The position numbers were made by a program, and so were the translations under genes. Below are positions 1-64,000 of a DNA stretch of 64,000 nucleotides, piece by piece. Position 1 is the stretch's first letter, and every line of letters starts with the position of its first letter. The notes under the pieces were generated by a model, which ran no database searches, was not told the origin of the DNA, and was given only the letters and a program-made list of their open reading frames with translations. Source of the stretch: an uncultured Lachnospiraceae bacterium (lineage in GTDB: Bacteria > Bacillota > Clostridia > Lachnospirales > Lachnospiraceae); contig CAJTRK010000008.1 in the NCBI GenBank assembly GCA_910578475.1, positions 31,082 through 95,081 on the forward strand, read 5' to 3'.

Positions 1-1
1 G

Positions 2-688
2 CTCGTAAGCGGCAAAATAGGTTCGGAAACCTTCGTCGGCGCGGAAGTGCGGTATCAGGGCATTCCTTACTACATGGAGCAGATGAATGAGTGGATTCGG
101 GACTTTGCGAAAGCAATCAACGATATTTTTACTGCGGGCGTTACCGCGGACGGCGAAGATGCAGGCATTCTTCTGACGGGTAATCTTTTGACGGAAAAAG
201 GTCAGTATACGGAAGGCTGGCTGGATGGCGTTACAAGAAACGATAAGGGAAAAGTAAACGACAAAGGTTATTATCATATTACGGCAGGAAATTTTGCGGT
301 AGCCGATGAGATTATGAAAGACGCTTCCAAACTCGGAACGAGATTTGACCCGACGGCCGGACAGGAAGAGTGCGAGCAGATTAAGAAAGTCATTTCCATG
401 ATAAATGATAAAAACCAGTTCAGTTTCCGCGGAAGAAATGCGGGCGGATTCCTGGAATGTGTGCTTTCGGACGCTGCATTGTCCGGAGAGAATGCGGAAA
501 CATTCTATACAACATATTTGAGTCTGGAAATGAGCATCGATAATCAGAGAATTTCCATTTCCGGCGTAGATGAGGATGAAGAGGCGGTCAGCCTTGTAAA
601 ATATCAAAATTCTTATACGCTGGCTTCCAAGATGATTTCCACATTGACGGAAGTGTACGACCGGCTGATTTTGCAGACTGGCGTTTAA
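2..688 (+). CDS. flgK: Flagellar hook-associated protein 1 (FlgK), C-terminal part; the 5-prime end lies upstream of the window
   Basis: The frame is open from base 2 with no stop; the track ORF starts at an internal GTG at 47. The C-terminus SLVKYQNSYTLASKMISTLTEVYDRLILQTGV is the conserved FlgK C-terminal helix. It is followed by flgL-fliW-csrA, as in Firmicutes. Confidence 0.8.
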   Translation, partial: LVSGKIGSETFVGAEVRYQGIPYYMEQMNEWIRDFAKAINDIFTAGVTADGEDAGILLTGNLLTEKGQYTEGWLDGVTRNDKGKVNDKGYYHITAGNFAVADEIMKDASKLGTRFDPTAGQEECEQIKKVISMINDKNQFSFRGRNAGGFLECVLSDAALSGENAETFYTTYLSLEMSIDNQRISISGVDEDEEAVSLVKYQNSYTLASKMISTLTEVYDRLILQTGV

Positions 689-761
689 GGCATAGTATGA
701 AGAGAAGTTCTAAAGCTCACGCCAGAGACATGGCGGTATAGTAAGAAAGGGATGGCGGAAT

Positions 762-2489
762 ATGAGAATCACAAACAGAATCATGCGGAATAACTCGTTG
801 TACAATATTAATCAGAATAAAATTCTGGAAGATAAGCTGAGCAATCAGATGACGAACCAAAGTAAAATTACAAGACCTTCCGACGACCCGGTCGTAGCAA
901 TCAGAGCGCTGCGTCTTCGTACGAATGTGACGATGGTGTCACAGTATTATGATAAGAATACGGAAGATGCGGACAGCTGGCTCTCCATTACGGGAGACGC
1001 GCTGAAAACGGTGAACGAGGTTTTGGAAGATATTTATGAGCAGGCCGAGACGGCTTCCAAGAAAAATTTCACGGCGGCGGATTTGGATATCGTGCTGACA
1101 CAGATGAATGCGCTTGCAAAAGAGTTTTATGCGAGCGGTAATGTTGACTATGCGGGACGTTATGTTTTTTCAGGATACAGAACGGATACGCCGATTACGT
1201 TTACCGAAGAGAATATCAAGGAATTTAATCAGGACCCCGATAACAGAAAAAGCTTTATCATTTCTGAAAGCCGGGGATATGGAGATATCAGCAGTATCAG
1301 TTATACGGACTGGCAGGGTGGAAACGGCGTAAAGGAAGACGAGACGCAGATTAAGAATACGACGTTGTACCGGTTCCGGTTATCCTATGACGATTTGGAT
1401 TTTGATGAGAACGTTACTTCTATTAAGCGGCAGCCGGATGGCAGCATGCAGGCTTTTGACAAAAACGGAAATCCTGTTCCGAACAATGCCTTTCAGTTCG
1501 ACATGACGGGCGTGGATGAACTGACCATTTATGAGGATGCGGAAAGCGCTTACAAAGATATTGCGGCGGATACGACCGGAACGAAGGTCGCATACATCCC
1601 GTCCACTGGGGAAATTGTTTTCGGAGAAGCATACTATAATGACCCGGTAAAAGTCAATGAAGGTATGCAGGTTAACGTGAAATACTCCAAGAGCACCTGG
1701 GAGGAAGGGGATATCAATCCGGTTCATTACTTCCACTGTATCGAAAGCGATGAGCAGAACATCGGCAAGGCGATGTCGCTGGAAACAGCCAAATCGACGC
1801 TGGAAAAGGCGCAGTCAGATTTGAAGCTGGTAGAGGCGGATAAGAACGCGACACAGGCGCAGCTCGATGCGGCGCGTCAGGCGGTAGAAGTCGCACAGGA
1901 AGCGGTAGACGATATTATGGGAAGAGTCATCGAGTATAATGCCGATGGCAAAGACCAGGATATTTATTATGCGATGGGCTTTAATCAGGACATTCAGGTA
2001 AATACCCATGCCAAAGAGGTTTTCACACATGATGTCAGAAGGGATATAGATGATTTCGAGATTTATCTGAAGCAGCTCAAAGATGTGGAAGCGGTAAAAG
2101 CGGATATTGAAAAGAAGATGAAAGAACACCCGGAAGATTCTGCGGAATATAAAGATTTACAGTTACAGATGGATGCAGCCGACAAAGCCTATACCTATAT
2201 CAGGGACAACGTGCAGAAAAAATTTGAAAATCAGCTGACAAAATGCCAGAATTATATTGATAAAACCAATGTGGCAGTAACGGAGAACGGTACGAGAGGA
2301 AGCCGTCTGGATTTGATTAAAAACAGACTGATGGGCCAGAAAGCTACTTTCAAAGACTTGCAGAGCAGCAACGAAGATGTGGATGTGACGGAAGTAGCCG
2401 TGCAGTTAAAGAGTTCGAAACTCACCTATGAAGCGGCGCTCGCGGCCACCAGCAAGATTATGCAGACAAACCTGATGAATTATATCTGA
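762..2489 (+). CDS. flgL: Flagellar hook-associated protein 3 (FlgL), unusually long at 575 aa
   Basis: The N-terminus MRITNRIM...ITRPSDDPVVAIRALRLR and the C-terminus VAVQLKSSKLTYEAALAATSKIMQTNLMNYI are flagellin-superfamily terminal helices. The gene sits directly after flgK. Confidence 0.85.
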   Translation: MRITNRIMRNNSLYNINQNKILEDKLSNQMTNQSKITRPSDDPVVAIRALRLRTNVTMVSQYYDKNTEDADSWLSITGDALKTVNEVLEDIYEQAETASKKNFTAADLDIVLTQMNALAKEFYASGNVDYAGRYVFSGYRTDTPITFTEENIKEFNQDPDNRKSFIISESRGYGDISSISYTDWQGGNGVKEDETQIKNTTLYRFRLSYDDLDFDENVTSIKRQPDGSMQAFDKNGNPVPNNAFQFDMTGVDELTIYEDAESAYKDIAADTTGTKVAYIPSTGEIVFGEAYYNDPVKVNEGMQVNVKYSKSTWEEGDINPVHYFHCIESDEQNIGKAMSLETAKSTLEKAQSDLKLVEADKNATQAQLDAARQAVEVAQEAVDDIMGRVIEYNADGKDQDIYYAMGFNQDIQVNTHAKEVFTHDVRRDIDDFEIYLKQLKDVEAVKADIEKKMKEHPEDSAEYKDLQLQMDAADKAYTYIRDNVQKKFENQLTKCQNYIDKTNVAVTENGTRGSRLDLIKNRLMGQKATFKDLQSSNEDVDVTEVAVQLKSSKLTYEAALAATSKIMQTNLMNYI

Positions 2490-2506
2490 TAGGAGAGGGA
2501 AAACTT

Positions 2507-2968
2507 ATGACGATAATGACAAAGGTGTTCGGCGAGATTACGATAGATGACGACAGGATTATCACATTTTCCAAAGGGATTGTGGGATTTCCGGAGCTGA
2601 CGCAGTTTGCATTGCTTCATGATTCGGAAAAAGGAACGGATTCCATTCATTGGCTGCAATCCATACAGGAGCCTGCGTTTGCGATGCCGGTTATGGACCC
2701 GCTTCGCGTATGCCCGGATTACAACCCGGAAGTCGATGACGAAATTTTGAGAAATCTTGGAGAATTGAACCCGGACGATATGCTTGTGCTTGTCACGATG
2801 ACTGTCCCGAAAGAGATTGAAAAAATGTCCGTCAACCTGAAAGGACCCGTTATTATTAACGCGACACGCAAAACGGCGATACAGGTCATTGTGGAAGGCG
2901 ATAATTATCCGGTTAAATTCCCGATATATGATATTTTTAATGAAAATAAAAAGAAAGCGGGTGAGTAG
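2507..2968 (+). CDS. fliW: Flagellar assembly factor FliW
   Basis: FGEITIDDDRIITFSKGIVGFPELTQFALL is a typical FliW N-terminus. Its stop abuts the csrA start (2968/2969). Confidence 0.9.
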   Translation: MTIMTKVFGEITIDDDRIITFSKGIVGFPELTQFALLHDSEKGTDSIHWLQSIQEPAFAMPVMDPLRVCPDYNPEVDDEILRNLGELNPDDMLVLVTMTVPKEIEKMSVNLKGPVIINATRKTAIQVIVEGDNYPVKFPIYDIFNENKKKAGE

Positions 2969-3187
2969 ATGTTAGCTTTATCCAGAAAAAAGAGCGAAGC
3001 GCTGATTATCAATAATAATATTGAAATTACAGTGCTTGAGATTAAAGGAGAACAGGTGAAGCTAGGCATCAGCGCACCGAAAGAAGTGCCCGTATACCGG
3101 AAAGAGGTTTATATGCAGATTCAGGATTCCAATCAGGAAGCGATAAATACGGACGGGCTGGAAGCTTTGCAGAATTTGCTGAGGTAG
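2969..3187 (+). CDS. csrA: Carbon storage regulator CsrA (flagellar type)
   Basis: The 72-aa product MLALSRKKSEALIINNNIEITVLEIKGEQVKLGISAPKEVPVYRKEVY is near-canonical CsrA. It is paired with fliW. Confidence 0.95.
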   Translation: MLALSRKKSEALIINNNIEITVLEIKGEQVKLGISAPKEVPVYRKEVYMQIQDSNQEAINTDGLEALQNLLR

Positions 3188-3202
3188 GTATGGAGAGCTG
3201 AA

Positions 3203-4198
3203 ATGAAGGATAAAATATCAGTCATCGTTCCGTGCTATCGTGTGGAAAACTATATTGACCGATGTCTTGACAGTCTGAAAACACAGACCTATGGCATGGA
3301 AAATCTGGAAATTATTCTGATAGATGATGCTTCCGAAGACGATACCCGTCGCCGACTGCTCCAATTTGAAGAAGAGCATTCCGAAAACGTGCTGGTAATT
3401 GCCTGTGAAGACAATGCCGGTCCCGGAACGACGAGAAACCTGGGCCTGAACTATGCCACAGGCGAATATATTGCCTTTGTTGACGCCGATGATATCGTGG
3501 ATAAATCCATGTTCGAGAGAATGCACGGCGTAATGAAGGAATTTGGGGTCGATATGGCAGAGTGCGGTTACAGAACCTTTTTCGACGGGGAAGAACTTTC
3601 CGTGGAAAAAAGAGACGACGACCGTCTGATGCGGATACAGACGCCGGAAGACAGGAGCCGTTTTATTTTGAACTCTTTCAGAACGGCGGTATGGGGCCGG
3701 CTCTATCAAAGAAGATTTCTGGAAGATAACGCACTGTTTTTTCCGGAAAATATGAATTATGGTGAGGACAATTTGTTTTCAGGACTTGCAATGCTACTTT
3801 GCGGGTCCTGTTATCATATTGGAGACACGCTGTATTATTATTACCAGAATGCGGAAGGACTCATCCGAAAACGAAATGACAGCGGAAGAATCAGACAGCT
3901 TGCGGACATTATGGAGCTGTATCTGACAGAGCTTGACGCAAGAGGTTTTTTGGACGGGGCTATGGCAGGATATGGGGTCGCGTTTGAGTGGTATATGATT
4001 TATAAATATTTCATGGACCCTGTCAGTTTTATAATTTCCAGACAAATTCCGGACTGGAAGGAGCAGGTCGGCTTTTTCCGGGGGAAACTCCTGAAGTATT
4101 TTCCAGATGCAGGTCGAAATCCATACCTTACCCGTGATAAAAGATGGAACGATTATGTCTTATTATTAAATGATGACAAATTTTCAGGAACCACTTAA
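3203..4198 (+). CDS. Family-2 (GT-A) glycosyltransferase
   Basis: ISVIVPCYRVENYIDRCLDSL, IILIDDASEDDT and FVDADD are GT2 signatures. It starts 15 nt after the csrA stop, so it is probably co-transcribed with the flagellar genes. Confidence 0.8.
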   Translation: MKDKISVIVPCYRVENYIDRCLDSLKTQTYGMENLEIILIDDASEDDTRRRLLQFEEEHSENVLVIACEDNAGPGTTRNLGLNYATGEYIAFVDADDIVDKSMFERMHGVMKEFGVDMAECGYRTFFDGEELSVEKRDDDRLMRIQTPEDRSRFILNSFRTAVWGRLYQRRFLEDNALFFPENMNYGEDNLFSGLAMLLCGSCYHIGDTLYYYYQNAEGLIRKRNDSGRIRQLADIMELYLTELDARGFLDGAMAGYGVAFEWYMIYKYFMDPVSFIISRQIPDWKEQVGFFRGKLLKYFPDAGRNPYLTRDKRWNDYVLLLNDDKFSGTT

Positions 4199-5371
4199 AA
4201 TTCGTATCATTTCCGCAAGACGCATTTCGTAGGTATGGTATCTGGCCGTTTTTTCATAGCCGTTCAGGGCGATTTCCAGCCGTTCCGCTTCATGATGCAG
4301 ATAATAATCCGCCTTTTGCATCAAATCTTCCATATTCTCGTACACTTCCAGGTCCTTTCCGATTTCAAAATATTCCGGAATTTCCGCCTGATAGTTTGTC
4401 AGCAGGAAACCGCCGCAGCCAAGCACATCCCAGATGCGAAGAGAAAGCCCGGTTTCGATTGGGCGCATTGTGATATTCAGGTTGATTTTGGACGCCTGAA
4501 ATATTTTGGGCATTTCCGTAAGCGTGCCTGCGCCGCCTTTTACATGGACACGCGGCAGCGAAGAGGCGTCGCTGCGGGTATAGAGCGAAACATGGAAGCG
4601 TTCGGAAAGGGCGGAAAGGACGGAGATTCTTTCTGCGTTTGCAAGTTTCATGCCGATATACTGATGCGCCACAAGATAGCGGTCCGTGTCAAGAAAAACA
4701 TCCTGCCCGCGGTAAAAGGCGGGGTCGGCGGCGGCAATCTCGCGGATGACTTCTTCGGAGAGCGTATCGTAGATGAAGTTATAGCCGAAGACTTTCTGCT
4801 GTGCCTGTATCAGCCCGTTTACATAGCCCTGCGTATAGGAAGAGAGCAGATTATCCGCCAATAGTCTGTCATAGCGGCTTTTTTCGGAATAAAGGGAACC
4901 GACAAAAGAAATGTCGCCGCCGTACTTTCGATAATCTTCCTCTGTCATGTCCATAATGACTTTTTCCCACCGTCTGACGTTCGTAGCCAGCGGAAGATAG
5001 AAGATATGCTCCGGATTATAGGGATGGAAAAAAGCATACTGCGCCCGGTCAAACAGAAAAATCCGGTTCCATTCGTTTTTCAGCGCGTTGGAAAAGAGTT
5101 CCGCAACGGGGCTGTCCACACTCCAGCAGACATAGGGAACTTTGAAATGATTACATGTATAGGAAATGGCCGGATAAAAATTCACACTGAACACAAAAGA
5201 AAGTTCGTGGGAAAGGAGCCATTCGGTTATCTTGGCACTGCAGCGGGAAGGAGAGACCTGTTTGTCCGTCATTTCCATTTTTTCCTGATGAACGGTGATG
5301 CCGAATGATTCAAATGCCTGTATGATATCCGGTTCACAGATGCTGTTGTACCGGTAAATGAGGATTTCCAT
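4184..5371 (-). CDS. CgeB-like / DUF3880-type GT-B glycosyltransferase (paralogue of 15143..16312)
   Basis: The 395-aa product has C-terminal GCGGFLLTNYQAEIPEYFEIGKDLEVYEN, resembling the CgeB-type Glyco_trans_1_2 domain. It aligns by eye along its full length with the 15143..16312 product. Its 3-prime end overlaps the convergent GT2 gene by 15 nt. Confidence 0.55.
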   Translation of the reverse strand: MEILIYRYNSICEPDIIQAFESFGITVHQEKMEMTDKQVSPSRCSAKITEWLLSHELSFVFSVNFYPAISYTCNHFKVPYVCWSVDSPVAELFSNALKNEWNRIFLFDRAQYAFFHPYNPEHIFYLPLATNVRRWEKVIMDMTEEDYRKYGGDISFVGSLYSEKSRYDRLLADNLLSSYTQGYVNGLIQAQQKVFGYNFIYDTLSEEVIREIAAADPAFYRGQDVFLDTDRYLVAHQYIGMKLANAERISVLSALSERFHVSLYTRSDASSLPRVHVKGGAGTLTEMPKIFQASKINLNITMRPIETGLSLRIWDVLGCGGFLLTNYQAEIPEYFEIGKDLEVYENMEDLMQKADYYLHHEAERLEIALNGYEKTARYHTYEMRLAEMIRILSGS

Positions 5372-5545
5372 AAATTTTTTGCCCCTTCCTGCCTCTTTTA
5401 TGTTATAATAAACACGGATTCAGCCGTCTGTGTTCTGGCATTGCAAGAGATTACAGCGGCTGTATTACCATATTTATATAAGAATACATAAGAACAGTGT
5501 AATGGAAAAAGAGAAAAGTTCCAAGAGAAATTTCCGAAAGAAATA

Positions 5546-5572
5546 TAAATTATTGTCATGATGTTCCGATAT
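5546..5572 (+). promoter_or_regulatory. Sigma-D (sigma-28)-type promoter for flaG-fliD-fliS
   Basis: TAAA (5546-5549), a 15-nt spacer, then TCCGATAT (5565-5572). The Bacillus sigma-D consensus is TAAA-N15-GCCGATAT. The site lies about 110 nt upstream of the flaG ATG and has the same architecture as the flagellin promoter. Confidence 0.7.
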
Positions 5573-5683
5573 ATACAACAAGGGACTATCTTTGCATATT
5601 TTTCATGCAAAACAGTCAGGACGATTCTAAAAGATTCAAAAATAAGGGATGATTTACAAACTATCACACGGAGGTGATTCAAA

Positions 5684-6151
5684 ATGGCACTCGAACCATT
5701 AAACAGCGTTATGACTTTTCAGGCACAGGATACAGTGAAGCCGAAAGTCCAGTCTGTGCAGCCGGCTGACATGGAAGTTTCTCCGGCAGACCAGACAGTC
5801 AGGGTGGATGCCACGACGGCTTCTGTCGTAAAGACGCAGTCGGAAGACGAAGAAGCGAGAGGCGGAAACAGCAAAGATAAGGATGCAAACGGGAATTCCA
5901 GGCAGGCGCTGAATTCTCAGCAGGCTATGGCATCTGAACCTTTGAAAAAAGCAATAGCGGAAATGAACCGTAAAATCAACAGCAAAGAAGAAGCAGTTTT
6001 CGGTGTCCACGAAGACACGAACAGAATCATGATTAAAATCGTGAACAAGGACACGAAGGAAATTGTCAAGGAATTCCCGCCGGAAAAGACACTCGATATG
6101 ATTGCGAAGGTCTGGGAAATCGCGGGGATTCTTGTAGATGAGAAGAGATAG
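5684..6151 (+). CDS. flaG: Flagellar protein FlaG
   Basis: The C-terminal VFGVHEDTNRIMIKIVNKDTKEIVKEFPPEKTLDMIAKVWE matches the FlaG family. GGAGG lies upstream of the ATG. The gene precedes fliD-fliS. Confidence 0.85.
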   Translation: MALEPLNSVMTFQAQDTVKPKVQSVQPADMEVSPADQTVRVDATTASVVKTQSEDEEARGGNSKDKDANGNSRQALNSQQAMASEPLKKAIAEMNRKINSKEEAVFGVHEDTNRIMIKIVNKDTKEIVKEFPPEKTLDMIAKVWEIAGILVDEKR

Positions 6152-6162
6152 GAGGAAGACAG

Positions 6163-8586
6163 ATGTCTATTAGAATTACAGGAATGTTCTCAGGACTCGA
6201 TACGGAGAGCATTATTTCCGAACTGGTATCGGCGCAGAGCGTTAAGAAAAATTCGCTCGTGAAAGCGCAGACGAAACTGAGCTGGAAGCAGGACGCATGG
6301 AAAGCGTTAAATACGAAAATTTACAATTTCTATACGAACACGCTCAGCGATATGCGTTATCAGAGTTCCTATTTGAAGAAAATCACGAAAGTATCCAATA
6401 CGAACGCAATCAGTGTTATTACGGGCGATAATGCGGTCGACGGTGTAAGAAGCGTGAAGGTTAATCAGCTTGCCAAAGGCGGAAGACTGACCGGAAGCAG
6501 CCTGTCTACGAAGAGCGGGGTTCATTTCAGCGGCGCCGCAAGTCTGGCACAGCTTCGTAAACACAGAGGCGGGGAAGTACTGGGAACAGGTTCCGATTCC
6601 GCATCTTTGTCCGGAAGTTTCCGGGTTGTCGGCGCGCAGGGACAGTATGTGGATTTCAGCATCAATGAGAACACGACGATTGACGATGTTGTCGGCATGA
6701 TAAAGAGCACGGGACTGAATGCGAATTATGACCAGGAAAGTCAGAGAATTTTTATCAGTTCCAAGAATACCGGCGCAGCCAATAACTTTAACCTGATAGC
6801 CGGTGACGAGGGCGGTATGAATGCACTGGCGCTTCTCGGCCTGCTGTCAAAGGACGATATTGTCAGCGCTGACCCGAGCAATCCGACGCAGACGGAAATC
6901 TGGGCCGGTTATAAAGATGACCAGGAAGCATACAATAAGCTGATTGCCGATGAAATCGCAAAACGCCAGGCGGCTTATGCTGAGGCGAACAAAAAGCTGG
7001 AAGCGGAAAATGAAGCGCTCAATAAGAAAAATGAAGCGTTGGATGAGGCCAATACGAAATTCTTCGGTGAGATGGATGATACGGATTATCTGGCGTCTGA
7101 ATTCAGCGCGAAGTTTGGCGAGTCATTGTCCGGCTATATGGATAAATTATATGGTGACGGCGGTCTTTATGACGAGATGCAGGCGGCCAAAAAGCAGCTG
7201 GAGGAAGCGAAGAATAATTCTGCTCTCACAGATGCCGATAAGGAGCAGCTCCAGAAGCGGTATGACGAAAAGAAAGCGGCATACGACGAGGCGGAGAAAA
7301 AAGTCACCGATTTCATGGAAGATATCTCTTACGGCCCGTTAGTGGAGAAAAAAGATGAAGACGGCAATACCGTTTACGACGATGAAGGTAAGCCGGTTAT
7401 GGTTCGTGAGGGCGGTCTGAAAAAGGAATATGAAGATGCGGTCAAGAACGGAACGGTAGACGATGCGCTCAAGGCAAAAGTAGATTCTGTCAATAAATGG
7501 TATGATGCGGCTGTTTCCCTGAAGGAGAATAAGGACGCGATTGTAGCAAACGAAGCGGTGATTGCCAGAAACGAGGCGCAAATCAAGGATAATGCCCAGT
7601 ATCTCGATAACGGCAAGGATGATGTTGATAACATCGCAATGTCTCCGATAGAGGCGCAGGTAAGGGGAGAATTTGACGCAAGAGTACAGACTGCGATAGA
7701 TACTTTGGCGGCGGTAAACGACGAGACTAAGGCAGGGATGTTCGGAGCCAGCAAAGTCAATGCGCAGGATGCGGAAATAGAGATTGACGGCGCTACGTTT
7801 ACATCCATGACGAATACGTTCAGCGTTAACGGTCTGACCCTGACGGCGCAGGAAGTAACGGACAAAGAAATTACGATGACGACCTCGACGGATACAGACG
7901 GTATCTACGGCATGATAAAGAATTTCTTTACCGAATACAATAAGCTTATCAATGAGATGGATTCTTTGTACAATGCGGAATCTTCAAAGGGATATGATCC
8001 GCTTCTTACTGAAGAAAAAGAGGCTCTGAGCGAAGGTGAAATCGAAGAGTGGGAGAAGAAAATCAAAGATTCTCTGCTTCGGAGAGACAGTACGTTAAGT
8101 TCGGTATCATTCAGCATGGTGTCTGTGATGCTGCAGGGTGCGGAAGTAAACGGTCAGAAAATGTATCTGTCGGACTTCGGTATTAACACGCTCGGATATT
8201 TTAAATCGAAGGATAACGAGAAGAATGCTTACCATATCGACGGTGACCCGGATGATGCGACGACGAAGGCAAACGAAGATAAGTTAAAGAAGATGATTGC
8301 TTCTGACCCGAATACGGTTATGGATTTCTTTACGAAGCTGTCTACCAATCTGTATGACGATTTGACAAAGAAACTGGCGGGAACCACGCTCAGCAGCGCG
8401 ATGACCGTATATAACGATAAGGTTATGAAGGAAGAGTATGATGATTATACCAGCAGAATCAAGAAAGAAGAAGATAAGCTGAATGCGATGATGGACAAAT
8501 GGTATAAAAAGTTTTCCCAGATGGAAGTTGCGATGTCCAAACTGGAATCCAGAAGCAGCTCGCTCGCAAGTATACTTGGCGGCTGA
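6163..8586 (+). CDS. fliD: Flagellar filament cap protein FliD (807 aa, with a long central K/E/A-rich insert)
   Basis: The N-terminus MSIRITGMFSGLDTESIISELVSAQSVKKNSL...KQDAWKAL and the C-terminus KFSQMEVAMSKLESRSSSLASILGG are typical of FliD. Confidence 0.9.
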   Translation: MSIRITGMFSGLDTESIISELVSAQSVKKNSLVKAQTKLSWKQDAWKALNTKIYNFYTNTLSDMRYQSSYLKKITKVSNTNAISVITGDNAVDGVRSVKVNQLAKGGRLTGSSLSTKSGVHFSGAASLAQLRKHRGGEVLGTGSDSASLSGSFRVVGAQGQYVDFSINENTTIDDVVGMIKSTGLNANYDQESQRIFISSKNTGAANNFNLIAGDEGGMNALALLGLLSKDDIVSADPSNPTQTEIWAGYKDDQEAYNKLIADEIAKRQAAYAEANKKLEAENEALNKKNEALDEANTKFFGEMDDTDYLASEFSAKFGESLSGYMDKLYGDGGLYDEMQAAKKQLEEAKNNSALTDADKEQLQKRYDEKKAAYDEAEKKVTDFMEDISYGPLVEKKDEDGNTVYDDEGKPVMVREGGLKKEYEDAVKNGTVDDALKAKVDSVNKWYDAAVSLKENKDAIVANEAVIARNEAQIKDNAQYLDNGKDDVDNIAMSPIEAQVRGEFDARVQTAIDTLAAVNDETKAGMFGASKVNAQDAEIEIDGATFTSMTNTFSVNGLTLTAQEVTDKEITMTTSTDTDGIYGMIKNFFTEYNKLINEMDSLYNAESSKGYDPLLTEEKEALSEGEIEEWEKKIKDSLLRRDSTLSSVSFSMVSVMLQGAEVNGQKMYLSDFGINTLGYFKSKDNEKNAYHIDGDPDDATTKANEDKLKKMIASDPNTVMDFFTKLSTNLYDDLTKKLAGTTLSSAMTVYNDKVMKEEYDDYTSRIKKEEDKLNAMMDKWYKKFSQMEVAMSKLESRSSSLASILGG

Positions 8587-8629
8587 TAACTGATAGTGGT
8601 ATGTGTTAAAATCAAGGAGGAGAATAACT

Positions 8630-9007
8630 ATGCCGGCACGCAACCCTTTTGCCGAATATGCAAACAATAAAATTTTAACCGCTTCACCGGCTGAAGTGAC
8701 GCTTATGCTTTATGAAGGTGCGATTAAATTCTGCAATATCGCGATTATAGCGATTGAGAACGGTGAAGTTGAGAAGGCGCACGTCAATATTAAAAAAACG
8801 CAGCGTATTATTGAAGAGTTTCGGAATACGTTAGACCGTCAGTACAAAGTTGCGGAAGATTTTGACAGAATATATGTGTATCTGCTTCAAAGGCTTCTGC
8901 AGGCCAATATCAAAAAGGATAAGGCGATACTGGAAGAAGTCAATATGCACCTGCGGAGCGTCAGGGATACATGGAAAGAGGTTATGAGACGTAACAGACA
9001 GGCGTAG
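8630..9007 (+). CDS. fliS: Flagellin-specific export chaperone FliS
   Basis: NPFAEYANNKILTASPAEVTLMLYEGAIKFCN is typical of FliS. The ATG at 8630 has AGGAGG about 10 nt upstream, so the track start at 8603 is less likely. Confidence 0.9.
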   Translation: MPARNPFAEYANNKILTASPAEVTLMLYEGAIKFCNIAIIAIENGEVEKAHVNIKKTQRIIEEFRNTLDRQYKVAEDFDRIYVYLLQRLLQANIKKDKAILEEVNMHLRSVRDTWKEVMRRNRQA

Positions 9008-9018
9008 AAAGGGAAGGC

Positions 9019-9495
9019 ATGAGTCAGAATATTGCACAGATTTTAATGCAGAGTCTTGAAAAAAAGAATCAGATACTGGATGATATTATCAGGGAAAATG
9101 CGTTGCAGGAAGAAATCTTAAAGCAGGATGAGCTCGATATGGACGCGCTGGATGCTTCCCTTAGCAGAATCGGCGAATACGCGGAGATGCTTGAGAAACT
9201 TGATGATGGTTTTGAAGCGGTCTATGATAAGGTTCGTACGGAAATTATGACGAACAAATCAAAATATCATGCGGAAATTACGCGGATGCAGAGCGATATT
9301 CAGCAGATTACCGATAAAGTCGTGAAAATCAATGCAGCCAGGATGCGCAATCAGATGCGGGCGGACGCGCAGTTCAAAAAGCAGGCGCAGGGCATCAAAA
9401 ACGCAATGTCTAAAACGAAGGTGAGCCGGAACTATTATAACAATATGAACAAACTCAATTATGTATCGCCTCAGTTTTACGACAGTAAAAAGTAG
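9019..9495 (+). CDS. Hypothetical coiled-coil protein in the slot downstream of fliS (possibly FliT-like or another export-chaperone-like protein)
   Basis: The 158-aa product is helical and rich in charged residues. B. subtilis has fliT in the same position. I recognise no diagnostic motif. Confidence 0.3.
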   Translation: MSQNIAQILMQSLEKKNQILDDIIRENALQEEILKQDELDMDALDASLSRIGEYAEMLEKLDDGFEAVYDKVRTEIMTNKSKYHAEITRMQSDIQQITDKVVKINAARMRNQMRADAQFKKQAQGIKNAMSKTKVSRNYYNNMNKLNYVSPQFYDSKK

Positions 9496-9502
9496 CGCTT
9501 TC

Positions 9503-9546
9503 GGGAAAAAAATCAAATTTTTTTGAAAAAAATTTGATTTTTGCCC
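9503..9546. repeat. A/T-only inverted repeat closed by GGG/CCC, abutting the flagellin promoter -35
   Basis: GGGAAAAAAATCAAATTTTTTT-G-AAAAAAATTTGATTTTTGCCC. The 17-bp arms are reverse complements. It sits between the stop at 9495 and the TAAA at 9547. Confidence 0.6.
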
Positions 9547-9573
9547 TAAAGTAAATCGGAGAAACTCCGATAT
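9547..9573 (+). promoter_or_regulatory. Sigma-D (sigma-28)-type promoter of the flagellin gene
   Basis: TAAA (9547-9550), a 15-nt spacer, then TCCGATAT (9566-9573). It leaves a leader of about 180 nt before the ATG at 9760. Confidence 0.8.
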
Positions 9574-9720
9574 ATAATACAAGTAAAGCAAGCTAATTAC
9601 TTACTTGACCAATGGTTACATTACAGCAATCGTTATTTTATAATGAAAGCCTTGTAACTGAGTAATGGGGCTGATGGCAGCGTACGAGCCGGAGGAACCA
9701 TTACAAGAAAAAAAAGATTG

Positions 9721-9751
9721 CGGCAAGGATGCCGTAAAAAATTCAAGGAGG
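9721..9751 (+). promoter_or_regulatory. Two CsrA-binding-type GGA sites in the flagellin 5-prime leader
   Basis: Site 1 is CGGCA-AGGA-TGCCG (9721-9734), with GGA in a 4-nt hairpin loop and a core CAAGGATG that matches the CsrA SELEX core CARGGAUG. Site 2 is CAAGGAGG (9744-9751), overlapping the Shine-Dalgarno sequence. Confidence 0.65.
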
Positions 9752-9759
9752 AATATAAT

Positions 9760-10818
9760 ATGGTAGTACAACACAACATTACAGCGATGAACTCTAACAG
9801 AATGCTTGGTTTGACAACAAGCGCTCAGGCAAAATCAACAGAAAGACTGTCTTCCGGTTACAAGATTAACCGTGCAGCAGATGATGCAGCAGGTCTTGCT
9901 ATTTCCGAGAAGATGAGACGTCAGATTAGAGGCCTTACACAGGCATCTGCAAACGCTCAGGATGGTATTTCTACTGTACAGACAGCAGAAGGTGCATTGG
10001 CAGAAGTTCAGGATATGTTACAGAGAATGAACGAGCTGGCTGTTAAAGGTGAGAACGGTACTCTTACAACAACAGACCGTGCATCCATCCAGGCTGAAAT
10101 CGGACAGTTGATGAGTGAAATCGACCGTGTTCAGAGTACAACTACTTTCAATGAGATGAACCTGTTAGACGGTTCCTTCATTAAAGGTCTTCAGGTTGGT
10201 GCAGAAGCTGGTCAGCACATCAACATCAGCATCGCAAACATGAGTATGGCTGGTCTTGCACACAACATTGATACCAAGCTGTATACGAAAGTTACATTCA
10301 GAAATCTTGCAGCAGGCAGCGTAAGCGGTACAATGTCAACTTATACACAGCATACTCTTACACAGTCCGGTGGTAAGGTAATGATTGGTCAAATGACTTC
10401 CGCTACGGTAAATACGTTTACCACAATCGGCGCTGGAAAGTACAACAAAGCTACATTAGACAGTGAGATGGCAACCAAGATTATGAATACCTTCATGAGA
10501 CTGGATGCTGGTAATGCACAGACTGTTGCTTCGGCTAAAGACTTCAACTCCCTGAACGCATTTATCAAGGGTGCTCTGTCCTTAGTATCTCAGCAGCGTT
10601 CTGACCTGGGTGCTATCCAGAACAGACTTGAGCACACAATCAACAACCTGAACAACATCGTTGAGAATACAACATCCGCAGAATCTGCTATCCGTGATAC
10701 AGATATTGCAACTGAGATGGTTAAGTACTCCAACAATGGTATCCTGCAGCAGGCTGGTACATCCATGTTGTCACAGGCAAATCAGGGCAATCAGCTGGCA
10801 CTGTCCTTACTTGGTTAA
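9760..10818 (+). CDS. fliC: Flagellin (352 aa)
   Basis: MVVQHNITAMNSNRMLG...LSSGYKINRAADDAAGLAISEKMR...QRMNELAV at the N-terminus and TEMVKYSNNGILQQAGTSMLSQANQGNQLALSLLG at the C-terminus. AAGGAGG lies 8 nt before the ATG at 9760, so the track start at 9718 is unlikely. The central region is Ser/Thr-rich. Confidence 0.95.
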   Translation: MVVQHNITAMNSNRMLGLTTSAQAKSTERLSSGYKINRAADDAAGLAISEKMRRQIRGLTQASANAQDGISTVQTAEGALAEVQDMLQRMNELAVKGENGTLTTTDRASIQAEIGQLMSEIDRVQSTTTFNEMNLLDGSFIKGLQVGAEAGQHINISIANMSMAGLAHNIDTKLYTKVTFRNLAAGSVSGTMSTYTQHTLTQSGGKVMIGQMTSATVNTFTTIGAGKYNKATLDSEMATKIMNTFMRLDAGNAQTVASAKDFNSLNAFIKGALSLVSQQRSDLGAIQNRLEHTINNLNNIVENTTSAESAIRDTDIATEMVKYSNNGILQQAGTSMLSQANQGNQLALSLLG

Positions 10819-10857
10819 TTACCGAAGTATTAGCGAACATTGCATAGTGAACTACCA

Positions 10858-10890
10858 ATCCCCACCCTTAAATAGGGTGGGGATTTTGCT
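10858..10890 (+). terminator. Rho-independent terminator of the flagellin gene
   Basis: ATCCCCACCC-ttaaata-GGGTGGGGAT is a perfect 10-bp stem followed by TTT. Confidence 0.8.
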
Positions 10891-10958
10891 ACCATCGAAA
10901 GAGTGGCTCTTTTTCTATGGCTTATAAGATTTTGGAATAATTCTCTGACAGAAATCTG

Positions 10959-12008
10959 CTAGCCGTCCATTCGTTGTAACGCTTCCAGAGCAGGCTCAAA
11001 TTCTCCGCATTTTTGATAATGCTGTCTGGCAATGTCTTTCTGCCCGAAAACTTCGTAAATATAGCCGATATAATAGGAGATGACTCTGGATTCTACCGAA
11101 TCCCGTGATGGTGCGGACAGAGCTTTGACGAGTTCCGGCAATGCTTTTAAATGCTGATTCAAATGAAGGTACATAACGCCAATCATACACAGGTAATCGG
11201 CATTATCGTTGTAATCATCGTAGAACGATAACAGGGAACGGGCTTCTTCCGCCTTATTATTGTCCAACAGGATATTGCCATAGTTACACACAAGTATACG
11301 CGTATAGTCTTCTTCCGGCGGTGGATTCCGCTTCATAGCCATCTTGAAGTATTCAAAAGCCTGTTCCTGATTTCTCATACAGAGATAACTCTGCGCCATC
11401 TGGAAATAGTTATACGGTTCATCGGGATTTTTTTCGATTTCCGGGAGCAGAAGTTCGATATCCCGCATGGATTTTTCGTATAATTTTTCGTCAGAGCCGA
11501 CATATCCTACATGGTCGGCTACGATGGGAAGGTTATAGCTGGTGGTGGAAATATTGGTAATCGGAACCAATATTTCATGAATCGGCCGTTCATAGCGGTA
11601 GTATTTTCTGTTAAAAAGCCGGTCGATAATCGTCGTCTGGCAATGCTTTTCCCCGTCGATTTCAAAATAGTCGAGCCGTTTGATAAGACCAACGCTTTTG
11701 GGATGTTCGGCCATAAGACGCTGTACCTGGTCGAAGTCAAATTCCAGAAGAAACTCATCGGTGTCCAGAACAAGAATCATATTATGAGAGGCACGGCTGA
11801 TAGAAAAATTTCTGGCGGCGCTGAAATCTTTTACCCATTCAAAATCGAATATTTTATCGGTGTATTTGCGGGCTACTTCTTTGGAATTATCGGCGGAGCC
11901 CGTATCTACAATGACAATTTCAAAAGGGTAGGGTTTGAGCGCTTCCAGACATTTCTCCAGATGCTCGGCTTCATTTTTGGTAATGATACATACGGAAATC
12001 GGAATCAT
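10959..12008 (-). CDS. GT2 + TPR glycosyltransferase, paralogue 1 of 5 (candidate flagellin glycosyltransferase)
   Basis: MIPISVCIITKNEAEHLEKCLEALKPYPFEIVIVDTGSADNS...DFSAARNF...LDTDEF is a GT2 domain. The C-terminal half is TPR-like (YFQMAQSY, AFEYFKMAM). The ATG at 12008 has AAGGAGA upstream, so the track start at 12053 is less likely. Confidence 0.75.
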   Translation of the reverse strand: MIPISVCIITKNEAEHLEKCLEALKPYPFEIVIVDTGSADNSKEVARKYTDKIFDFEWVKDFSAARNFSISRASHNMILVLDTDEFLLEFDFDQVQRLMAEHPKSVGLIKRLDYFEIDGEKHCQTTIIDRLFNRKYYRYERPIHEILVPITNISTTSYNLPIVADHVGYVGSDEKLYEKSMRDIELLLPEIEKNPDEPYNYFQMAQSYLCMRNQEQAFEYFKMAMKRNPPPEEDYTRILVCNYGNILLDNNKAEEARSLLSFYDDYNDNADYLCMIGVMYLHLNQHLKALPELVKALSAPSRDSVESRVISYYIGYIYEVFGQKDIARQHYQKCGEFEPALEALQRMDG

Positions 12009-12062
12009 GGCGGATGTCTCCTTTTTATTCTTGATGGTGCGGCATCGGTACACCGTATATGT

Positions 12063-13130
12063 TTAATTGTTCCTTTGATTTAAAACCTTCAGGCGCTCGA
12101 CAGCCGGCGCAAAACTGCCGCACTGTTGGTAGCAGGATACCGCGGCAGGGATGTCGCCGATAATTTCGCAGATTTCACCGGTCTGGTATACAGGAAGAAA
12201 ACTGTTCGCACCTTCCAGTCTGCATTGGGTCATGCCGACTGCCTTTTGATATTGTTCAAATGCCTGTTCGTACATTTGATTCTGCTTATAAATATTGCCC
12301 ATGAGATAGATAAAATCGGCCAGAGGAGAAAAAGCATCGTATATGCTTTCGAAACCGAGCGCCTCTTCTTTTTTGCCGGTGCGCAGGAGCGCATTTCCGT
12401 AAGAAACGACCATCGCCTGTACATAGGCCAGTTCCGGGTCCAAATCAAAAGAGAGACCCTTGCTGTAATAATCACAGGCGGCGGCATAGTCTTCGATGAT
12501 TTCACAGCTTTTTCCCAACTGATAGTACAGATAGGGACTTTCGGGGCCGCATTCGAGCTGTTTTTTCAGCAATGTATAATTGCGAAGGTACTTCGCACGC
12601 TGTTCTTCTTCCGTCATATCGTAGCCGGTATGAAAAATCGTGGTCTGTAACAGATAGGCGGAAATTTCTTTTCCACGTTTGGGAGTAAGCTGCTCATGAA
12701 TGATGCCCGTATAATGATAGAGTCTTCTGTCGAAGAAACGCTCCGTATTATCCGTGTTGTTGACAACCTGGACGCCGTTTTCCGTCACAAGATTTTCTCT
12801 GGAAACGGAACCGACGCTGTCGGATAAATGCTTACGGAAATAATTTAATTCCTCCACATCCATCGTTTTTATGTATTCGTCACAGTCGAGCATGAAAATC
12901 CAGTTATTGGAGGCCGCGCGCAGAGAAAAGTTTCTGGCGGCGCTGAAATCGTCGCACCATGCAAAATCAAGCACCTGGTCGGCATATTTTCCGGCAATCT
13001 CCTTTGTGCGGTCGGTGGAGCCGGTGTCTGCTACGACAATCTCAAAACCATAGGGTTTGATGGAGGAAAGACACTTTTCAATTCGCTTTTCTTCGTTTTT
13101 GGCAATAATACATACGGAAATGGGGTGCAT
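12063..13130 (-). CDS. GT2 + TPR glycosyltransferase, paralogue 2 of 5
   Basis: MHPISVCIIAKNEEKRIEKCLSSIKPYGFEIVVADTGSTDRT...DFSAARNF...LDCDEY, with a TPR-like C-terminal half. Confidence 0.75.
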   Translation of the reverse strand: MHPISVCIIAKNEEKRIEKCLSSIKPYGFEIVVADTGSTDRTKEIAGKYADQVLDFAWCDDFSAARNFSLRAASNNWIFMLDCDEYIKTMDVEELNYFRKHLSDSVGSVSRENLVTENGVQVVNNTDNTERFFDRRLYHYTGIIHEQLTPKRGKEISAYLLQTTIFHTGYDMTEEEQRAKYLRNYTLLKKQLECGPESPYLYYQLGKSCEIIEDYAAACDYYSKGLSFDLDPELAYVQAMVVSYGNALLRTGKKEEALGFESIYDAFSPLADFIYLMGNIYKQNQMYEQAFEQYQKAVGMTQCRLEGANSFLPVYQTGEICEIIGDIPAAVSCYQQCGSFAPAVERLKVLNQRNN

Positions 13131-13146
13131 GATAAAATCCTTTCTT

Positions 13147-14220
13147 TTACGTTATACCGAGTTCGTTCAGCCGTTCCACGGCAAGCGGGTAGCCATAGGC
13201 GGCAGCCCGTTGATAAAAGGAAACCGCAGAATTGATATCTCCTAACATTTCGTTAATCAGGCCGATATTGTAATAAGGAATATAGGTAGTGACCCCCTCG
13301 CTGCTGGCATCGGAACATTGCAATGCCCTGACAAATTCCATCATCGCTTTCATAGGCTGATTGGTTCTCAGATAAGAGACGCCAAGTGTACAGAGGAAGC
13401 TGGCATCCCCTGAAAAAGAGTCATAAAGAGGCGTAAAAAAGGCAATCGCTTCTTCGGCTCTTCCGGTAGAGTTCATGGAACGGAGATAAGCCTGGGCAAG
13501 TATCGGGAGCCAGGGCTGTGCGGGGTCAATCGGATGTTCGAAAGCCTGTTTATAATAGATGTAGGCGTTTTCATAATCTGCTATCGAGTTATAAGACTGC
13601 CCGACCTGAAAATAGAAATAAGAATCCTCGGGATTTTTTTCTATTTCTTTCAGAAGCAGGGTGTTATTTCGTTCTACTTTCTGCAGCATATCCTGTAAAC
13701 CGCCGCAGTAGCCCACATGGTCTACGGTGAGCGGAATTTCATAGCGTTCAAAATAGGTACTGTTTGTTTTGATGTCGGAAACCTGTTCGTGAATCGTATA
13801 ATTATAATGATAATATCGCTTATGGAACAGACGCTCCACGCGGTCCGGATAAGAAACGCGCATGCCGCCGCTGTCATAATAACTGTGGCGCAGAAGCATA
13901 CCAACGCTGCGGGGGTGTTCTTCAATCAGCCGGTAAATTTCATCCACGTTGATTTCCGTCAGAAATTCGTCGCAATCCAGAATTAACACATAATTATGCG
14001 TAGCCTTTTTCAGGGAAAAGTTTCTGGCGGCGCTGAAATCGTTGACCCATTCAAAATCATACACATAATCGGTGTATTTGCGGGCAATTTCCTTTGTGCG
14101 GTCAGTGGAACCGGTGTCTACAACGATAATTTCAAAATTGTAAGGCGCTAAAGGCGCCAGACATTTTTCGATATTCTTTTCTTCATTTTTGGCGATGATA
14201 CAGACTGAAATTGGAATCAT
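13147..14220 (-). CDS. GT2 + TPR glycosyltransferase, paralogue 3 of 5
   Basis: MIPISVCIIAKNEEKNIEKCLAPLAPYNFEIIVVDTGSTDRT...DFSAARNF...LDCDEF, with a TPR-like C-terminal half. Confidence 0.75.
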   Translation of the reverse strand: MIPISVCIIAKNEEKNIEKCLAPLAPYNFEIIVVDTGSTDRTKEIARKYTDYVYDFEWVNDFSAARNFSLKKATHNYVLILDCDEFLTEINVDEIYRLIEEHPRSVGMLLRHSYYDSGGMRVSYPDRVERLFHKRYYHYNYTIHEQVSDIKTNSTYFERYEIPLTVDHVGYCGGLQDMLQKVERNNTLLLKEIEKNPEDSYFYFQVGQSYNSIADYENAYIYYKQAFEHPIDPAQPWLPILAQAYLRSMNSTGRAEEAIAFFTPLYDSFSGDASFLCTLGVSYLRTNQPMKAMMEFVRALQCSDASSEGVTTYIPYYNIGLINEMLGDINSAVSFYQRAAAYGYPLAVERLNELGIT

Positions 14221-14309
14221 AGGTGTATTTCTCCTTTTAATGGTTAAATAGCAGCTTCAAAAACAGAAATTTTCGGATTGCCGCAAAACGGCGCTTTCCG
14301 GGCAGTATT

Positions 14310-15122
14310 TCAGACTTGCTGCAGAAAATACTGCATCATTGCGGATATTTGTGTTAAAATCCCCAGTTTTTCGGCGGACTCCAGAATTTCCTTTGTGACA
14401 TCATGGAAAATGCCGTATTGCAGGAAAGCGTCTTTATGAGTGGCAAGCATAAAGCACCGGGCCTCATAATAACCGGAAATATTATGGGACACGCCGTCTT
14501 TGCTCAGATTGACGCGCACCAATGGCTCCTCCTGAAAGGCGGTTTCATGGTCCCTGGCAATGCGCAGGAAGAAATCCCAATCCTCCAGACAGGTCAGAGA
14601 TTCGTTGAAAAGTCCGGCATTTTCCAGACATTTTCTGCGAAACAGAACACAGGGCGTTCCAATCGTATTTCTTTGCAGCATATACGGATAAATATGCCCC
14701 TGTTTTTCGGAAAGCGGAATGTTACTGCCCGGAACAAGAATGGTTGTGCCGTCAGCCTTCTGGCATACATAAGGGCAGTAGAGCAGCCCTGTTTCGGGGT
14801 TTTGCGTCATAAACGTCATCTGTTTTTCCAATTTATCGGGCATCCAGTAGTCATCGCTGTCCTGAAAGGCAATATAATCGTATTTCGCCTGCCGGATGCC
14901 TTCATTTCTTGCCGCCGCCACACCCTTGTTCGCGGGCATCTTCAGATAGCGGATGCGCGCGTCATTCATGGACTCTACCACTGTGTCAGTGTTGTCGTCA
15001 GAACCGTCATCGATGACCAGAAGTTCAAAATCCGCATCCGTCTGTTGTAGTACACTCTGTATGGAGGCGGGCAGGACATTCGCTCTGTTGTATGTTGGAA
15101 TGATAATGCTTACTTTATCCAT
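14310..15122 (-). CDS. Family-2 glycosyltransferase
   Basis: VSIIIPTYNRANVLPASIQSVLQQT, LLVIDDGSDDNT and FQDSDDYW. Confidence 0.8.
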   Translation of the reverse strand: MDKVSIIIPTYNRANVLPASIQSVLQQTDADFELLVIDDGSDDNTDTVVESMNDARIRYLKMPANKGVAAARNEGIRQAKYDYIAFQDSDDYWMPDKLEKQMTFMTQNPETGLLYCPYVCQKADGTTILVPGSNIPLSEKQGHIYPYMLQRNTIGTPCVLFRRKCLENAGLFNESLTCLEDWDFFLRIARDHETAFQEEPLVRVNLSKDGVSHNISGYYEARCFMLATHKDAFLQYGIFHDVTKEILESAEKLGILTQISAMMQYFLQQV

Positions 15123-15142
15123 GTAATTCCTTTCTGCCTGTC

Positions 15143-16312
15143 TTAGAAATTTCCTAACATTTCCCGGACGCGATGCCGGTAGGTATGGGCGGCGGCAATT
15201 TTGTCGTGTCCGTTCCCGGCAATCTGGATGCGTTCCGTCTCATGAGACAGATAATAATTGATTTTATCCAGTAAATCTCCTTTGCTTTCGTAAAAGTCGA
15301 AATCTTCTCCCGGCGTAAAATACTCCGGAAAGTCGTTCTGATAATTGCTCAGCAGAAAACCGCCGCTCCCCATAATGTCAAAAGCACGCTGCGGAATGCC
15401 GCTTAATATGCTGCGCAGCGATATATTCAGATTAATTCTGCTTCGGTTAAAGACGAGAGGCATTTCCTGATAATTATCGACGGTCCCGTGATTGGTAACG
15501 CCGTGTAAGGAAAAAGTACGGTCGTGCGTGAACAAATCAAAGGGATGACGCTCTGCAATGGTCCGAATCAAATCGTTCCGCTCCAGGCCCGTAATCTTGC
15601 GATTGATGACATATTGGGCATACAGGTATTCCTTTGTTTCAACGCCGTCGGCATTAGGCATAATGGGAAGAGCCTGATATAAGTCTTCCATGATGGGAGA
15701 TATTGTTTCCTGGATAAAATTATATCCGTGCACGTTCATTTGCGCGGACATTAACGCATCCAGATAGCCTTTCGCATAATCGGACAGATTTTCCATCCGT
15801 TCAAAGAAATTATGTTTCTCGGTATAGAGGGAGCCGATAAAAGAGATATCATATAAAAAGCGGGAGGCGTCCGTATCTGCGTTTGCGGTTTTGTCAGACG
15901 TCAGGGCATCCAAGCGTTCCACATTCGCAGCCATTGGCAGATAATGCACGGTCGGAATCCCTGCTTTATGAAATTCCAGATAAACCGCTTTGTCGAAAAC
16001 ATAAATGGTATTACACGGATGAATGGCCGTATAAGAATACAGCATCACATAAGGACTGTCATATATCCAGGAAATATAGCGGATGTTTTCCTTGTGACAG
16101 ACATTGGAAACGACGGGAAAATAATTGAAAGAAAAGACCAAATCCGGAGTCTCTTTGTGCAAAAGCGCCGGAAGCCCGGCGACAGAGGACGCATCGTTTC
16201 TTGCGTCTTTATTAAAAAAGGGAAAACAGACAATGGTATGTCCCTCTTTGCGGAAGGCGTCTTTCATATCTTCGTTTCCGTAACTTGCCCATTCGATAAA
16301 CAGTATTTTCAT
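15143..16312 (-). CDS. CgeB-like / DUF3880-type GT-B glycosyltransferase (paralogue of 4184..5371)
   Basis: MKILFIEWASYGNEDMKDAF at the N-terminus and GSGGFLLSNYQNDFPEYFTPGEDFDFYES near the C-terminus. It is collinear with the 4184..5371 product. Confidence 0.55.
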   Translation of the reverse strand: MKILFIEWASYGNEDMKDAFRKEGHTIVCFPFFNKDARNDASSVAGLPALLHKETPDLVFSFNYFPVVSNVCHKENIRYISWIYDSPYVMLYSYTAIHPCNTIYVFDKAVYLEFHKAGIPTVHYLPMAANVERLDALTSDKTANADTDASRFLYDISFIGSLYTEKHNFFERMENLSDYAKGYLDALMSAQMNVHGYNFIQETISPIMEDLYQALPIMPNADGVETKEYLYAQYVINRKITGLERNDLIRTIAERHPFDLFTHDRTFSLHGVTNHGTVDNYQEMPLVFNRSRINLNISLRSILSGIPQRAFDIMGSGGFLLSNYQNDFPEYFTPGEDFDFYESKGDLLDKINYYLSHETERIQIAGNGHDKIAAAHTYRHRVREMLGNF

Positions 16313-16555
16313 GTAAAAAACAATGCCATCCTCTCTGATTTTTCAATATGGCTTTTATGAATAACAGTATAGCAAAACTTTGGGGGTTTGGGAAGTGTGA
16401 GAAAGACGCTTTGTATTGACAGAACGAAAGTTATTCTATAAAGTATATATATCTTATTAATATAGTTAATATAAATATTTTTGGCAGGTAAATTCGGCGT
16501 TAAAGCATTTCAGACGCCGTCCTGATTTACGGGTTGACAAGAATGGAGGATTACG

Positions 16556-17272
16556 GTGAATATTGCAATGATTTTGGCAGGCGGTACGGATAACCGCTTT
16601 CAGATGAGCGTCCCGAAACAGTTCGTGAACGTATATAACCGTCCGGTAATTGTCTATACGCTGGAAGCGTTTCAGAAGCATGATGAAATCGACGCAATTA
16701 TGGTTTCCTGTCTGGACGGCTGGCAGGAAATGGTCAGAGCTTACGCGAAGCAGTTCAATATCAGCAAATTAAAATGGATTGTTTCCGGCGGCCGGGACGG
16801 ACAGGCTTCCGCGCGGAACGGTATTCTGGTACTGAAAGACGAATGCCGCGGGGATGATATCGTTGTCCTTCACGATTCCATAAGGCCCTTTGTTTCGGAG
16901 GAAATTATTACCGATAGTCTCAAAGTATGCAGGGTGCACGATATGGGAGTGGCGGCTGTGCGGACGATGGACACGATTATGCGGACGAACGACGGTATGG
17001 TGGGAACGGAAAGTATTTCCCGCTATTCGATTATCCGTATTCAGACGCCTCAGGCATACCGGATGGACCGGTTATGGGATATACACGAAAAAGCGATAGA
17101 AAAAGGAATCACCGGTGAAGTAGATACCAACAGTGTGATTTCGAGACTTGGAGAACCTGTTTATTTTTCAAAAGGCTCCGACCTGAATATGAAGATTAAT
17201 ACGGTAGAAGACGTGGAGATGTTCAAAGCATTATATAAGATGCGGCAGGAAGCGGAGAAGGAAAAAGCATAA
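16556..17272 (+). CDS. IspD/TarI-family cytidylyltransferase, copy 1
   Basis: IAMILAGGTDNRFQMSVPKQFVNVYNRPVIVYTLEAFQKH resembles the N-termini of TarI (ribitol-5-P cytidylyltransferase) and IspD. GTG start with GGAGG upstream. The glycine-rich loop reads GGTDNR rather than GGxGxR. Confidence 0.7.
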   Translation: MNIAMILAGGTDNRFQMSVPKQFVNVYNRPVIVYTLEAFQKHDEIDAIMVSCLDGWQEMVRAYAKQFNISKLKWIVSGGRDGQASARNGILVLKDECRGDDIVVLHDSIRPFVSEEIITDSLKVCRVHDMGVAAVRTMDTIMRTNDGMVGTESISRYSIIRIQTPQAYRMDRLWDIHEKAIEKGITGEVDTNSVISRLGEPVYFSKGSDLNMKINTVEDVEMFKALYKMRQEAEKEKA

Positions 17273-17368
17273 AGTTATATGATAAGAATATAGGTAAAAC
17301 TGACAATATCAAAAACACTGAAAGTTCTTAAATCCAAAAGAATGCAGAGGGACAAGGCTGAAAATCAC

Positions 17369-17447
17369 AGATTGTCAATCTTTGAAAGGAGCATGTTTAA
17401 GATTGAAAATTATAATTTTCAAAGATTGAAAATAAAGATTTTCAATC
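17369..17447. repeat. Nested palindromes and direct repeats built on GATTGAAAAT
   Basis: AGATTGTCAATCT (17369-17381). The palindrome TTGAAAATTATAATTTTCAA (17403-17422). GATTGAAAAT-aaag-ATTTTCAATC (17424-17447). Half-sites start at 17403, 17415, 17426 and 17438, so they are 11-12 bp apart. Confidence 0.6.
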
Positions 17448-17522
17448 GCGAGATTTGTGTCTGCGCGCTGCTTGCCACAAACTCGTTTATGCGCAAAAAG
17501 CAGCGCAGAAATGGAGTTAAAA

Positions 17523-18233
17523 ATGAATATAGCGCTTTTATTGGCCGGCGGCAGCGGAACAAGGACAGAGCAGGACGTTCCGAAACAGTTTTTTAACGTA
17601 TATGAAAAACCAATCATAATTTATACGCTGGAAGCATTTCAGAAACATCCGGACATTGACGGCATCATCGTGTCCTGCCTTGAAGGCTGGCACGAGATTT
17701 TGAGCGCTTATGCGAGGGAAGCGGGCATTACAAAACTGCGGAAAGTCGTCTGCGGCGGTGAGAACGGACAGGCTTCTGCCAGGAATGCGCTGCGGGAGTT
17801 AAAAGACATCTGCGGGGAGGACGATGTCGTTATCATACACGATGCCATACGACCGATGGTCTCTGCGGAAATCATATCCGACTGTATTGTGAAATGCAGA
17901 CAATATGGTTCCGGTCTTGCGGCAATGCGCTGCCAGGAAACGATTGTCGAGACAAACGACGGTATTAAAGGCGATACGGGCATCAGCCGGAATCATATCA
18001 TGCGGGTTCAGACGCCCCAGGCATATAAGTACGGAACTGTGATGAACGCTCATGAAAAGGCGTTGGAGCAGGGCATTACGAATGCGGTTTATACCAATAC
18101 GCTGATGCTGGATTTGGGAGAGACCCTTTATTTTGCGCAGGGCTCCGAGAAGAATCTGAAGATTACTACAATGGAAGATGTGGAGATTTTCAAGGCGCTG
18201 CTTCGGATGAAGAAGGAGGACTGGGTGAAGTGA
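17523..18233 (+). CDS. IspD/TarI-family cytidylyltransferase, copy 2
   Basis: MNIALLLAGGSGTRTEQDVPKQFFNVYEKPIIIYTLEAFQKH. It is collinear with copy 1. The ATG at 17523 follows GGAG, so the track start at 17457 is unlikely. Confidence 0.75.
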   Translation: MNIALLLAGGSGTRTEQDVPKQFFNVYEKPIIIYTLEAFQKHPDIDGIIVSCLEGWHEILSAYAREAGITKLRKVVCGGENGQASARNALRELKDICGEDDVVIIHDAIRPMVSAEIISDCIVKCRQYGSGLAAMRCQETIVETNDGIKGDTGISRNHIMRVQTPQAYKYGTVMNAHEKALEQGITNAVYTNTLMLDLGETLYFAQGSEKNLKITTMEDVEIFKALLRMKKEDWVK

Positions 18234-19246
18234 GCGGGGAAACTGAAGTATTTTCGAATTTCATATCATTGGGTTCAGCCTGTCAGACCGCGTCATCGAT
18301 GGAAAAATACGGATTAAGAGGCTGGTCGGGTCCTTTCGACTGGCTGGTCACTGACAGCCTGCAATGGGTACTGCATTACATGGAAACGGATTTTGCAGAT
18401 TTTCTGAAAAAGGAGAATCTGGAGCGCTGTCAGGAAAATCCAAAGACTTTTGTTGAAAGAAAAAGTGGGTTTATCTTTCGCCATGACCATGAATATCCGT
18501 TTGAGGATAAGTATGACAAATTAAAAGAAAAATATCAGAAAAAAATTGACCGGTTTCAAGAAGAAACGGTAAAGAAAACCTGTTTTCTCCGCACGGTCAT
18601 CAGTTCGGATGAAGTAAAATATATTGCCCGGAATTATGAATATATAAACGATATTATCAAAAGAAAGAATACCGAAAACGAAATTATTTTCTTATTGAGA
18701 CCGGACGCAGTAATCTGTGAACCGATTCCATTCCGGTATTATGTGATGCCAGGAAAGTGGAATGGCGGGCCGAACGCGGTCATCAGGAGCTGGTTTGACG
18801 GTGCGGATGAATTTCTGGAATATTGTATACGGCGTTATGATGTGATGACGCTCATGAAAAACATTGTATTTGACAGGAATAAACAGGAGAAAACATTTCA
18901 TAATACACAGACAAGATACCAGACATTACTGAAATTGACAGATTGTGATTTCCAAAAGATAGAAGTTCCTGAAAGCATTATTATCTATGGCGCAGGAAAC
19001 ATCGGCAGAAAATTTTATGAAAAAATAAAGGGAAAGTGTCATGTGGAGTGCTTTGTTGATAAAGACTGCGCAGGTAAAAGCATAGACAAAATACCGGTGC
19101 TGAAGCTGGAAGAAGCCGGAAGAGGAGAAAAGTTAATCTATATCGTTACGCCGACATATGATTTTCAGAAGATATATGAGGATATAAAAGCGCACGATGA
19201 CAGCGCGGAAATTATCTCATTAGACAGTATTCTGGGAAAAAACTGA
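18230..19246 (+). CDS. DUF1796-like (putative papain-like fold) protein with a C-terminal Rossmann-like module
   Basis: The N-terminus FISLGSACQTASSMEKYGLRGWSGPFDWLVTD resembles the DUF1796 signature. The C-terminus IIIYGAGNIGRKFYEKIKGKCHVECFVDKD...IPVL is the recurrent module. Its start overlaps the upstream stop. Confidence 0.5.
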   Translation: MSGETEVFSNFISLGSACQTASSMEKYGLRGWSGPFDWLVTDSLQWVLHYMETDFADFLKKENLERCQENPKTFVERKSGFIFRHDHEYPFEDKYDKLKEKYQKKIDRFQEETVKKTCFLRTVISSDEVKYIARNYEYINDIIKRKNTENEIIFLLRPDAVICEPIPFRYYVMPGKWNGGPNAVIRSWFDGADEFLEYCIRRYDVMTLMKNIVFDRNKQEKTFHNTQTRYQTLLKLTDCDFQKIEVPESIIIYGAGNIGRKFYEKIKGKCHVECFVDKDCAGKSIDKIPVLKLEEAGRGEKLIYIVTPTYDFQKIYEDIKAHDDSAEIISLDSILGKN

Positions 19247-19266
19247 ATGGATAAGAGGGAACAAAA

Positions 19267-20310
19267 ATGTCTGAAAAAAGCAATTGGCAGTTATTCTGTC
19301 AAAAATTGGATGATGTATTAAAAGAAACTTTGGATAAAGATATTATTATTTTTGGAAGCAATCCAGGCGGGGAATTTGTCAGGTGGTTTTATGAAACTTT
19401 TTATCACAAACAGGTAACGGCAGTAGTAGACCGTTGGAATCTGGATACCCATTATCAGGTGCACCATTTGATGTCATTGTACTATTTATGGACGGAGAAG
19501 GCCGTTATTATAAACACATTACCTGAGGATATCGGGCCGGAGAAAGAATTTAATGCGATAGGAGAAAACTGGGAGCGGACGGCATGGAAAAAAGAACAGA
19601 TTGTACCTCTTTATAAGGAAATTTTCGAGGAGGGGGGGGCAAGTAAGGACAGATATATAACATTTTACGACTGGCTGGAAGCAGAGCTTTCCTTAGATAT
19701 TTTAACATCTGTTCGAAGAGCCGATGTAAAAGGGAAAGAAAGTCACGGATACTATCCGACAGATTTTAGAATGATTTTGGAAGCGGCCGATACCGGCATA
19801 TTCGATAAGGATGCCGGCATCATGGATTTTGGATGTGGAAAGGGCGCGGCGATGATGGCGCTCAGAAATTGCGGATTTCGAAAAATTGCGGGAATTGAAT
19901 TTACAGATAGCATTTATGATATTATGTGTGATAATTTCAAAAAATCAGGGTATTGTGTAGAAAAGTGTACGAATGAGACAGTTCATAAAGAAGGCTTGCG
20001 TGAGGATATGTTTTATTGTTATTCGGGAGACGCGTCGGCTTTAAAAGAGGAGCTGGATAATTATCAGAATTTTTATTTCTTTAATCCGTTTTCTTATGAA
20101 TTGACAAGAAGGGTTCTGGGAAATATACTGGACAGCCTGGAACGAAAGCCGAGAAAGATGGCAGTTTTTTATGCAGAACCTATGTGCCACAGCATAATCA
20201 TGCAATCCGGTAAATTTGAACTTGTAAAGAAAATAGACAGATTTTTGGGCGGGGCAACTTATAGCGCTTATCTATATGAAACTTTTTATGATAGAAACTT
20301 TTGTCAGTGA
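19267..20310 (+). CDS. Class I SAM-dependent methyltransferase with an N-terminal Rossmann-like module; contains an in-frame G8 tract
   Basis: IMDFGCGKGAAMMALRNCGFRKIAGIEF is a motif-I type SAM-binding loop. The N-terminus reads IIIFGSNPGGEFVRWF...VVDRWN. The G8 tract lies at 19632-19639. Confidence 0.6.
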   Translation: MSEKSNWQLFCQKLDDVLKETLDKDIIIFGSNPGGEFVRWFYETFYHKQVTAVVDRWNLDTHYQVHHLMSLYYLWTEKAVIINTLPEDIGPEKEFNAIGENWERTAWKKEQIVPLYKEIFEEGGASKDRYITFYDWLEAELSLDILTSVRRADVKGKESHGYYPTDFRMILEAADTGIFDKDAGIMDFGCGKGAAMMALRNCGFRKIAGIEFTDSIYDIMCDNFKKSGYCVEKCTNETVHKEGLREDMFYCYSGDASALKEELDNYQNFYFFNPFSYELTRRVLGNILDSLERKPRKMAVFYAEPMCHSIIMQSGKFELVKKIDRFLGGATYSAYLYETFYDRNFCQ

Positions 20311-20370
20311 TATCCATATTAACAGCATGGTAATGTATGATAAAGCGGATGAAAGGAAAGTGAGGATACA

Positions 20371-22602
20371 ATGGTAAGAAGAGACATAACACAATTGGCT
20401 GTATGTGAGACACAACAGGAATTGGACAGTGTTCCTTTTGAGTGTTTGAGAAAATTTTATTTAGACAAGACATCGGAAATTATTTATTTTACAAAAGAGA
20501 AAAAGCTTTATGGGATTGTATGTACGCGTGAGGCGGTTAGCGGCAAAGATATTATAACAATTAATAAGTCTTTTACGGTTTTACAGGAAGGTGATATTGT
20601 AAAAGCCTGCAGAACATTTCAGTCAAGAAAAACAAGGATACATAAAATACCCATTGTCAACGCGCAGGGGGAATTAGTCGGCGATTATTCCAGTTGGGAC
20701 GATATGCTTTATATTGAAAGAAATCGAAACAGGTTAATGCGGAAAGAATCTGTAAAAAAGGTATTGGGAATCTATCATAAAATATACATGGTGAAATCCA
20801 TTGCCGAAAAGCTTCCGGTTTATATCCAACTGACAGGTTATTTAGAGCGTTTTGGCATTGAATATTTGCCATTGGATAAAGAGCAGATTGCAGGGAAGCT
20901 GTCAGAGAAGGCCTGTTTTATCTTTGTGGATGAGGATGAGAGAAGGGGAACAGAGTGTCTGTTCCAAATTGAACCTTGTTTTTATGATATTCGGGGAAAG
21001 TACATTTACGAATATGATATGCTGGCAAGTGCATTTGATAACTTAAAGTTCGTGACGTACAAAAGCCTGATGGTGCAGATAATGTACAATAATCAGTTTG
21101 AAACATTACAGGTGAAAAAGCCTGACAGTGTATATAGTGATTTGGTAGACGATAAAGTTTCATTTTTACTATCGGCATTGAATAAACGAGGCGTGAATTG
21201 TTTTTGTATATATAATTTTGAGGATAAAGATGTAATATCTGATTATTGTAAAGAATTTCAGAATGAAGTAAAAGAAAGAATGGCTAAATTTCCCAGAAAG
21301 CTTAAAAAGCCCTGGCCGCAAAAAGATGAAAATCCGGATTTTTTTGATGATTTATATCAAAATCCGGATTATGAAAAAGAAATTGTACAGAGAGAGACTT
21401 TTTTTCAGCTGACTGCATATGAGTATAAAAATGGCATTGAAGGTAAATACTGCAATGCAAAAAATGGCAGAAGGGTAACCTGCTTTCAGCCTGAAGAATA
21501 TATTGGAACAATCTATACTTTTGGCAGATGTATGATGTTAGGAGTATATGCGGAAGACCAGAATGCAATTACAAGTATTTTGCAGAAAAAGCTGATGGAA
21601 GCCGGATACGCATATCGGGTAGAAAATTGTGCAGATATGGTGAGGGCAGACTGTTCCATCGATGAAAGATTGCGTGAAATAGGTAAATTTAACCAAAATG
21701 ATATTATTGTTTTCTTTTCATCGCCGCCACACAGGTGTGTTGGTATACAAGGGATAGCATTAGAGCAAATTTTTGAAAAACATCAGATTCCAAGTACATG
21801 GGTAGAAGATACGGAATATGGACATTGCAATCATAAGGCAAATCGGATTATAGCTGATGAAATTTTGGAAATGGTAAAGCCCTGCCTTGTAAATAAACCG
21901 GAAACAAACGACAGAGAAGTGCAGTTTTGTATTCACGAAGAAATGAAGAATTATGTGTATCATAGATATATAGAACATTATTTTTCAGATTTTGCCGGTG
22001 GGAAATATGCTTCGGTTGGCGCAATCGTTATGGATTGCGACCCTTTTAGTATTGAGCACCGTTATTGGATAGAATGGGCAAGCAGACAGGTTGAGTTTTT
22101 AATTTTATTCATATTCGAGAGAGACGTGTTAACATTTTCTTTTGAAGAACGATATAAGATGGTCATAGAAGGAACAAAGGATATCGATAATATTATGGTT
22201 GTACCGAGTGGAGCGTGTATTCTTTCCGATGTAACGTTTCTGGAGTATTTTTCTGGAGATAAAAATGCGGTGATATATAATGCCAGAAATGACCTTAATG
22301 TATTTGCGGATTATATTGCGGAACTTCTTCATATTACACATCGCTTCGTAGGGAATGAAACAGAGCGGGAGAGCGTGAAAATTTATAATGAAGAGATGAA
22401 ACGGATTTTGCCGCAAAAGGGAATCAGTTGTGTTGAAATGCCGGCAATGCCGCAGGGTCAAGCTGTCTGTGCGCCTAAAGCAATAAGGTATTTAAGAAAT
22501 AAGGAATATGATAAAGCGTTTGAACTGCTTCCGGAAACAACTCAAAAATATATTATGAATCATCTTTATTTAACGGAAGAACTGAAAAGTCAGGCAGAAT
22601 GA
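20371..22602 (+). CDS. 743-aa multidomain protein: CBS-like N-terminus, an unknown central region and a CitC-type (citrate lyase ligase-like) nucleotidyltransferase/ligase C-terminal domain
   Basis: The C-terminal GAIVMDCDPFSIEHRYWIEWASRQVEFLILFIF...SFEERYKMVIEGTKDIDNIMVVPSGACILSDVTFLEYF...THRFVGNE aligns by eye with E. coli CitC (GAIVMNANPFTLGHRYL...LHLF...THRFVG). The N-terminal GELVGDYS-type segment looks CBS-like. Confidence 0.6.
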   Translation: MVRRDITQLAVCETQQELDSVPFECLRKFYLDKTSEIIYFTKEKKLYGIVCTREAVSGKDIITINKSFTVLQEGDIVKACRTFQSRKTRIHKIPIVNAQGELVGDYSSWDDMLYIERNRNRLMRKESVKKVLGIYHKIYMVKSIAEKLPVYIQLTGYLERFGIEYLPLDKEQIAGKLSEKACFIFVDEDERRGTECLFQIEPCFYDIRGKYIYEYDMLASAFDNLKFVTYKSLMVQIMYNNQFETLQVKKPDSVYSDLVDDKVSFLLSALNKRGVNCFCIYNFEDKDVISDYCKEFQNEVKERMAKFPRKLKKPWPQKDENPDFFDDLYQNPDYEKEIVQRETFFQLTAYEYKNGIEGKYCNAKNGRRVTCFQPEEYIGTIYTFGRCMMLGVYAEDQNAITSILQKKLMEAGYAYRVENCADMVRADCSIDERLREIGKFNQNDIIVFFSSPPHRCVGIQGIALEQIFEKHQIPSTWVEDTEYGHCNHKANRIIADEILEMVKPCLVNKPETNDREVQFCIHEEMKNYVYHRYIEHYFSDFAGGKYASVGAIVMDCDPFSIEHRYWIEWASRQVEFLILFIFERDVLTFSFEERYKMVIEGTKDIDNIMVVPSGACILSDVTFLEYFSGDKNAVIYNARNDLNVFADYIAELLHITHRFVGNETERESVKIYNEEMKRILPQKGISCVEMPAMPQGQAVCAPKAIRYLRNKEYDKAFELLPETTQKYIMNHLYLTEELKSQAE

Positions 22603-22628
22603 TTTACATTATAAGGAGGATGGAAACA

Positions 22629-22862
22629 ATGGAAGAGAGAATATTAAAAATATTGGAAGAACAGTGTGAGGAAGTATTGGATTATGATGGTGATAATATG
22701 ATGGAAGACGGCGTCATAGATTCTTTTACTGTTCTGGATATAATAAATGGCTTAGAAGAAGAATTTGATATCGAAATCGATGCAGATTATGTAATAGCGG
22801 AAAACCTAAAAAATAAAGATACAATTATTGCATTGGTCAGAAAAGTGTTGGCGGAAAATTGA
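22629..22862 (+). CDS. Acyl/peptidyl carrier protein (ACP/DltC-like, 77 aa)
   Basis: GVIDSFTVLDIINGLEEEFDIEIDADYV corresponds to the ACP DSL(D)TVELV..LEEEF phosphopantetheine-attachment helix. The candidate Ser codon is at 22722-22724. AAGGAGG lies 9 nt before the ATG at 22629. Confidence 0.7.
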   Translation: MEERILKILEEQCEEVLDYDGDNMMEDGVIDSFTVLDIINGLEEEFDIEIDADYVIAENLKNKDTIIALVRKVLAEN

Positions 22863-23074
22863 CGAGTTTATACATCGGAAGAGAAAAAGAGCCCGAACGC
22901 TTAGCAGTAATTATAAATACTCTGCCCAATAATTTAGGACCTGAGAATGAATTTGGTAATATAGGAGAGGTATGGGAGCGGACAGCATGGAAAGATGAAC
23001 AGATTATATCATTGTATGAAGAAATTTTTCCAAACAGCAGATTTGGGATATGGGCAAGTTTTATATATCACTAA
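22859..23074 (+). pseudogene. Remnant of a paralogue of the 19267..20310 methyltransferase gene
   Basis: AVIINTLPNNLGPENEFGNIGEVWERTAWKDEQIISLYEEIF aligns with AVIINTLPEDIGPEKEFNAIGENWERTAWKKEQIVPLYKEIF (19489-19640). It has no plausible start or RBS and lacks both flanking domains. Confidence 0.6.
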
Positions 23075-23098
23075 TATTATTTGATATGCTGCCGATAT
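23072..23098 (+). promoter_or_regulatory. Candidate sigma-D-like promoter inside the island
   Basis: TAAT (23072-23075), a 15-nt spacer, then GCCGATAT (23091-23098). The -10 is an 8/8 match to consensus and the -35 matches 3 of 4. Confidence 0.4.
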
Positions 23099-23151
23099 AT
23101 ACTTTAGCAAGGATTGCGATAGTGTTGCACGGAGGCAGAATAGCATTGAGT

Positions 23152-23196
23152 AAAACCTGTTATGCGTGTATTAATGCAATAACAGGTTTTTGTTTA
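23152..23196 (+). terminator. Intrinsic-terminator-like hairpin in the 200-nt gap before the TagF-like gene
   Basis: AAAACCTGTTAT, a 15-nt loop, then ATAACAGGTTTT, followed by TGTTTAT. The stem is a perfect 12 bp. Confidence 0.6.
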
Positions 23197-23273
23197 TGTT
23201 AATTGAATTCACAGTCTGATATGAGCATTTCACAATCACCTGATTCAAATTTAATAAAAAGGAACGGTATTTT

Positions 23274-25844
23274 ATGCGTAAGTTTCAGAAACAGCAGTTG
23301 TTAGATATTATTACAAGCCTGCATATTCTTCATCAGGAGAGTAAGGAAAAATTTGAGGAGAAAGATTATCCGACAATCCGTACAGCGCTGGCTGACTCTC
23401 AGGAAGCGGCAATTCAACTGGGTGAGGCTATTGAGAGAATGACGGGGAACGGAACAAAGGCGGTTGAATGTCTGGAAAAATACTGCGAGAAACTGTATCA
23501 GATAAGCATACAATTGGAAGAAATCTCCGCACAGAAGTTTTATAAGTCTTTAGAAGGCATATTGATAAAGGCTGAAAATGAAATTAATCATATTCCGGTT
23601 AGAAAAGAAATCGTATTCCTGCCGTACAAGGCGAGTATGTGGGATTCCCTGGAAAGTGTTTATCTGACAGCTAGAGAAGATAATAACTGTGATGTCTATG
23701 TTGTGCCGATTCCTTATTATGACAGAAGGGCTGACGGGAGCCTGGGGGAACTGCACTATGAAGGAAGCGAATATCCGAAGGATATAGTTATTACTGATTA
23801 CAGAGCGTATAATCTTGAAGAAAGACACCCGGATGTTATTTATATACATAATCCTTATGATGGCTGGAATAACGTAACCTGTCTGCCGGAATATTATTTT
23901 TGTAAGAATTTGCGAAATTTTACCGATTGTTTAGTGTATATACCTTATTTTATATTGGATGAAATAGAACCGAATGATAAAAACGGCGTGGAGAAGATGA
24001 AGCATTTTTGTTTTCTCCCAGGGGTTATATATTCACATAAAGTTATTGTGCAGTCTGAAAAGATGCGTCAGATTTATATTAACGAGTATGCCAGACAGGC
24101 AAAGGCACTTGGTTTGCCGGTTGATATGAAAGCGCTGGAAGAAAATATTTATGGGATTGGTTCACCGAAGCTTGATAAGGTACATAGCGTAAAGAAGGAT
24201 GAGCTGGAAATCCCGGCCGAGTGGCTCGGGATGATAGAGAAGCCTGACGGTTCATGGAAAAAAATAATTTTTTATAACACGAGCATTAACGCATTATTAA
24301 AATCTGATGAGAAGATGCTGGAAAAGATGCAGTCAGTGTTTGCATATTTTAAAGAAGTGCAGGAAGATATAACTCTTTTGTGGCGGCCGCATCCTCTGAT
24401 ACCAAATACGATTAAATCTATGAGACCTGTATTATGGGACAAATATAAGAAAATCGTAGAAAGATACAGGCAGGAAAACTGGGGAATCTATGATGACAGT
24501 TCCGATATGGACAGAGCCATAGCGCTCAGCGATGGGTATTATGGGGATTACAGCAGTATTGTACATTTGTATAAGGAAACAGGAAAACCGATTCTTCTGC
24601 AGGATGTAAATGTTACTTTTGAAAATTACGCAAAGGGGAGTAACTTATTTGTATCCAGTCCTATGTGGAATATAGAGAATAATAAGGCATGGTTTGTAAG
24701 TGAAGAATACAATATGCTGTTTTATGCCGAAATGGATACTGCCCAATGTGAGTTTGAGGCTGCGATACCGTACAAAGGCAGACGAGCATACAGAATGACG
24801 CCAAGATGTATGAAATGCGGCGACTGTATTTTTTGTATGCCGGATGATGGCGAATGTATAATGGTTTATCAGTGCAGCAGTCGGGAATTTTATGAGATTG
24901 AAATCGATAATCCCGATAAAGTGCGTCTTGGCATCGCCTATTTTTGGATGTATGAAGATAAGATATTTGCATTTTCCATAGGACTTAAAAAACTGATAGA
25001 GATAGATATCAGCCGAAGGAAAATAAATCATTATTTTTCATTCGATGTAAGTATAATGCCAGCCATAGAAGTGGCGGGAACGGAAATATACAGCCTTTTG
25101 AATCAGTCGGGATGTATTATATGCTTTGATATGATGAAAAAGGAAAGCATTTCATATATGCTGCCGGACATCGGAAAAGAATTTTATACACTTAGTTTCG
25201 ATGGAGAGAAGTTTTGGATGAGCGGCGCCTGTAAAGAAGTATATATTTGGAACAGAGAGGAAAATACAATTGAAACCATTGGGGGATTTCCTCCGGACTT
25301 TGGGATTTATAAAACTGTTGATAACGGAAACGGCGAAGAAATTGTTTTGGATTGTGAGAGCGAAGAATATGATGTGTGTGCATTTGCATATTCGATTGCC
25401 GCGGAAGGATATATATGGTTAATACCCTGTTGGACGAATAAGATATTGTATGTCAATCAAAATACATATGAAGTTAAAGCTTTGGAGATAGAGCATGAGG
25501 AGGAAACGGCATTAAGCGTAAAGAGAAATAATTTTTTCAGCGGCAGGTATATCCTGGAATATGTCAGGGAAAACCGATACATAGGGCTTTATTCCTATAA
25601 AAACAGATGTGTTTTTGAAATAGATGCCAGAGAAATCAATGTAAAGGAATATAACTATTATTTTAGCGAAGCGTGTTTACGGGAAGTGAAAAGTGCTGTT
25701 GCAGAAGAAAATACAGTTTATGAAAATAATATGCTTAATCTGACGAATTATTTTAATCAGCTGTTAGAGGATGATACAGCAAATGGCGGAACAGATTATG
25801 AAAATGCCGGAATAAATATCCATAAAGAAATGATGAAATACTGA
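23274..25844 (+). CDS. TagB/TagF-family (CDP-alditol phosphotransferase-like) protein with a C-terminal extension of about 400 aa of unknown fold
   Basis: The 856-aa product has IVFLPYKASMWDSLESVY, VIYIHNPYDGWNNVT, LVYIPYF and IGSPKLDK, which resemble the TagF-family core. The C-terminal half is Cys- and aromatic-rich and repetitive (possibly a beta-propeller). Assignment is from motif memory only. Confidence 0.5.
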   Translation: MRKFQKQQLLDIITSLHILHQESKEKFEEKDYPTIRTALADSQEAAIQLGEAIERMTGNGTKAVECLEKYCEKLYQISIQLEEISAQKFYKSLEGILIKAENEINHIPVRKEIVFLPYKASMWDSLESVYLTAREDNNCDVYVVPIPYYDRRADGSLGELHYEGSEYPKDIVITDYRAYNLEERHPDVIYIHNPYDGWNNVTCLPEYYFCKNLRNFTDCLVYIPYFILDEIEPNDKNGVEKMKHFCFLPGVIYSHKVIVQSEKMRQIYINEYARQAKALGLPVDMKALEENIYGIGSPKLDKVHSVKKDELEIPAEWLGMIEKPDGSWKKIIFYNTSINALLKSDEKMLEKMQSVFAYFKEVQEDITLLWRPHPLIPNTIKSMRPVLWDKYKKIVERYRQENWGIYDDSSDMDRAIALSDGYYGDYSSIVHLYKETGKPILLQDVNVTFENYAKGSNLFVSSPMWNIENNKAWFVSEEYNMLFYAEMDTAQCEFEAAIPYKGRRAYRMTPRCMKCGDCIFCMPDDGECIMVYQCSSREFYEIEIDNPDKVRLGIAYFWMYEDKIFAFSIGLKKLIEIDISRRKINHYFSFDVSIMPAIEVAGTEIYSLLNQSGCIICFDMMKKESISYMLPDIGKEFYTLSFDGEKFWMSGACKEVYIWNREENTIETIGGFPPDFGIYKTVDNGNGEEIVLDCESEEYDVCAFAYSIAAEGYIWLIPCWTNKILYVNQNTYEVKALEIEHEEETALSVKRNNFFSGRYILEYVRENRYIGLYSYKNRCVFEIDAREINVKEYNYYFSEACLREVKSAVAEENTVYENNMLNLTNYFNQLLEDDTANGGTDYENAGINIHKEMMKY

Positions 25845-25850
25845 GAAGGT

Positions 25851-26996
25851 ATGACAATGAGAGTGGTAATTTTAGCAGATGCAGACAGTATTTATTGTAA
25901 GGAATATATAGAGTATGTTCTTCTGGAGAAATATGAAGTACTGATTATAACCGGCTGTAATAAAAGATATCGTCAGTATTACAGGGAGAACGGTGTAAAA
26001 GTGCTTATCTGGATGCCGCCGCAGACACTGGAAGAAAGACTTGCGGACAGAATTTCGGACAAAATAAGACGTGATGATATATTTCATGTGCATTATGTAG
26101 AACCGCGTATTTTGAAATATTTCTGGAAGCCCTGGATAAAGTGCAGGAAACGCATACTGACATATTGGGGGAGCGACTTGCTCAGGCTTCCGCTTAAACA
26201 GATACGTTCTATGTGGCCATTTATTTATACTGCCAATGATATTATCGTGATGGATAATCATATGCGCAGAAAAATGAAGGCAGTAGTGTCAAAGCGGAAA
26301 TGGAACAGCGTAAAAAGCATTCCGCTCGGGATTCCGATGTTTGATACAATTGATGAAGTGTCAAAACGGATGTCTGTAAATGCGTGTAAACAGCATTTTG
26401 AACTGCCTGTTGATAAAATCATTGTATCGGTCGGGTATAATGCAGCCCGTGAACAGCAGCATTTGGAAATGATGCGAGAGGTAGTGAAGCTGCCGGAAGA
26501 ACTTTTAGATAAGATGTTTTTTGTATTTCATTTTGGTTACGGCGCAAAAGATACAGCTTATTGCAGGCAGTTATATAAACTGATGGAAGAAAACAATGTA
26601 CCTTATAAAGTACTGGAACAGTTTTTGGATAAGCATGAAACATCTGTTCTGCGGTTGAGCACAGACATCTTTTTATATGGACAGACTACGGATGCGATGT
26701 CGTCGAGCGTACTTGAATGTTTATATGCAGGCGCAGTATTGATAAAGCCGCAATGGCTTGACTATTCGGAGTTAAAAGGGATTAGCTTTTATGAGTATCA
26801 GCAGTTTGGTGAAATAAACGGCATTCTTGAAAATTTAATAGAAAAGGGCATAGACAGGATGCCGCAGAACAGGAAACCACTTTGGGAACAACAGTCATGG
26901 GATGTGCTTGTGCCGAGATGGAAAGCATTGTATAAGGAGAAAGCAAATGGCAAACGAAGAGGAAAGGTACATATGGCTAAACGGAGATATCGTTAA
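25851..26996 (+). CDS. Hypothetical protein, possibly a GT-B-fold glycosyltransferase
   Basis: MRVVILADADSIY...VLIITG, ILTYWGSDLL and SSSVLECLYAGAVLIKP look weakly GT4-like. Its 3-prime end overlaps the next gene by 50 nt. Confidence 0.3.
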   Translation: MTMRVVILADADSIYCKEYIEYVLLEKYEVLIITGCNKRYRQYYRENGVKVLIWMPPQTLEERLADRISDKIRRDDIFHVHYVEPRILKYFWKPWIKCRKRILTYWGSDLLRLPLKQIRSMWPFIYTANDIIVMDNHMRRKMKAVVSKRKWNSVKSIPLGIPMFDTIDEVSKRMSVNACKQHFELPVDKIIVSVGYNAAREQQHLEMMREVVKLPEELLDKMFFVFHFGYGAKDTAYCRQLYKLMEENNVPYKVLEQFLDKHETSVLRLSTDIFLYGQTTDAMSSSVLECLYAGAVLIKPQWLDYSELKGISFYEYQQFGEINGILENLIEKGIDRMPQNRKPLWEQQSWDVLVPRWKALYKEKANGKRRGKVHMAKRRYR

Positions 26997-27882
26997 GGTT
27001 GGGGATGCGAAGATAAACGTATTGGCTCCAACGGCTCAGTTTGGCGCAAATGTTTTTGAGGGAATCCGGTGCTATTTTAGTGAAGCAGGAAATCAGCTCT
27101 ATGCGTTCAGGCTGGAGGAACATTATAAGCGCTTACAGAACTCGGCAAAACTGTTTCGAATGAAGTGCCCTTATTCAACGGAAGAGCTGAAACATTTTAT
27201 GATAGACGTCGTTAAGGCCAATGGATATCGTGAAGACATTGCGGTCAGGCAGACACTATTTGTAGACGGATATGGGAGCTGGTTTTCCAGGGAACCGGTA
27301 GGTATGTTTATTGCGCCGATAGCGAAAAAAAGAATTGCCAATCCAATTGTGAAAGGAGAAAAAACCTGTGTGAGTTCATGGGAAAGAATCAGTGACAGGG
27401 ATATGTCTCCGAGAATCAAGGTAGGTGCAAACTATATTAATAGCAGGATGGCGAAGCTGGAGGCCATGGATAATGGATATGATTCGGCGTTGTTTTTAAA
27501 CAGACAGGGATTTGTGGCAGAAGGGACCGGTTCATGTTTCTTTATTGTAAAAGGCGGTTCATTGATAACGCCGATGCTGACAGATTCTATTCTGGAGAGC
27601 ATTACAAGAGATACGATAATGAAACTGGCGCAGAATGAACTCCATATGCCGGTGGTGGAACGGCATATGGACAGAACGGAATTATATACCTGTGACGAGG
27701 CCTTTTTCTGTGGCTCCGCAGTAGAAGTAACACCGGTTGTTCAGATAGACAGTCATGTGGTCGGAACCGGGAAGCCGGGAGAATGGACACAAAGAATTCA
27801 TAAACTGTATTTGGACGTGGCGACAGGCGAATATGAGAAATATACGAACTGGCTGACTCCGATATATGATTCACGTTCATAA
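26947..27882 (+). CDS. Class IV (branched-chain / D-amino-acid) aminotransferase
   Basis: [38 protein letters not shown] aligns with E. coli IlvE [45 protein letters not shown] lies before the ATG at 26947. Confidence 0.8.
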   Translation: [311 protein letters not shown]

Positions 27883-27914
27883 ATTAATATCATCAGGTAA
27901 AAGGAGAAGAAAGT

Positions 27915-28736
27915 ATGCCGTTAAAAATGATGTATATAACAAATAAGCCTAAGGTAGCGCAAATTGTAGAAAGACACCATGTGGAACGTATATGGGTGGA
28001 TTTGGAAATAAGAGGAAAAGTCGAGCGTCAGCATGGAAGAAATTCGGTGATATCAACTCATACGATAGAAGATGTGAGCGCTATTAAGAATAGTCTTTCC
28101 GTTGCAGATTTAATGGTAAGGGTAAATCCTGTTTTTGACGGCTCGCGCAAAGAGATAGATGAGTGTGTAAGAAGAGGCGCCGACATCATTATGCTTCCAT
28201 TTTTTACAGAGGCGGAAGATGTAAAAAAATTCCTCGATTATGTGGATGGCAGGGCCAGAACGATTTTGCTCGTGGAAACAATCGGCGCGGAAAAAAATCT
28301 GGAGGAAATATTAGCTTTAAAGGGCATTGATGAGGTACATATTGGATTGAATGATTTGCATATTCAATATAAAAATAAGTTTATGTTTGAACTGCTTTCT
28401 AACGGCAAGGTAGAAGAAATAACCGATAAAATTAAAAAAATCGGCATTCCATATGGTTTTGGAGGAATTGCGCGACTGGATGACGGGCTGCTTCCGGCAA
28501 GACATATTATCGCGGAACATTACCGGTTAGGCTCTTCGATGGCAATATTATCCAGAAGTTTTTATGATACATGGATATCTGACGATTATGAAGAAATCGA
28601 GAGAGCCTTTAAGTTCGGAATGCAAGAGATAAGAGAGTATGAGGAGCGCCTGGCGCATGAAACGCCGGAGTTTTTTGAAAATAACCGTAAGACAGTGATG
28701 GAAGAGGTTCAGGCCGTTTTGGATAAAATAGGCTGA
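27915..28736 (+). CDS. HpcH/HpaI aldolase / citrate-lyase-beta (CitE) family protein
   Basis: RIWVDLE, LMVRVNP, GADIIMLPFF...ED, ILLVETIGA and GIDEVHIGLNDL follow the HpcH-family TIM-barrel pattern. Confidence 0.55.
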   Translation: MPLKMMYITNKPKVAQIVERHHVERIWVDLEIRGKVERQHGRNSVISTHTIEDVSAIKNSLSVADLMVRVNPVFDGSRKEIDECVRRGADIIMLPFFTEAEDVKKFLDYVDGRARTILLVETIGAEKNLEEILALKGIDEVHIGLNDLHIQYKNKFMFELLSNGKVEEITDKIKKIGIPYGFGGIARLDDGLLPARHIIAEHYRLGSSMAILSRSFYDTWISDDYEEIERAFKFGMQEIREYEERLAHETPEFFENNRKTVMEEVQAVLDKIG

Positions 28737-28789
28737 GAAGCCGTTCCCTGACAGAATACAGGACTGGAAAAAGAGTATGGAGGTAGGTC

Positions 28790-30007
28790 ATGTTAGATTC
28801 ATATAAACAGTTAAAGGCAGCGGCGGATGAACATGGAGATGCTTTCTATATCCTGGACAGTCGATTGTTCGAACAGAATTATGACGACATGCTGTCCGCA
28901 TTCTGTTCCTATTATCCGAATACTCATATTGCATATTCATATAAAACAAATTATATGCCGAAACTTTGCAGAATAATTCAGGAAAAGGGCGGATATGCGG
29001 AGGTAGTGTCCGAGCTGGAATGGCAGCTTGCCGTGAAAACGGGAGTAAAGCCGTCGGATATATATTATAACGGGCCGTATAAGAAAAAAGAATATATTGA
29101 AAAATGTCTTCTTTCGGGTGTCCATATCAATCTGGATTCCATGTATGAAGTTGAAATTGTTGCGGAAATTGCGAAAAGGAACAGGGACAGGAAATTGGAG
29201 GCAGGCATAAGATGTAATGTGGATATCGGCCAGGATGAACCGTCCCGCTTTGGGTTTTATACACAGTCAGGAGAACTTGTCGGAATTGTGCGGAAACTGA
29301 ACGATTTGGGAAATGTAAAAGTAACGGGCCTGCATTGTCATTTACCATTTCGTTCGTTGGACTCTTTTAAGGAACGCGTCCGCATTATGTATACAATACT
29401 GGAACAGTTTCCGGAATACGAATGGTCCTATTTGAGCTTTGGCGGCGGATATATGGGAAAGGTAGACGAAGAAATGGCCAGGACATTTGCATTTGTGCCG
29501 CCAACATACGAGGATTATGCACAGGTCGTTGCGGGTGGGATGAAAGTGTTTTTTGAAAACCGGCAGCATAAACCGAAACTCATCATAGAGCCGGGCAGCG
29601 CACTGGTCGCTGATACCATGAAATATGTAACACGGGTGGTAGATATTAAATATGTAAGGGATAAATATATCGCTACGCTTTCCGGAAGTATTTATAATAT
29701 GAATCCTTCCACAAAGGGAATTAAACGTCCCATCGCCGTATATTCGGACAAACAGCAGGAACATTTCTATGAGAACGTGGATATGGCGGGATATACATGT
29801 ATCGAGTCGGACTATTTGTATAGAGGCTATCAGGGAAATCTGTCCCGGGGGGACTTTGTTGTATTCCATAACGTCGGCTCATACAGTCTTGTTATGAAAC
29901 CCCCGTTCATTCTGCCGGATGTTCCGTGCCTGGAAGAGGATGGAGAGAAGACTGTAATTGTGAAAAAGAAACAGCGTGAAGAGAGTATTTTTGCGGATTT
30001 CATATGA
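28790..30007 (+). CDS. PLP-dependent decarboxylase, Orn/DAP/Arg decarboxylase family (fold type III)
   Basis: DAFYILDSRLFEQNY...HIAYSYKTNYMPKLCRII...GGYAEVVSELEW contains a Lys equivalent to the YAxKAN PLP lysine. FGGGY and EPGSALV are also present. Confidence 0.7.
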   Translation: MLDSYKQLKAAADEHGDAFYILDSRLFEQNYDDMLSAFCSYYPNTHIAYSYKTNYMPKLCRIIQEKGGYAEVVSELEWQLAVKTGVKPSDIYYNGPYKKKEYIEKCLLSGVHINLDSMYEVEIVAEIAKRNRDRKLEAGIRCNVDIGQDEPSRFGFYTQSGELVGIVRKLNDLGNVKVTGLHCHLPFRSLDSFKERVRIMYTILEQFPEYEWSYLSFGGGYMGKVDEEMARTFAFVPPTYEDYAQVVAGGMKVFFENRQHKPKLIIEPGSALVADTMKYVTRVVDIKYVRDKYIATLSGSIYNMNPSTKGIKRPIAVYSDKQQEHFYENVDMAGYTCIESDYLYRGYQGNLSRGDFVVFHNVGSYSLVMKPPFILPDVPCLEEDGEKTVIVKKKQREESIFADFI

Positions 30008-30059
30008 GCAGAAAAGAGATAACGGGCATTAATATCAGAAAGTGGGATAAGGAAAGCAA

Positions 30060-31004
30060 ATGAGTGACAAGAAGCTGGTTACGCAGATTATGTGCTATTA
30101 TAACGAAAAAAAATATTTAGGAGACGCCATTCGCAGTATATTGGCTCAGAGCTATGCCAATTGGGAGCTGATTCTGATTGACGATGGCTCTACGGATGGA
30201 AGCCATGAAACAGCGGAATCATTTCAGGATGACAGAATTATACATGTTTCCAATAAAGAAAATCATGGACTGGCATGGTGCCGCAATCAGGGATTATCGC
30301 TGGCGAAAGGAGAATATATCGGCTTTGTAGATGCTGACGATATAGCACGCAAGGACAAACTAAAAAAAATGGTCGATTATCTCGATTCTCACGAAGATGT
30401 TCTGGTATTAAGCGGAGGATGTATTTATATAGACAAATATGGAAATAAGCTGTCACAAAGAGAAGGGATTATTTGTGAAGACGCAGATATCAGAGCATAT
30501 ATGCTGTTTGGAAACTGTATGGCGGGTCCCTGTGCTCTTTTCCGGAGAGCGGTAATTGATAAGTATCATATAGCGCATGATATTGTTATGCGGACTTCAC
30601 AGGATTATTTTTTCTGGCAGAAATGTCTTCGCCATGGAAAATTTTATAATCTGGAAGAGCCGTTGTTTTATTATAGGATTGGGCATAACTCCCAGAGCAA
30701 CAGGACGGTTAAACGCGACCCTGAAAAGAATCAGAATATTTTACTGAAAATTCTTCATTACGCATGGCGTTCAAGGGGCTTTCGATTGAATCGAGGGGAT
30801 ATTACTTATATATACAGATATATATATCATCAGGAGCGGTTTACATCTTTCAATGATTATATAAAAGGATATAAATTGTATCGCAAAATAAAGAAACAGG
30901 AGTCCGGGTTAAACCTGCCGGAAGGTTCTCAAATTTTAGCTCTGTACAAAGAATTTTTGAAAAAACACATGAGGAATGATATAAAGCACATAGCAGTTTT
31001 ATAA
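30060..31004 (+). CDS. Family-2 glycosyltransferase
   Basis: VTQIMCYYNEKKYLGDAIRSILAQS, LILIDDGSTDGS and FVDADD. Confidence 0.8.
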   Translation: MSDKKLVTQIMCYYNEKKYLGDAIRSILAQSYANWELILIDDGSTDGSHETAESFQDDRIIHVSNKENHGLAWCRNQGLSLAKGEYIGFVDADDIARKDKLKKMVDYLDSHEDVLVLSGGCIYIDKYGNKLSQREGIICEDADIRAYMLFGNCMAGPCALFRRAVIDKYHIAHDIVMRTSQDYFFWQKCLRHGKFYNLEEPLFYYRIGHNSQSNRTVKRDPEKNQNILLKILHYAWRSRGFRLNRGDITYIYRYIYHQERFTSFNDYIKGYKLYRKIKKQESGLNLPEGSQILALYKEFLKKHMRNDIKHIAVL

Positions 31005-31060
31005 AAGGCAGAACAGAAAATGAAGGTTGGCGAATCAACAATATTCGGAGGAAAAGTAAA

Positions 31061-31849
31061 GTGGAAAATCAGATATATGATGACGCATTCTATAAAAACA
31101 GAAATGAAGAGACGAAATATTCGGCTGAAAGAATTATAGATGCACTTTTTAAGCGTTTATATAAGATGCCTCAGAGCATGGTAGATGTAGGATGTGGGGT
31201 TGGAACCTGGCTCGGCGTTGTCCATTCAAAGTATGGTGTAGAAACTGTCATTGGGATGGATGGAGATTATGTACCAAGACAATATCTGCAAATAGACAAG
31301 GACAATTTTATTCCCTGTAATCTGGAGGATTATCAGGCAGAAAAAATTTTAATAAAAAATGGAAATAAGAAATTCGGTCTGGCCGTTTCGCTTGAAGTGG
31401 CGGAGCATATTCAAAGAAAAAATGCAAGAAAATTTGTCAGGAATTTATGCGGGCTGAGTGATGTTATATTGTTTTCCGCGGCATTGGCGAAACAGGGAGG
31501 CGATGGTCATGTAAATGAACAAAGGCTTTCATACTGGATAAAGCTTTTTGCCGAAAACGGTTATCGTTTTTGTGATGTTATCCGGGCGGATATCTGGAAT
31601 GATAAGAAAATACCTGTCTGGTACAGAAATAATGTTGTGGTATTCTGCAATTCCGGAGATGAAATAATTCGTACGGAAGGTGTTGAACCGATAATTGATA
31701 TGGTTCATCCGGATTTGTATGAAGCAAAAGTAAAAATTTACGAAGAGCAGATAAGGCAGTTGGAACAGGATGGTAAAGTGATGCGTCTGCTCAAGCGTGA
31801 ATGTAAAAAAACCGCAGATAAAATTACAAGTCTTATATATCGGGATTGA
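31061..31849 (+). CDS. Class I SAM-dependent methyltransferase
   Basis: SMVDVGCGVGTWLG (motif I) and LAVSLEVAEHI. GTG start. Confidence 0.65.
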   Translation: MENQIYDDAFYKNRNEETKYSAERIIDALFKRLYKMPQSMVDVGCGVGTWLGVVHSKYGVETVIGMDGDYVPRQYLQIDKDNFIPCNLEDYQAEKILIKNGNKKFGLAVSLEVAEHIQRKNARKFVRNLCGLSDVILFSAALAKQGGDGHVNEQRLSYWIKLFAENGYRFCDVIRADIWNDKKIPVWYRNNVVVFCNSGDEIIRTEGVEPIIDMVHPDLYEAKVKIYEEQIRQLEQDGKVMRLLKRECKKTADKITSLIYRD

Positions 31850-31878
31850 TAACCTTTATATGGAGGTAGTTTGGAAAG

Positions 31879-33279
31879 ATGCAACAGCGCAAAGACTGGA
31901 TTGACATAATTGTAGATAAAGTGCATGAAAATTATAATGGGCGCCAGGTCGTAATATGGGGATTCTTTGAGACATCCTGCACCATAAGCGGTAAATTAAA
32001 GGAGCGTTACGGAATCAGTACGGCCTTCTATGTAGACGGCAATGCTGCTAAAACAGATAATGTACAGGTTTTTCATCCGGACTGTTTAGACGGTAAATCA
32101 GATACCTGTTATGTAGTAATTCCGCTGACGTTTTATCAGTCAATCAAAGAAAAAATATCAGAGTACGGATATAAAGAGGACATAGATTATTATTATTTTT
32201 GCGGTTGTATTTTACGGCAGGAACCGGATTATTTTGAAGATGCACACGGAAATAAGATTATAGGGAACTATAAAGGACTTAAATTTGCTTTTTTTGGATT
32301 TCATTCGACGATTGAACTTGGAGATAACATACAGTTTCAGAATACATGTCTTTATTTCTTTTCCGATGATTCGAGAATAAAGATTGGAAGTAATGTGGAG
32401 CTGAAAGAAAACGTTATCCACATATATAATAGTTCCAATATGATAGTTGGAAGTAGTACAGAGCTGAAAGAAAATACCATTTACATACATAATCATTCAG
32501 AAGCGCTTATTGGAGACGGCACAAAGCTGAAAGGCAATCTTTTCAATATTAAAAATTCAGCTAAAACGTTATTGGAGGAGAGTGTACACTTTGAAAACGT
32601 ACAGATGGTTATCAGAGATAATGCAAGGCTGGAAACAAAAGACGGCTCTTTGATAAAAGGCCTGCATATTAGCGTATATGAGCACGGAGAAGCTTTATTG
32701 GGACAAAACACGGAGGTTACGGGAGATGTTTGGGAAATAAGGGAAAACGCCAGGCTGCATATAGGAAACGGCGGAAAATTTATATATAGCATTGGTGGAA
32801 AAAGTTCCATACATATTGCCGAGAATGCCGGTATGATAATCGGTAACAATTTTCATATTTTGGAAAATTACCGTTTTGTGGTAGCTTCCGGTACAAAAAT
32901 CTTAATAGGCAATGATTGTGTTATGTCTTATAACATCACAATGTATAGCAGTGATTTGCATTCCATTTTTGATGTTGTTACCGGAGAAAATATTAATTCC
33001 AATGATGAAATTAAGAAAGAACGGAAAATTGTAATAGGAAATCATGTATGGTTAGGGGTCCATGTCACTGTTCTATATAACACGCAAATCGGCGACGGAA
33101 GTGTAATAGGGGCTATGAGTCTGGTAAAGAGTAAGATTCCAAACAACTGTATAGCGGCAGGTTCTCCTGCCAGAGTAGTAAGACGTGATATTGCATGGAG
33201 TATGAATGATGGAGCTGCGGATATTTCTGATTGCGGAGAGGAATATGTCAATTTAACGGAAGAATCCCGGAAGGAGTAA
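31879..33279 (+). CDS. Hexapeptide-repeat (LbH) acyl/acetyltransferase with an N-terminal Rossmann-like module and a central beta-helix-like repeat region
   Basis: The C-terminus IGNHVWLGVHVTVLYNTQIGDGSVIGAMSLVKSKIPNNCIAAGSPARVV is a typical LbH O-acetyltransferase end. Repeats of about 22 aa read ...LKEN.I.I.N.S....G. The N-terminus reads VVIWGFFETS...FYVDGN. Confidence 0.7.
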   Translation: MQQRKDWIDIIVDKVHENYNGRQVVIWGFFETSCTISGKLKERYGISTAFYVDGNAAKTDNVQVFHPDCLDGKSDTCYVVIPLTFYQSIKEKISEYGYKEDIDYYYFCGCILRQEPDYFEDAHGNKIIGNYKGLKFAFFGFHSTIELGDNIQFQNTCLYFFSDDSRIKIGSNVELKENVIHIYNSSNMIVGSSTELKENTIYIHNHSEALIGDGTKLKGNLFNIKNSAKTLLEESVHFENVQMVIRDNARLETKDGSLIKGLHISVYEHGEALLGQNTEVTGDVWEIRENARLHIGNGGKFIYSIGGKSSIHIAENAGMIIGNNFHILENYRFVVASGTKILIGNDCVMSYNITMYSSDLHSIFDVVTGENINSNDEIKKERKIVIGNHVWLGVHVTVLYNTQIGDGSVIGAMSLVKSKIPNNCIAAGSPARVVRRDIAWSMNDGAADISDCGEEYVNLTEESRKE

Positions 33280-33285
33280 AAATTC

Positions 33286-34398
33286 ATGTACAGTGGCAGG
33301 AAAGAAGTAATTGTATATGGTTTAGGAAAAGATTTTGAAGATTTCAGGAAGACGATTGAAGCGGAATACCAGGTCGTAGGATACAGTGATACGGATATTG
33401 ATAAAGCGAACCGATACAGTCCCTTTATTGCAGTGGATGAGATTCGGGAAAAAGAGAATCATGTGCTGATTACAAGTACAAAATATTTCGACGAAATAAA
33501 GGCATCTCTAATCGCCAAAGGGATAGGTGAAGACAGGATAGAGGAAGGTGGTCTTGAAAGGCTGATACAAAAGCCTGTGTTGGTGGTAACAATACATGCC
33601 GGAATGGGAAACATACTGTTTTGCTATGCCTTTGGGCAGATGTTGCAGGAAATTCATCCGGAAGTACCCGTATATTATGATATTTCATGGTATTTTGAGA
33701 TTAACAGACCTTTTGCCAGACTGCTTACGCATTTGGAAAAAATGTTCCATCTTTCGCTGCCGGCAGCAGACGAAGAAACTGTAAAAAGGGCAAAAAGGCA
33801 GGGATATACAGTTCAAAGAGAGTCTTTGGTATTTGAGGAAAAATACTTTAAGATAAATCAAGGCTTTTTCCGGGGCTATTGGGAGACCAGTAAATATTTC
33901 AGCGGCGTAAAAGAAAAAATCAGAGAAACGTATCAGTTTGATGAAGCATTTTTATCGGCAGAGCAGAAGAACATATTGAAGAAAATACGGAATACGGAAT
34001 CCGTAGCAGTCTGGTTCCGCCGGGGCGATTATCTGGCGCCGGAGAATATAGGATGTTTTGGAAACATTTGTACGCAGGAGTATTATGACAAGGCTATGAA
34101 TTATATGAAATCCAGATATAAGGATGCCGCGTTTTTTATCTTTTCAAATGATTCGGAATATATTGCAGAACATTATAGCGAATACAATTTGATGCTTTAT
34201 GACGATGATACTTCTGATATTAAAGATTATGATATGTATCTTATGTCATCCTGTAAGCATTTAATCATTGCGAACAGCACGTTTTCCTGGTGGGCGGCAT
34301 GGCTGCACGGTGATAAAGGAACTATTATAGCGCCTGAGAAGTGGCTGAATGAACGTGAAGATACGGATATATGGGAAGAATACTGGATAAAAATGTAA
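33286..34398 (+). CDS. GT11-family (alpha-1,2-fucosyltransferase-like) glycosyltransferase with an N-terminal Rossmann-like module
   Basis: The GT11 motifs HAGMGNILFCYAFG, VAVWFRRGDY and IIANSTFSWWAAWL are present. The N-terminus reads VIVYGLGKDFEDF...VVGYSDTD. Confidence 0.75.
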   Translation: MYSGRKEVIVYGLGKDFEDFRKTIEAEYQVVGYSDTDIDKANRYSPFIAVDEIREKENHVLITSTKYFDEIKASLIAKGIGEDRIEEGGLERLIQKPVLVVTIHAGMGNILFCYAFGQMLQEIHPEVPVYYDISWYFEINRPFARLLTHLEKMFHLSLPAADEETVKRAKRQGYTVQRESLVFEEKYFKINQGFFRGYWETSKYFSGVKEKIRETYQFDEAFLSAEQKNILKKIRNTESVAVWFRRGDYLAPENIGCFGNICTQEYYDKAMNYMKSRYKDAAFFIFSNDSEYIAEHYSEYNLMLYDDDTSDIKDYDMYLMSSCKHLIIANSTFSWWAAWLHGDKGTIIAPEKWLNEREDTDIWEEYWIKM

Positions 34399-34432
34399 AA
34401 GTTCTTATCAAGATATAAAGGTGGAAAGACAT

Positions 34433-35212
34433 ATGAAAGTGGTTATTCTGGCAGGAGGACTTGGAACGCGGATATCGGAGGAGAGTTACTTAAAACCAAA
34501 ACCGATGGTAGAAATCGGCGGTATGCCTGTTATATGGCATATTATGAAGATATACTCACATTATGGTTTTAACGACTTTATTATATGCGCCGGATATAAG
34601 CAGTATATTATAAAAGAGTTTTTTGCAAATTACTTTTTTCATAGAAGCAATATTACGTTTGATTTTACCAATGGAAAACAGGATATGGTTATTCATAATA
34701 ATTTACTGGAACCGTGGAAAGTTACGGTCGTTGATACTGGCTTAAATACCATGACCGGGGGCAGAATCAAACGTATCAAAAATTACATAAACAGTGAACC
34801 GTTTTTCCTGACCTATGGAGACGGAGTTTCAGATGTCAATATAAACGAGCTTTTAAAATACCATAAAAGTAAAGGTAAACTGCTGACATTGATGGGAATA
34901 AAGCCGGAGAGCCGTTTCGGGATTATGGATTTATCCGAGGATGGAAATATTATTAACTTCAGAGAGAAGAGCAGACAGGACAGCGATTGGATAAACGGCG
35001 GTTTTATGATATGCAGCCCGGAGGTTATCGACTATATAAAAGGCGATGATACGGCGTTTGAAAAAGAACCGATGGAAAAGATGGCAGCTGCGGGAGAAGC
35101 GGCTTGTTACAGATATGACGGTTTCTGGCAATGTATGGATACGATGAGAGATAAGAATAAACTGGAAGAATTATGGGAATGCGGAAAGGCTCCCTGGAAA
35201 GTGTGGGAATAA
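34433..35212 (+). CDS. rfbF: Glucose-1-phosphate cytidylyltransferase
   Basis: MKVVILAGGLGTRISEESYLKPKPMVEIGGMPVIWHIMKIYSHYGFNDFIICAGYKQYIIKEFFANYF is near-canonical RfbF. AAGGTGGA lies before the ATG at 34433. Confidence 0.9.
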   Translation: MKVVILAGGLGTRISEESYLKPKPMVEIGGMPVIWHIMKIYSHYGFNDFIICAGYKQYIIKEFFANYFFHRSNITFDFTNGKQDMVIHNNLLEPWKVTVVDTGLNTMTGGRIKRIKNYINSEPFFLTYGDGVSDVNINELLKYHKSKGKLLTLMGIKPESRFGIMDLSEDGNIINFREKSRQDSDWINGGFMICSPEVIDYIKGDDTAFEKEPMEKMAAAGEAACYRYDGFWQCMDTMRDKNKLEELWECGKAPWKVWE

Positions 35213-35276
35213 CTGCATTCTGCACAACGGAAGAAGTTATCTGATTTCATAATAAGGAAAGGATGGAAAATACTTT

Positions 35277-35840
35277 ATGGGTTCAAAAATTTCAATTGAG
35301 AGTTTGGAAATTGAGGGATTAAAAATAATAACTCCCTTCTATGCCGAAGACGAGAGAGGGTATTTTCTCAAAGATTTTGAAAGAAATATATATCAGAGTC
35401 TGGGACTGGAAAATTCATTGAGCGAAAGCATGGTCACAAAATCCAAAAAGGGTGTTATACGCGGCCTGCATTTTCAGATAAACCACCCACAGACCAAACT
35501 GGTGAGTGTTTTACGGGGGGAAGTGCTGGATATCGCAGTAGATTTAAGAAAAAATTCAGACACTTTCGGAAAGTGGAAGGCGGTGACATTGTCGGAAGAA
35601 AATCGAAAAACCTTTTATATACCGGCGGGCTTTGCTCATGGTTATCAAGTTTTACGGGAAGATACGCTGGTTTCATACAAATGTATTGGGGATTATGATG
35701 CGGAGACTGATTCTGGAATCGCATATCATGATAAAGACCTGGGTGTTGTCTGGATGGAAGGTTATGGGGTAATTACATCCGAAAGAGATAAAACGCTCAT
35801 GACCTTTGAAGAATTTAAGAATACCTATGGCGGATTGTAG
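35277..35840 (+). CDS. RfbC/RmlC-family cupin sugar-nucleotide 3,5-(or 5-)epimerase
   Basis: DERGYFLKDF, GVIRGLHFQ, KLVSVLRGEVLDIAVDLR and FYIPAGFAHGY. Confidence 0.8.
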   Translation: MGSKISIESLEIEGLKIITPFYAEDERGYFLKDFERNIYQSLGLENSLSESMVTKSKKGVIRGLHFQINHPQTKLVSVLRGEVLDIAVDLRKNSDTFGKWKAVTLSEENRKTFYIPAGFAHGYQVLREDTLVSYKCIGDYDAETDSGIAYHDKDLGVVWMEGYGVITSERDKTLMTFEEFKNTYGGL

Positions 35841-35857
35841 GATGGAAAGGAGAAATT

Positions 35858-36808
35858 TTGAAAGAAAGGAAAGTTATCATCACGGGGGCAGCTGGCTTTA
35901 TCGGATATGCCCTGACTAAGAAATATAGTGAAATGCAGGTAAAAGTTTACGCTGTTGTCAGGGAAGAAAGCCAAAATCTTCAGGATTTGCATGGTTTGCA
36001 TGGTGTTGAGATTGTCAAATGCAATCTTGAACACTATACGCATTTAGAAGAATTGATTGAAGAAAGGGAGTTTGATGCTTTTTTCCATTTAGCGTGGCAG
36101 GGTTCGGGCGGAAAGGATAAGAATAAAGGCGCACAAAATCTGGAAGTACAGCTGGATAATGTAAAATATTCCTGCGATGCGGTGCATGCGGCTAAGAAAC
36201 TGGGATGTCGTAAATTCATTTTCGCAGCAAGTCTCATGGAATATGAAGTCATGAAATTAATGGAAACGGAACTGGATTCCAATAAAAGAAACATTTACAT
36301 GACTGCAAAATTAACGGCGCATTATATGACCAAGATTGAAGCAAATGATTTGGGTATTGATTATAACGCGGCGATTATATCCAACGTATTCGGCAAAGGA
36401 GAAATTTCGGACCGGTTTATCTATACCACACTGTGTAATATGCTGCAGGGAGTGAGGACGAAATTTTCGGAAGCAAAGCAGCCATATGACTTTGTATATA
36501 TAGACGATGCGGCAGAAATGCTGGCCCTTGTAGCTGAAAAAGGCTTGAGGAATAAAAATTATTATATCGGGAGTATGGAGCCGCGCAGACTCAGGGATTA
36601 TATTTATGAAATGAGGGACTGTATAGACCCATCCCTTGAGATTGGAATCGGAGAATATAAACAGTACCTCGGAGTATATCTGACTTATGACGAGCTGGAT
36701 ATTAAGGCATGTTACAAAGATTTTGGTTTTACACCGCGTTATTCATTTAAAGACGGTATTATGCAGACAATAGAATGGTTGAAGACATTGAAGACATATG
36801 GAGGATGA
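35858..36808 (+). CDS. NAD(P)-dependent extended-SDR sugar-nucleotide epimerase/reductase
   Basis: VIITGAAGFIGYAL (GxxGxxG) and YMTAK (YxxxK). TTG start preceded by AAGGAG. Confidence 0.75.
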   Translation: MKERKVIITGAAGFIGYALTKKYSEMQVKVYAVVREESQNLQDLHGLHGVEIVKCNLEHYTHLEELIEEREFDAFFHLAWQGSGGKDKNKGAQNLEVQLDNVKYSCDAVHAAKKLGCRKFIFAASLMEYEVMKLMETELDSNKRNIYMTAKLTAHYMTKIEANDLGIDYNAAIISNVFGKGEISDRFIYTTLCNMLQGVRTKFSEAKQPYDFVYIDDAAEMLALVAEKGLRNKNYYIGSMEPRRLRDYIYEMRDCIDPSLEIGIGEYKQYLGVYLTYDELDIKACYKDFGFTPRYSFKDGIMQTIEWLKTLKTYGG

Positions 36809-36812
36809 TAGT

Positions 36813-37793
36813 ATGAAAAGAGTACACCCATTGAGAGCAGTCTATAAAGTAATTGATAATACATCTGCTGAGGACAAGAAAACACATTTAAGGGAATTTC
36901 CTAAAATAATCGAACTGGAACTTACGAATATCTGTAATTTTAAGTGTATGATGTGTAAGACCGGAGACGGAAGTTCCATACGAGAAAAAGGCATGATGAC
37001 AGACGAGATATTTGATAAGATGATTGCTGAAATCAAAGACAGGGATGTTGTGCTTAAATTTGTAGGACATGGTGAAAGCCTTTTGCACCCAAATTTCCTG
37101 AAATACGCCAAAATTGCGAAAGACAACGGCATACTCTGTCATCTTACAACAAACGGCAGCCGTTTGACGGAAGATATTATGCAGCAGCTTATCGATATGA
37201 AATTTGATTCTGTTAAATTTTCATTTCAGGGCATAGACAGAGAGAGCTATTTATTCATGAGACGGACAGACTTTTTTGATGGTCTGATGGATGTTATCAG
37301 TAAATTTTCCACGCTCAGAGGAGAAAAGGAAGCTCCCTATATTTCGCTCTCAACTTCTGTTACAGATGAATCGGAAGCGCAAATTGAGGAATTCAGGAAT
37401 AAATGTGAGAAGATTTGCGACGAACTGGAGGTTGGAAAGACCTCTCTTGAGTGGCTGAATACAAGCTTAATAGAAGACGAAAAGAAGCGGCATGAAATAG
37501 AAACAATGAAAAACGAGCAGGCGGGTTATAAAATACGTTATCGTTGCTGCACGCAGGTATGGGATATATTGCGGTTATGCTGGAATGGCGATGTAGGTTC
37601 ATGCTGCGGTGACTGGGACGGAGTTATGGTCTTGGGAAATATAAAAGACAATACGCTGAAAGAATTATGGACCTGTGACAAACAAAATTCATATAGGGAA
37701 ATATTGGCTGTTGGAAATTATGAAGCGCTCCCGTTGTGTAAACATTGTTATGACTATATGGGATATACGGGGAATGAAAACAAACTGGTTTAG
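36813..37793 (+). CDS. Radical SAM enzyme with a Cys-rich SPASM/twitch-like C-terminal domain
   Basis: LELTNICNFKCMMC is a CX3CX2C motif (36933-36956). The C-terminus reads CCTQVWDILRLCWNGDVGSCCGDWDG...LCKHC. GGAGGA precedes the ATG at 36813, which is 4 nt after the upstream stop. Confidence 0.8.
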   Translation: MKRVHPLRAVYKVIDNTSAEDKKTHLREFPKIIELELTNICNFKCMMCKTGDGSSIREKGMMTDEIFDKMIAEIKDRDVVLKFVGHGESLLHPNFLKYAKIAKDNGILCHLTTNGSRLTEDIMQQLIDMKFDSVKFSFQGIDRESYLFMRRTDFFDGLMDVISKFSTLRGEKEAPYISLSTSVTDESEAQIEEFRNKCEKICDELEVGKTSLEWLNTSLIEDEKKRHEIETMKNEQAGYKIRYRCCTQVWDILRLCWNGDVGSCCGDWDGVMVLGNIKDNTLKELWTCDKQNSYREILAVGNYEALPLCKHCYDYMGYTGNENKLV

Positions 37794-37829
37794 TCCTCAA
37801 GCTCGCAGGCTGAAAGAAAGGCATGGTTA

Positions 37830-38900
37830 ATGATGGACATCTCATGGTATAAGGGTAAAAAAGTATTGGTTACCGGTCATACGGGGTTTAAGGGTGCATG
37901 GCTTTGCCAGACTTTGTTTCTGGCAGGCGCGGACGTTGTGGGTTATGCCTTAAAAGCAGCTGAAAACTGCGCTTTATTCGACTTAATACATCTGGAAAGC
38001 CATATGAAATCAATAGAGGGCGATATACGGGATTTAGAACATCTGATGAAAGTTCTGACTGAGGAAAAGCCGGAAATTGTAATTCATATGGCGGCGCAGC
38101 CGCTTGTAAGAGAATCTTATAAGGAACCGGTATATACATATGAGACCAATGTAATGGGAACGGTAAATGTCCTTGAGTGTATAAGACAGACGGATTGTGT
38201 CAAATCGTTTCTGAATGTCACGACGGACAAAGTTTATCATAATAAGGAATGGGAATGGGGATACCGTGAAAATGAGGAACTGAACGGTTATGACCCCTAT
38301 TCCAATTCGAAGTCCTGCTCGGAACTTGTCACAAGCTGCTATGTCAATTCTTTTTTTCAGGGCCTGGACATGGCGGTTTCCACGGCCAGGGCCGGAAATG
38401 TCATAGGCGGCGGAGATTTTGCAGCAGACCGGATATTGCCCGACTGCGTAAGAGCGGCAATGAAAAAAGATGATATTATTTTGCGGAATCCGTATTCCGT
38501 CCGGCCTTACCAACATGTGCTTGAGGCTTTGAACGCATATTTAACGATAGTGCGAAAACAGTATGAAGATAAAACTTTAGCGGGAAGTTATAATGTTGGA
38601 CCGGATGAAAACGGATGCTGCTCGACAGGTGAGCTTGCGACAATATTCTGTGAAAAATGGAATGATTTGACGGGGGCAGGCATCAAATGGATTGCACAAT
38701 CGGATGCGGAAGCTGTGCATGAGGCGAATTTTTTAAGGCTGGATTCATCGAGGATAAAATCCGTTCTTGGATGGAGGCCTGTTTGGAATATTGAAACCGC
38801 GATACATAAGACTGCGGACTGGTCAAAGGCGTATGCCGATAACGAGGATATGGAGAAGATTACGAATGTGCAGATTAGGGAGTATTATCGGATGCAATAG
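37830..38900 (+). CDS. rfbG: CDP-glucose 4,6-dehydratase
   Basis: WYKGKKVLVTGHTGFKGAWLCQTLFLAGADVVGYAL, YSNSKSCSELV and the length (356 aa) are typical of RfbG. Confidence 0.85.
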   Translation: MMDISWYKGKKVLVTGHTGFKGAWLCQTLFLAGADVVGYALKAAENCALFDLIHLESHMKSIEGDIRDLEHLMKVLTEEKPEIVIHMAAQPLVRESYKEPVYTYETNVMGTVNVLECIRQTDCVKSFLNVTTDKVYHNKEWEWGYRENEELNGYDPYSNSKSCSELVTSCYVNSFFQGLDMAVSTARAGNVIGGGDFAADRILPDCVRAAMKKDDIILRNPYSVRPYQHVLEALNAYLTIVRKQYEDKTLAGSYNVGPDENGCCSTGELATIFCEKWNDLTGAGIKWIAQSDAEAVHEANFLRLDSSRIKSVLGWRPVWNIETAIHKTADWSKAYADNEDMEKITNVQIREYYRMQ

Positions 38901-38943
38901 AGCATTATCTAAAGTCAAAACTGCAGTTTGCACTTATATTGTA

Positions 38944-39189
38944 ATGAAAGAGTGGATTGAGAACGGAGAGTTTCATCAAGTCAATAAAATTGTAGTTGTG
39001 GGAACAAAACGGCAGGCAGTTATGGTTAAATATCTTTTTCGGAAGTCCGAGAAGAACATATATTATTGTGAGAAGCCTGACCAAATTTGCGAATGTAAAA
39101 ACAGAACCAAATGGATTGTATTTGAAAACAAAGCAAAGAGAAATCTTTTGCGTAAAGATTACCATGTATTGATAGTGCCTGATATTTGA
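38944..39189 (+). pseudogene. Possible decayed or orphan copy of the Rossmann-like module (82-aa ORF with no RBS)
   Basis: KIVVVGTKRQAVMVKYLF...IYYCEKPD...DYHVLIVPDI loosely follows the recurrent module pattern. No Shine-Dalgarno sequence precedes the ATG at 38944. It lies in a 305-nt gap. Confidence 0.2.
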
Positions 39190-39206
39190 GTATCTGGGAG
39201 AAGACA

Positions 39207-40457
39207 ATGAGAGTATTAGTAGTTGATGTGAATTTTGATTATAAAAATCCGATGTATCGACAATTTTATACATCCCTTATGGGATGTATGGAAGTGGATT
39301 TTTTTGGACCGGGGTATGTATCGCGAGCGTGTCTGGAAAAGGGAATCGGCCAATATTTAAGTGAAAATGGAAAATATGATGCAATATTAGTGGGAACTTA
39401 TTTTGTCTATTCTTCAGGGGAAAAAGGATTACGATTTGATGCTTATAAGGTACATCGGCATACGATACCTTTTTATCGTGTGAATGATGCCTGGCAATGT
39501 TGTGGCAAAATACTGGAAGAACTGAAAAAGATTGAGGGCATCGTTAAATTATTTATATATTATGAAGACTTTATGTCATTGCCTGTTGGTGATAAAAGCA
39601 TCTGCCAGAAACTAATCGACTGCGGTTTCTATATTCTGAGCTGGCCGATAGAATATATGAAAGAGTATTCTGCGAGGCTGATGCACCAATATAGTTATCT
39701 GACAAATAACGCATATAAATTAGCCAGTGAATATACGGCAAATTATGTACCGATTCCGCTTCACGGAATTGGATATCATGAAATATTTATCAGAAATTTT
39801 TCTGACAGGGACTATGACTGGTGTATTCCCGGAAATAGAGCAAAAATTTATTATCCGGAAAGAGCCGTAGTGCACGAGACGCTGGAAGAAAAACGGAAAA
39901 AAATATGGGATGACGACCCTTTTCAAACATTATCCGTTGATACAATCAGGCGGGAACATATGGAATGGTATCACTTTCGGAATAAGCAGGAAAAAATTTT
40001 GTCCTGGCTGTGGGGGAAAGATAAATATATCCCATCCCATCCCAAAATGAATTATATTGCAGCTTGCAGAGAACAGTACCTGGAGAGTATGAGAGCTTCG
40101 AAACTTGTATATGCGGACTGCGGAGCCGGTATGTGTTTTGTGAGAAAGTATTTTGAAGCCGGAGCATGTGGAGCGGTATTGGTTGCAAAAAAAGTTCCGG
40201 GAATGAAAGAAATGGGATTTATCCATGATGTGAATTGCATTATTGTGGAAAAATATGATGACATCATAAATATTGATAAAAAATACACAATGCAGGAACT
40301 GGAAGTTATTGCAAAAAATGGCCAAAAGTTTATTATGGAAAAGCATATGCTTGTTCACAGGGCGGAGGCATTGTCACGGACGATAAAGTCAATTATGGAT
40401 GGTAATTATATCGGCGCATTTTGGGAAGATGGAAATTATATGATAAAGCAAAGATGA
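39207..40457 (+). CDS. Hypothetical protein, divergent CgeB-like / GT-B C-terminal domain
   Basis: LVYADCGAGMCFVRKYFEAGACGAVLVAKKVPGMKEMGFIHDVNCIIVE resembles the sugar-donor half of GT-B enzymes. The ATG at 39207 follows GGGAGAAG. Confidence 0.35.
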   Translation: MRVLVVDVNFDYKNPMYRQFYTSLMGCMEVDFFGPGYVSRACLEKGIGQYLSENGKYDAILVGTYFVYSSGEKGLRFDAYKVHRHTIPFYRVNDAWQCCGKILEELKKIEGIVKLFIYYEDFMSLPVGDKSICQKLIDCGFYILSWPIEYMKEYSARLMHQYSYLTNNAYKLASEYTANYVPIPLHGIGYHEIFIRNFSDRDYDWCIPGNRAKIYYPERAVVHETLEEKRKKIWDDDPFQTLSVDTIRREHMEWYHFRNKQEKILSWLWGKDKYIPSHPKMNYIAACREQYLESMRASKLVYADCGAGMCFVRKYFEAGACGAVLVAKKVPGMKEMGFIHDVNCIIVEKYDDIINIDKKYTMQELEVIAKNGQKFIMEKHMLVHRAEALSRTIKSIMDGNYIGAFWEDGNYMIKQR

Positions 40458-40467
40458 GGGAACAGAG

Positions 40468-41601
40468 ATGGATTTTATACCAGTAAACGAACCGCTGTTA
40501 AATGGAAATGAGAAAAAATATTTATGTGAATGTATTGATACGGGATGGATTTCTTCGGAAGGTCCGTTTGTTAAAGAATTTGAAAACAAAATGAGCGCAA
40601 CAGTCAATCGGAAATATGGCATTGCCGTATCCAACGGAACGGCGGCGTTGGAGGTAGCGGCCCAGGCGCTCGGAATTCAAAAAGGCGATGAAGTAATCAT
40701 GCCTGCATTTACGATTATTTCCTGTGCTATGGCAGTTACGAAACTTGGAGCGGTTCCGGTATTGGTAGACAGCAGTCTGGATACCTGGAATATGAATGTG
40801 GATGAAATAGAAGCCAAAATAACGTCCAGAACAAAGGCAATTATGATTGTTCATATATACGGTCTTCCGGTTGACGCAGAGCCGATTCTTGCGCTTGCGG
40901 AGAAATATAATTTAAAAATCATCGAAGATGCGGCAGAAATGCACGGACAGACCTATAAAGGTAAATGTTGTGGAAGTTTCGGCGATATCAGCACATTCAG
41001 CTTTTATCCGAATAAGCACATAACAACCGGCGAAGGCGGCATGATAGTTACGGATGACGAAGAGCTGGCGGAAAGATGCCGTATGCTGAGAAATTTATGC
41101 TTTAGAAAAGATTTCAGATACATGCACGATGAAATCAGTGATAATTACAGATTTACGAATCTGCAGGCGGCAGTCGGACTCGCACAGTTGGAAAGACTGG
41201 AGGAGTTTGTGGAGCGTAAAAGAACAATGGGCAGCTATTATACAGAGAAGCTGCGCAAGATAGAAGGCGTAACGCTCCCTGTTGAAAAGACGGAATATGC
41301 GGAAAATATTTATTGGGTATATGGATTGTTATTGAAGGAAGACATGCAGGCCGATAACCGGGAAGTACAGAAGCTGCTGGCAGAGGAAGGAATTGGTTCA
41401 AGAACCTTTTTCTGGTGTATACATGAGCAGCCTGTATACCGTAATATGGGATTATTTTTGGATGAAACTTATCCCAATGCCGAGTATCTTGCAAGAAAAG
41501 GGTTTTATATTCCAAGCGGTCTGGCACTGACAACGGAACAAATGGACGAAGTAGTGCGGAAGCTGACGAAAGTAATGGAACTGTTAAACAGGCGGAAATA
41601 A
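40468..41601 (+). CDS. DegT/DnrJ/EryC1/StrS-family PLP sugar aminotransferase
   Basis: IPVNEPLLNGNEKKYLCECIDTGWISSEGPFVKEFE, SNGTAAL and FSFYPNKHITTGEGGMI. The catalytic Lys is present, so this is an aminotransferase rather than an E1-type 3-dehydrase. Confidence 0.85.
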   Translation: MDFIPVNEPLLNGNEKKYLCECIDTGWISSEGPFVKEFENKMSATVNRKYGIAVSNGTAALEVAAQALGIQKGDEVIMPAFTIISCAMAVTKLGAVPVLVDSSLDTWNMNVDEIEAKITSRTKAIMIVHIYGLPVDAEPILALAEKYNLKIIEDAAEMHGQTYKGKCCGSFGDISTFSFYPNKHITTGEGGMIVTDDEELAERCRMLRNLCFRKDFRYMHDEISDNYRFTNLQAAVGLAQLERLEEFVERKRTMGSYYTEKLRKIEGVTLPVEKTEYAENIYWVYGLLLKEDMQADNREVQKLLAEEGIGSRTFFWCIHEQPVYRNMGLFLDETYPNAEYLARKGFYIPSGLALTTEQMDEVVRKLTKVMELLNRRK

Positions 41602-41644
41602 AGCGGAAAAATATTGGAAAACAGTATCCGGAGGTATGAGGTAA

Positions 41645-42793
41645 ATGAGAAAGAAAATTGGATTATTACTGCCTACAAGGCCGCAGGATGGAGGACAGCA
41701 TCAGTATGCTTTATTGATTATGAACGCCCTTGTAAAAAAGAAAGATGCCGATTACGATTTGGTAGCATTCTGCGGAAACGATTATTGGCGCAAATGGTGT
41801 AAGAAAAAGGGAGTGCGGTATATAAAACATTCCATGCCGGATATTTCCATGAAAGAGAGGCTGTTTAATTATCGATTTCCATTGCCTGCAAAGTTATATT
41901 ATACCTATATGACATCATTTGGAAAAACAATCCGGGCAGAAAAGATAGATATCCTGTTTTCTACGCAGCAGGGAATGTATCTGCCTGATTATGCGGTAAA
42001 ACTGATGAGTCCGGTGCATGACCTGATGCACAGATATGAACCGGATTTCCCGGAAGTCAAAGATTCCTTCGAAAGCCGTGAGCTTCATATGAAGAGTCTG
42101 GCGAAATACACAACCTGCATACTGGTAGACTCCAAAGTAGGTAAAAGACAGTTCGAGGAATCTTATATCAAAACAAAAAAAAGACGACCGCATATTATCA
42201 GTCTGCCGTTTATAGCGCCTGAACATATACAGAAAACAGAAGAAGCGTACATAGAAGTTCCCGATAAATATGTTTTCTATCCTGCGCAGTTTTGGAAACA
42301 CAAAAATCATGTGAATCTGCTGAAAGCAATTCAAATCCTGGCGGAAAGCCTCAGCGATATCCATCTTGTTTTGGTCGGTTCGGAAAGAAATAACGGCAGA
42401 GAGATAAAAAAGTATATTCGGGATAATGGATTGGAAAGCCATGTTACGATTTTGGGGTTTGTCAGTGATGAAAATATAACTTACCTGTACAGACATGCGG
42501 TCGGCCTGATAATGCCTTCTTATTTCGGACCAACGAATATTCCGCCGTTAGAGGCTATGGCGCTTGGATGTCCGGTGGCGGTATCCAATAAATATGCCAT
42601 GCCCGAACAGGTAGGCAGGGCAGGATTGTTATTTCATCCCGATTCGCCGGAAGAGATGGCAGACTGCATCAAAAGATTATGGACTGATGATAAGCTAAGA
42701 GAAAGAATGCGGAAAGACGGATATCAGAGAAGTAAGATGTGGACAAAAGAGAAATTTGAAAAGAAATTATACAAAATTATAGATACCATTTAA
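41645..42793 (+). CDS. GT4 (GT-B, group 1) glycosyltransferase
   Basis: FYPAQFWKHKNHVNLLKA, LVLVGSE and LIMPSYFGPTNIPPLEAMALGCPVAVSN. Confidence 0.8.
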   Translation: MRKKIGLLLPTRPQDGGQHQYALLIMNALVKKKDADYDLVAFCGNDYWRKWCKKKGVRYIKHSMPDISMKERLFNYRFPLPAKLYYTYMTSFGKTIRAEKIDILFSTQQGMYLPDYAVKLMSPVHDLMHRYEPDFPEVKDSFESRELHMKSLAKYTTCILVDSKVGKRQFEESYIKTKKRRPHIISLPFIAPEHIQKTEEAYIEVPDKYVFYPAQFWKHKNHVNLLKAIQILAESLSDIHLVLVGSERNNGREIKKYIRDNGLESHVTILGFVSDENITYLYRHAVGLIMPSYFGPTNIPPLEAMALGCPVAVSNKYAMPEQVGRAGLLFHPDSPEEMADCIKRLWTDDKLRERMRKDGYQRSKMWTKEKFEKKLYKIIDTI

Positions 42794-42824
42794 ATCAGCA
42801 CATATATTCATAAGGGAGAAGAAT

Positions 42825-43259
42825 ATGGGACATGTAGAAGAAGTAAAGAAAAAAGATAAACTGCTGGCAATGATTATTCGTAACGATTATACTTGTGAAG
42901 GCGTGGATTTTATCACGCCGAACGAGTATTCACAGCAGGTAGCTTATATGCACCATCCGACAGGCAAAACGATAGACGCGCATGTGCATAATATGGTTCA
43001 CAGAAATGTGGTATTAACACAGGAAGTTCTGTTCATCAAAAAAGGTATTTTAAGAGTGGATTTTTACGATGAATACGAAGACTATCTGGAAAGCAGAGAT
43101 TTGCATGCCGGAGACATTATACTGCTTGTTTCGGGCGGACATGGTTTCCAGGTGTTGGAAGAAGTTGAAATGATAGAGGTCAAACAGGGGCCTTACGCCG
43201 GGGACCAGGATAAAAAAAGATTCGAAGGCGTGGACAATGCTCAGATAGTATATCGGTGA
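42825..43259 (+). CDS. Cupin-fold protein (sugar isomerase/epimerase-like; specificity unknown)
   Basis: HHPTGKTIDAHVH...VLFIKKGILRVDFYD...GDIILLVSGGHGF follows a two-motif cupin pattern. It lies between GT and methyltransferase genes. Confidence 0.45.
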   Translation: MGHVEEVKKKDKLLAMIIRNDYTCEGVDFITPNEYSQQVAYMHHPTGKTIDAHVHNMVHRNVVLTQEVLFIKKGILRVDFYDEYEDYLESRDLHAGDIILLVSGGHGFQVLEEVEMIEVKQGPYAGDQDKKRFEGVDNAQIVYR

Positions 43260-43275
43260 CAGGGAAGAGAAAGGC

Positions 43276-44047
43276 ATGGTGAACAGTATGGAAGTTTTTC
43301 AGGATTATGCGTATTACTACAATGCGTTTTATCAGGATAAGGACTATACGGCCGAAGCAAAACAGGTTGACGAACTGTTGAAGAAATACGGAGAGAATGT
43401 AAAGAATATAATTAATTACGGATGCGGGACCGGCAGACACGATATTGAACTGGCCAAAATCGGATATTGCTGCACCGGCATTGATATGAGCCGGCTCATG
43501 ATAGATATCGCAAAAGAAAACAGTCAAAATGAAAAGATGCCGATTCATTTTGAGGTGGGCGATATTCGGAATTATGAGCCTGAAAAAAAGTATGATGCGG
43601 TTATATCGTTATTTCATGTTATAAGTTATCAGAATGAAAATAAAGATATACTGGATGCTTTTTGTTCTGCAAGAAAAGCTTTAGATGGGGGGGGGCATTT
43701 TTTTGTTTGATGTATGGTATGGACCAGGCGTATTGAGCGATAAACCGGAAGTGCGGGTAAAAGAGGTCCAGGATGATAAGCACAGACTGGTGCGTATTGC
43801 AAGACCTGTTATGTATGATGAAAAAAATGTCGTAGATGTTTGTTATGAAGTACTGGTTATCAATAAAAAATCAAATGAAACAAAAATGATAAACGAAACA
43901 CATCATATGCGGTATTTCTTCAGGCCGGAACTGGAATTTTATTTGAAAAACGCAGGGTTTGAATTGGTCGATAATCTGGATTGCATGACGCTCGGAAAAA
44001 CCGGTTACGATTCGTGGACAAGTTACTTTGTCGCGAAAGCTGTGTAA
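43276..44047 (+). pseudogene. Class I SAM-dependent methyltransferase split by a frameshift in a G9 tract (candidate phase-variable gene, OFF as sequenced)
   Basis: ORF 43276..43710 (IINYGCGTGRHDIELAK...LFHVISY...ARKALDGGGHFFV-stop) and ORF 43685..44047 (GGGIFLFDVWYGPGVL...) are consecutive parts of one methyltransferase. The junction is G9 (43687-43695) followed by CA and T7. Removing one G fuses them into a protein of about 256 aa. Confidence 0.8.
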
Positions 44048-44072
44048 TGATGATTGTAAAGGGAGGAAGCTC

Positions 44073-45122
44073 ATGGTAAAGCTGTTAGTCTGGGGAACCG
44101 GAAACTTTGCGCGAAAATTTATAAACAACGGGTATGGAGGAGAAATCATCGGATTTATAGAAACACATAAATCTGCCGACAGGTTCATGGACAGGCCGGT
44201 ATTCGACAGCCGGAATCTGCCGGAGGAATACGACTATATTATTGTTGCCAATTCTTATGTCGCAGAGATATATGATTTGTGCCTGAAACAAAATATCGAT
44301 ATTTCCAAAATGATTTTTTTATACGGTGTAAAAAACAGGATAGGCTGTGCCGAACCTTCCGTATTAAAGGAAATATTATTAGAAAAAAATTATACGGTTT
44401 ATTGTGCGGAGTTTCATTTACTGGAAGATACGTTTTTGAATGTTGATATGGCTGAATATCAGCGATTAAACAAACGTCCCAGTTTTGATATCCGGGAGCA
44501 GTACATGTGGCCGGTTATCAAGGATAAATATTCTTATGCCGGAACCATCGGAAACTATTTCTGGCAGGATTTATGGGCGGCGAGACTGATTCTGAAATCG
44601 GGCATCCGGCAGCATTTCGACATCGGCTCCAGACTGGATGGGTTTATTGCTCATTTGCTGGCGGCGGATATAGACGTTACGATGATTGACGTCCGCAAAT
44701 TTCCGGGAGAGGTAGAACGCCTGCATACAATTGTGGATGATGCGACGAGCCTTCACCAAATACCTGATGACAGCATCGGAAGTATTTCCGCTTTATGCTC
44801 ACTGGAACATTTTGGACTCGGAAGATACGGCGATTCCATTGACCCGGAGGCATGTTTTAAATGCTTTGATAACATTCAAAGAAAAATGAAGAAAGGAGGC
44901 AGATTGTATATATCGCTTCCTATCGGAAAAGAAAGAGTGGAATTTAACGCCCACAGGGTATTTTATGCAAGCACGGTAGAAGAATGTTTTTCCTCTCTGC
45001 GGCTGAAAGAATTTGCCTGTACGGCGGAAGGAAAGATTGAATATAATGTAGATATTCATAAGTATGACGAAGACACTCACAACGGTGAGTACCGGTATGG
45101 CCTGTTCTTTTTTGAAAAATAG
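44073..45122 (+). CDS. DUF268-like putative methyltransferase with an N-terminal Rossmann-like module
   Basis: HFDIGSRLDGFIAHLL...VTMIDVR, SALCSLEHFGLGRYGD and KKGGRLYISLPIG. The N-terminus reads LLVWGTGNFARKFINNGYGGEIIGFIE. GGGAGGA precedes the ATG at 44073. Confidence 0.5.
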   Translation: MVKLLVWGTGNFARKFINNGYGGEIIGFIETHKSADRFMDRPVFDSRNLPEEYDYIIVANSYVAEIYDLCLKQNIDISKMIFLYGVKNRIGCAEPSVLKEILLEKNYTVYCAEFHLLEDTFLNVDMAEYQRLNKRPSFDIREQYMWPVIKDKYSYAGTIGNYFWQDLWAARLILKSGIRQHFDIGSRLDGFIAHLLAADIDVTMIDVRKFPGEVERLHTIVDDATSLHQIPDDSIGSISALCSLEHFGLGRYGDSIDPEACFKCFDNIQRKMKKGGRLYISLPIGKERVEFNAHRVFYASTVEECFSSLRLKEFACTAEGKIEYNVDIHKYDEDTHNGEYRYGLFFFEK

Positions 45123-45194
45123 ATTGTTTATGGATATCATGAAATAAAAGAAGATGAATGTCAGAAAACAATCATCATTCGGAGAATACATAAT

Positions 45195-46064
45195 ATGAAT
45201 ATTGTAAAGATATCCGATGGACTTGGAAACCAGATGTTTCAATATGCCTTTGCCCGTAAACTTCAGATAGATACGGGCAGAACAGTATATTTGGATATAC
45301 GTTATATTAATAACGAAGACAGGGATGCGCGAAAAGAAAATAATTATTATACCGACAGAAACGATTGCAGACAATATGGATTGGATAATTTCAGAATCAG
45401 ATTACCTGTTGCGGACGAGAAACATTTGCGGAACTGGAATTACCTTCATCAAAAAGGAAAAGTGCATCAGGGAATTTACACAATGGCAAAGAACGGCCTG
45501 TGGCCGTTTGGCTACTGTGATGAAGACATGAACGGTGTAAATACAAATACGAATCTGCCGATGTATTATAAAGGATATTTCTTTCATTTAAAATATTTCG
45601 ATGCCATCAAAGAAGAATTAAAAAAAGAATTTTTATTAAAGCACAAACTGAAACTGCCGGCAGAATTAAGAGAAATTTTATCAGACAACAATACCGTCAG
45701 CGTTCATGTGCGTAGAGGTGATTTTTTAAAACTGAACAGAGATATAAGCCGGAAAGACTATTATCCGAGAGCGCTGCAAATGATAGAAGCGAAGGTAGAA
45801 AATCCCATATACCTGTTTTTTTCCGATGATATAGCATGGGTAAAAGAAAATATAAGGACAAAGGGGAAGGCTGTCTATATCAGCGATATGGGATTTCGGG
45901 ATTATGAGGAATTGGCGATAATGAAACACTGTAAATACAATATTATCGCAAACAGCACTTTTAGCTATTGGGCGGCTTATTTAAATTCGCATCCGGACAA
46001 AATAGTAATTTGTCCCAGACATTGGAAAAGCAATATTATTCCGAAAGACTGGGTGTGCCTTTAG
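45195..46064 (+). CDS. GT11-family (alpha-1,2-fucosyltransferase-like) glycosyltransferase
   Basis: SDGLGNQMFQYAFARKL, VSVHVRRGDF and IIANSTFSYWAAYL are canonical GT11 motifs. Confidence 0.85.
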   Translation: MNIVKISDGLGNQMFQYAFARKLQIDTGRTVYLDIRYINNEDRDARKENNYYTDRNDCRQYGLDNFRIRLPVADEKHLRNWNYLHQKGKVHQGIYTMAKNGLWPFGYCDEDMNGVNTNTNLPMYYKGYFFHLKYFDAIKEELKKEFLLKHKLKLPAELREILSDNNTVSVHVRRGDFLKLNRDISRKDYYPRALQMIEAKVENPIYLFFSDDIAWVKENIRTKGKAVYISDMGFRDYEELAIMKHCKYNIIANSTFSYWAAYLNSHPDKIVICPRHWKSNIIPKDWVCL

Positions 46065-46127
46065 GCAGTTTTTGAATGAAATTATGATGGAAACGTCAGA
46101 CAGAAAAATGGAAAAGGAGAAAAATCA

Positions 46128-46616
46128 ATGAAAAAAGGTATTATCGGAGTATTATCATTATTAACAGGTGCGGCAGTAGGAGCAGCGGCAGGCGCGGTAA
46201 GCGCAGGAAAGAATGCAGGAGAGAAGATAAACAGCAGGCAGGAACTTGCTGATAAACATCTTGCATTATATCTGATGATGAATCAGTGGGTAAAAGTGAA
46301 ACAGGAAGGGAAAAATCTGTCTTCTTATTTTGAAAAGAATGGTTATAAGAAGATTGCCATATATGGCATGAACTATGTAGGAGAGACGCTGTTGGAAGAG
46401 CTTAAAGGAACAGGCGTGGAAGTTGCATATGCAATAGATAAAAATGCAGAAAGAATTTATGCGGATATCGATGTATATACACCGGATGATGATTTGGGAC
46501 AGGTAGATGCTGTCGTTGTCACCGCAATTACTTTTTTTGATGAAATAGAAGAGCTGTTAAGCGATAAGACAGACTGTCCGGCGATTTCCTTAGAAGATGT
46601 ATTATATGAAGTATAA
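46128..46616 (+). CDS. Small protein: a Gly/Ala-rich hydrophobic N-terminus plus a stand-alone copy of the Rossmann-like module
   Basis: MKKGIIGVLSLLTGAAVGAAAGAVSAG is followed by KKIAIYGMNYVGETLLEELKGTGVEVAYAIDKN...VDAVVVTA. Confidence 0.5.
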   Translation: MKKGIIGVLSLLTGAAVGAAAGAVSAGKNAGEKINSRQELADKHLALYLMMNQWVKVKQEGKNLSSYFEKNGYKKIAIYGMNYVGETLLEELKGTGVEVAYAIDKNAERIYADIDVYTPDDDLGQVDAVVVTAITFFDEIEELLSDKTDCPAISLEDVLYEV

Positions 46617-46633
46617 AGTATGGTGAAAAAAAT

Positions 46634-47989
46634 ATGCAGACTGTTTCCATCATCATAACCGTATACAACGGAGCGGATTATCTGGAGGAATGCCTGGAAA
46701 GCGTGTTATCCCAGACATTAAGTGATACGGAGGTTATCTGTGTAGACGACGCTTCGACGGATAACACGCCTCAGATTCTGAAGGCCTATGAGAATAAAAT
46801 AACTGTCATCACCAATACGGAGAACTGCATGGCCGGAGAGTCCAGGAACAGAGGCTTTCAAAAGGCGGTTGGCGAGTATGTCGTATTTTTGGACGCGGAT
46901 GACGTCTATGAGCCGGATATGCTGCAGAAAGCTTATCATAAAGCCAAATCCTGTGGAGCGGATATCTGCATTTTTAAAGAGGATTTATTTTCGGACAGCC
47001 TTGAGAAGCGGACGAATTATGCTTACGCCGAGTCAATAATGAAAGAACTGGGAGAGCGGGCCTTTTTTTCCCCGAAAGAGCTGTCTGATACGCTTTTTGA
47101 CCTGTGGAACGGATGGGCCTGGGATAAATTATTCCGCCGGGAGTTTATTTTGGAGACAGGCTTAAAATTCCAGAAGCTGAAATCATCCAATGACGGTTTC
47201 TTTGTGCACGCTGCGCTTGCCTGTGCGGAAAGAATTTCGCTGCTGAATGAAGTTCTGGTTCATCATAGGATGGGAAATGGGAACAGCGTATCCAATACGC
47301 GTGACCAGGCATGGGAATCCTGTTTGATGTACCTGAAAGAACTGAGAAGCTATTTGCTTCATAAAGGGTTGTTTGCGTGTTATGAAGGAAGTTATCTCAA
47401 CTGGACGATGGACTTCCTGTATTGGAATTATCAGACGCTGAATGAAATAAACCGGGGAAAGCTGGCGGATGCCATGAGAAGTTTTTTCCTTGATGAGCTG
47501 AATGTGCCGCAGTATGACAGAAAAGACTTTTATAATGATTTTTACGAGTGGTTTGCCGGCTGCATCATCAGACAGGAAGAACATAAAATTCCGCTTTCGG
47601 AAGATGAACGGTTTCGGAAAATATATCAGCAGAATAAGCAGAAAATGGAAGCATTATATCAATATCTGTCTTCACGTCATTGGAAAGCGGCATTATGGGG
47701 AGCAGGAATCCGGGGACGGGCATTCGCAGAAGTATACGGCGGAAAATGGGACTGCCTGGAGTGTGCGTATGACATGGACGAGAGTAAACAGGGGAAAATG
47801 CTGCCAGGCGGGCTTTTGATTCGGAAATTTGATGTACGGAAGAAAGATGAAATTGATTGCATTTTAGTCCTGAACGAGGCGCATCTGCTATCCACGGCAG
47901 AAAGCTTAGGTGAAAAAAAAGCAGTTCTTTTTGATATGAATCTTTATCTCGATACGCCATATGAAATCGAAGATTGTGTAGTGAAATGA
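46634..47989 (+). CDS. Family-2 glycosyltransferase with a C-terminal Rossmann-like module
   Basis: VSIIITVYNGADYLEECLESVLSQT, VICVDDASTDNT and FLDADD. The C-terminus reads AALWGAGIRGRAFAEVYGG...AYDMD. Confidence 0.8.
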   Translation: MQTVSIIITVYNGADYLEECLESVLSQTLSDTEVICVDDASTDNTPQILKAYENKITVITNTENCMAGESRNRGFQKAVGEYVVFLDADDVYEPDMLQKAYHKAKSCGADICIFKEDLFSDSLEKRTNYAYAESIMKELGERAFFSPKELSDTLFDLWNGWAWDKLFRREFILETGLKFQKLKSSNDGFFVHAALACAERISLLNEVLVHHRMGNGNSVSNTRDQAWESCLMYLKELRSYLLHKGLFACYEGSYLNWTMDFLYWNYQTLNEINRGKLADAMRSFFLDELNVPQYDRKDFYNDFYEWFAGCIIRQEEHKIPLSEDERFRKIYQQNKQKMEALYQYLSSRHWKAALWGAGIRGRAFAEVYGGKWDCLECAYDMDESKQGKMLPGGLLIRKFDVRKKDEIDCILVLNEAHLLSTAESLGEKKAVLFDMNLYLDTPYEIEDCVVK

Positions 47990-48065
47990 ATATGTGCCGG
48001 TATATATATCATATTATATAAAATGGATACGGAAAGAGATATTGAAAAGGGATGGAGAAAAAATA

Positions 48066-49430
48066 ATGGATGATATCAAAGTATCAGTTTTGGTATATGT
48101 GTTAAATGATAAAGTTCATATAGAGAAGTGCGTGAGAAGCGTTATGCAGCAAACCCTGAAGGAGCTGGAAATACTGCTGATTGATGGAGGCAGTACCGAT
48201 GGTACGCTGGAAAAATTGGAACAGCTGCAAAAAGAGGATTCCCGGATAAAGATAATCAGGAGCGGCGCCGGTGTAGGTTTGCAGTTCAATACCGGATGCA
48301 AGGCGGCAGCGGGGAAATATATCGGAATATGTGAATCGGATGATTATCTGCTCCCGGATATGTACGAGCGGCAGTACGCGGTTGCGGAGCAGTTTGAACT
48401 GGACGTATTAAGGGCAAATATAAATCGTTTTTGTGGAGATGGGGACAGGCAGTATGATTTTCCGTTTGCGGTATCTGCCGACAGAACATTGTATGATACG
48501 CTTCTGTATCCGCAGGAGGATGCAAGGTTTTTGGGGTTGGGAGTGAACTGCTTCTGGAGCGGATTATACAGAAAAGAATTTTTACTGGCTAAGGATATCT
48601 CTATGAACGAGACAAAAGGCGCTTCTTATCAGGATACGAGCTTTTCTTTTCTGACACAGATGTATGCGGAGCGGGCCTATGTGATGAGCGATGCTTTTTA
48701 CTGCTATCGCATTGACAATCCAAATTCCTCTGTCAATAATCCGCAGAAGGCAGCTTTGCTGAATACGGAATACCGGTTGTTGAAAGAGAAGCTGAAACAA
48801 CGTAATCTTTGGGAAAAGTACAGGGAAATATATTGGAAATGGCGGGTCAACGGTTATTTCTGGGCCTATGATAATGTATCGGAAGAGGGGAAAGCCGAGT
48901 ATCTTCCGGTCTTTTATAAAGACATCAGGGAAGAAATGGAGTCAGAACTTTACCTGGGAACGGAACTTTCCGGAAAGGAACGGGCGTTATGTGAAAGCGG
49001 CAGAGGTTCTCTGGCGGAATTTGGTGATTTTCTGGAACGGGCGGATGCGCTGAGAAAACAGGAAGAAAAGAAAATAAGAGAAATCGGGACAGACGGTCAA
49101 ACGGTTATTTTCGGAGCGGGAAATCTGGGACTGCTGGCAAGTGGATATCTGGAACAGAAAGGGAAGAAGGCGGCTGCCTATATCGATAATGCTGCCTGGA
49201 AATGGGACAGCCTTTTTTACGGTCTTCCGGTTTTATCACCCGAAGAAGGCGTCTGTCAATATCCGGACGCTGCGTATATTATTGCGAATGCCGCTCATGG
49301 ACAGGAAATGAAAGAACAGCTGAACAGTCTGGGAATCCGTGATGACAAAGTCGTTATCTGTGACAATTATGATTTGTTTATCGCGCATATCTTAGTTCCT
49401 TATTGGAAGAAGGGCGGCAGCAATGATTAG
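48066..49430 (+). CDS. Family-2 glycosyltransferase with a C-terminal Rossmann-like module
   Basis: VSVLVYVLNDKVHIEKCVRSVMQQT, ILLIDGGSTDGT and CESDDY. The C-terminus reads VIFGAGNLGLLASGYLEQKGKKAAAYIDN...GLPVLSPEE. The ATG at 48066 is preferred over the track start at 47994. Confidence 0.8.
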   Translation: MDDIKVSVLVYVLNDKVHIEKCVRSVMQQTLKELEILLIDGGSTDGTLEKLEQLQKEDSRIKIIRSGAGVGLQFNTGCKAAAGKYIGICESDDYLLPDMYERQYAVAEQFELDVLRANINRFCGDGDRQYDFPFAVSADRTLYDTLLYPQEDARFLGLGVNCFWSGLYRKEFLLAKDISMNETKGASYQDTSFSFLTQMYAERAYVMSDAFYCYRIDNPNSSVNNPQKAALLNTEYRLLKEKLKQRNLWEKYREIYWKWRVNGYFWAYDNVSEEGKAEYLPVFYKDIREEMESELYLGTELSGKERALCESGRGSLAEFGDFLERADALRKQEEKKIREIGTDGQTVIFGAGNLGLLASGYLEQKGKKAAAYIDNAAWKWDSLFYGLPVLSPEEGVCQYPDAAYIIANAAHGQEMKEQLNSLGIRDDKVVICDNYDLFIAHILVPYWKKGGSND

Positions 49431-50610
49431 TATAATTGTACCCGTTTATAATGTCGGTTCGTATTTACCAAAATGTATCGACAGTATCTTAAAACAGACC
49501 TGCGGTGACTTTGAGCTGATTCTGGTGGACGACGGTTCAACGGATGATTCGCCTCAGATTTGTGACAGCTATAAAGAAAAGGACGCAAGAGTTGTCGTCA
49601 TACATAAACAGAATGAAGGCCTGGTCAGGGCAAGAAAGACAGGACTGCAAAAGGCAGCTGGCCAATATATCTGCTATGTGGATGGCGATGACTGGATAGA
49701 AGCCGATATGATAGAGCATTTATCGGAAAAAATGGCGGAGACAGGAGCTGACCTGGCAGCTTCCGGCCTTTATTGTGAGTCGGAAGATTCTGTCCAGAAA
49801 TTACATGGAAAATTGGAAGCCGGAATTTATGATACAAAAGAGATTCTTTCAATCATGTTATATACCGGAGAATTTTATGAATTTGGCGTCAGCCAGTTCG
49901 CCTGTACAAAATTGTTTCGAAGAGATTTATTATGGGATGTCCAGATACAGGTGGATGACAGAATTAATTGCGGTGAAGATGTGGCCGTGACATATCCCTA
50001 TATTCTCCGGACACAAAAGATTTGTATATCGGATTATATCGGATATCACTATATACAGCGGGCCGGTTCCATCGTAGGATGTTTTGATTCTGACGAATAT
50101 GACAGAAATAAAATACTGATTGCATATTTGAAAAATATCTTTGACCGGTCAGCTTATGCGGAATGTCTGCTCAGGCAGTTAAACCAGTATGCCAAAAATT
50201 TATTTCTGACACGCAATATCGCCTGTTTTGATGTTCTTCAAAAGGATGAAATACTGATGCCTTATGGCGGCATACCGGTAAATGCCCGCATTATCCTGTA
50301 TGGGGCCGGAAAAATGGGACAGAGCCTGTACAGGTATCTGAAAGGCCGGGATTCCATAGAAGTGGTGGACTGGCTGGATAAAAATTCCGCCGTATATCAA
50401 AAAAAAGGTATGGAAGTGCATTGCCCCGATTGTTTGAAAAAAATACAGGATAAGGCATATGATTTTCTCTTGATTGCGGTAAACAGCCAGAAGGCGGTAA
50501 AAAGCATTTATTGCTGTTTAGAGGAAATGGGCGTAAACGCGGAAAAGATAAAGTGGCTGAGGGAAGAGTTTATCAGGGAAGATTACTTTATACTGGATGC
50601 GTTTGCATGA
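49423..50610 (+). CDS. Family-2 glycosyltransferase with a C-terminal Rossmann-like module
   Basis: ISIIVPVYNVGSYLPKCIDSILKQT, LILVDDGSTDDS and YVDGDD. The C-terminus reads IILYGAGKMGQSLYRYLKGRDSIEVVDWLDKN. It overlaps the upstream gene by 8 nt. Confidence 0.8.
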   Translation: MISIIVPVYNVGSYLPKCIDSILKQTCGDFELILVDDGSTDDSPQICDSYKEKDARVVVIHKQNEGLVRARKTGLQKAAGQYICYVDGDDWIEADMIEHLSEKMAETGADLAASGLYCESEDSVQKLHGKLEAGIYDTKEILSIMLYTGEFYEFGVSQFACTKLFRRDLLWDVQIQVDDRINCGEDVAVTYPYILRTQKICISDYIGYHYIQRAGSIVGCFDSDEYDRNKILIAYLKNIFDRSAYAECLLRQLNQYAKNLFLTRNIACFDVLQKDEILMPYGGIPVNARIILYGAGKMGQSLYRYLKGRDSIEVVDWLDKNSAVYQKKGMEVHCPDCLKKIQDKAYDFLLIAVNSQKAVKSIYCCLEEMGVNAEKIKWLREEFIREDYFILDAFA

Positions 50611-50649
50611 AGTTTTGAGAACTTTGAGCGGGGAAAAAGGAGAAACGGC

Positions 50650-51837
50650 ATGGACATGGAAATCATTTTATTTGGAAGCGGAGCGATTGGCCAGGAGGCC
50701 CTTGCTTTTCTGGGAAATAGTAATGTCGTATGTTTTTGCGATAATAATCCCGAACTGGCGGGAAAAGAAAAACATGGAAAGACAGTGATTCCATTTCAGG
50801 AATTAAAGCAGGAACATAAAGAAGCGGTTGTGGTCATTTCTGCGAACCGTAAAATAGCATATGAGATTGTAAATCAGTGTGAAGAAAATGAAATCCGGGA
50901 TTATGTGTTTTATGAATCTTTGAAGGATTTATATCCGGAAAGGAAGGATGCTCTGGCATTTTTATCGGATTCGGAAAACCGGACAAACATGCGGAAAGAT
51001 ATCTATTTTGCCAAGATAAAGGAATTACAGGAACAGGTAGATTATTTAAAAAGACACGCGGATATAAGGCATATGAAGCCTGCCACAGGAGAACTTCGAA
51101 AGTGGCAGCTGGAACTTGCGGACATGTCGGAGGAGTTTTTTGAGAAATTGCACGGGTTGGATATAAAGCCTTTCTTAGACGGCGGCAATTTATTGGGATA
51201 TGTCAGACATAATGGATTTATTCCGTGGGATGATGATATTGACTTTGCGCTCATTAGAGACGAATATGAAAAACTGAAGGATTTTTGCCGGAAAAATATT
51301 TGTTCCATGCAAGAGTTTGCGAACAGAAAAAATACAGACGTTCATAATGTTACCGGAATGGAAAACTATTATTGGATTAATTTTGGTGATTTTATCAGAA
51401 TTGTCAAGCACGTTCCGGGTGGAAACGATTTAAGAGTTGAATTTTTTTCATTGGATTTTTATAACGATGCCTATACTTTTGAAGAATTGATGAAATTTTC
51501 GGAAGAGGTACGGAAAAAAATGATAAAAGGTTCCTTTGAAGAAATGGCAAGTTTTTTTGAAGCCGTACTGAATGAAAATCGTCAAAATATTGTCAAAGAC
51601 AGCAGTCATATTTATTTCGGAATAGATAACATGGAAATTCGGAATACGCACAGTAAAAACCAGTGGATTCCCAAAGAGGTTATATTTCCCTTACAAAGGA
51701 TTCAGTTTGAAGGAAAATCTTTCTGGGTACCGAATAAACCGGAAGAATTTCTGCAGTATGAATATGATTCTATCTGGGATTATCCCGATGATGTCGGAGC
51801 ACCAAAGCATTATGGCGGTTTGGGAATATCCGAATGA
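50650..51837 (+). CDS. LicD-family phospho(choline/alditol) transferase with an N-terminal Rossmann-like module
   Basis: FLDGGNLLGYVRHNGFIPWDDDIDFAL is the LicD signature. The N-terminus reads IILFGSGAIGQEALAFLGNSNVVCFCDNN...GKTVIPFQEL. Confidence 0.75.
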   Translation: MDMEIILFGSGAIGQEALAFLGNSNVVCFCDNNPELAGKEKHGKTVIPFQELKQEHKEAVVVISANRKIAYEIVNQCEENEIRDYVFYESLKDLYPERKDALAFLSDSENRTNMRKDIYFAKIKELQEQVDYLKRHADIRHMKPATGELRKWQLELADMSEEFFEKLHGLDIKPFLDGGNLLGYVRHNGFIPWDDDIDFALIRDEYEKLKDFCRKNICSMQEFANRKNTDVHNVTGMENYYWINFGDFIRIVKHVPGGNDLRVEFFSLDFYNDAYTFEELMKFSEEVRKKMIKGSFEEMASFFEAVLNENRQNIVKDSSHIYFGIDNMEIRNTHSKNQWIPKEVIFPLQRIQFEGKSFWVPNKPEEFLQYEYDSIWDYPDDVGAPKHYGGLGISE

Positions 51838-51883
51838 TTATAGAAACAGAACACTTGGAAACGATTGTTTCCATAGCTTATAA

Positions 51884-53518
51884 GTGGGTGGAAGCAGGGT
51901 GAATGACGATAACAGAGAAACTTCTGTCAGAAATGCGATTATTCTGGCAGCAGGATACGGAATGAGAATGGTTCCCGCGGACAGGGAGATACCCAAAGGG
52001 CTTCTCGAAGTGTACGGGGAGCCATTAATTGAACGGCTTATCAAACAGTTGCAGGAAGCCGGTATATCGGAAATCTATGTGGTAGTCGGATATAAAAAAG
52101 AAAAGTTTGAATATCTGATAAAAAGATATGGGGTGAAGCTGATTTTCAATGCAGAATACGCAGAAAAAAACAGTCTGTATTCTTTAAAAGCAGCTGCGGG
52201 ATATTTATCCGATTCCTATATTATTCCATGCGATGTATGGTGTAAAAGGAATCCGTTCCGTCGTCAGGAATCCGGTTCATGGTATATGGTCGGTTCTCTG
52301 ATGGATAAAGAAAGCCTCGTACGGGTGGATTCCTCCGGAGAACTTGTTCTGGTTCCCAAAGATAATTCTGGAAATACAATGATTGGCATTTCGTATCTGG
52401 CAAAAGAGCAGGCGGCTGTCGTCAGAGACAAAATGACAGCGCTTTGCAGAGAGAATGGCAATGCAGAACTCTTATGGGAAGAGGCATTGCTTAACCGGGC
52501 CGAAAATAAGATGATGATACGGTCAAGGCTTGTTGACGCGGACGATGTGGTGGAAATCAATACCTATGAGCAGCTGCGCGAACTGGATAAAAATTCAAGT
52601 CATCTGCAATCGGATGCAATCGCGGCAGCGGCCGAAATAATAGGCGTTGGAAATGATGAAATTGTCGATATATCTGTTTTAAAAAAAGGGATGACAAACC
52701 GCTCTTTTCTGTTTTCATGCCGCAACCGGAAATATATTATGAGGATTCCGGGAGAAGGGACCCAACAGCTTATCGACAGGCGTGCAGAGGCAGAAGTGTA
52801 TCAAAGCCTGAAAGGAAAAGGCATTTGCGATAATGTTATCTATATGAATGCGGAAAACGGGTATAAAATAACGGAATTTATAGAGGGAACGAGAGTATGC
52901 GACCCGTTTAACCCCAAAGATTTAGTAATCTGTATGGAGAAACTGCGTGCATTTCACGAGCAGGAATTCGGCGTGGAGAGGGAGTTTCACATTTTTGAAC
53001 AGATTGAATTTTATGAAGCCCTGTGGGGCGGAAAACCGTCTGCATATCAGGACTATGAGACTACAAAAGAGCGGGTAATGCGGCTGCAGTCCTATATCAA
53101 TGCCCATACGGATAAAAAAGTATTGACGCACATAGATGCTGTTCCGGATAATTTTCTGATTATGGAGGATGAAAAGGGAGCCTGTGAAGTCCGGATTATC
53201 GATTGGGAATATGCCGGGATGCAGGACCCGCATATCGATATTGCAATGTTCTGCATCTATTCAATGTATGAAAAAGAGCAGGTGGATAATCTGATTGATA
53301 TTTATTTTCAGCAGAACTGTCCTGACGAGACAAGAGTAAAAATTTACTGCTATATAGCCGCCTGCGGCCTGCTGTGGAGTAACTGGTGCGAATATAAAGC
53401 GATACTGGGCGTTAAATTTGGGGAGTATTCCCAAAGACAGTATGATTATGCAAGAGAGTATTATCAGATTGTGCAGGATATTTTAAGCCGGGAAGAGGAT
53501 GAAGGATGTATTACATAA
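51884..53518 (+). CDS. Bifunctional nucleotidyltransferase (LicC-like) / choline-ethanolamine-type kinase (LicA-like) fusion
   Basis: The N-terminus reads NAIILAAGYGMRMVP...PKGLLEVYGEPLIERLIKQLQEAGISEIYVVVGY. The C-terminus has LTHIDAVPDNFLI (HxDxxxxN) and RIIDWEYAGMQDPHIDIAMF, a choline kinase motif. The start (GTG 51884 or 51899) is uncertain. Confidence 0.7.
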   Translation: MGGSRVNDDNRETSVRNAIILAAGYGMRMVPADREIPKGLLEVYGEPLIERLIKQLQEAGISEIYVVVGYKKEKFEYLIKRYGVKLIFNAEYAEKNSLYSLKAAAGYLSDSYIIPCDVWCKRNPFRRQESGSWYMVGSLMDKESLVRVDSSGELVLVPKDNSGNTMIGISYLAKEQAAVVRDKMTALCRENGNAELLWEEALLNRAENKMMIRSRLVDADDVVEINTYEQLRELDKNSSHLQSDAIAAAAEIIGVGNDEIVDISVLKKGMTNRSFLFSCRNRKYIMRIPGEGTQQLIDRRAEAEVYQSLKGKGICDNVIYMNAENGYKITEFIEGTRVCDPFNPKDLVICMEKLRAFHEQEFGVEREFHIFEQIEFYEALWGGKPSAYQDYETTKERVMRLQSYINAHTDKKVLTHIDAVPDNFLIMEDEKGACEVRIIDWEYAGMQDPHIDIAMFCIYSMYEKEQVDNLIDIYFQQNCPDETRVKIYCYIAACGLLWSNWCEYKAILGVKFGEYSQRQYDYAREYYQIVQDILSREEDEGCIT

Positions 53519-54213
53519 AGAGAGCGATTATTCTGGCGGCAGGAATGGGAAACAGAATGAGTCCCGTGACAAAGAAGACTCCGAAACCGCTGATTCGGGT
53601 AAATGGCACGCGAATCATTGATACGGCGATACAGGGGTTAAGAGCGAATGGGATTCAGGAAATTTATGTGGTGACAGGTTATCTGAAAGAACAATTCAGT
53701 GGCCTGGAGAAAGATTATCCGGGATTAAAGCTGATTGAAAATCCTTATTATGCCGAATGCAATAATATTTCCTCCCTGTATATGGCAAGGGAGTATATCG
53801 GGGATGCGATGATACTGGATGGAGACCAGATAATTTATAATAACAGCGTTCTTGCGCCGGAATTTGTCCGTTCGGGATATAATGCCGTATGGGTGGAAAA
53901 CGGAACGGATGAGTGGTTAATGACGGTCAAAGATGATATTGTAACCAATTGCAGCCGTGTCGGCGGAAAAGAAGGCTGGCAGTTATTCAGCATTTCCAGA
54001 TGGAATACGGAAGACGGGGAAAGATTAAAAAAGCATTTGGAAACAGAATTTGAAAGAAAGAAGAATACCCAGATTTATTGGGACGATATTGCGATGTTCT
54101 TATATCAGCGGGAATACCGACTGGGAATTTATCCAATGTCTCAGGGGGATATTGTTGAGGTTGATAATTTGTATGAGCTTGCGGCGCTGGATAGAAGTTA
54201 CGCGGCGGAATGA
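53506..54213 (+). CDS. LicC-like nucleotidyltransferase (CTP:phosphocholine cytidylyltransferase family)
   Basis: RAIILAAGMGNRMSPVTKKTPKPLIRVNGTRIIDTAIQGLRANGIQEIYVVTGY. It overlaps the upstream gene by 13 nt. Confidence 0.7.
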   Translation: MYYIKRAIILAAGMGNRMSPVTKKTPKPLIRVNGTRIIDTAIQGLRANGIQEIYVVTGYLKEQFSGLEKDYPGLKLIENPYYAECNNISSLYMAREYIGDAMILDGDQIIYNNSVLAPEFVRSGYNAVWVENGTDEWLMTVKDDIVTNCSRVGGKEGWQLFSISRWNTEDGERLKKHLETEFERKKNTQIYWDDIAMFLYQREYRLGIYPMSQGDIVEVDNLYELAALDRSYAAE

Positions 54214-55760
54214 GAGGAAACATGAACAAAACTCAGAAATTAAAGGACCAAATTGACTGGGTTTCAATAATCGTACCGTTTCTGGGAGTTAGTGCGCTTT
54301 GTGCTGTTTTTATGATATTTCCGGGGCAGTCTGCGATAATTCTGCAGATTATCCGTGGATTTCTTGGAGATGAATGCGGAATATATTATGCGGTATTGGG
54401 TGTTGGCATACTTCTCTGCACAATCTATATCGCTTTTTCCAGATATGGACAAGTCAGACTGGGAGAAGGAAAACCCTTGTATTCCTCCTTTACATGGGGA
54501 ACCATGATTTTTACATCTACAATGGCGGCAGACATTCTCTTTTATTCGCTGATTGAATGGGCTTTGTATGCGAATGAGCCGCATATTGAGAAGATGGGAG
54601 GAATACAAAATTGGGCTTCTACCTACCCATTGTTTCACTGGGGGCCGATTGCCTGGAGTTTTTACATTGCTCTGGCGGTGGCCTTTGGCTTTATGCTGCA
54701 TGTCAGACATTGTGAAAAACAAAAGTTTTCAGAAGCATGCAGACCGATTTTAGGTTGTAAGATAGACGGCGTTTGGGGAAAAGTGATTGATTTGATAGCA
54801 ATATTTGCATTGATTGCCGGAACTGCGACTACCTTTTCGCTCGCGACGCCTTTACTTTCATCGGCATTCAGTAAAGTACTGGGGATTTCGGCAGGAAGAG
54901 GAGGAACCATCGTCATATTGCTTCTGATAGCATTTATCTATACGTTGACTGTATGGTTTGGAATGAAAGGTATTTCAAAACTGGCTTCCTGGTGCACTTA
55001 TCTGTTCTTTGTATTATTACTTTATTTTTTAATCGGCGGCGGAGAAACCGTTTACATTTTGGAAACGGGATTTTCTGCGATTGGAAATCTGATTCAGAAT
55101 TTTATCGGAATATCTACCTGGATGGACCCTCTGCGCGAAAGCAGCTTTCCACAGAACTGGACGATATACTATTGGGCATATTGGATGGTCTGGTGCGTTG
55201 CGACTCCGTTTTTTATCGGTTCTATCAGCAAAGGAAGAACTGTCAAAAATACGATTCTCGGGGGATACGGATGGGGAATTGCAGGAACATTCACGTCATT
55301 TATTATTCTTGGCAACTATGGATTGGCGCAGCAGGTGAAGCATGGACTGGATGTGGCCGGATTCATTGCCGATGGCGGGGCATATTCGGACGCGATTCTG
55401 ATAATTTTTGAAACAATGCCGCTTGAACGGATTGGGCTGCTTCTCCTGGTAGTAACCATGATTGCATTTTACTCTACGACATTTGATTCCATTACAATGG
55501 TGGTTTCTTCTTATTCATATAAAAAGCTTCCGGTCGGGCAGGAGCCGGATAAACGGGTCAGAACTTTTTGGGCTGTTATGTTTATCGTGTTTCCGATTGC
55601 GCTTATATTTTCAGAAAGCTCTATGTATCATTTGCAGTCCGTATCGATTATCGCGGCATTTCCGATTGGACTGGTTGTATTGTTAATCATCGCAAGCTTT
55701 TTTAAAGACATTAAAAAGTATTGGCTGAGCGCAAATGGAAAGGATGCAGAAAATCAATGA
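54210..55760 (+). CDS. BCCT-family (betaine/carnitine/choline) transporter
   Basis: The protein is polytopic and hydrophobic. WTIYYWAYWMVWCVATPFFIGSISKGRTVKN matches the BCCT signature region. The ATGA arrangement overlaps the upstream stop. Confidence 0.85.
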   Translation: MRGNMNKTQKLKDQIDWVSIIVPFLGVSALCAVFMIFPGQSAIILQIIRGFLGDECGIYYAVLGVGILLCTIYIAFSRYGQVRLGEGKPLYSSFTWGTMIFTSTMAADILFYSLIEWALYANEPHIEKMGGIQNWASTYPLFHWGPIAWSFYIALAVAFGFMLHVRHCEKQKFSEACRPILGCKIDGVWGKVIDLIAIFALIAGTATTFSLATPLLSSAFSKVLGISAGRGGTIVILLLIAFIYTLTVWFGMKGISKLASWCTYLFFVLLLYFLIGGGETVYILETGFSAIGNLIQNFIGISTWMDPLRESSFPQNWTIYYWAYWMVWCVATPFFIGSISKGRTVKNTILGGYGWGIAGTFTSFIILGNYGLAQQVKHGLDVAGFIADGGAYSDAILIIFETMPLERIGLLLLVVTMIAFYSTTFDSITMVVSSYSYKKLPVGQEPDKRVRTFWAVMFIVFPIALIFSESSMYHLQSVSIIAAFPIGLVVLLIIASFFKDIKKYWLSANGKDAENQ

Positions 55761-55852
55761 TTACGAACGAGCGGTAAACTGGGTAAAAAATAATTATTCG
55801 GACGAAGGAAAGTAGAAAAACCTTGCAAAACGGATTGGAACGGAGGAGTTTT

Positions 55853-57133
55853 ATGGGAAAGGAATGCGAGAACGATGCTGACAGATTTTCCGGTATTCTT
55901 GAAAAGCCCTTCTGCATCTACGGCGCCGGCATCGTTGCGACCAGCGTTTACACCGCAATCCGGACGCTGTACCGGAAAAAACCTCTTTTTTTCCTGGTAT
56001 CGGATGCTGCGGAAGGAAAGCCGGACGAGAACCCATATGAAATAAACGGTATTCCGGTAAAAAGAATGTCCGAATGGAAGCCTGGGAAATTTTCAGCAGG
56101 AAGCCGGCCGGAATACTATCTCGTTGTCGCTCCCGAGACGCATCATCCCGCCATAACGGAGTCATTGCATTCTCTGCGGATAGAAGATTCCCGAATCGTT
56201 CTGTTTACCGGTGAACTGGAAAATCAGTTTATGGAAGCCTATTACAGCAGCCTGCCGGGATGCGGCACGGTAAAGAAACTGTTGGCCGCAAAAGCGGGAT
56301 ATGCGCAGGAAACTGTTGCTATGAAAGAAATCGTAAAGAAGCCTGATTATGCAAGAGAGGATACTGCAGCAGAATCAGCGGCAGGATTGGCCATCATGAT
56401 ACCGCATGAAGCTGAGACGACCGCGGCCCGTAAGCCGGATATCCTCCGCGTCTTTCAGGCCAAATGTCATGTGGACCGCCCCTTACAGAATCCGGTACAG
56501 AACCCTTCTTATGTGTACCCGATTCAGGTCGGCGCAGACCTTACGGAGCAGATTATCTCCGGACTGCAGGATAATCAGGGGGAAAATATTTCCTGCAAAA
56601 ACCGCAATTACTGTGAGCTGACCGCTACATATTATGCCTGGAAGAATTGTCAGGCGGCTTACAAGGGATTATGCCATTACCGGCGGATTTTTGAAATAGA
56701 TGACTGCCAGATGCGGGAGTTGATGAACCGGCGGGAGGAATGGGATGTGATTCTTCCCTATCCGTCCGTCCATTATCCGAACATTTCTACACAGCATCTT
56801 CGCTATATCCGGGAGGAAGACTGGCAGGCGATGCTGCGGGCATTGGAAGAAACTGCGCCGGATTATTTTGCGGCCTGGCGGCAACTGGTCGATGGCGGAG
56901 AGCAGTTCTTTTATAATTACAATATGCTGATTGCCAGAGCCGAAGTATTTGACGATTACTGCGATTTCCTTTTTTCCGTTCTGGAGCGGGCGGAAGCGCT
57001 GACGACGCCGAAGGGATGGGAGCGGGCTGACCGTTTTGCGGGATATATGGGCGAGAATCTGACGACGCTTTATTTTTTGAAAAACAAAGATAAATTAAAG
57101 ATTTTACATGCGGGAAAACGATGGCTGGTTTAA
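55853..57133 (+). CDS. DUF4422-type putative glycosyltransferase with an N-terminal Rossmann-like module
   Basis: ILRVFQAKCHVDRPL, YPIQVGA, NRNYCELTATYYAWKN and GLCHYRRIFE resemble DUF4422. The N-terminus reads FCIYGAGIVATSVYTAI...FLVSD...INGIPV. GGAGG precedes the ATG at 55853. Confidence 0.6.
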   Translation: MGKECENDADRFSGILEKPFCIYGAGIVATSVYTAIRTLYRKKPLFFLVSDAAEGKPDENPYEINGIPVKRMSEWKPGKFSAGSRPEYYLVVAPETHHPAITESLHSLRIEDSRIVLFTGELENQFMEAYYSSLPGCGTVKKLLAAKAGYAQETVAMKEIVKKPDYAREDTAAESAAGLAIMIPHEAETTAARKPDILRVFQAKCHVDRPLQNPVQNPSYVYPIQVGADLTEQIISGLQDNQGENISCKNRNYCELTATYYAWKNCQAAYKGLCHYRRIFEIDDCQMRELMNRREEWDVILPYPSVHYPNISTQHLRYIREEDWQAMLRALEETAPDYFAAWRQLVDGGEQFFYNYNMLIARAEVFDDYCDFLFSVLERAEALTTPKGWERADRFAGYMGENLTTLYFLKNKDKLKILHAGKRWLV

Positions 57134-57180
57134 TTGTGACCTTTTCAAACCATAAAACAGTCTAAAAGAAAGGCAAAATT

Positions 57181-58263
57181 ATGACACAGATAATTTCAAA
57201 CAGTGATAATCGGGTATATCAGAAAAATGACGCTGCGTCGGCATCCGTGGAGGCGGCCCTGCCGCTGGAAGCGCTAGCCGGCAAGACAGTCCTTCTGTCC
57301 GGCGCGACGGGCATGATTGGAAAATGTATGATAGACCTGTTGATGCAGTATAATCACAATCATATGGAAGGAGAACCGATTCGTATCGTTGCCTTGAGCC
57401 GAAACCGTCAGAGTGCGGAGAAACGGCTGGCGGAATATTGGAAGGAAGAAGCTTTCCGTTATTTTGCCTGTGATGTCAATCAGGAAATCCCGGAGTGCGG
57501 TCAGGCGGATTACGTTATTCATGCGGCGAGCAATACGCATCCCCTGCAATATTCCCAGGATTCTATCGGGACGATTACGGCAAATGTGATTGGAACGAAG
57601 AACCTGTTGAATTATGCGGTTTCCCATAAAACGGAGCGTTTCTGTTTTGTTTCGTCAGTAGAAATATATGGGGAGAACCGGGGAGATGTGGAACGGTTTC
57701 AGGAGGATTATCTCGGTTATCTGAACTGTAATACGCTGCGCGCCGGGTATCCAGAGAGCAAGCGGGTGGGAGAAACGCTGTGTAACGCCTATGGTCAGAC
57801 TTATCAGCTTGATTTCGTTATTCCGAGACTGAGCAGGACGTATGGACCGACCATGCTTCCTTCTGACTCCAAAGCGATTGCACAGTTCATTAAGAAAGCG
57901 GCTGCAGGGGAAGACATTGTTCTGAAAAGCGCGGGCACACAGTTGTATTCCTATGCTTATGCGCCGGATGCGGCAACGGGGATTCTCACAGTATTGCTGA
58001 AAGGAAAGAGCGGAGAGGCCTATAATGTTTCTGATACGGATTCAGAAGTAACGTTAAGGCAGATAACGGAATGGCTGGCAGAAGACAATGGTGTAAAAGT
58101 AACGTTTGAAGTGCCGGATGTGACCGAGCAGGCCGGTTATTCGACTGCGACGAGAGCGCTTCTCGATACGGAAAAAATAGCGGCGCTTGGGTGGCGGCCG
58201 CAGACGCATATGCGGGAAGGACTTATGGAAACGGTAAGAAGTCTGCGGGAAACGCAGTCCTGA
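57181..58263 (+). CDS. NAD-dependent extended-SDR sugar-nucleotide epimerase/dehydratase/decarboxylase family protein
   Basis: VLLSGATGMIGKCMIDLL (GxxGxxG) and YPESKRVGE (YxxxK). Confidence 0.75.
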   Translation: MTQIISNSDNRVYQKNDAASASVEAALPLEALAGKTVLLSGATGMIGKCMIDLLMQYNHNHMEGEPIRIVALSRNRQSAEKRLAEYWKEEAFRYFACDVNQEIPECGQADYVIHAASNTHPLQYSQDSIGTITANVIGTKNLLNYAVSHKTERFCFVSSVEIYGENRGDVERFQEDYLGYLNCNTLRAGYPESKRVGETLCNAYGQTYQLDFVIPRLSRTYGPTMLPSDSKAIAQFIKKAAAGEDIVLKSAGTQLYSYAYAPDAATGILTVLLKGKSGEAYNVSDTDSEVTLRQITEWLAEDNGVKVTFEVPDVTEQAGYSTATRALLDTEKIAALGWRPQTHMREGLMETVRSLRETQS

Positions 58264-58301
58264 CGGTCGGAGAATGTAATCCCGGCAGATGGGCCTGCGT
58301 T

Positions 58302-59414
58302 TTACGTCAGCTCCCGCAGTCTCTTCCGCGCCATCTCAAAACCACCGCACTTCCGGTAATATTTTCTTGCCTCGTCTTTTTGTCCGGTGCATTCGTAAAT
58401 AACACCGATATTATAGTATGCGCGGTAGCTGTTGATGCCTTCCACCGAAAACTGTTCCATAGAGGTACACTTTATAAACTCTTCAACAGCTTCCGTAAAC
58501 AGGCCGTTGTTCATATAAATCAGTCCCATCAGGAAGACAAAATCGGCCCGGACGGCGAAGACTTCATAAATATTCTCAAGCTGTAAAGCTTCCTGAAAGC
58601 GTTTCATATCCAGCAGACAATATCCATAAGATTCCACCATATTCTGAACATAATCCTGAGAGGGCTCTATATCCATGGAAAGTCCGAGGTTAAACCATTC
58701 ATAAGCTTTCTCATAGTCTTTCAGTTTCATACAGCTCTGGGCAAGCTGATAATAAAGATAGGCATCGGGGCCGGCGGTCTTGAGTTCCTGCTCCAGCAGG
58801 GCGATGTTTCGGCGGGATTTCGCCTGCATTTCTTCCTCAGAACCGTCATAACCGACATGAAGGACGGTAATCGGAGCGGCATAGACCGGTATGGGCTGTG
58901 AAGCATCGGATATGTCTGCTTCGGCGGAGGAACCTTCGACGCTGCAATCTTTCGTACAAGTTAGTTTCCGCGTCACCTGTTCGTGGATTTTTCCGCTAAA
59001 ACAATAGTATTTTCTGTTAAAAAAGCGGCAGAGCCGCACATTTTCGAAGTTGGTCAGTCCGTTTTGCCGAAAGCGGTTGCGCAGCAAGATGCGCCCGGCC
59101 CGTTCGGGATACTGCGCCATCAGTCCGGACAGTTCTTTCTCATCGAGATGCTCCAGGTATTCGTCGCAGTCGAGGCTGAGAATCCAGTCGTTGGAAGCCT
59201 TCAGGACCGCAAAGTTCTTGGCGGCGCTAAAATCGTTTATCCAGTCGAAGTGATAAATTTTATCAGTGTATTTTGCTGCGATTTCCAGGGTCTTATCGGT
59301 AGACCCTGTATCCACCAAAACTATCTCGTAATGGTAGGGTTTTATCCTTTTTAAACATTCTTCTATATGTTGTTCTTCATTTCTGGCAATGATACAAACG
59401 GATATTTGCAGCAT
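58302..59414 (-). CDS. GT2 + TPR glycosyltransferase, paralogue 4 of 5
   Basis: MLQISVCIIARNEEQHIEECLKRIKPYHYEIVLVDTGSTDKT...DFSAAKNF...LDCDEY, with a TPR-like C-terminal half. Confidence 0.75.
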   Translation of the reverse strand: MLQISVCIIARNEEQHIEECLKRIKPYHYEIVLVDTGSTDKTLEIAAKYTDKIYHFDWINDFSAAKNFAVLKASNDWILSLDCDEYLEHLDEKELSGLMAQYPERAGRILLRNRFRQNGLTNFENVRLCRFFNRKYYCFSGKIHEQVTRKLTCTKDCSVEGSSAEADISDASQPIPVYAAPITVLHVGYDGSEEEMQAKSRRNIALLEQELKTAGPDAYLYYQLAQSCMKLKDYEKAYEWFNLGLSMDIEPSQDYVQNMVESYGYCLLDMKRFQEALQLENIYEVFAVRADFVFLMGLIYMNNGLFTEAVEEFIKCTSMEQFSVEGINSYRAYYNIGVIYECTGQKDEARKYYRKCGGFEMARKRLRELT

Positions 59415-59416
59415 GA

Positions 59417-60463
59417 TTACAGTTCTTCCAATCTTTTTACGGCATTGTTATAGTCTCCGCATTTCTGATAGTATTCCCGTGCTTTGTCTTTATCGCCCAA
59501 CGTTTCATAAATAAAGCCGATATTATAGTAGGCGCGGTAGCTGTTGACGCCCTTACGGGAATAGGAAGTCAGGGTCGTTGCTTTTTCAAATTCCCGGATT
59601 GCTTTATCCCACATATTTTTTTTCATATAAACAACACCCATCATATAAACGAAATCGGCGTGATGAGAAAACTGTTCATATTTATTCTTAAGCGCCATTG
59701 CCAAATCATATTTGGCAAGTTCAATCAGACAGTAGCCATACGTTTCGGTCATGCTCTGGACAAAGGCGGAGTTAGGGTCTGCGTTGAGTTCCAGACCGAG
59801 TTTGTGATAGTAAGCGGCCTTTTCCAGGTCATTAAGCGAAATATAATTTTGGCCGAGCTGGAAATAGATATAAGGATTCGGCCCTTTCAGTTCCAGGTCG
59901 TGCAGAAGCATTTCCAGGTTACGGGCAGCGCGCATCCGCTTATCCGATTCCGCCACATAGCCTTCATGATAAAAGGTCAGTGGAATCGGAAAGGTATTCG
60001 GTTCCTTTCCGTCAAGCGTTGTGACCTGTTCGTGAATATTCCCTTCATAATGGCAGTAGTTCCGGTTAAAAAGCCTTCCGATGCGCTCGGACATGACGGA
60101 GCGGACGCCCTGAAGGGTATACGGATTGTTGCGGATAATCATGCCGACGGAGGTCAGGTTATCCTCCAGAGCTTCTTCAATGTCTGCAAGATTAATATTT
60201 TCCAGATATTCGTCACAGTCGATGGCAAGAATCCAGTCGTTCGATGCCTGCGCAATGGAAAAATTTCTGGCGGCGCTAAAGTCGTCGCACCAGTCAAAAT
60301 GGAAAACTTTATCGGTATATTTTCGGGCGGTTTCCATCGTTCTGTCAACGGAACCCGTATCGACAACGATAATTTCAAATTTACATGGCCGGAGCCTTTT
60401 TAAACATTCTTCAATATGGATATCTTCATTTTTTGCAATCATGCAGACGGAAACAGGGAACAT
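59417..60463 (-). CDS. GT2 + TPR glycosyltransferase, paralogue 5 of 5
   Basis: MFPVSVCMIAKNEDIHIEECLKRLRPCKFEIIVVDTGSVDRT...DFSAARNF...IDCDEY. The start at 60463 is chosen by alignment with the paralogues. The track start at 60517 would add 18 aa. Confidence 0.75.
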   Translation of the reverse strand: MFPVSVCMIAKNEDIHIEECLKRLRPCKFEIIVVDTGSVDRTMETARKYTDKVFHFDWCDDFSAARNFSIAQASNDWILAIDCDEYLENINLADIEEALEDNLTSVGMIIRNNPYTLQGVRSVMSERIGRLFNRNYCHYEGNIHEQVTTLDGKEPNTFPIPLTFYHEGYVAESDKRMRAARNLEMLLHDLELKGPNPYIYFQLGQNYISLNDLEKAAYYHKLGLELNADPNSAFVQSMTETYGYCLIELAKYDLAMALKNKYEQFSHHADFVYMMGVVYMKKNMWDKAIREFEKATTLTSYSRKGVNSYRAYYNIGFIYETLGDKDKAREYYQKCGDYNNAVKRLEEL

Positions 60464-60618
60464 GGTTATCATCATGCCTTTCTTTTGCGGGTTATGTAAA
60501 ATCTTATATGAGACCATTTTATCATGTTCTGAGGATTCCGCAACCTATAAATTCCTATATTTTCTCCCGGTTTTTTCTATGCTTTTTGCCCAATAAATCA
60601 TGTTGATTTTCTGCTATT

Positions 60619-60648
60619 TTGACCAAAGTAACGAAATTTCGTTAAAAT
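60619..60648 (+). promoter_or_regulatory. Sigma-A-like promoter with an embedded perfect palindrome (candidate operator)
   Basis: TTGACC (60619-60624), an 18-nt spacer, then TAAAAT (60643-60648). The spacer contains the perfect 14-bp palindrome AACGAAATTTCGTT (60630-60643). Confidence 0.5.
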
Positions 60649-60767
60649 AATGGAATAAGTGGTTCCTTTTCGCCGGCAAATGTGGTAAAGTAATAATAAG
60701 TCATGGGAGATAAGGGGGAATTATCTTCTCGGTGAGTATAATGATTACTTTTAAGGAGGACTGGTTT

Positions 60768-61109
60768 ATGACCAAGGCAGAAATTTTAAAGACAGAGATT
60801 TTAACACAGTATAAGAGCGTCAGACAATTTGCAATTGAGATGGAAATCCCCTATTCTACGCTCGTAACGGCTCTTGACAGAGGCATCGAAGGAATGGCAT
60901 ACGGAACTGTTATCAGGATGTGCGACAAATTGAATCTTAATCCTGTTGATTTTTCCCCGCTTGATAAGAAAAGTCCACTGGGCAGTAAGATTCTGGAAAA
61001 CAGAGTTATGCAGTACTACATCAAACTGAACAAGACCGGCAGGAAGAAAGCGCTGGAGCTGATGGAAGATTATGCACAGCTTGAGAAATATCAGGCAGCA
61101 GAACAGTGA
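60768..61109 (+). CDS. Small helix-turn-helix (XRE-like) transcriptional regulator
   Basis: YKSVRQFAIEMEIPYSTLVTALDRG is an HTH segment. AAGGAGGA lies 8 nt before the ATG at 60768. The stop overlaps the glf start (GTGATG). Confidence 0.6.
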   Translation: MTKAEILKTEILTQYKSVRQFAIEMEIPYSTLVTALDRGIEGMAYGTVIRMCDKLNLNPVDFSPLDKKSPLGSKILENRVMQYYIKLNKTGRKKALELMEDYAQLEKYQAAEQ

Positions 61110-62257
61110 TGCAGTACGATTATCTGGTGGTTGGCGCGGGACTGTTCGGAGCCGTGTTCGCACATGAGATGAAGAAAAAGGGCAGCAAAGTCCTTGTCAT
61201 CGACAAAAGAGAACATATTGCCGGAAATATTTATACGGAATCCGTTCTTAACATCAACGTGCATAAATACGGCGCACATATTTTTCATACATCGGATGAA
61301 AAAATATGGAATTATATCGGACAGTTCGCAACTTTCAATCATTACATTAACTCGCCGATAGCGAGATACCATGAGGAACTGTACAATCTTCCTTTTAATA
61401 TGAACACTTTCAGTAAGATGTGGGGTGTCGTAACGCCTGCAGAGGCGAAAGCGGAAATTGCGCGGCAGATAGAGGAACTTCATATCGAAGAGCCTCAGAA
61501 TCTGGAAGAACAGGCGCTTTCTCTGGCGGGAAGAGATGTGTACGAGAAACTTGTCAAAGGTTATACGGAGAAACAGTGGGGACGGGAATGTAAAGAACTG
61601 CCGGCCTTTATTATTAAAAGGCTGCCGCTGCGTTTTACCTATGACAACAATTATTTTAATGACCCGCATCAGGGGATTCCGGTCGGCGGTTATACCCGTA
61701 TCGTGGAAAAGATGCTTGACGGTATCGAAGTAATAACCGGGGTCAGTTATCAGGAATATATAGAGTCTTCCCCGACGGGAGGCAAAACGATATTTACTGA
61801 CAGACAGGGAAATACCTTCGACAAAGTGTTATATACGGGTATGCTCGATGAATTTTTCCAATTTCAGTTAGGGCATCTGGAATACCGGGCCCTTCGATTT
61901 GAGCAGGAAGAACTGCCGGAATGTGAGAATTATCAGGGCAATGCGGTCGTTAATTATACGGACCGGGAGACTGCCTATACGAGAATCATCGAACACAAAC
62001 ATTTTGAGTTTGGGAAACAGCCCGGAACCGTTATTACGCGAGAATACCCGACGGAATGGAAACCGGGAGAGGAACCCTACTATCCGGTAAACAACGAAAA
62101 GAACAATGCTTTATTTGCCGCATACCGGAAGCTTGCCGAAACACAGCCGCAGGTTCTGTTCGGCGGACGCCTCGGAGCGTATCAGTACTACGATATGGAT
62201 AAAGTAATAGCGGCAGCTTTAGAGATGGTGGAAAAGGAAGCAGCCAGAGCGAATTAG
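61109..62257 (+). CDS. glf: UDP-galactopyranose mutase
   Basis: MQYDYLVVGAGLFGAVFAHEMKKKGSKVLVIDKREHIAGNIYTE...VHKYGAHIFHT...GGRLGAYQYYDMDKVIAAAL is canonical Glf. Confidence 0.9.
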   Translation: MQYDYLVVGAGLFGAVFAHEMKKKGSKVLVIDKREHIAGNIYTESVLNINVHKYGAHIFHTSDEKIWNYIGQFATFNHYINSPIARYHEELYNLPFNMNTFSKMWGVVTPAEAKAEIARQIEELHIEEPQNLEEQALSLAGRDVYEKLVKGYTEKQWGRECKELPAFIIKRLPLRFTYDNNYFNDPHQGIPVGGYTRIVEKMLDGIEVITGVSYQEYIESSPTGGKTIFTDRQGNTFDKVLYTGMLDEFFQFQLGHLEYRALRFEQEELPECENYQGNAVVNYTDRETAYTRIIEHKHFEFGKQPGTVITREYPTEWKPGEEPYYPVNNEKNNALFAAYRKLAETQPQVLFGGRLGAYQYYDMDKVIAAALEMVEKEAARAN

Positions 62258-62272
62258 CTCTGGCTGTTTTAT
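62241..62272 (+). terminator. Rho-independent terminator overlapping the glf stop codon
   Basis: CAGCCAGAGC-gaatta-GCTCTGGCTG is a perfect 10-bp stem followed by TTTTATATT. Confidence 0.8.
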
Positions 62273-62281
62273 ATTGAGGAG

Positions 62282-62465
62282 CCTCTACCGCCAGCCGGGC
62301 CGGAAGGAAGCATCGTTTTCTGGCGGAGACCCTTGAAGAGCGCCGGCATTTAGCGCAAAGGCGGCTTTGCAGCATTTGCGCTTAGTACCGCTGCTGCTCT
62401 TCACGGAGCGGGAGCGTGCCTCCAAAGAAAATGATGCTTCCTTCCGGCCCGGCTGGCGGTGGAGG
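62282..62465 (+). repeat. 184-nt GC-rich extended hairpin with 40-nt terminal inverted arms
   Basis: Arm 1 (62282-62321) is CCTCTACCGCCAGCCGGGCCGGAAGGAAGCATCGTTTTCT. Arm 2 (62426-62465) is AGAAAATGATGCTTCCTTCCGGCCCGGCTGGCGGTGGAGG. They are complementary at 38 of 40 positions. Inner pairs such as GAAGAGC/GCTCTTC and AGCGCAAA/TTTGCGCT extend the stem. Confidence 0.7.
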
Positions 62466-62644
62466 TCCAACCCCATTTTCTTCTCCGCAAACTCTTGACA
62501 ACAGCCTTAAAACTGCTATAATCATCTTAAATAATTTGAATATCAAAATATTAATATTTCAAACTATATGCAAAATTGATTTGCAGGCACAAGTTTACTG
62601 CAAAAGTTTGCGGCGAAAATTTTGCCTGGATAGGAGGATTCGTG

Positions 62645-64000
62645 ATGAACTGGGATGAAGCAATTCAGGAATTGGACGAAAGACGGAAAAAAGCGCTTGC
62701 GGGAGGCGGAAAAGCCAGAGTGGAAAAACAGCATGCGGGCGGAAAGATGACGGCGAGAGAAAGAATCGAAGTGCTTCTCGATAAAGATACATTTGTCGAA
62801 GTGGACGGATTCGTGGAATCCAGAATTGACGATTTTGATTTGGATAAAAGGCGCGTTCCGGGAGATGGTGTCGTTACGGGCTATGGTAAGATAGACGGCA
62901 GGCTGGTTTTTGTATCCAGCGAGGATTTTACCGTAATCGGCGGTACTTTGGGAGAATATCACTCTTTCAAAATCTGCCGGATTCAGGACATGGCGATGCA
63001 GATGCGCGCACCGCTTATCTGTATTAATGACAGCGGCGGCGCCAGAATCGAGGAAGGAATTTCGTCTCTCAGCGGGTACAGCGGTATGTTCCTGCGGCAT
63101 ACACAGGCATCCGGGGTGATTCCGCAGATTGCGGTTATTCTCGGCCCCTGCTCCGGCGGAGCCTGCTATGCGCCGGCCATTTGTGACTTCATTTTTATGG
63201 TAAAAGATATTTCCAAGATGTTCATTACCGGCCCGAATGTGGTAAAGACCGTCATCAACGAGGAAGTGTCGGTGGAAGAACTGGGCGGAGCGGAAATCCA
63301 TGCCAAAAAGAGCGGCGTTTCTCATTTTACCTATGATTCGGAAGGGGAATGCCTGATGGGCGTCCGTAAACTGTTATCCTATCTTCCGGGCAATAATACG
63401 GAGAAACCTCCCGTTATCGACACGAAAGAGCGGCAGAGCCGTCTGCAGGGCGTCAGCAGAGTTTTTGGAAGATTTAACAGAACGGAAAATGCCGCGAAAG
63501 CAAAAGCGGATAAAATCAGAGATATCGTGCCGGATAATTCAAGGCATGCCTATGATGTAAAAGAAGTCATCGATTGTATTGTAGACGAAGGCAGTTTTTT
63601 TGAGGTGCAGAAAGAGTTTGCCATGAACGGTGTCGTCGGATGGGGAAGAATGGAAGGCAAAGTGGTCGGTTTTATTGCCAATCAGCCGAACGTGATGGGC
63701 GGTTCCCTCGATTATCATGTATCCGACAAGATTGCCCGTTTCATCCGTTTTTGTGACTGCTTCAACATTCCTCTTGTTACGCTGATTGACGTGCCTGCCT
63801 TTTTGCCGGGAACCGCACAGGAACATAACGGTATCATCCGGCATGGAGCGAAGATTTTGTATGCTTATTCGGAGGCAACCGTACCCAAAATCTCCCTGAT
63901 TATGCGAAAAGCATATGGGGGAGCTTATATCGCAATGAACTCGAAAGAAATGGGCGCGGATATCGTTTATGCGTGGCCGATTGCGGAAATTGCGGTCATG
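62645..64000 (+). CDS. Acyl-CoA carboxyltransferase (methylmalonyl-CoA decarboxylase alpha / propionyl-CoA carboxylase beta family); the 3-prime end lies beyond the window
   Basis: This gene is absent from the ORF track because no stop lies in the window. My own translation gives MNWDEAIQELDERRKKALAGGGKARVEKQHAGGKMTARERIEVLLDKDTFVEVDGF...GDGVVTGYGKIDGRLVFVSSEDFTVIGGTLGE...INDSGGARIEEG...PQIAVILGPCSGGACYAPA...FITGPNVVK. TAGGAGGA precedes the ATG at 62645. The frame is open for 452 codons. Confidence 0.9.
   Translation, partial: MNWDEAIQELDERRKKALAGGGKARVEKQHAGGKMTARERIEVLLDKDTFVEVDGFVESRIDDFDLDKRRVPGDGVVTGYGKIDGRLVFVSSEDFTVIGGTLGEYHSFKICRIQDMAMQMRAPLICINDSGGARIEEGISSLSGYSGMFLRHTQASGVIPQIAVILGPCSGGACYAPAICDFIFMVKDISKMFITGPNVVKTVINEEVSVEELGGAEIHAKKSGVSHFTYDSEGECLMGVRKLLSYLPGNNTEKPPVIDTKERQSRLQGVSRVFGRFNRTENAAKAKADKIRDIVPDNSRHAYDVKEVIDCIVDEGSFFEVQKEFAMNGVVGWGRMEGKVVGFIANQPNVMGGSLDYHVSDKIARFIRFCDCFNIPLVTLIDVPAFLPGTAQEHNGIIRHGAKILYAYSEATVPKISLIMRKAYGGAYIAMNSKEMGADIVYAWPIAEIAVM

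Follow-up and report, generated by a model that had tools for sequence, protein, structure and literature searches.

A block of about 50 kb next to the flagellin gene of a mouse-gut Lachnospiraceae bacterium is, judging from its sequence and genomic context, probably a cytoplasmic flagellin O-glycosylation island in which a core kept across species carries an exchangeable 42-kb cassette; we infer the acceptor, the order of the steps and every chemical group. The architecture has two layers, a conserved core around fliC and a 42-kb cassette at 16556-58263 (positions refer to the window, the whole 64,000-nucleotide stretch analysed). Cytoplasmic glycosylation of flagellin had been proposed in the first-pass annotation, and it draws support from homology to GmaR, from a recurrent fliC/GT2-TPR gene order, from the bracketing of the cassette by flagellin-type glycosyltransferases (GTs), and from a nonulosonic-acid-type alternative cassette in the same species. 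The case against it includes the absence of a sigma-28 motif before the cassette and the teichoic-type character of some modules and, to our knowledge, about 19 transferases far exceed the needs of any described flagellin glycan.

The flagellar setting

The late flagellar block extends from the FlgK C-terminus to FliC (47-10818), on the plus strand apart from one CgeB-like GT. Assignments are by Pfam.

47-688 (+), FlgK C-terminus
762-2489 (+), FlgL
2507-2968 (+), FliW
2969-3187 (+), CsrA
3203-4198 (+), GT2
4184-5371 (-), CgeB-like DUF3880 GT
5684-6151 (+), FlaG
6163-8586 (+), FliD
8603-9007 (+), FliS
9019-9495 (+), FlgN-like ORF of unknown function
9760-10818 (+), FliC, the presumed acceptor (Flagellin_N, E 1.5e-42; Flagellin_C, E 2.8e-24)

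Pfam thus confirms both the flagellin, at the coordinates first given for it, and the two additional GTs (at 3203 and 4184) that had been reported within the flagellar operons. A sigma-28-like promoter precedes fliC (9547-9572), a clean terminator hairpin lies 3' of it (10857-10888), and flaG has an upstream sigma-28-like motif, TAAA-N16-CCGATA (5546-5571). FliC is 352 residues long according to gene callers on identical contigs, and its short central domain carries a Ser/Thr-rich patch at about residues 170-230, with a Ser/Thr density of up to 0.30-0.37 within the central region. In strains with other cassettes FliC and FliD are 97.3% and 94.7% identical to those of the window, compared with 99-100% for the remaining flanking proteins, and in a strain with another cassette all nine FliC substitutions fall within residues 184-254, five of them involving Ser or Thr.

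The conserved core

The core consists of five GT2-TPR enzymes, a GT2, a CgeB-like GT, an HTH gene and glf, and is interrupted by the cassette.

10959-12008/12053 (-), 12063-13130 (-) and 13147-14220 (-), three GmaR-like GT2-TPR GTs (Glycos_transf_2 + TPR)
14310-15122 (-), GT2 (Pfam)
15143-16312 (-), CgeB-like GT, DUF3880 + Glyco_trans_1_2 (Pfam)
16313-16555, divergent intergenic region, the left cassette junction
58302-59414 (-) and 59417-60517 (-), two further GmaR-like GT2-TPR GTs, at the right cassette junction
from 60768 (+), HTH-like protein of 113 residues, 81-99% identical across species (a reading of the sequence only, with no Pfam match)
61109-62257 (+), UDP-galactopyranose mutase Glf (GLF, E 2.5e-79)

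The five GT2-TPR paralogues are 37-44% identical to one another, with an invariant DxD motif in the alignment, and they diverge mostly in the TPR half. Searched against the PDB, their profile matches GmaR (22ao) with E 1.1e-44 across about 190 residues (E 2e-28 with a single protein) and SunS with E 1e-29, and their best NCBIfam match is the SunS family. SunS is a peptide S-glycosyltransferase and, like GmaR, modifies polypeptides directly within the cytoplasm. The order fliC, GT2-TPR, CgeB-like is kept in most of 78 Lachnospiraceae loci, and fliC with GT2-TPR genes after it is seen in dozens of species of the family. The CgeB-like protein is 100% identical among strains with different cassettes, and most related species have it with 54-83% identity. 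In about 25 related loci the last two GT2-TPR genes are succeeded by the HTH gene and glf.

Content of the island and its cassette

The interval 10959-60517 contains 45 long ORFs, together with a carrier protein of 77-87 residues and a 71-residue gene fragment. A single frameshifted gene accounts for two of the ORFs, which brings the island to about 46 genes; its extent and content are as first described, with the gene number revised from about 44. As had been claimed, nearly all of the ORFs encode sugar-nucleotide enzymes, transferases, or methyl- and acyltransferases by Pfam and NCBIfam. The same searches identify about 17 GTs (five GT2-TPR, six other GT2, two GT11, one GT4, and GT4-like, Glyco_trans_1_2, DUF3880/CgeB-like and DUF4422 proteins), which together with one LicD and one TagF-like phosphotransferase agree with the total of about 19 transferases previously estimated. 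The plus-strand train at 16556-58263 also stands, at 41.7 kb with widest internal gaps of 184 and 199 nt, and its GC content is 0.36-0.43 compared with 0.44-0.49 in the flanks. The island is not one unit, as it had been presented, but rather a conserved core of about 8 kb and a strain-variable insert, the genes of which are as follows.

16556-17272 (+) and 17457/17523-18233 (+), two IspD/TarI-like cytidylyltransferases
18230-19246 (+), DUF1796
19267-20310 (+), methyltransferase-like ORF with a G8 tract
20371-22602 (+), 743-residue protein with a citrate-lyase-ligase-type C-terminal domain
22599/22629-22862 (+), DltC-like carrier protein
22859-23074 (+), 71-residue duplicated fragment matching residues 72-120 of ORF 19267-20310
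23274-25844 (+), 856-residue TagF-like GT-B enzyme with a beta-propeller
25851-26996 (+), GT4-like protein
26902-34398 (+), class IV/branched-chain aminotransferase (IlvE, 304 bits against a cutoff of 279), HpcH-like aldolase, DAP/Orn-type PLP decarboxylase, GT2, methyltransferase, 466-residue hexapeptide O-acetyltransferase-like protein, GT11
34421-41601 (+), CDP-hexose pathway: glucose-1-P cytidylyltransferase, RmlC-type 3,5-epimerase, SDR reductase, radical SAM/SPASM enzyme, CDP-glucose 4,6-dehydratase, small ORF of unknown function, Glyco_trans_1_2 GT, DegT/LegC-type aminotransferase (bits, with cutoffs: TIGR02623 387, 300; TIGR02622 427, 278; TIGR01221 188, 156; DegT E 3e-115)
41645-50610 (+), GT4, WbuC-like cupin, split SAM-methyltransferase, DUF268 methyltransferase-like protein, GT11, 162-residue protein, three GT2 enzymes
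43276-43710 (+) and 43685-44047 (+), halves of the phase-variable SAM-methyltransferase
50650-58263 (+), teichoic-acid-type module: LicD phosphotransferase, fused choline-kinase-like/LicC-like cytidylyltransferase, second NTP transferase, BCCT transporter, DUF4422 GT-like protein, SDR (Epimerase family)

The family of the 856-residue protein is matched by PF04464 in 12 of 20 relatives (best E 6e-9), while the window's own protein scores 19.3 bits against the TagF-type Pfam model, under the cutoff of 22.1. AF2 models of the family (pLDDT 85.8 and 86.8) compared with Foldseek give a GT-B fold for the N-domain, a generic match, and a beta-propeller for the C-domain.

Exchange, phase variation and promoters

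The junction that holds the cassette is nearly empty in 21 related species, with the last two GT2-TPR genes lying 16-632 nt from the CgeB-like gene, and within the same species at least three cassette types are found behind the 100%-identical CgeB-like gene. One of these alternatives is a nonulosonic-acid-type set (CTP_transf_3, Epimerase_2, Aminotran_3); nonulosonic acid is a classic flagellin sugar.

Two methyltransferase-like genes switch ON and OFF between metagenome samples by poly-G length. In ORF 19267-20310 the tract at 19632-19639 (+) is G8, and the gene ON, in the window as in L084, L085 and L087; L086 has G9 instead, which breaks the gene into parts of 126 and 236 residues. The second tract, G9 at 43687-43695 (+), is the site of the methyltransferase frameshift and leaves the gene OFF in the window; G8 would fuse both ORFs into a 256-residue protein with a Methyltransf_23 match spanning the junction. 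That 256-residue form with G8 is present in L097 and five similar contigs, and G9 with split ORFs in L096, L098, L099 and 15 similar contigs.

No sigma-28 motif (TAAA-N-CCGATA) was found in 16313-16555, where there is a sigma-70-like match (TTGACA-17-TAAAGT, 16416-16444), and none precedes the cassette or the core GT operons. Since fliC and flaG do have such a motif, sigma-D co-regulation of the cassette is unsupported by the sequence.

A model for flagellin decoration

In the mechanism that we favor, FliC would be produced from its sigma-28-type promoter, and the five GmaR-type paralogues, using the TPR part for protein recognition, would put the first sugars on Ser/Thr residues of the exposed FliC central domain in the cytoplasm. 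Soluble GT2, GT4, GT11, CgeB-like and DUF4422 transferases would lengthen the glycan or glycans, with nucleotide sugars probably made on site (UDP-galactofuranose by Glf, and a CDP-6-deoxy or amino hexose by the CDP-glucose pathway), and further enzymes would attach methyl and acetyl groups. CDP-activated donors may supply phosphodiester-linked groups: a polyol phosphate could be made by the IspD/TarI-like enzymes together with an SDR, the TagF-like enzyme acting as its transferase, and a choline-like amino-alcohol phosphate could be handled by the BCCT transporter, the LicA-type kinase, the LicC-type cytidylyltransferase and LicD. The citrate-lyase-ligase-like enzyme and the carrier protein may attach an acyl or aminoacyl group. 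The decorated flagellin would exit via the flagellar type III export channel, and for that reason a flippase, lipid carrier and ligase would be unneeded. Diversity would have two sources, replacement of whole cassettes between conserved flanks and poly-G slippage toggling the two methyltransferase-like genes. We note that a LicC-like enzyme is no proof of choline, since the C. difficile homologue handles phosphothreonine (PMC4441256).

Export genes and alternative targets

The island (10959-60517) has no Pfam match to Wzx/Polysacc_synt, Wzy, Wzz, Bac_transf, Glycos_transf_4, ABC or LytR_cpsA_psr, and identical contigs that reach 10 kb past the downstream end of the window likewise show no exporter, priming or ligase gene. 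In a Kyte-Doolittle scan of the island the BCCT transporter, with at least 12 segments, is the sole polytopic protein, and the only other membrane candidate is the 162-residue ORF at 46128-46616, which has one N-terminal hydrophobic helix. Domain search and hydropathy therefore both uphold the earlier statements that flippase, priming enzyme, ligase and exporter are missing and that the BCCT protein alone is polytopic; as a positive control, the same pipeline picked up Wzx, Bac_transf, LCP and TagF in the choline-type-module loci of other bacteria.

It is unlikely, but worth weighing, that the island has mixed targets, with the core glycosylating flagellin and the teichoic-type modules (IspD/TarI-like, TagF-like, LicD, LicA/C, BCCT) modifying an undecaprenyl-linked wall teichoic acid or polysaccharide at the cytoplasmic face, in which case other parts of the genome would encode its flippase, priming enzyme and LCP ligase. 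LicD and TagF normally act on lipid-linked polymers at the inner membrane face, as in pneumococcal and Bacillus teichoic acid synthesis, which favors such a division, as does the lack of a sigma-28 promoter before the cassette. Homologues of the LicAC-NTP-BCCT triad, about 60% identical, occur in 80 human-gut loci, never near flagellar genes but with wall-polymer genes (Wzx, TagF, IspD, LicD and SDR genes, or Bac_transf and LCP genes). However, the modules lie within an unbroken same-strand train with GmaR-type flagellin GTs on either side, the train is exchanged whole at a flagellar junction, and no lipid-carrier enzyme is found in the 50 kb or the following 10 kb. Moreover, the TagF-like protein has a predicted C-terminal beta-propeller, a typical protein-recognition domain, instead of a membrane-binding region, and in C. 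difficile such enzymes act on a flagellin glycan (PMC4441256).

It seems quite improbable that the paralogues each serve a different acceptor besides or instead of FliC, such as the FliD cap, a hook-filament junction protein, or some unrelated protein, cytoplasmic or secreted. The divergence of the five paralogues, greatest in the TPR half, would suit different substrates, FliD varies with cassette type in length (807, 820 or 848 residues) and sequence (94.7%), the stretch from fliW-csrA to flaG contains GT genes as well, and the relative SunS glycosylates a non-flagellin peptide. Against this, GmaR, the closest characterised relative, acts on flagellin, fliC is the conserved neighbour of the GT2-TPR paralogues, and Maf paralogues with differing site or sugar specificity on one flagellin are known (PMC13317340). 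That the cassette is a horizontally acquired, mostly silent or decaying polysaccharide cluster that landed here by chance and has no flagellar role is very hard to credit: its GC is below that of the flanks, and it contains one frameshifted gene and one duplicated fragment, but over 40 ORFs are unbroken and follow one another closely or overlap, the cassette is 99-100% conserved across many independent metagenome contigs, the frameshift lies in a poly-G tract whose length keeps the frame in other samples, and one junction serves different cassettes in different species and strains.

Relation to known systems

Flagellin glycosylation as we propose it has several precedents. Listeria monocytogenes GmaR (PDB 22ao) is a proven flagellin O-GlcNAc transferase (PMC9638930, PMC3150276) that shares with the present enzymes the GT2 catalytic homology (E 1e-44), the succession of GT2 and helical repeats, and linkage to flagellar genes. 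GmaR works as one enzyme, adding one GlcNAc, and is also the MogR anti-repressor, whereas the present island combines five paralogues, which show no sign of regulatory function, with an extensive set of elaborating enzymes.

In C. difficile, LicC-like and glycerophosphotransferase-like enzymes add a phosphodiester-linked group to flagellin GlcNAc (PMC4441256). The type A locus CD0240-CD0244 (PMC4441256) and P. aeruginosa PAO1 PA1088-1091 resemble the island in that a flagellin GT is followed by modification enzymes (kinase-like, LicC-like nucleotidyltransferase, methyltransferase, glycerophosphotransferase-like) that yield a phosphodiester-linked group on the flagellin sugar. The C. difficile locus has four or five genes and adds phospho-N-methyl-threonine, whereas the two separate CDP-donor modules here, with a BCCT importer and LicD, make polyol and amino-alcohol phosphates the probable substituents. 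The pneumococcal teichoic choline pathway (LicA, LicB, LicC, LicD, TarI, TarJ) shares the choline-type importer, kinase, cytidylyltransferase, LicD and IspD/TarI-like enzyme. It acts on an undecaprenyl-linked polymer, for which priming enzyme, flippase and LCP ligase are all required; the present island has none of the three, though they are found beside the homologous module in other gut bacteria.

The first-pass annotation put the described clostridial flagellin loci at a handful of genes, but in Clostridium the flagellar hypervariable regions on record comprise 23-30 genes (PMC13317340). Those of C. butyricum, C. tetani, C. botulinum and C. sporogenes likewise form a hypervariable block inside the flagellar locus, beside flagellin, that varies within species, with GT2 + TPR, a marker for flagellin glycosyltransferases there, and CDP-hexose (paratose-type) and nonulosonic-acid pathways (PMC13317340). 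They have at most about 30 genes and one to four flagellin GTs or Mafs, and no poly-G switches, carrier-protein ligase or teichoic-type modules (CDP-polyol and choline-like) are reported for them (PMC13317340); the present cassette lacks Maf, and the Lachnospiraceae island, with about 46 genes, has some 12 GTs in addition to the five GT2-TPR enzymes. It is thus a very large, strain- and phase-variable island, larger than those of Clostridium and the same in kind.

The Campylobacter jejuni flagellar glycosylation locus, of about 25 to more than 50 kb, is similar in size, strain-variable genes, G-tract phase variation, cytoplasmic chemistry and export via the flagellar apparatus. C. jejuni uses Maf-type transferases and single nonulosonic acids, whereas in this Gram-positive commensal the transferases are GmaR-type GT2-TPR enzymes, and the many GTs for chain extension imply oligosaccharides.

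An island of glycan-related genes next to the flagellin gene

The island (10959-60517), like a flagellin glycosylation island (FGI), adjoins the flagellar gene cluster, with 141 nt separating it from fliC and a clear hairpin terminator 3' of fliC at 10857-10888. The flanking genes are:

Window start, plus strand: FlgK C-terminus, FlgL, FliW and CsrA (2969-3187), identified by Pfam
3203-4198: GT2 glycosyltransferase, within the late flagellar genes
4184-5371, minus strand: CgeB-like DUF3880 glycosyltransferase
Upstream of fliC: FlaG, FliD (6163-8586), FliS and a FlgN-like ORF
9760-10818: FliC flagellin, 352 aa
62560-64000, plus strand, running past the window end: carboxyltransferase (Carboxyl_trans), 536 aa on identical contigs

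A sigma-28-type motif, TAAA-N16-CCGATA, precedes both flaG (5546) and fliC (9547); these are the only well-placed examples among the seven matches in the window, where four are expected. No such motif was found before the cassette, the plus-strand gene train at 16556-58263, and generic promoter and terminator scans were near background and uninformative.

Almost every ORF in the island encodes a glycan-related enzyme by Pfam and NCBIfam. The count is 17 glycosyltransferases plus a single LicD and a single TagF-like phosphotransferase; methyltransferase-type genes number about five, the only acetyltransferase is of the hexapeptide type, and four nucleotidyltransferases are present apart from a LicC-like fusion protein. 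A CDP-glucose to CDP-6-deoxyhexose branch is complete, with the cytidylyltransferase, 4,6-dehydratase and RmlC each above its curated cutoff. A branched-chain aminotransferase, an aldolase and a PLP decarboxylase are encoded as well, as is a citrate-lyase-ligase-like protein with the gene for a DltC-like carrier protein immediately downstream. The ligase-like protein (20371-22862 region) is 743 residues long, of which the C-terminal 190 match citrate-lyase ligase, an enzyme that forms acyl-AMP and charges a carrier protein; the N-terminal 540 residues have no detectable family match, and the 77-87-residue carrier is encoded directly after it. A different cassette found in this species (locus L088) encodes an 804-residue relative.

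Within the island the BCCT transporter is the only polytopic protein recognised in a Kyte-Doolittle scan. Pfam finds no priming transferase (Bac_transf or WecA-type Glycos_transf_4) among window ORFs of at least 100 aa, and Pfam and hydropathy together reveal no flippase, ABC exporter, polymerase, chain-length regulator (Wzx/Wzy/Wzz), LCP or O-antigen-type ligase in the window. Nor was an exporter found in the 10 kb downstream of the window on identical contigs, where the carboxyltransferase gene is followed by a FliD_C-like gene, FlxA, and then rpmG-secE-nusG-rplK-rplA. The first-pass annotation had described a run of almost exclusively glycan enzymes with about 19 transferases, a BCCT importer as the sole clearly polytopic product, and no Wzx/Wzy/Wzz, priming, ABC or ligase gene, and the ORF families, the hydropathy scan and the absence of export domains confirm that description in detail. 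The window is in this respect like an FGI, with no lipid-carrier, flippase or oligosaccharyltransferase step recognised in it. We think it likely, on sequence grounds, that the island directs cytoplasmic glycosylation of flagellin.

GT2-TPR proteins and their predicted acceptor

A profile of the five GT2-TPR paralogues matches the catalytic domain of Listeria GmaR (22ao) in the PDB at E 1.1e-44, and the protein encoded at 12063-13130 by itself matches 22ao over residues 4-193 (phmmer E 2.2e-28). SunS, the sublancin S-glycosyltransferase, is both the second PDB match of the profile and the best NCBIfam match, and GmaR and SunS both act in the cytoplasm, attaching sugars directly to polypeptides. 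The five paralogues share an invariant D-x-D-E motif, and all have matches to TPR families (TPR_1, TPR_2 and TPR_8) in their C-terminal part. Listeria uses GmaR as its flagellin O-GlcNAc transferase (PMC3150276, PMC9638930), and a survey of flagellar hypervariable regions in Clostridium, dated 2026, used the combination of GT2 and TPR as a marker for flagellin glycosyltransferases (PMC13317340). The locus would have dedicated flagellin glycosyltransferases, as an FGI does, in these five predicted GmaR-like enzymes; homology and context point to flagellin as their acceptor but do not prove it.

We did not recognise a MogR-like gene in the window, MogR being the repressor with which GmaR pairs in Listeria. 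A 113-aa HTH-like protein (60768-61109) is encoded divergently from the last GT2-TPR gene and overlaps the start of glf, whose start codon is the ATG at 61109. It matches neither Pfam nor NCBIfam, and no protein of the locus, FliS included, is better conserved between species (81-99% identity); it may have a role in regulating the island.

A conserved core and exchangeable cassettes

A genome scan with the GT2-TPR alignment yielded 78 loci, with few exceptions in uncultured Lachnospiraceae from the guts of mice, rabbits and deer, and all window proteins were compared with these by tblastn. The conserved framework consists of fliC, GT2-TPR 1-3, often the GT2 gene, the CgeB-like glycosyltransferase, GT2-TPR 4-5, the small HTH-like gene, and glf. 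The distance between the CgeB-like gene and GT2-TPR 4 is 16-632 nt in 21 species, compared to 41,990 nt in the window, and other species have different inserts at this junction, often beginning with two IspD-like genes and a TagF-like gene. The conserved flanks and the empty or alternative junctions indicate that the 50-kb island is an 8-kb flagellin-glycosyltransferase core split by an exchangeable 42-kb cassette. The GC content of the cassette is lower than that of its flanks.

Exact-protein look-ups identified identical contigs and metagenome-assembled genomes from mouse gut (e.g. XIAO15 scaffold_147, GCA_948469245.1 and GCA_948438645.1). Among species representatives the best match, L005 from an uncultured mouse-gut Lachnospiraceae, is 88% identical. 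Strains of the same species encode a 100% identical CgeB-like protein and carry at least three cassettes:

Type 1: the window type
Type 2: Aminotran_3, CTP_transf_3, GFO_IDH, NTP_transferase, Epimerase and Epimerase_2, a set resembling a nonulosonic-acid-type pathway
Type 3: FdtA, DegT and two acetyltransferases

The locus is therefore similar to an FGI in having variable content between conserved flagellar flanks. The flanking flagellar proteins are 99-100% identical across strains, the exceptions being FliC (97.3%) and FliD (94.7%) in strains with other cassettes. All nine FliC substitutions in an other-cassette strain fall within residues 184-254, the exposed Ser/Thr-rich part, and five involve Ser or Thr. 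We also note that the filament cap FliD (6163-8586 in the window, and its counterparts in the related loci L083, L088 and L090) is 807, 820 or 848 residues long, with variation that follows the cassette type.

Teichoic-type and choline-type modules

The cassette begins with two IspD/TarI-like cytidylyltransferases, both of which score below the NCBIfam cutoffs for IspD and ribitol-5-P enzymes, and ends with, in order, LicD, a choline-kinase-like/LicC-like fusion, a second NTP transferase, BCCT, DUF4422 and an SDR. An importer (BCCT, E 6e-117), a kinase (Choline_kinase, E 2e-17) fused to a cytidylyltransferase (NTP_transf_3), and LicD (E 2.8e-24) are thus encoded together; no member of this Lic-type module reaches an NCBIfam equivalog cutoff, and the best kinase matches, GntI and thiamine kinase, are both sub-cutoff. 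A LicC-like protein does not imply choline, because the C. difficile LicC-like protein CD0242 uses phosphothreonine as substrate (PMC4441256).

The 856-aa protein (23274-25844) is plausibly a TagF-like CDP-polyol phosphotransferase, although this assignment is not settled. It scores 19.3 bits against Pfam PF04464 (Glyphos_transf), below the 22.1 cutoff (E 5.9e-4), and the same model matches 12 of 20 members of its family with a best E of 6.1e-9. A family profile had no TagF or TarL match among PDB sequences, and PDB sequence searches gave no match for this protein, the CgeB-like glycosyltransferase or the 743-aa ligase-like protein. AlphaFold (AF2) models, with pLDDT values of 85.8 and, for residues 106-460, 86.8, predict an N-terminal helical bundle, a GT-B domain and a C-terminal beta-propeller of seven to eight blades. 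Since propeller matches dominated the Foldseek search with the full model, the N-terminal part was modelled alone; residues 106-460 return a GT-B fold with UDP-GlcNAc 2-epimerases first (TM ~0.5) and TagF-like polymerases (8a0m, 8qoy) and TarL (8va1) at ranks 31-50, and the GT-B match is a generic one. The family is very large, with more than 5,000 matches at E <1e-5 that are almost all unnamed Lachnospiraceae proteins, and at the cassette junction of other species no gene recurs more often than the one for the 856-aa protein.

The chief alternative to flagellin-directed glycosylation assigns part of the cassette to a wall polymer, and the main support for it comes from the occurrence of the triad of LicA/C-like fusion, NTP transferase and BCCT elsewhere. 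A metagenome scan with the fusion protein recovered 80 human-gut loci at approximately 60% identity, all of which have the triad and none of which has flagellar or GT2-TPR genes. In the two loci examined, the triad is accompanied either by Wzx, TagF (E 2e-38), IspD, LicD and SDR, or by Bac_transf and an LCP ligase, which shows that modules of this type normally belong to lipid-carrier wall-polymer pathways. The detection of Wzx, Bac_transf and LCP in these loci also provides a positive control for the negative result in the window. Against the alternative, C. difficile LicC-like and glycerophosphotransferase-like enzymes place phospho-N-methyl-threonine on flagellin GlcNAc (PMC4441256), and we consider a wall-polymer role for part of the cassette unlikely.

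A human-gut locus on the metagenome contig OHYU01000017.1 (L141, 972-13873) is a compact teichoic-acid-type locus encoding Wzx, TagF, IspD, LicD, SDR, IspD, SDR, the LicA/C fusion, NTP transferase and BCCT, in which the IspD and SDR pairs look like Bcs1-type CDP-ribitol synthases. An SDR of this locus is 50% identical to the product of the last cassette gene (57181-58263), a hint that the latter could make the polyol phosphate for the IspD-like enzymes.

Returning to flagellin as the acceptor, we tentatively raise the possibility that teichoic-acid-like chemistry, comprising polyol phosphate and choline-type phosphate along with methyl, acetyl and carrier-protein-delivered acyl groups, is carried out by a gut commensal wholly in the cytoplasm on a flagellin-linked oligosaccharide, by borrowed wall-polymer modules that lack flippase, priming and ligase partners and are varied by cassette exchange and poly-G switching. 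A literature search for phosphocholine or LicD together with flagellin found no paper.

Poly-G tracts and predicted phase variation

Two runs of seven or more G bases are present in the window, both within cassette genes. A G9 run at 43687-43695 is the exact point at which a SAM-methyltransferase gene (43276-44047) is split into ORFs of 144 and 120 aa, such that the gene is OFF in the window; with G8 the ORFs fuse to encode a 256-aa protein in which the Methyltransf_23 match spans the junction. Among 24 contigs read at this tract, six have G8 and the fused gene, and the others have G9 and the split gene. The second run (G8, 19632-19639) falls within a methyltransferase-like ORF (19267-20310) that is intact and ON in the window, and elsewhere it is G9 with a split gene in one contig and G7 in another allele. 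The alternative cassettes have G8 or G9 runs of their own.

The tract count in the window is not significant (2 versus 0.77 expected, with at least two in 37 of 200 shuffles), and the case for phase variation thus rests on the ON/OFF polymorphism. In related loci the tracts are four-fold depleted (8 observed versus 33 expected in 1.37 Mb), and seven of the eight do not overlap recognisable homologues of window genes. The length of a frame-shifting tract differs between independent metagenome contigs of the same species, as at a contingency locus, and the two tracts are predicted to switch the two methyltransferase-type genes between intact and split forms, although sequencing or assembly error may contribute to the length differences. 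A parallel is offered by the Campylobacter flagellar glycosylation locus, whose contingency genes also contain poly-G (cited in PMC13317340), and we found no report of poly-G switching in clostridial or Lachnospiraceae islands.

Comparison with known flagellar glycosylation loci

Geobacillus islands span 0.9-30.4 kb with no more than five glycosyltransferases (PMC5109656), Clostridium hypervariable regions have up to approximately 30 genes, and the C. jejuni locus ranges from approximately 25 to more than 50 kb (PMC13317340). In size our island falls at the upper end of this range, and it has more glycosyltransferases than any of these. There is precedent for every individual feature, and it is thus not a new kind of system. 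We regard the finding as solid, large and biologically relevant; the glycan itself is one that we infer from the genes.

Searches of the literature turned up no work on flagellin glycosylation in Lachnospiraceae. Flagellins of this family (the CBir1 family) act as immunodominant antigens in both Crohn's disease and mouse colitis and are TLR5 ligands, and the antigen and TLR5 studies used recombinant, unglycosylated flagellin (PMC10441350, PMC11285207, bioRxiv 10.1101/2022.04.12.488020). Because these flagellins are both dominant antigens and TLR5 ligands, a glycan coat, if present, would be an unrecognised and switchable layer between flagellin and host immunity. If flagellar glycans are indeed large, strain-specific and phase-variable, then antibody epitopes, TLR5 recognition, phage adsorption and strain competition in the gut could all be influenced by a layer so far overlooked. 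For glycoengineering, the soluble glycosyltransferases and phosphotransferases of the locus, a compact set predicted to act on a protein-linked glycan, could be useful.

Minor features of the locus

An Rfam search of the window gave no match, and two minus-strand ORFs (62564-63325 and 63539-63844) were rejected as antisense artefacts of the plus-strand carboxyltransferase gene. Precomputed Pfam matches on identical contigs show a weak 'C2185-like_N' Rossmann-type domain common to four otherwise unrelated proteins, encoded at 44073-45122 (DUF268), 46128-46616 (a 162-aa ORF), 49423-50610 (GT2) and 50650-51837 (LicD), and this may be a shared docking or nucleotide-binding module. Lastly, a 71-aa ORF at 22859-23074 duplicates residues 72-120 of the 19267-20310 ORF product (local alignment score 169), and probably marks a past recombination within the cassette.

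Follow-up and report, generated by a model that had tools for sequence, protein, structure and literature searches.

A probable mosaic of three gene cassettes in a Lachnospiraceae flagellin glycosylation island, with a candidate phosphodiester-decoration unit

Organization of the block

The 13.5-kb block described here is best explained, with moderate confidence, as a mosaic of three cassettes, each mobile on its own, rather than a single pathway, the first of them being a putative phosphodiester-decoration unit acting on the flagellin glycan. It belongs to a flagellin glycosylation island of approximately 50 kb in a mouse-gut Lachnospiraceae bacterium, contained in the stretch of 64,000 nucleotides that was analyzed (the window). 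The genes of FlaG, FliD and flagellin (5684-10818), together with glycosyltransferase and sugar-nucleotide genes extending to ~60.5 kb, bear out the flagellar setting proposed in the first-pass annotation, and all genes named there are present within the island, at the same coordinates or within a few codons of them. Several genes had been missed, encoding a DUF1796 protein (18230), a methyltransferase-like protein (19267), a CitC-like ligase of 743 aa (20371), a carrier protein of 87 aa (22599) and a GT-B-like protein (25851), as had a gene remnant at 22904-23029 and, 20 kb downstream of the block, a LicD/LicC/LicA/BCCT module of the phosphocholine type.

All these block genes lie on the plus strand, and terminator-like sites between 15.8 and 31.2 kb do not exceed the shuffle expectation, the most likely reading being one long transcription unit. 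The genes are real, since public sequences named Lachnospiraceae bacterium contain identical copies of their proteins, on 125-358 contigs. Lachnospiraceae flagellins are major immune targets, and hence the chemistry of their glycan decoration matters; we found no chemical data on Lachnospiraceae flagellin glycans, from any species, in the literature. If the proposed explanation is true, one cassette probably places a phosphate-linked sugar alcohol on the sugar coat of the flagellum.

Cassette I: the cytidylyltransferase pair

Cassette I comprises TarI1, TarI2, the DUF1796 gene and the TagF-like gene, the last one now lying beyond an insertion. TarI1 (16556-17272; Pfam IspD, 8e-35) and TarI2 (17523-18233; 4e-35) are indeed paralogous IspD/TarI-type cytidylyltransferases, with 55% identity to each other. 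Their closest solved relatives are the TarI enzymes (CDP-ribitol synthases) of S. pneumoniae (2vsh, 4e-28, the best PDB match of TarI1), B. subtilis (4jis) and S. aureus (6xhp). In NCBIfam, neither copy reaches the cutoff of the IspD model or that of the ribitol-5-phosphate cytidylyltransferase model.

The divergence of the TarI1 phosphate loop, noticed earlier in this single copy, turned out to be a property of the whole lineage. TarI1 has ILAGGTDNRF (P-loop GGTDNRF, with Asp for the third Gly), as opposed to LLAGGSGTRT with the canonical GGSGTR loop in TarI2; the GGxDx pattern is retained in every TarI1 of 10 orthologues, three of which have also lost the loop arginine, and GGxGxR in every TarI2 orthologue. 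Identity to the window copies is 57-97% in the TarI1 lineage and 62-94% in the TarI2 lineage. The lineage-wide fixation of the GGxDx loop suggests TarI1 to be a partner subunit that probably lacks catalytic activity or alters specificity, TarI2 being the presumed catalytic one. On the other hand, TarI1 retains the conserved lysines of PKQF and KI(N/T)T, so it may still be active with a different substrate.

The two genes are separated by an unusually long spacer of 250 nt. Most other cassette loci have 5-37 nt here, L014 has 87 nt, and a 211-aa ORF lies between the pair in L018. The window spacer contains a cluster of palindromic GATTGAAAAT/ATTTTCAATC repeats (17370-17447, no strand assigned), which might act as an operator or be left over from an insertion.

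The DUF1796 gene (18230-19246; Pfam 2.9e-18), overlapping the TarI2 stop codon by 4 nt, encodes a predicted papain-like Cys/His fold followed by a C-terminal small Rossmann module (YGAGNIG). Its homologue (82% identity) has the same position in L014 and is not found in the other cassette I loci, while in L015 DUF1796 occurs without TarI; we class it as an accessory member of the cassette.

In 10 further loci (L014, L018, L021, L022, L030, L042, L043, L047, L073, L074) genes of the TarI1 type, the TarI2 type and the TagF-like family are immediate neighbors, in either order, and in L030 and L073 they directly adjoin flagellin genes. This contiguity backs CDP-polyol synthesis and polyol-phosphate transfer as the likely role of cassette I, and supports, at the level of gene neighborhood, the earlier proposal that the pair and the TagF-like enzyme cooperate on a CDP-activated phospho-unit. 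The absence of a TarJ-type partner is confirmed as well: no ORF scanned in the window matches the zinc-type (MDR) dehydrogenases, and no ribulose-5-phosphate reductase, kinase or other alcohol-defining enzyme is conserved adjacent to cassette I.

Cassette I: the TagF-like protein

The 856-aa product of the gene at 23274-25844 begins with a helical segment (1-105), followed by a GT-B domain (106-462) and, towards the C-terminus, a beta-propeller (~465-800), which accounts for residues 440-856, marked earlier for profiling, according to AF2 models (pLDDT 83.5 and 84.7) and Foldseek. Its description as TagF-like, making it a putative CDP-alcohol phosphotransferase, is only partly shown by these models and by profile matches. 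In its favor are the GT-B fold, the synteny and the relatives, of which 14/28 and 13/17 (27 of the 45 scanned) match PF04464 (Glyphos_transf), with the best E-value of 6e-9. The protein itself falls just short of the PF04464 cutoff of 22.1 bits, scoring 19.3 bits (E-value 5.9e-4) as a whole and 21.9 bits for the GT-B domain alone. Profile searches of PDB sequences retrieved no TagF, TarL or Bcs3. In Foldseek, the whole protein finds propellers, and the N-terminal domain finds GT-B enzymes, with UDP-GlcNAc 2-epimerases at the top and the TagF-like-containing Bcs3 (8a0c) not before rank 47. The histidines H192 (IHNPYD) and H373 (WRPHP) are invariant, and the propeller is missing from most cassette I copies. 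The TarI pair is present in eight of 32 long TagF-like loci, the remaining ones having CMP-sugar-synthetase-like or HldE-like genes or no detected nucleotidyltransferase; given this variety, the family may use several donors.

In the mechanism that we infer from these relationships, TarI2, probably as a heterodimer with TarI1, would convert CTP and an alditol phosphate, resembling ribitol-5-phosphate, into a CDP-polyol, and the TagF-like enzyme, acting in the cytoplasm, would move the polyol-phosphate of this donor onto a hydroxyl group in the flagellin glycan, releasing CMP. Its propeller would probably serve for acceptor docking.

Cassette II

The middle of the block is occupied by three genes, for a methyltransferase-like protein, a ligase of the CitC type and a carrier protein resembling DltC. 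The product of 19267-20310 has an N-terminal small Rossmann module and a class I SAM-methyltransferase motif (FGCGKG; weak match to Methyltransf_23); the gene contains a G8 tract (19632-19639), and in L003, where the tract is G9, it is split. In the 743-aa protein (20371-22602), a CBS-like N-terminal region is followed by a conserved middle domain (~255-547) and, C-terminally, an adenylating CitC (citrate lyase ligase) domain (549-728; Pfam Citrate_ly_lig 9.5e-43, TIGR00124 3e-39). CitC-like genes form one to four tandem copies in L005-L007, and in distant relatives the middle and CitC domains are fused to RgpF or GT2 glycosyltransferases. The carrier protein (22599-22862, 87 aa; 77 aa in public gene calls, which begin at 22629) has a DSF serine motif; its matches to NCBIfam DltC (7e-7) and to ACP models stay below the cutoffs, and it also matches Pfam PP-binding (2e-3). 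In L005 and L007, which lack TarI and TagF-like genes, its homologues (60-66% identity) are found beside CitC-like genes.

Judging from the sequence, cassette II is inserted into cassette I. A 42-codon remnant of a second methyltransferase-like gene (22904-23029), matching residues 79-120 of the protein encoded at 19267 with 74% identity (tblastn, 2e-18), is the scar left at the insertion boundary, and in L014 the TagF-like gene directly follows the DUF1796 gene. Most likely, a carboxylic acid is adenylated, bound to the carrier protein as a thioester and then used for acyl decoration of the glycan; no transferase moving the acyl group off the carrier was identified.

Cassette III

The genes of this cassette follow in the order GT-B-like, BCAT, HpcH, decarboxylase, GT2, methyltransferase. 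The GT-B-like protein (25851-26996) has a Glyco_trans_4_2 N-terminal domain (Pfam 9.9e-8), and its relatives match GT56 weakly. The three enzymes named in the first-pass annotation were all recovered by Pfam. The fold type IV aminotransferase (26947-27882; Aminotran_4, 7e-47) is of the branched-chain IlvE type, passing the cutoffs of two NCBIfam equivalog models (NF005146, 304.6 against 279; TIGR01122, 286 against 245.6), with BCAT 6h65 as the best PDB match (6e-78). The HpcH/HpaI-family protein (27915-28736; 40.1 bits, cutoff 25) resembles class II (metal-dependent) aldolases/lyases; it has more than 8000 homologues, R69, E121 and D147 are invariant, and the latter two align with YfaU residues E (VES segment) and D (ADL segment). 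The fold-III PLP decarboxylase of the Orn/DAP/Arg family (28790-30007; Pfam 4e-28) has as its best PDB matches N-citrylornithine decarboxylase (7kh2, 9e-28), DAP decarboxylases and BtrK (2e-13), the latter being a decarboxylase of carrier-protein-bound glutamate. The GT2 glycosyltransferase (30060-31004) and the SAM-methyltransferase (31061-31849), both assigned by Pfam, travel with these genes.

The same gene order recurs in the polysaccharide loci L011, L012/L013, L096 and L097. Homologues of the GT-B-like gene (29-36% identity) lie upstream of BCAT, and those of GT2 (34-49%) directly 3' of the trio, in L012, L096 and L097; in L096 a methyltransferase homologue (45%) then follows. The decarboxylase is optional, being present in L011, L096 and L097 and not in L012/L013. 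No TarI or TagF-like gene is found in the five trio loci fetched from other genomes, and conversely none of the GT-B-like, BCAT, HpcH and decarboxylase genes occurs in the 80 TagF-like loci sampled, including the 10 with the TarI pair. The earlier suggestion that the trio builds the CDP-activated moiety is therefore not supported.

Acting independently of cassette I, these enzymes would most likely condense pyruvate, or another 2-oxo acid, with an aldehyde to a gamma-hydroxy-2-oxo acid, which would be transaminated to a gamma-hydroxy amino acid and decarboxylated to an amino alcohol or amine, finally placed on a sugar; no ligase attaching this product was identified.

Alternative explanations

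The block could nevertheless be a single pathway modelled on the N-methylthreonine phosphate of C. difficile, in which the amino acid or amino alcohol made by the trio would, once phosphorylated, be activated with CDP by the TarI-like pair and then attached by the TagF-like enzyme. Its arrangement on one strand over 13.5 kb without an excess of terminators is in line with this, as are a choline-kinase-like domain within the island (51884) and the experimental precedent for CDP-amino-acid donors of a TagF-like flagellin enzyme (bioRxiv 10.64898/2026.02.12.704994). The separate occurrence of the trio and the TarI/TagF-like genes in the sampled loci described above, the lack of a kinase next to cassette III and the fact that the nearest cytidylyltransferase relatives act on alditol phosphates make it quite improbable. 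Still less credible, to the point of being nearly negligible, is that both cytidylyltransferases are ordinary IspD of the isoprenoid (MEP) pathway, present in the island by chance. Public annotation names them so, and IspD is the best NCBIfam model for both, yet their scores (154 and 166 bits) are under its cutoff of 181.3, one copy has the non-canonical loop, neither IspF nor any other MEP-pathway gene was found nearby, and the pair is conserved beside TagF-like and flagellin genes in many loci.

Two further explanations concern the donor. A CDP-polyol made by the pair might serve mainly the LicD-family transferase at 50650, or both transferases, leaving the TagF-like enzyme with another donor. 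Fukutin and FKRP are LicD-family ribitol-phosphate transferases using CDP-ribitol. Both are counted among CDP-alcohol phosphotransferases in the C. difficile preprint (bioRxiv 10.64898/2026.02.12.704994). Locus L009 has a TarI2-type gene (53% identity) with an SDR reductase-like gene and then LicD behind it. We nevertheless regard this supply as unlikely, as 32 kb separate LicD from the pair in the window, where LicD sits among its own LicC-like/choline-kinase fusion, second nucleotidyltransferase and BCCT transporter, and of the 10 loci where the pair adjoins the TagF-like gene only L021 has a LicD-like gene nearby. Also unlikely is that the 856-aa protein is a sialyltransferase- or Kdo-transferase-like glycosyltransferase with a cytidine-nucleotide sugar donor, the pair then making a CDP-/CMP-activated sugar-like donor that is moved without phosphate. 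The generic GT-B enzymes among the top structural matches, the sub-cutoff Pfam score, CMP-sugar-synthetase-like genes near family members in 7 of the 32 long loci and an alpha-2,8-polysialyltransferase-like gene adjoining the TagF-like homologue in L009 would fit it. Against it, PF04464 is the sole Pfam family recurrently matched among the relatives; Bcs3, a capsule polymerase that transfers polyol-phosphate and was solved with CMP, is the structural match with the highest identity; and TarI/IspD enzymes are known for CDP-alditols, not nucleotide sugars.

Comparison with C. difficile

Polyol-phosphate transfer by cassette I, the preferred reading, has a counterpart in C. difficile, where FtaD, a TagF-like enzyme, takes a phospho-unit from a CDP donor and attaches it to the GlcNAc of flagellin (bioRxiv 10.64898/2026.02.12.704994). 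Unlike the TarI/IspD-type pair of the window, FtaB is described as CTP:phosphocholine cytidylyltransferase-like (PMC10714395). The analogy drawn in the first-pass annotation thus appears to hold for the mechanism and not for descent.

Organization of the island

A large island for flagellin glycosylation occupies the window; in it, FlaG (5684), FliD (6163) and the flagellin gene (9718-10818) are accompanied by approximately 50 kb of glycosyltransferase and sugar-nucleotide genes downstream of the flagellin gene. A single long array of plus-strand genes extends from 16556 to about 58.3 kb, with a promoter-like site (16416-16444) preceding its first gene. Between 15.8 and 31.2 kb no terminator-like sites exceed the expectation from shuffled sequences, and an Rfam scan of the whole window yielded zero RNA family matches. 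Five minus-strand GT2-TPR paralogues flank the island at both ends (10959-14220 and 58302-60517); together with two DUF3880/Glyco_trans_1_2 genes (4184 and 15143) they are likely the initiating enzymes acting on flagellin. Proteins identical to those of the window occur on 125-358 public contigs, the named ones being metagenome-assembled genomes labelled 'Lachnospiraceae bacterium', and the nearest genome record comes from a mouse gut catalogue (MGBC110096).

Other features of the island include a phosphocholine-type module at 50650-55760. It comprises genes for a LicD-family transferase (50650), for a LicC-like nucleotidyltransferase fused to a choline/ethanolamine kinase (51884), for another NTP_transf_3 protein (53506) and for a choline/betaine transporter of the BCCT type (54210), from which the flagellin glycan is predicted to carry a further, separate phospho-linked group. 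A radical SAM/SPASM enzyme (36798-37793) is located amid dTDP-sugar genes (NTP transferase, RmlC, epimerase, 4,6-dehydratase), which suggests unusual sugar tailoring; related radical SAM genes recur in most related islands. Moreover, a small Rossmann-like module is found at 18960-19246, 19330-19440 and 50650-50900, as well as in many genes of comparison loci from other assemblies (L005, L008, L009), fused to DUF1796, methyltransferases, LicD, GT2, WcbI and TOD1-like proteins. In the precomputed public Pfam annotation of related loci it is C2185-like_N, and by eye it was judged PglD_N-like; in the DUF1796 protein it carries the glycine motif GAGNIG. This module may be a handle for nucleotide or acceptor binding, common to many enzymes.

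Three cassettes within the block

All genes named by the first-pass annotation are present in the window at their places. Inside the same block, genes encoding a DUF1796 protein (18230-19246, overlapping the stop codon of the second cytidylyltransferase), a methyltransferase-like protein (19267), a 743-aa CitC-type protein (20371), a carrier protein (22599) and a GT-B-like protein (25851) had been overlooked. The annotation had proposed one pathway, comprising the cytidylyltransferase pair, the TagF-like transferase and the aminotransferase/aldolase/decarboxylase trio. Comparative genomics does not support this unity and resolves three cassettes in the block: cassette I, with the cytidylyltransferases TarI1 (16556-17272) and TarI2 (17523-18233), the DUF1796 gene and the TagF-like gene (23274-25844); cassette II, with the methyltransferase-like, CitC-type and carrier-protein genes; and cassette III, starting with the GT-B-like gene. 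A literature search for DUF1796 gave nothing relevant.

The key comparison is a locus from another Lachnospiraceae genome (L014), one of only two retrieved by a DUF1796 scan of the genome collection. It contains TarI1 (97% identity), TarI2 (94%) and DUF1796 (82%), followed directly by a 448-aa TagF-like gene (71%) with no propeller; cassette II is missing. Scanning metagenomes with the GT-B domain as query gave 80 loci, none of which contains cassette III genes. TarI1-type, TarI2-type and approximately 450-aa TagF-like genes are contiguous, in varying order, in L018, L021, L022, L030, L042, L043, L047 and L073/L074, and in two of these (L030 and L073) flagellin genes directly adjoin the cassette. 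The TarI genes and the TagF-like gene are the only gene families common to all cassette I loci.

Among the 32 TagF-like loci of at least 15 kb, the TarI pair is observed in 8, a CMP-sugar-synthetase-like gene in 7 and an HldE-like gene in 4, the remaining ones having a single distant TarI or no detected nucleotidyltransferase; neighbor genes are equally varied in three further TagF-like contexts. Given this spread of nucleotidyltransferase neighbors, the TagF-like family as a whole probably uses several donors, and the TarI-associated members cluster partially in the tree. The possibility that the TarI pair naturally works with LicD (50650) was also considered, and was rejected as the main reading because LicD has LicC/LicA/BCCT neighbors of its own and because of the TarI-TagF synteny.

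The TarI1/TarI2 pair

Both cytidylyltransferases match the Pfam IspD family (PF01128; E = 8e-35 for TarI1 and 4e-35 for TarI2) with 121-122 bits against the cutoff of 27, covering model positions 2-220 of 221, and they share 55% identity. Their closest solved relatives are CDP-ribitol synthases (TarI) from S. pneumoniae (2vsh), B. subtilis (4jis) and S. aureus (6xhp). The more specific NCBIfam models leave both copies below the cutoffs, with scores of 145.1 and 139.6 against 166 for ribitol-5-phosphate cytidylyltransferase (NF001183), and 154.2 and 165.8 against 181.3 for IspD (TIGR00453).

The glycine loop is ILAGGTDNRF in TarI1 and LLAGGSGTRT in TarI2. The degeneracy of the former, pointed out in the first-pass annotation (GGTDNR), extends to the whole lineage: among ten aligned orthologue pairs, the third Gly is Asp in TarI1 and in every orthologue of it, a departure from the canonical GGxGxR(M) pattern, while GG[SHCT]G[TVSNA]R is retained in TarI2 and in each of its orthologues. 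Moreover, in three loci (L021, L022, L074) the loop Arg of TarI1 is replaced by Gln, Asn or Gly. TarI1 retains the lysine of PKQF and the C-terminal lysine motif. Its conservation equals that of TarI2, hence it is not decaying. TarI and IspD enzymes are dimers, in which each active site draws residues from both subunits. Taken together with the conservation of TarI1, this makes a heterodimer with one canonical site the most economical reading of the pair, to which, judging from the sequences, we would give about even chances.

No MDR dehydrogenase (TarJ) was found within the window. Cassette I loci have no reductase in common, and among the other loci an SDR adjoins TarI in L009 alone. No conserved reductase or kinase adjoins the TarI/TagF cassette, its neighbors varying from nonulosonic-acid and heptose genes to sulfate-activation and radical SAM ones. 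This lack of a conserved reductase or kinase suggests that the putative polyol substrate of cassette I is a metabolite already present in the cell.

The spacer between the two TarI genes (17273-17522) is 250 nt long in the window, where most of the other cassette loci have 5-37 nt and L014 has 87 nt, and in L018 the pair is separated by a 211-aa ORF. The spacer of the window contains repeats at 17370-17447, forming nested palindromes (GATTGAAAAT/ATTTTCAATC), and a GC-rich hairpin (CTGCGCGCTGCTT...AAGCAGCGCAG). A role as operator or internal regulatory site is possible for these repeats, which could also be left over from a small insertion.

The TagF-like protein

According to AlphaFold (AF2) models (pLDDT 83.5 for the whole 856-aa protein and 84.7 for residues 106-462), the TagF-like protein has a helical N-terminus followed by a GT-B domain and, on the C-terminal side, a beta-propeller; the propeller, also recovered by Foldseek, accounts for residues 440-856, the region singled out for profiling by the first-pass annotation. 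The 'TagF-like' assignment made there stands in part, as the models confirm the GT-B fold and the family signal is weak: PF04464 scores 19.3 bits with the whole protein and 21.9 bits with the GT-B domain, under the cutoff of 22.1. Still, this is the only family matched repeatedly among the relatives (at E < 0.01-0.1), in 14 of 28 full-length ones (best 6e-9) and in 13 of 17 stand-alone ones (best 2e-6).

A Foldseek search with the whole-protein model retrieved beta-propellers only. With the model of the N-terminal domain alone, the top matches were all GT-B proteins (UDP-GlcNAc 2-epimerases and others; E about 1e-7, TM about 0.5), generic similarities that are not decisive for TagF. The capsule polymerase Bcs3, solved with CMP (8a0c), ranks 47th, its 15% identity being the highest among the structural matches. 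PDB sequence searches (one by phmmer with the full-length protein, two with profiles) found no TagF, TarL or Bcs3, yielding only weak YncE/WD40 propeller matches, and zero matches for the GT-B domain.

TagF-family enzymes combine the GT-B fold with two invariant catalytic histidines approximately 130-140 residues apart, one per subdomain (H444/H584 in TagF, H300/H433 in TarL), and with five active-site motifs (PMC5974469, PMC10901376). In the family studied here, which has more than 5000 members in the search, the histidines of IHNPYD (H192) and WRPHP (H373) are invariant and H244 is conserved in at least 90% of sequences; H244 and H373 are 129 residues apart, H192 and H373 181, so that the comparison with TagF is one of spacing. 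Membership of the 856-aa protein in the TagF family is plausible. The support for putative use of a CDP-alcohol donor with CMP release is genomic, namely adjacency to a TarI-type pair in 10 loci.

Cassette II

Cassette II is an insertion into cassette I. Immediately upstream of the TagF-like gene, at 22904-23029, there is a remnant of 42 codons with 74% identity to residues 79-120 of the 19267 gene product; in public gene calls it is a 71-aa gene.

The C-terminal domain of the 743-aa protein is a full-length match to the adenylating domain of citrate lyase ligase (9.5e-43). The score against the CitC model TIGR00124 is 134.8 bits, compared to the cutoff of 262.1, as only this adenylating domain (model positions 139-330) matches, while the N-terminal 548 residues form a different, family-specific region, not the GNAT-like domain of CitC. 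The 87-aa carrier protein has the serine motif DSF, and its best model is DltC (29.1 bits against the cutoff of 68; PP-binding 18.7 against 20.8).

Homologues of the 743-aa protein (720-750 aa) are present in one to four tandem copies in other Lachnospiraceae glycan islands (L005-L007), where such arrays neighbor heptose, radical SAM, transketolase and carbamoyltransferase genes. Carrier-protein homologues with 60-66% identity accompany CitC-like genes in other islands, with no TarI or TagF-like genes there. In distant relatives (P0523, P0507) the middle domain and the CitC unit are fused to RgpF or GT2 glycosyltransferases, which ties this unit to glycan modification. Two candidate interpretations were rejected on the basis of these distributions. 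An analogy to D-alanylation linked to the polyol phosphate is unsupported, as the CitC-like loci L005-L007 have no TarI and TagF-like genes; a common 'citrate' theme, uniting the CitC-like ligase, the HpcH/CitE-like protein and the enzyme resembling N-citrylornithine decarboxylase, fails since cassettes II and III are separate in other genomes.

Cassette III

The aminotransferase (26947) is a branched-chain one (BCAT), as IlvE equivalog scores of 304.6 and 286 exceed the cutoffs of 279 and 245.55, and in PDB it matches BCAT 6h65 (6e-78) much better than D-amino-acid aminotransferase (1e-25). The aldolase (27915) scores 40.1 bits with HpcH_HpaI (PF03328), above the cutoff of 25. Its R69, E121 and D147 do not vary across 19 sequences; the two acidic residues align with E of VES and D of ADL in YfaU, which we take to be metal ligands, while Arg is assigned by position only. 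The resemblance to HpcH proteins of known structure is very faint (best E = 2.7e-4, obtained with a profile), and the family of HpcH-like proteins itself is very large and tightly conserved, with more than 8000 matches, many at 65-70% identity. The decarboxylase (28790) is a fold-III enzyme, whose closest structures are N-citrylornithine decarboxylase (the nearest solved one), DAP decarboxylases and BtrK.

The gene order of the window at 25851-34398 is reproduced in L096 and L097: GT-B-like, BCAT, HpcH, (methyltransferase), decarboxylase, GT2, and then methyltransferase or GT11; ABC exporters and acyltransferases are found in the surroundings. L011 has BCAT, HpcH and the decarboxylase, and in L012 and L013 the decarboxylase is missing. 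In none of these five loci is a flagellin, TarI or TagF-like gene located near the cassette. A literature search for HpcH with BCAT in polysaccharide clusters gave nothing relevant.

Poly-G tracts

The window contains only two G/C homopolymers of at least 8 nt (19632-19639 and 43687-43695), compared to 0.67 expected from shuffled sequences, and both are located within SAM-methyltransferase genes. Another assembly (L003) has G9 in place of the G8 tract at 19632, which splits the 19267 gene into parts encoding 126 and 236 aa; the split products are found on 32 and 25 contigs, and the full-length protein on 233. At 43687, the G9 tract breaks a methyltransferase of approximately 260 aa into ORFs 43276-43710 and 43685-44047 in the window itself. 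By analogy with Campylobacter, the tracts suggest slipped-strand phase variation of glycan methylation; homopolymer assembly error is also possible.

Proposed mechanism

Against the background of what is observed, namely the gene families and folds, the states of the glycine loop, the synteny and the independence of the cassettes, the following steps can be proposed. TarI2, together with TarI1, would produce a CDP-polyol, and the TagF-like enzyme would move the polyol-phosphate onto the flagellin glycan, in the way that C. difficile FtaD uses CDP-N-methylthreonine. The CitC-type ligase may charge the carrier protein with an acid, for acylation. The aldolase, BCAT and decarboxylase could form a gamma-hydroxy amino acid and then an amine; HpaI-type aldolases with branched-chain aminotransferases yield gamma-hydroxy amino acids such as 4-hydroxyisoleucine, which is the precedent for cassette III.

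These steps can be combined into one bold and, as a whole, improbable scheme, in which flagellin glycans of gut Lachnospiraceae bear a teichoic-acid-like element. A heterodimeric cytidylyltransferase with a catalytic and a conserved degenerate subunit would activate a polyol phosphate of the central metabolism, even 2-C-methylerythritol 4-phosphate (possible in view of the lack of a dedicated reductase); the propeller-guided TagF-like enzyme would add one or several polyol-phosphate units; the CitC-type ligase and carrier protein would esterify these units in this strain, similarly to D-alanylation; and the poly-G tracts of the two methyltransferase genes would turn parts of the decoration on and off.

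Lachnospiraceae flagellins are among the most strongly recognized gut commensal antigens, as known from Crohn's disease serology and TLR5 signalling. A conserved cassette predicting a phosphodiester-linked polyol is a concrete target for mass spectrometry. If the prediction holds, the combination of a CDP donor and a TagF-like enzyme known from C. difficile Type A would extend to another cytidylyltransferase family and donor class, and the canonical and degenerate TarI pair would represent a new pseudoenzyme partner in nucleotide activation. Moreover, the three separable cassettes demonstrate for annotators that gene neighborhood in mosaic islands is insufficient for inferring a pathway.

Comparison with known systems

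Literature searches beyond the C. difficile work (CDP-ribitol and flagellin, Lachnospiraceae glycans) returned nothing relevant: no link of a CDP-ribitol-type enzyme to flagellin and no description of Lachnospiraceae flagellin glycan chemistry were found. Among known systems, those of C. difficile (Type A: FtaA-D, CD0241-0244) and P. aeruginosa (b-type: PA1088-1091) come closest; they perform cytoplasmic post-glycosylation modification of flagellin and are encoded beside fliC (bioRxiv 10.64898/2026.02.12.704994). Cassette I resembles both in combining a cytidylyltransferase, predicted to supply a CDP donor, with a soluble TagF-like enzyme for the presumed transfer to a flagellin sugar. However, FtaB, per its description, resembles CTP:phosphocholine cytidylyltransferase rather than TarI/IspD (PMC10714395), and the window has no homologue of the FtaA-like phosphoserine phosphatase. 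In addition, two conserved cytidylyltransferases, one of them divergent, stand here in place of a single one, a beta-propeller is part of the transferase, and the predicted donor is a polyol, not threonine.

The wall teichoic acid systems (TarI/TarJ with TarL/TarK/TarF, and S. epidermidis TagF) provide the closest solved relatives of the TarI pair, and the likeness to TagF/TarL lies in the GT-B fold and, tentatively, in a weak PF04464 signal and in histidines conserved in each subdomain. The differences are the lack of TarJ, the lack of a TagF/TarL sequence match in PDB, and the predicted acceptor, which is a cytoplasmic protein-linked glycan rather than a lipid-linked precursor. Group 2 TagF-like capsule polymerases (Cps1B, Cps7D, H. 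influenzae Bcs3) also join a TagF-like GT-B domain with extra domains in making polyol-phosphate glycans (PMC5974469), but they are multi-domain proteins with GT-A/GT-B partners and TPR, unlike the beta-propeller added here.

Cassette II recalls CitC/CitD, DltA/DltC and the butirosin system BtrI/BtrJ/BtrK in that a CitC-type domain adjoins a putative DltC-like carrier protein with a serine motif. It differs from these systems by the large unique N-terminal region of the ligase and by a carrier protein below all model cutoffs, and no DltB/DltD, BtrH or other acyl transferase was identified. A BtrK-related decarboxylase is present in the same block, but it travels with cassette III and not with the carrier protein. 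Pairs of HpcH-like proteins and fold-III decarboxylases are known from siderophore clusters (SbnG/SbnH, AcsB/AcsE). Cassette III has the same families in the same combination as these and the HpaI/BCAT systems, with metal-ligand positions and Arg kept in the aldolase, but here they are located between glycosyltransferases in glycan loci, with no NIS synthetase.

By analogy, the overall logic of cassette I matches that of C. difficile Type A, P. aeruginosa b-type and wall-teichoic-acid chemistry, while its new features are the cytidylyltransferase family, the absence of TarJ, the pairing of a canonical copy with a degenerate one, and the propeller-fused transferase.

Follow-up and report, generated by a model that had tools for sequence, protein, structure and literature searches.

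The CoA_binding_3 domain (PF13727) of the large phosphoglycosyl transferases and dehydratases (WbpM/PglF/CapD, WbaP) is an accessory, non-catalytic part of glycan-pathway enzymes, and in the WbaP/PglF type its position is fixed, with a four-helix membrane bundle on one side and a single catalytic domain on the other. UMP, UDP and UTP each stabilize the WbaP domain in isolation; this domain also forms the dimer interface, and an allosteric role has been proposed for it (PMC10942596). In PglD, the N-domain is a fixed active-site lobe of one enzyme family. PglD-type N-domains are UDP-binding platforms, and their contacts with the UDP-sugar include Ser13 and Asp35/Asp36 (PMC8040287). Two further structures carry a related domain: 2g6t, an uncharacterised Clostridium acetobutylicum protein, is itself a fusion of the module described here with a C-terminal domain of ~200 aa, and 2py6, an FkbM-family methyltransferase from structural genomics, holds a solved module (residues 51–119) fused to the methyltransferase; a literature search found no function or publication for PF22674/2g6t and no published analysis of 2py6. 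Judging by the name, C2185-like_N is presumably based on CA_C2185, which we take to be the protein of 2g6t. Rex is a further relative, in which a dimerizing sensor domain is accompanied by a winged-helix DNA-binding domain at the N-terminus and a swapped helix at the C-terminus.

Analysis of the window, a 64,000-nucleotide stretch of DNA from a gut Lachnospiraceae bacterium, revealed that 11 genes of a flagellum-linked glycosylation island carry one mini-Rossmann domain, with the copy in ORF 19267 being marginal. Sequence comparison confirmed that the module shared by island ORFs 18230–57133 is real and homologous. Ten ORFs in this interval contain a homologous Rossmann-like module of ~90 aa, and 10 of the 11 copies (E 1e-21 to 6.6e-5) were found by an independent profile of 176 database segments from which anything at least 40% identical to a window copy had been excluded. 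Leave-one-out HMMs (Z=1000) recovered eight of the 11 at E≤5.5e-5, with weaker scores for 44028 (0.002), 19267 (0.01) and 46634 (0.14). A profile of the 11 copies, run over the window's complete set of 529 six-frame ORFs, gave no other significant match and left the SDR Rossmann enzymes 35858, 37830 and 57181 unmatched. These three approaches agree, and they bear out the recurring pattern that the initial annotation had noticed across island proteins. A supposedly decayed copy in the 81-aa ORF 38944 found no support, being non-significant by leave-one-out, 11-copy and independent profiles (E 1.6 to 3.8). Pairwise identities of only 18–28% between window copies, and scores that lie below the Pfam gathering thresholds in every case, might suggest that the segments resemble one another by chance, or share no more than a generic Rossmann motif, and are not specifically related. 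This reading is refuted by the window-specific scan, which passed over the other Rossmann enzymes, by the independent profile and by the 8,825 cluster representatives with the same signature that make up the family in the database; one fold was also modelled with high confidence (see below), and the probability left to chance is practically nil.

All copies lie on the forward strand. The DUF1796 protein (ORF 18230–19246, DUF1796 at aa 10–135) has a C-terminal module (aa 244–338; 18959–19243) with a canonical GAGNIG ... FVDKD signature, an independent-profile E of 8e-17 and a leave-one-out E of 5e-13. In the adjacent ORF 19267–20310, a weak class-I methyltransferase with a weak Methyltransf_23 match, the N-terminal copy (aa 21–120; 19327–19626) has lost the Gly loop (GSNPGG) and kept the Asp; it is a marginal, degenerate copy, because its independent-profile E is 0.09 and the alignment spans only strand 1 to strand 2. 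A twelfth copy at about 22895–23026, in the gap before ORF 23274, is a pseudogene fragment that retains and duplicates only the C-terminal half of the 19267-like module (HMM match E 2e-4 to profile positions 57–95). The hexapeptide acetyltransferase (ORF 31879–33279), with a long left-handed beta-helix (Hexapep and acetyltransferase models at aa 306–441, Hexapep at aa 384–417), has an N-terminal module (aa 19–113; 31933–32217) in which the Gly loop is degenerate (GFFETS) and the Asp is kept (independent profile E 8.6e-12; leave-one-out E 4e-11). The GT11 fucosyltransferase-type protein (ORF 33286–34398, Glyco_transf_11 at aa 165–368) begins with the module (aa 1–95; 33286–33570; E 1.1e-14), which GT11 homologues elsewhere lack. 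A DUF268/class-I methyltransferase (ORF 44028 or 44073 to 45122) carries an N-terminal module of the C2185-like_N subtype (44061–44345; GTGNFA ... FIETH; E 5.6e-12); its orthologues have precomputed weak PF22674 matches, and one in locus L044 is full-length with 55% identity.

The remaining copies follow closely downstream. ORF 46128–46616 encodes a 162-aa protein with an N-terminal hydrophobic Gly/Ala-rich helix (aa 5–27), a conserved linker helix and then the module (aa 69–162; 46332–46613; GMNYVG ... AIDKN; E 5e-15), in agreement with its earlier description as a stand-alone copy behind a hydrophobic N-terminus. Three GT2 proteins have C-terminal modules: a divergent one in ORF 46634–47989 (aa 345–444; 47666–47965), with an independent-profile E of 6.6e-5, a leave-one-out E of only 0.14 and a sub-threshold Methyltransf_14 match at aa 314–413; a canonical one in ORF 47994–49430 (alternative start 48066; aa 364–463; 49083–49382; GAGNLG ... 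YIDNA; E 1e-21), which also matches the NeuD-family N-terminus at E 1e-3; and a canonical one in ORF 49423–50610 (aa 283–382; 50269–50568; GAGKMG ... WLDKN; E 2e-20), the copy used for AF2 modelling. The LicD-family protein (ORF 50650–51837, LicD at aa 171–278) has an N-terminal module (aa 1–92; 50650–50925; GSGAIG ... FCDNN; E 2.9e-19) that scores 25.6 bits against CoA_binding when excised. Finally, the DUF4422 protein (ORF 55823–57133, or 55853 start; DUF4422 at aa 215–411) carries a near-N-terminal module with an insertion (aa 25–134; 55895–56224; GAGIVA; E 1.9e-7), and full-length orthologues occur in loci L001 and L009. Domain matches thus confirmed the ORFs and catalytic domains as first assigned. 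The claim of at least 10 different catalytic domains holds for the number of fusion proteins, which is 10, and not for distinct catalytic families, which number eight, or seven without 19267.

The domain opens with strand 1, the Gly-rich loop and a helix; strand 2, which ends in Asp, comes next, and two further strand–helix units follow. An AF2 model of the 49423 module (pLDDT 88.9, pTM 0.81; E6-11 / H15-25 / E30-36 / ... / E66-69 / H74-86 / E94-96) matched only Rossmann domains in Foldseek, with 3nkl best (E 3.5e-4), then 2g6t (E 7.6e-4, TMq 0.63, rmsd 2.5 Å over 95 columns), followed by Rex, DapB and GFO/IDH/MocA NAD domains; together with the conserved Gly loop and Asp, this places the module in the NAD(P)-binding Rossmann-like fold. 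Searching the PDB with the family profile returned 3nkl (1.2e-12), Rex (2e-10), 2g6t (2e-6), VioB (7txp; 4.8e-6), WbaP (1.3e-3) and FkbM 2py6 (7e-3), and these alignments share the signature GAGxxG...D(N/D)xxxKxGxxxxGxxV. The most conserved positions among the 176 independent members are Gly1 (98%), the Asp after strand 2 (93%), Gly2 (88%) and Gly3 (69%). The Gly-rich loop and this Asp constitute, at the sequence level, a nucleotide-binding fingerprint. In the window, nine of the 11 copies have the Asp and one has Glu, and the Gly loop is full in six, GxGxxA in two and degenerate in three. A usable loop is absent from 3–4 of the 11 (lost in 31879 and 19267, partly in 33286 and 46128), so canonical nucleotide binding is impossible for the complete set.

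In the classical NAD/FAD fingerprint, GxGxxG is combined with an acidic residue behind strand 2. This feature, the strong Rex match and a majority of NAD(P) enzymes among the Foldseek matches could point to a domain that binds NAD(P)(H) like Rex, either as a sensor of redox or energy state that couples glycan decoration to the redox state of the cell, or as a genuinely NAD(P)-dependent domain that performs a redox step itself. We consider this very unlikely, because the module, with some four strands only, is missing the other half of a dinucleotide fold, it has no catalytic partner typical of dehydrogenases, and GT2, LicD and GT11 enzymes are expected to do no redox chemistry; furthermore, the ligands of its closest glycan-pathway relatives (WbaP DUF, PglD_N) are uridine nucleotides rather than NAD. 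The match to the C-terminal NADH-binding domain of Rex extends over the entire module, the helix that follows strand 3 included, and is confined to the Rossmann part (residues 80–171) of a protein that recurs often in Foldseek; domain scans detected no DNA-binding domain in any window module protein.

The N-domain of PglD, NeuD and VioB (PF17836; TIGR03570) has fold and signature in common with the module, and VioB superposes on a tandem-module model with an rmsd of 2.1 Å over 80 columns. The proposed likeness to NeuD/PglD N-domains is supported by the VioB match and by sub-threshold PglD_N and NeuD-family matches on several window copies, yet it was imprecise, since 3nkl, Rex and 2g6t are closer; the PglD_N gathering threshold of 23.4 bits was not reached by the best copy, the 49423 module (20.9 bits; 17.6 bits for the full protein). 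The module could be read as a substrate platform, an integral active-site lobe that holds the nucleotide of a nucleotide-linked substrate or, in the extreme form, permits tailoring or extension of a glycan still on its nucleotide carrier. The PglD, Pcryo_0637 and VioB N-domains, the only relatives with a known in-enzyme role, bind UDP- or dTDP-sugars, the nucleotide fingerprint is conserved, with the module Asp corresponding to the region of the PglD contacts Asp35/Asp36, and several relatives match Methyltransf_14, a domain that forms the C-terminus of sugar C-methyltransferases. ORF 31879 also repeats the combination of module and beta-helix; it is the sole PglD/NeuD-like architecture in the window, and none of the other ten copies lies directly N-terminal to a beta-helix acetyltransferase. 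We nevertheless regard an active-site lobe as unlikely: GT2, GT4, GT8, GT11 and LicD enzymes bind donors in their own folds and have homologues that work without the module, the Gly loop is gone from some copies, and placement at either end, variable linkers, two to four tandem copies, and module-only and anchored forms fit it poorly.

These architectures are widespread. Proteins of the family carry one to four modules in N-terminal, C-terminal or internal position, more than 30 enzyme families serve as partners (FkbM among the commonest), and some proteins consist of two modules and nothing else. The catalytic families of the fusions also exist without the module. In 148 relatives scanned at E≤1e-5, PglD_N was found in 13 and PF22674 in 10. 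The variable placement and copy number, the two-module proteins, the anchored 46128 form and the module-less catalytic homologues together argue against a place for the module in an active site; it is a mobile accessory domain carried by cytoplasmic enzymes that build glycans. Within the window, it occurs on 10 of 18 transferase/tailoring genes and on none of 15 precursor/transport genes (Fisher p 4.7e-4), and so marks the transferase and tailoring enzymes, not those making activated precursors. Across loci, the distribution is nearly all-or-none: among 80 GT2-centred loci, 70 have no module gene and eight have 4–11. These loci come largely from related Lachnospiraceae, and common descent of a single hypervariable island type could account for part of the pattern. 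The fusions are kept as units across genomes at 30–70% identity, which, with the restriction to transferase/tailoring genes and the all-or-none loci, supports the original suggestion of a shared function.

The stand-alone anchored form represented by 46128 is a conserved subfamily in alignments, and its homologues recur in module-rich loci. All 32 long loci that encode one hold 2–14 module genes (median 8.5), which make up a median of 47% of their genes. Docking of the fusion enzymes to 46128 gains support from this strict co-occurrence. The membrane topology of 46128 is ambiguous from its own sequence, with flanking charges in homologues alone favouring a cytoplasmic module. A purely assembling role without any ligand has been considered, where modules pair mutually and with 46128 into a membrane-tethered multi-enzyme glycosylation complex and the Rossmann motif is a relic. 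The co-occurrence and the near all-or-none distribution are consistent with this, as are tandem repeats and two-module proteins, the retention of copies with a degenerate Gly loop, and the dimer interfaces formed by related domains (WbaP DUF, Rex). It is improbable all the same, because the Gly loop and Asp are the most conserved features of the family (88–98%), which argues for selection on ligand binding. In an AF2 monomer model of a natural two-module protein, each module is confident (pLDDT 90.9) but their mutual packing is not (pTM 0.59, linker pLDDT 53–60); this tandem arrangement therefore lends no AF2 support to module–module pairing.

The role that we favour, tentatively and at slightly less than an even chance, is a nucleotide-binding accessory handle for regulation and/or assembly. 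Among the three functions first suggested, nucleotide binding has the best, albeit indirect, support, because the Gly loop and Asp are most conserved and match the nucleotide-contacting region of PglD-type domains; docking to flagellin drew no support from the analysis. The module is likely to bind a nucleotide and may connect the enzymes with one another. In the proposed mechanism, each copy would use its Gly loop and Asp to hold a nucleotide by the ribose-phosphate; the likeliest ligand would be a by-product of the UMP/UDP/CMP type or the nucleotide moiety of an activated sugar. The module would act away from the catalytic site, as a handle for regulation and/or assembly that the enzymes have in common, and would place the many enzymes of an island under the same ligand. 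That they should all share one ligand is not obvious, since the by-products differ between host enzymes (UDP/GDP, CMP, SAH, CoA). The island enzymes would probably self-associate via the module, the anchored 46128 may act as a membrane tether, and for copies whose Gly loop is gone (31879, 19267; in part 33286 and 46128) only a structural or association role would remain.

The module groups with CoA_binding_3 (3nkl), C2185-like_N (2g6t), the PglD/NeuD/VioB N-domain and the Rex NADH-sensing domain. The 2py6 match is weak, and the window has no FkbM fusion. For C2185-like_N, the Foldseek match shows structural equivalence to the 2g6t N-domain, and the profile match covers residues 5–90 of 2g6t. 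PF22674 (cut-off 27 bits) covers one subfamily of the module: it gave no match at E≤10 with five modules excised from the window or with the complete 46128 protein, none at E≤0.01 in full-length window proteins, and 21.4 bits with P0008, a homologue of 44028. CoA_binding_3 provides the best sequence and Foldseek match (3nkl) and shares the signature GAGxxG ... DD/DN ... K.G .... G..V; the family HMM also picks up CapD/WbpM-like proteins in two loci, L042 and L078. Window copies did not reach the PF13727 threshold in hmmscan, and none of the 11 proteins has the architecture of a membrane bundle with a phosphoglycosyl transferase or SDR dehydratase, with only 46128 having a single hydrophobic helix. 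In contrast to the PglD N-domain, 10 of the 11 window copies reside on other enzyme classes, at either end, or alone. In contrast to the WbaP/PglF domain, which is likewise accessory and non-catalytic, the module is found at either end of soluble enzymes from many families, frequently in repeats, and also on its own. It is a widespread add-on to sugar-transfer enzymes, of an already known kind.

Twelve proposed segments were excised and their homology was tested in three ways; the ORFs and catalytic domains match those described in the initial annotation. With the database size fixed at 1000, leave-one-out profiles recovered eight copies at E ≤ 5.5e-5, with weaker values for 44028 (E 0.002), 19267 (E 0.01), 46634 (E 0.14) and 38767/38944 (E 1.6), each copy being named by the start of its host ORF. 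An 11-copy profile searched against all 529 six-frame ORFs of the window found nothing else of note save a fragment at 22817–23071, and it gave less than 6 bits to the NAD-dependent SDR epimerases/dehydratases at 35858, 37830 and 57181, thus indicating that it is not a generic Rossmann detector and ruling out generic Rossmann similarity. An independent profile, made from unrelated database proteins (176 segments, all below 40% identity to any window copy), recovered 10 of 11 copies at E values from 1e-21 (47994) to 6.6e-5 (46634); 19267 reached E 0.09, and the 38944 ORF was not returned. The proposal of one shared module is thus borne out for ten copies, which align significantly with the independent profile. 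Judged from these alignments, we regard the ten as solid and 19267 as a degenerate copy that aligns over strand 1 to strand 2 only. The module had been described as fused to at least ten different catalytic domains; there are indeed ten fusion proteins, but they represent eight catalytic families, namely DUF1796, GT2 (three proteins), two kinds of methyltransferase, a β-helix acetyltransferase, GT11, LicD and DUF4422.

A further copy, described as decayed, had been placed at 38944. With a leave-one-out E of 1.6, no significant match to the 11-copy profile and no hit from the independent profile, this assignment is unsupported and was rejected. The ORF (38944–39189, 81 aa) lies between a CDP-sugar dehydratase gene and a Glyco_trans_1_2 gene and has a strand-helix-strand look, but it significantly matches neither the module nor any Pfam family. 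Separately, the non-coding gap before ORF 23274 contains, at about 22895–23026, a copy of the C-terminal half of the 19267 module (LAVIINTLPNNLGPENEFGNIGEVWERTAWKDEQIISLYEEIF); this fragment is a gene remnant and evidence of past rearrangement inside the island.

None of the window copies reached Pfam or NCBIfam thresholds, and the sub-threshold matches were all to small nucleotide-binding Rossmann domains (PglD_N, CoA_binding, DapB_N, TrkA_N, 2-Hacid_dh_C, Methyltransf_14, the NeuD family and Rex). A search of PDB entries with a profile made from 85 members of the family matched the N-terminal accessory domain of a WbpM/PglF-like enzyme (3nkl, E 1.2e-12), Rex (5zz5, E 2e-10; also 2vt2), an uncharacterised C. 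acetobutylicum protein (2g6t, residues 5–90, E 2e-6), VioB (7txp, E 5e-6), several entries for WbaP (E 1.3e-3) and an FkbM methyltransferase (2py6, residues 51–119, E 7e-3), and the signature GAGxxG ... D(N/D)xxxKxGxxxxGxxV is common to these alignments. The AF2 model of the 49423 module (pLDDT 88.9, pTM 0.81) consists of strand-helix-strand, two short helices and a second strand-helix-strand. Foldseek ranked 3nkl and 2g6t at the top for this model (TMq 0.60–0.63, rmsd 2.5–2.7 Å), followed by Rex, DapB and the NAD domains of GFO/IDH/MocA proteins. The Pfam family PF22674 ('C2185-like_N') was flagged on orthologues of ORF 44028; going by the name, C2185 would be CA_C2185, the protein of 2g6t. 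The module is a member of the PglD_N/CoA_binding_3/C2185-like_N/Rex mini-Rossmann group, within which the window copies are divergent and go unrecognised by current models.

An exhaustive profile search over 1.84 billion cluster representatives revealed 8,825 relatives at E ≤ 1e-3 and 153 at E ≤ 1e-10. Architectures were compared in the best 148 proteins, leaving aside those from a word-indexed search with an 11-module alignment (14 short fragments of near-orthologues). Among the best 148, the module is N-terminal, internal or C-terminal, and it is present once in 25 proteins, twice in 109, three times in 11 and four times in 3; the score ranking is biased to multi-copy proteins because scores are additive. 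Their partner domains include GT2 (32), GT4 (16), FkbM (12) and other methyltransferases, cytidylyltransferase (6), LicD (5), radical SAM (4), WbsX (3), GT-D (3) and GT8 (2), as well as TagF-type glycerophosphotransferase, DUF5672, PGA_cap and TylF. The PglD_N, C2185-like_N and Methyltransf_14 models together match only about one in four of these relatives, so Pfam coverage of the family is partial. Six database proteins of 200–250 aa (P0039, P0048, P0100, P0109, P0123 and P0151) are made up solely of two modules, and high-G+C organisms are the source of several of them, so that outside Firmicutes the domain has its own function.

A scan of GTDB genomes with the GT2 protein 49423 yielded 80 loci from many phyla, each spanning about 20 kb around a GT2 homologue. 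The module was absent from 70 of these and present once in 2, in both cases as the CoA_binding_3 domain of a CapD/WbpM-like protein. The remaining 8 loci contained 4 to 11 modules, every copy in a different gene, with partners including RgpF, FkbM, GT4, GT32-type, Caps_synth, a TIM-barrel isomerase and a Maf-type (MptE-like) protein. The fusions are inherited intact: alignments at 30–70% identity run the full length of the proteins and span both catalytic domain and module (47994 with L007; 49423 with L016, L009 and L044; 44028 with L044; 55823 with L009; 31879 with database protein P0156; 18230 with P0158). GT11 and LicD homologues outside the window lack the module. The fusion to an MptE-like (Maf, motility accessory factor) domain is found at L007:2641–3909, within a Lachnospiraceae locus where 11 module genes lie within 21 kb; Maf/MptE-like proteins are a family of flagellin glycosyltransferases. 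The sole module-rich locus outside Firmicutes, L001, is a 24.5-kb scaffold labelled as a Muribaculaceae MAG (JAMPHJ010000040.1) that is syntenic with window positions 46128–57133. Its orthologues of 46128, 18230, 46634, 47994 and 55823 are 57–71% identical to the window proteins, and its 49423 homologue is 39% identical. In view of this synteny and identity, occurrence in Bacteroidota was rejected; L001 probably reflects either mis-binning or a recent transfer out of Lachnospiraceae.

The anchored stand-alone form (46128, a 162-aa protein in which the module follows a hydrophobic N-terminal helix) was aligned with four homologues and the alignment used to scan metagenomes, which revealed 80 loci with 51–69% identity to this form. 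Further module genes were present in all 32 loci of at least 15 kb (2 to 14, median 8.5) and made up a median 47% of their genes by a crude gene count; these loci come from related Lachnospiraceae, and the locus-level contrast is descriptive and not phylogenetically controlled. The 431 module ORFs of the metagenome loci form 240 clusters at about 50% identity and add GT-D, GT8, TupA-type ATP-grasp, polysaccharide deacetylase and sulfatase-type domains to the partners. Flagellin, FliD, FliS, FliW and FlaG were absent within ±10 kb in every module-rich locus, which is uninformative because the window flagellin gene itself lies 35 kb from 46128.

The window derives from a Lachnospiraceae bacterium, and identical proteins are present in Lachnospiraceae MAG records, where the NCBI labels go no further than 'hypothetical protein', 'glycosyltransferase', 'LicD family protein' or 'papain-like cysteine peptidase'. 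Its first 11 kb contain flagellar genes (a rod-type protein, a hook-associated flagellin-like protein, FliW, FlaG, FliD, FliS and flagellin, the last at 9718–10818), and downstream of these a plus-strand run of glycan genes with a lower G+C content (about 0.36–0.44) extends from about 16.5 to 58.3 kb. Five minus-strand GT2-TPR paralogues flank this run on both sides; together with two DUF3880 plus Glyco_trans_1_2 genes, they lie at 10959–14220 and 58302–60517 (minus strand) and at 4184–5371 and 15143–16312. Flagellar genes followed by a bracketed low-G+C glycan run are the layout of a flagellin glycosylation island. The module is absent from all five GT2-TPR genes and from both DUF3880 genes, which are candidate genes for sugar transfer to flagellin.

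Several features of the island concern its likely products. The genes at 50650–55760 comprise the module-LicD gene, a nucleotidyltransferase-choline-kinase fusion (51884), a second nucleotidyltransferase (53506) and a BCCT transporter (54210), a complete set for choline uptake, activation and transfer that suggests a phosphocholine-type decoration. At 20371–22862, a gene for a 743-aa protein whose C-terminal domain is of the citrate-lyase-ligase type precedes an 80-aa ORF (22620–22862) that has an acyl/D-alanyl-carrier-like IDSF serine motif and no Pfam match; the two may act as ligase and carrier in the addition of an acyl or amino-acid group to the glycan. A class-I methyltransferase gene at 43276–44047 is broken into overlapping ORFs (43276–43710 and 43685–44047) exactly at nine G (43686–43694) followed by seven T. 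Such homopolymers cause phase-variable switching in Campylobacter flagellar glycosylation islands, and this tract could be of that type or, alternatively, a sequencing error.

Within the window, the module is carried by 10 of 18 transferase or tailoring genes versus 0 of 15 precursor, carrier or transport genes (one-sided Fisher p = 4.7e-4). The 15 module-free genes encode IspD-type and other nucleotidyltransferases, aminotransferases, an aldolase, a decarboxylase, dehydratase/epimerases, radical SAM, choline kinase, the BCCT transporter, the ligase-like protein and the carrier-protein-like ORF. Related enzymes with and without the module also coexist, as in GT11 (33286 versus 45195) and GT2 (the trio versus 30060).

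Among 176 independent members, the best-conserved positions are the three loop glycines after strand 1 (98%, 88% and 69%, respectively) and the Asp that ends strand 2 (93%); a Leu and a Gly in the last helix-turn are also strongly conserved. A Gly loop with an Asp after strand 2 is the classical fingerprint for gripping nucleotide phosphate and ribose. UMP, UDP and UTP stabilise the isolated WbaP domain, which accounts for most of the dimer interface and has been proposed as an allosteric regulator of its enzyme (PMC10942596). The module might instead be a fixed lobe of every active site, but it occurs at either end of proteins, in tandem arrays and alone without an enzyme, and homologues of the host enzymes work without it. 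Since these observations oppose a fixed lobe, we favour a nucleotide-binding accessory handle, which would regulate and/or assemble the island enzymes, with the putatively anchored 46128 as a possible tether. Weak points of this account are that the Gly loop is degenerate in three or four window copies and that the nucleotides released differ among host enzymes.

A further weak point of the handle account is that the AF2 model of a natural two-module protein, made with a 42-sequence tandem alignment, has confident single domains (pLDDT 90.9) yet no confident packing of the two (pTM 0.59); Foldseek with this model returned no two-domain template. A more far-reaching and rather unlikely reading is that the handle mediates hetero-association, with up to fourteen different tailoring enzymes docking on each other and on the membrane-anchored stand-alone copy in a nucleotide-gated 'glycosylation factory'. 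Such a factory would decorate flagellin or another cytoplasmic acceptor in a set order, and more than 240 different module-tagged enzymes would be shuffled between islands, giving strain-specific glycans while the assembly interface is kept. In a variant, the growing glycan would sit on a nucleotide carrier, and each of the enzymes would grip this carrier via its module.

Accessory domains of glycan-building enzymes are poorly understood, and the single close relative with experimental work behind it, the WbaP DUF (2024), points to nucleotide sensing and dimerisation. If the favoured reading of a shared regulatory or docking handle is correct, it would account for the coordination of long soluble glycosylation pathways, and one HMM would provide a simple sequence marker for such islands and their member enzymes, many of them otherwise unannotated. 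With its function putative, the module represents a real, testable lead on this coordination. Literature searches found no paper that treats the domain as a tag common to glycan enzymes and nothing relevant on flagellin glycosylation in Lachnospiraceae, C2185/CAC2185, 2G6T, 3NKL or PF22674/PF17836/PF08484. The fold, part of the family (PF17836, PF22674 and PF13727) and three unpublished structural-genomics structures (3nkl, 2g6t and 2py6) are already known; what appears to be new is how extensively the module is fused (more than 30 partner families), its nearly all-or-none occurrence across loci, the tagging of about half the genes in a hypervariable glycosylation island of common gut Lachnospiraceae, and a conserved membrane-anchored stand-alone form.
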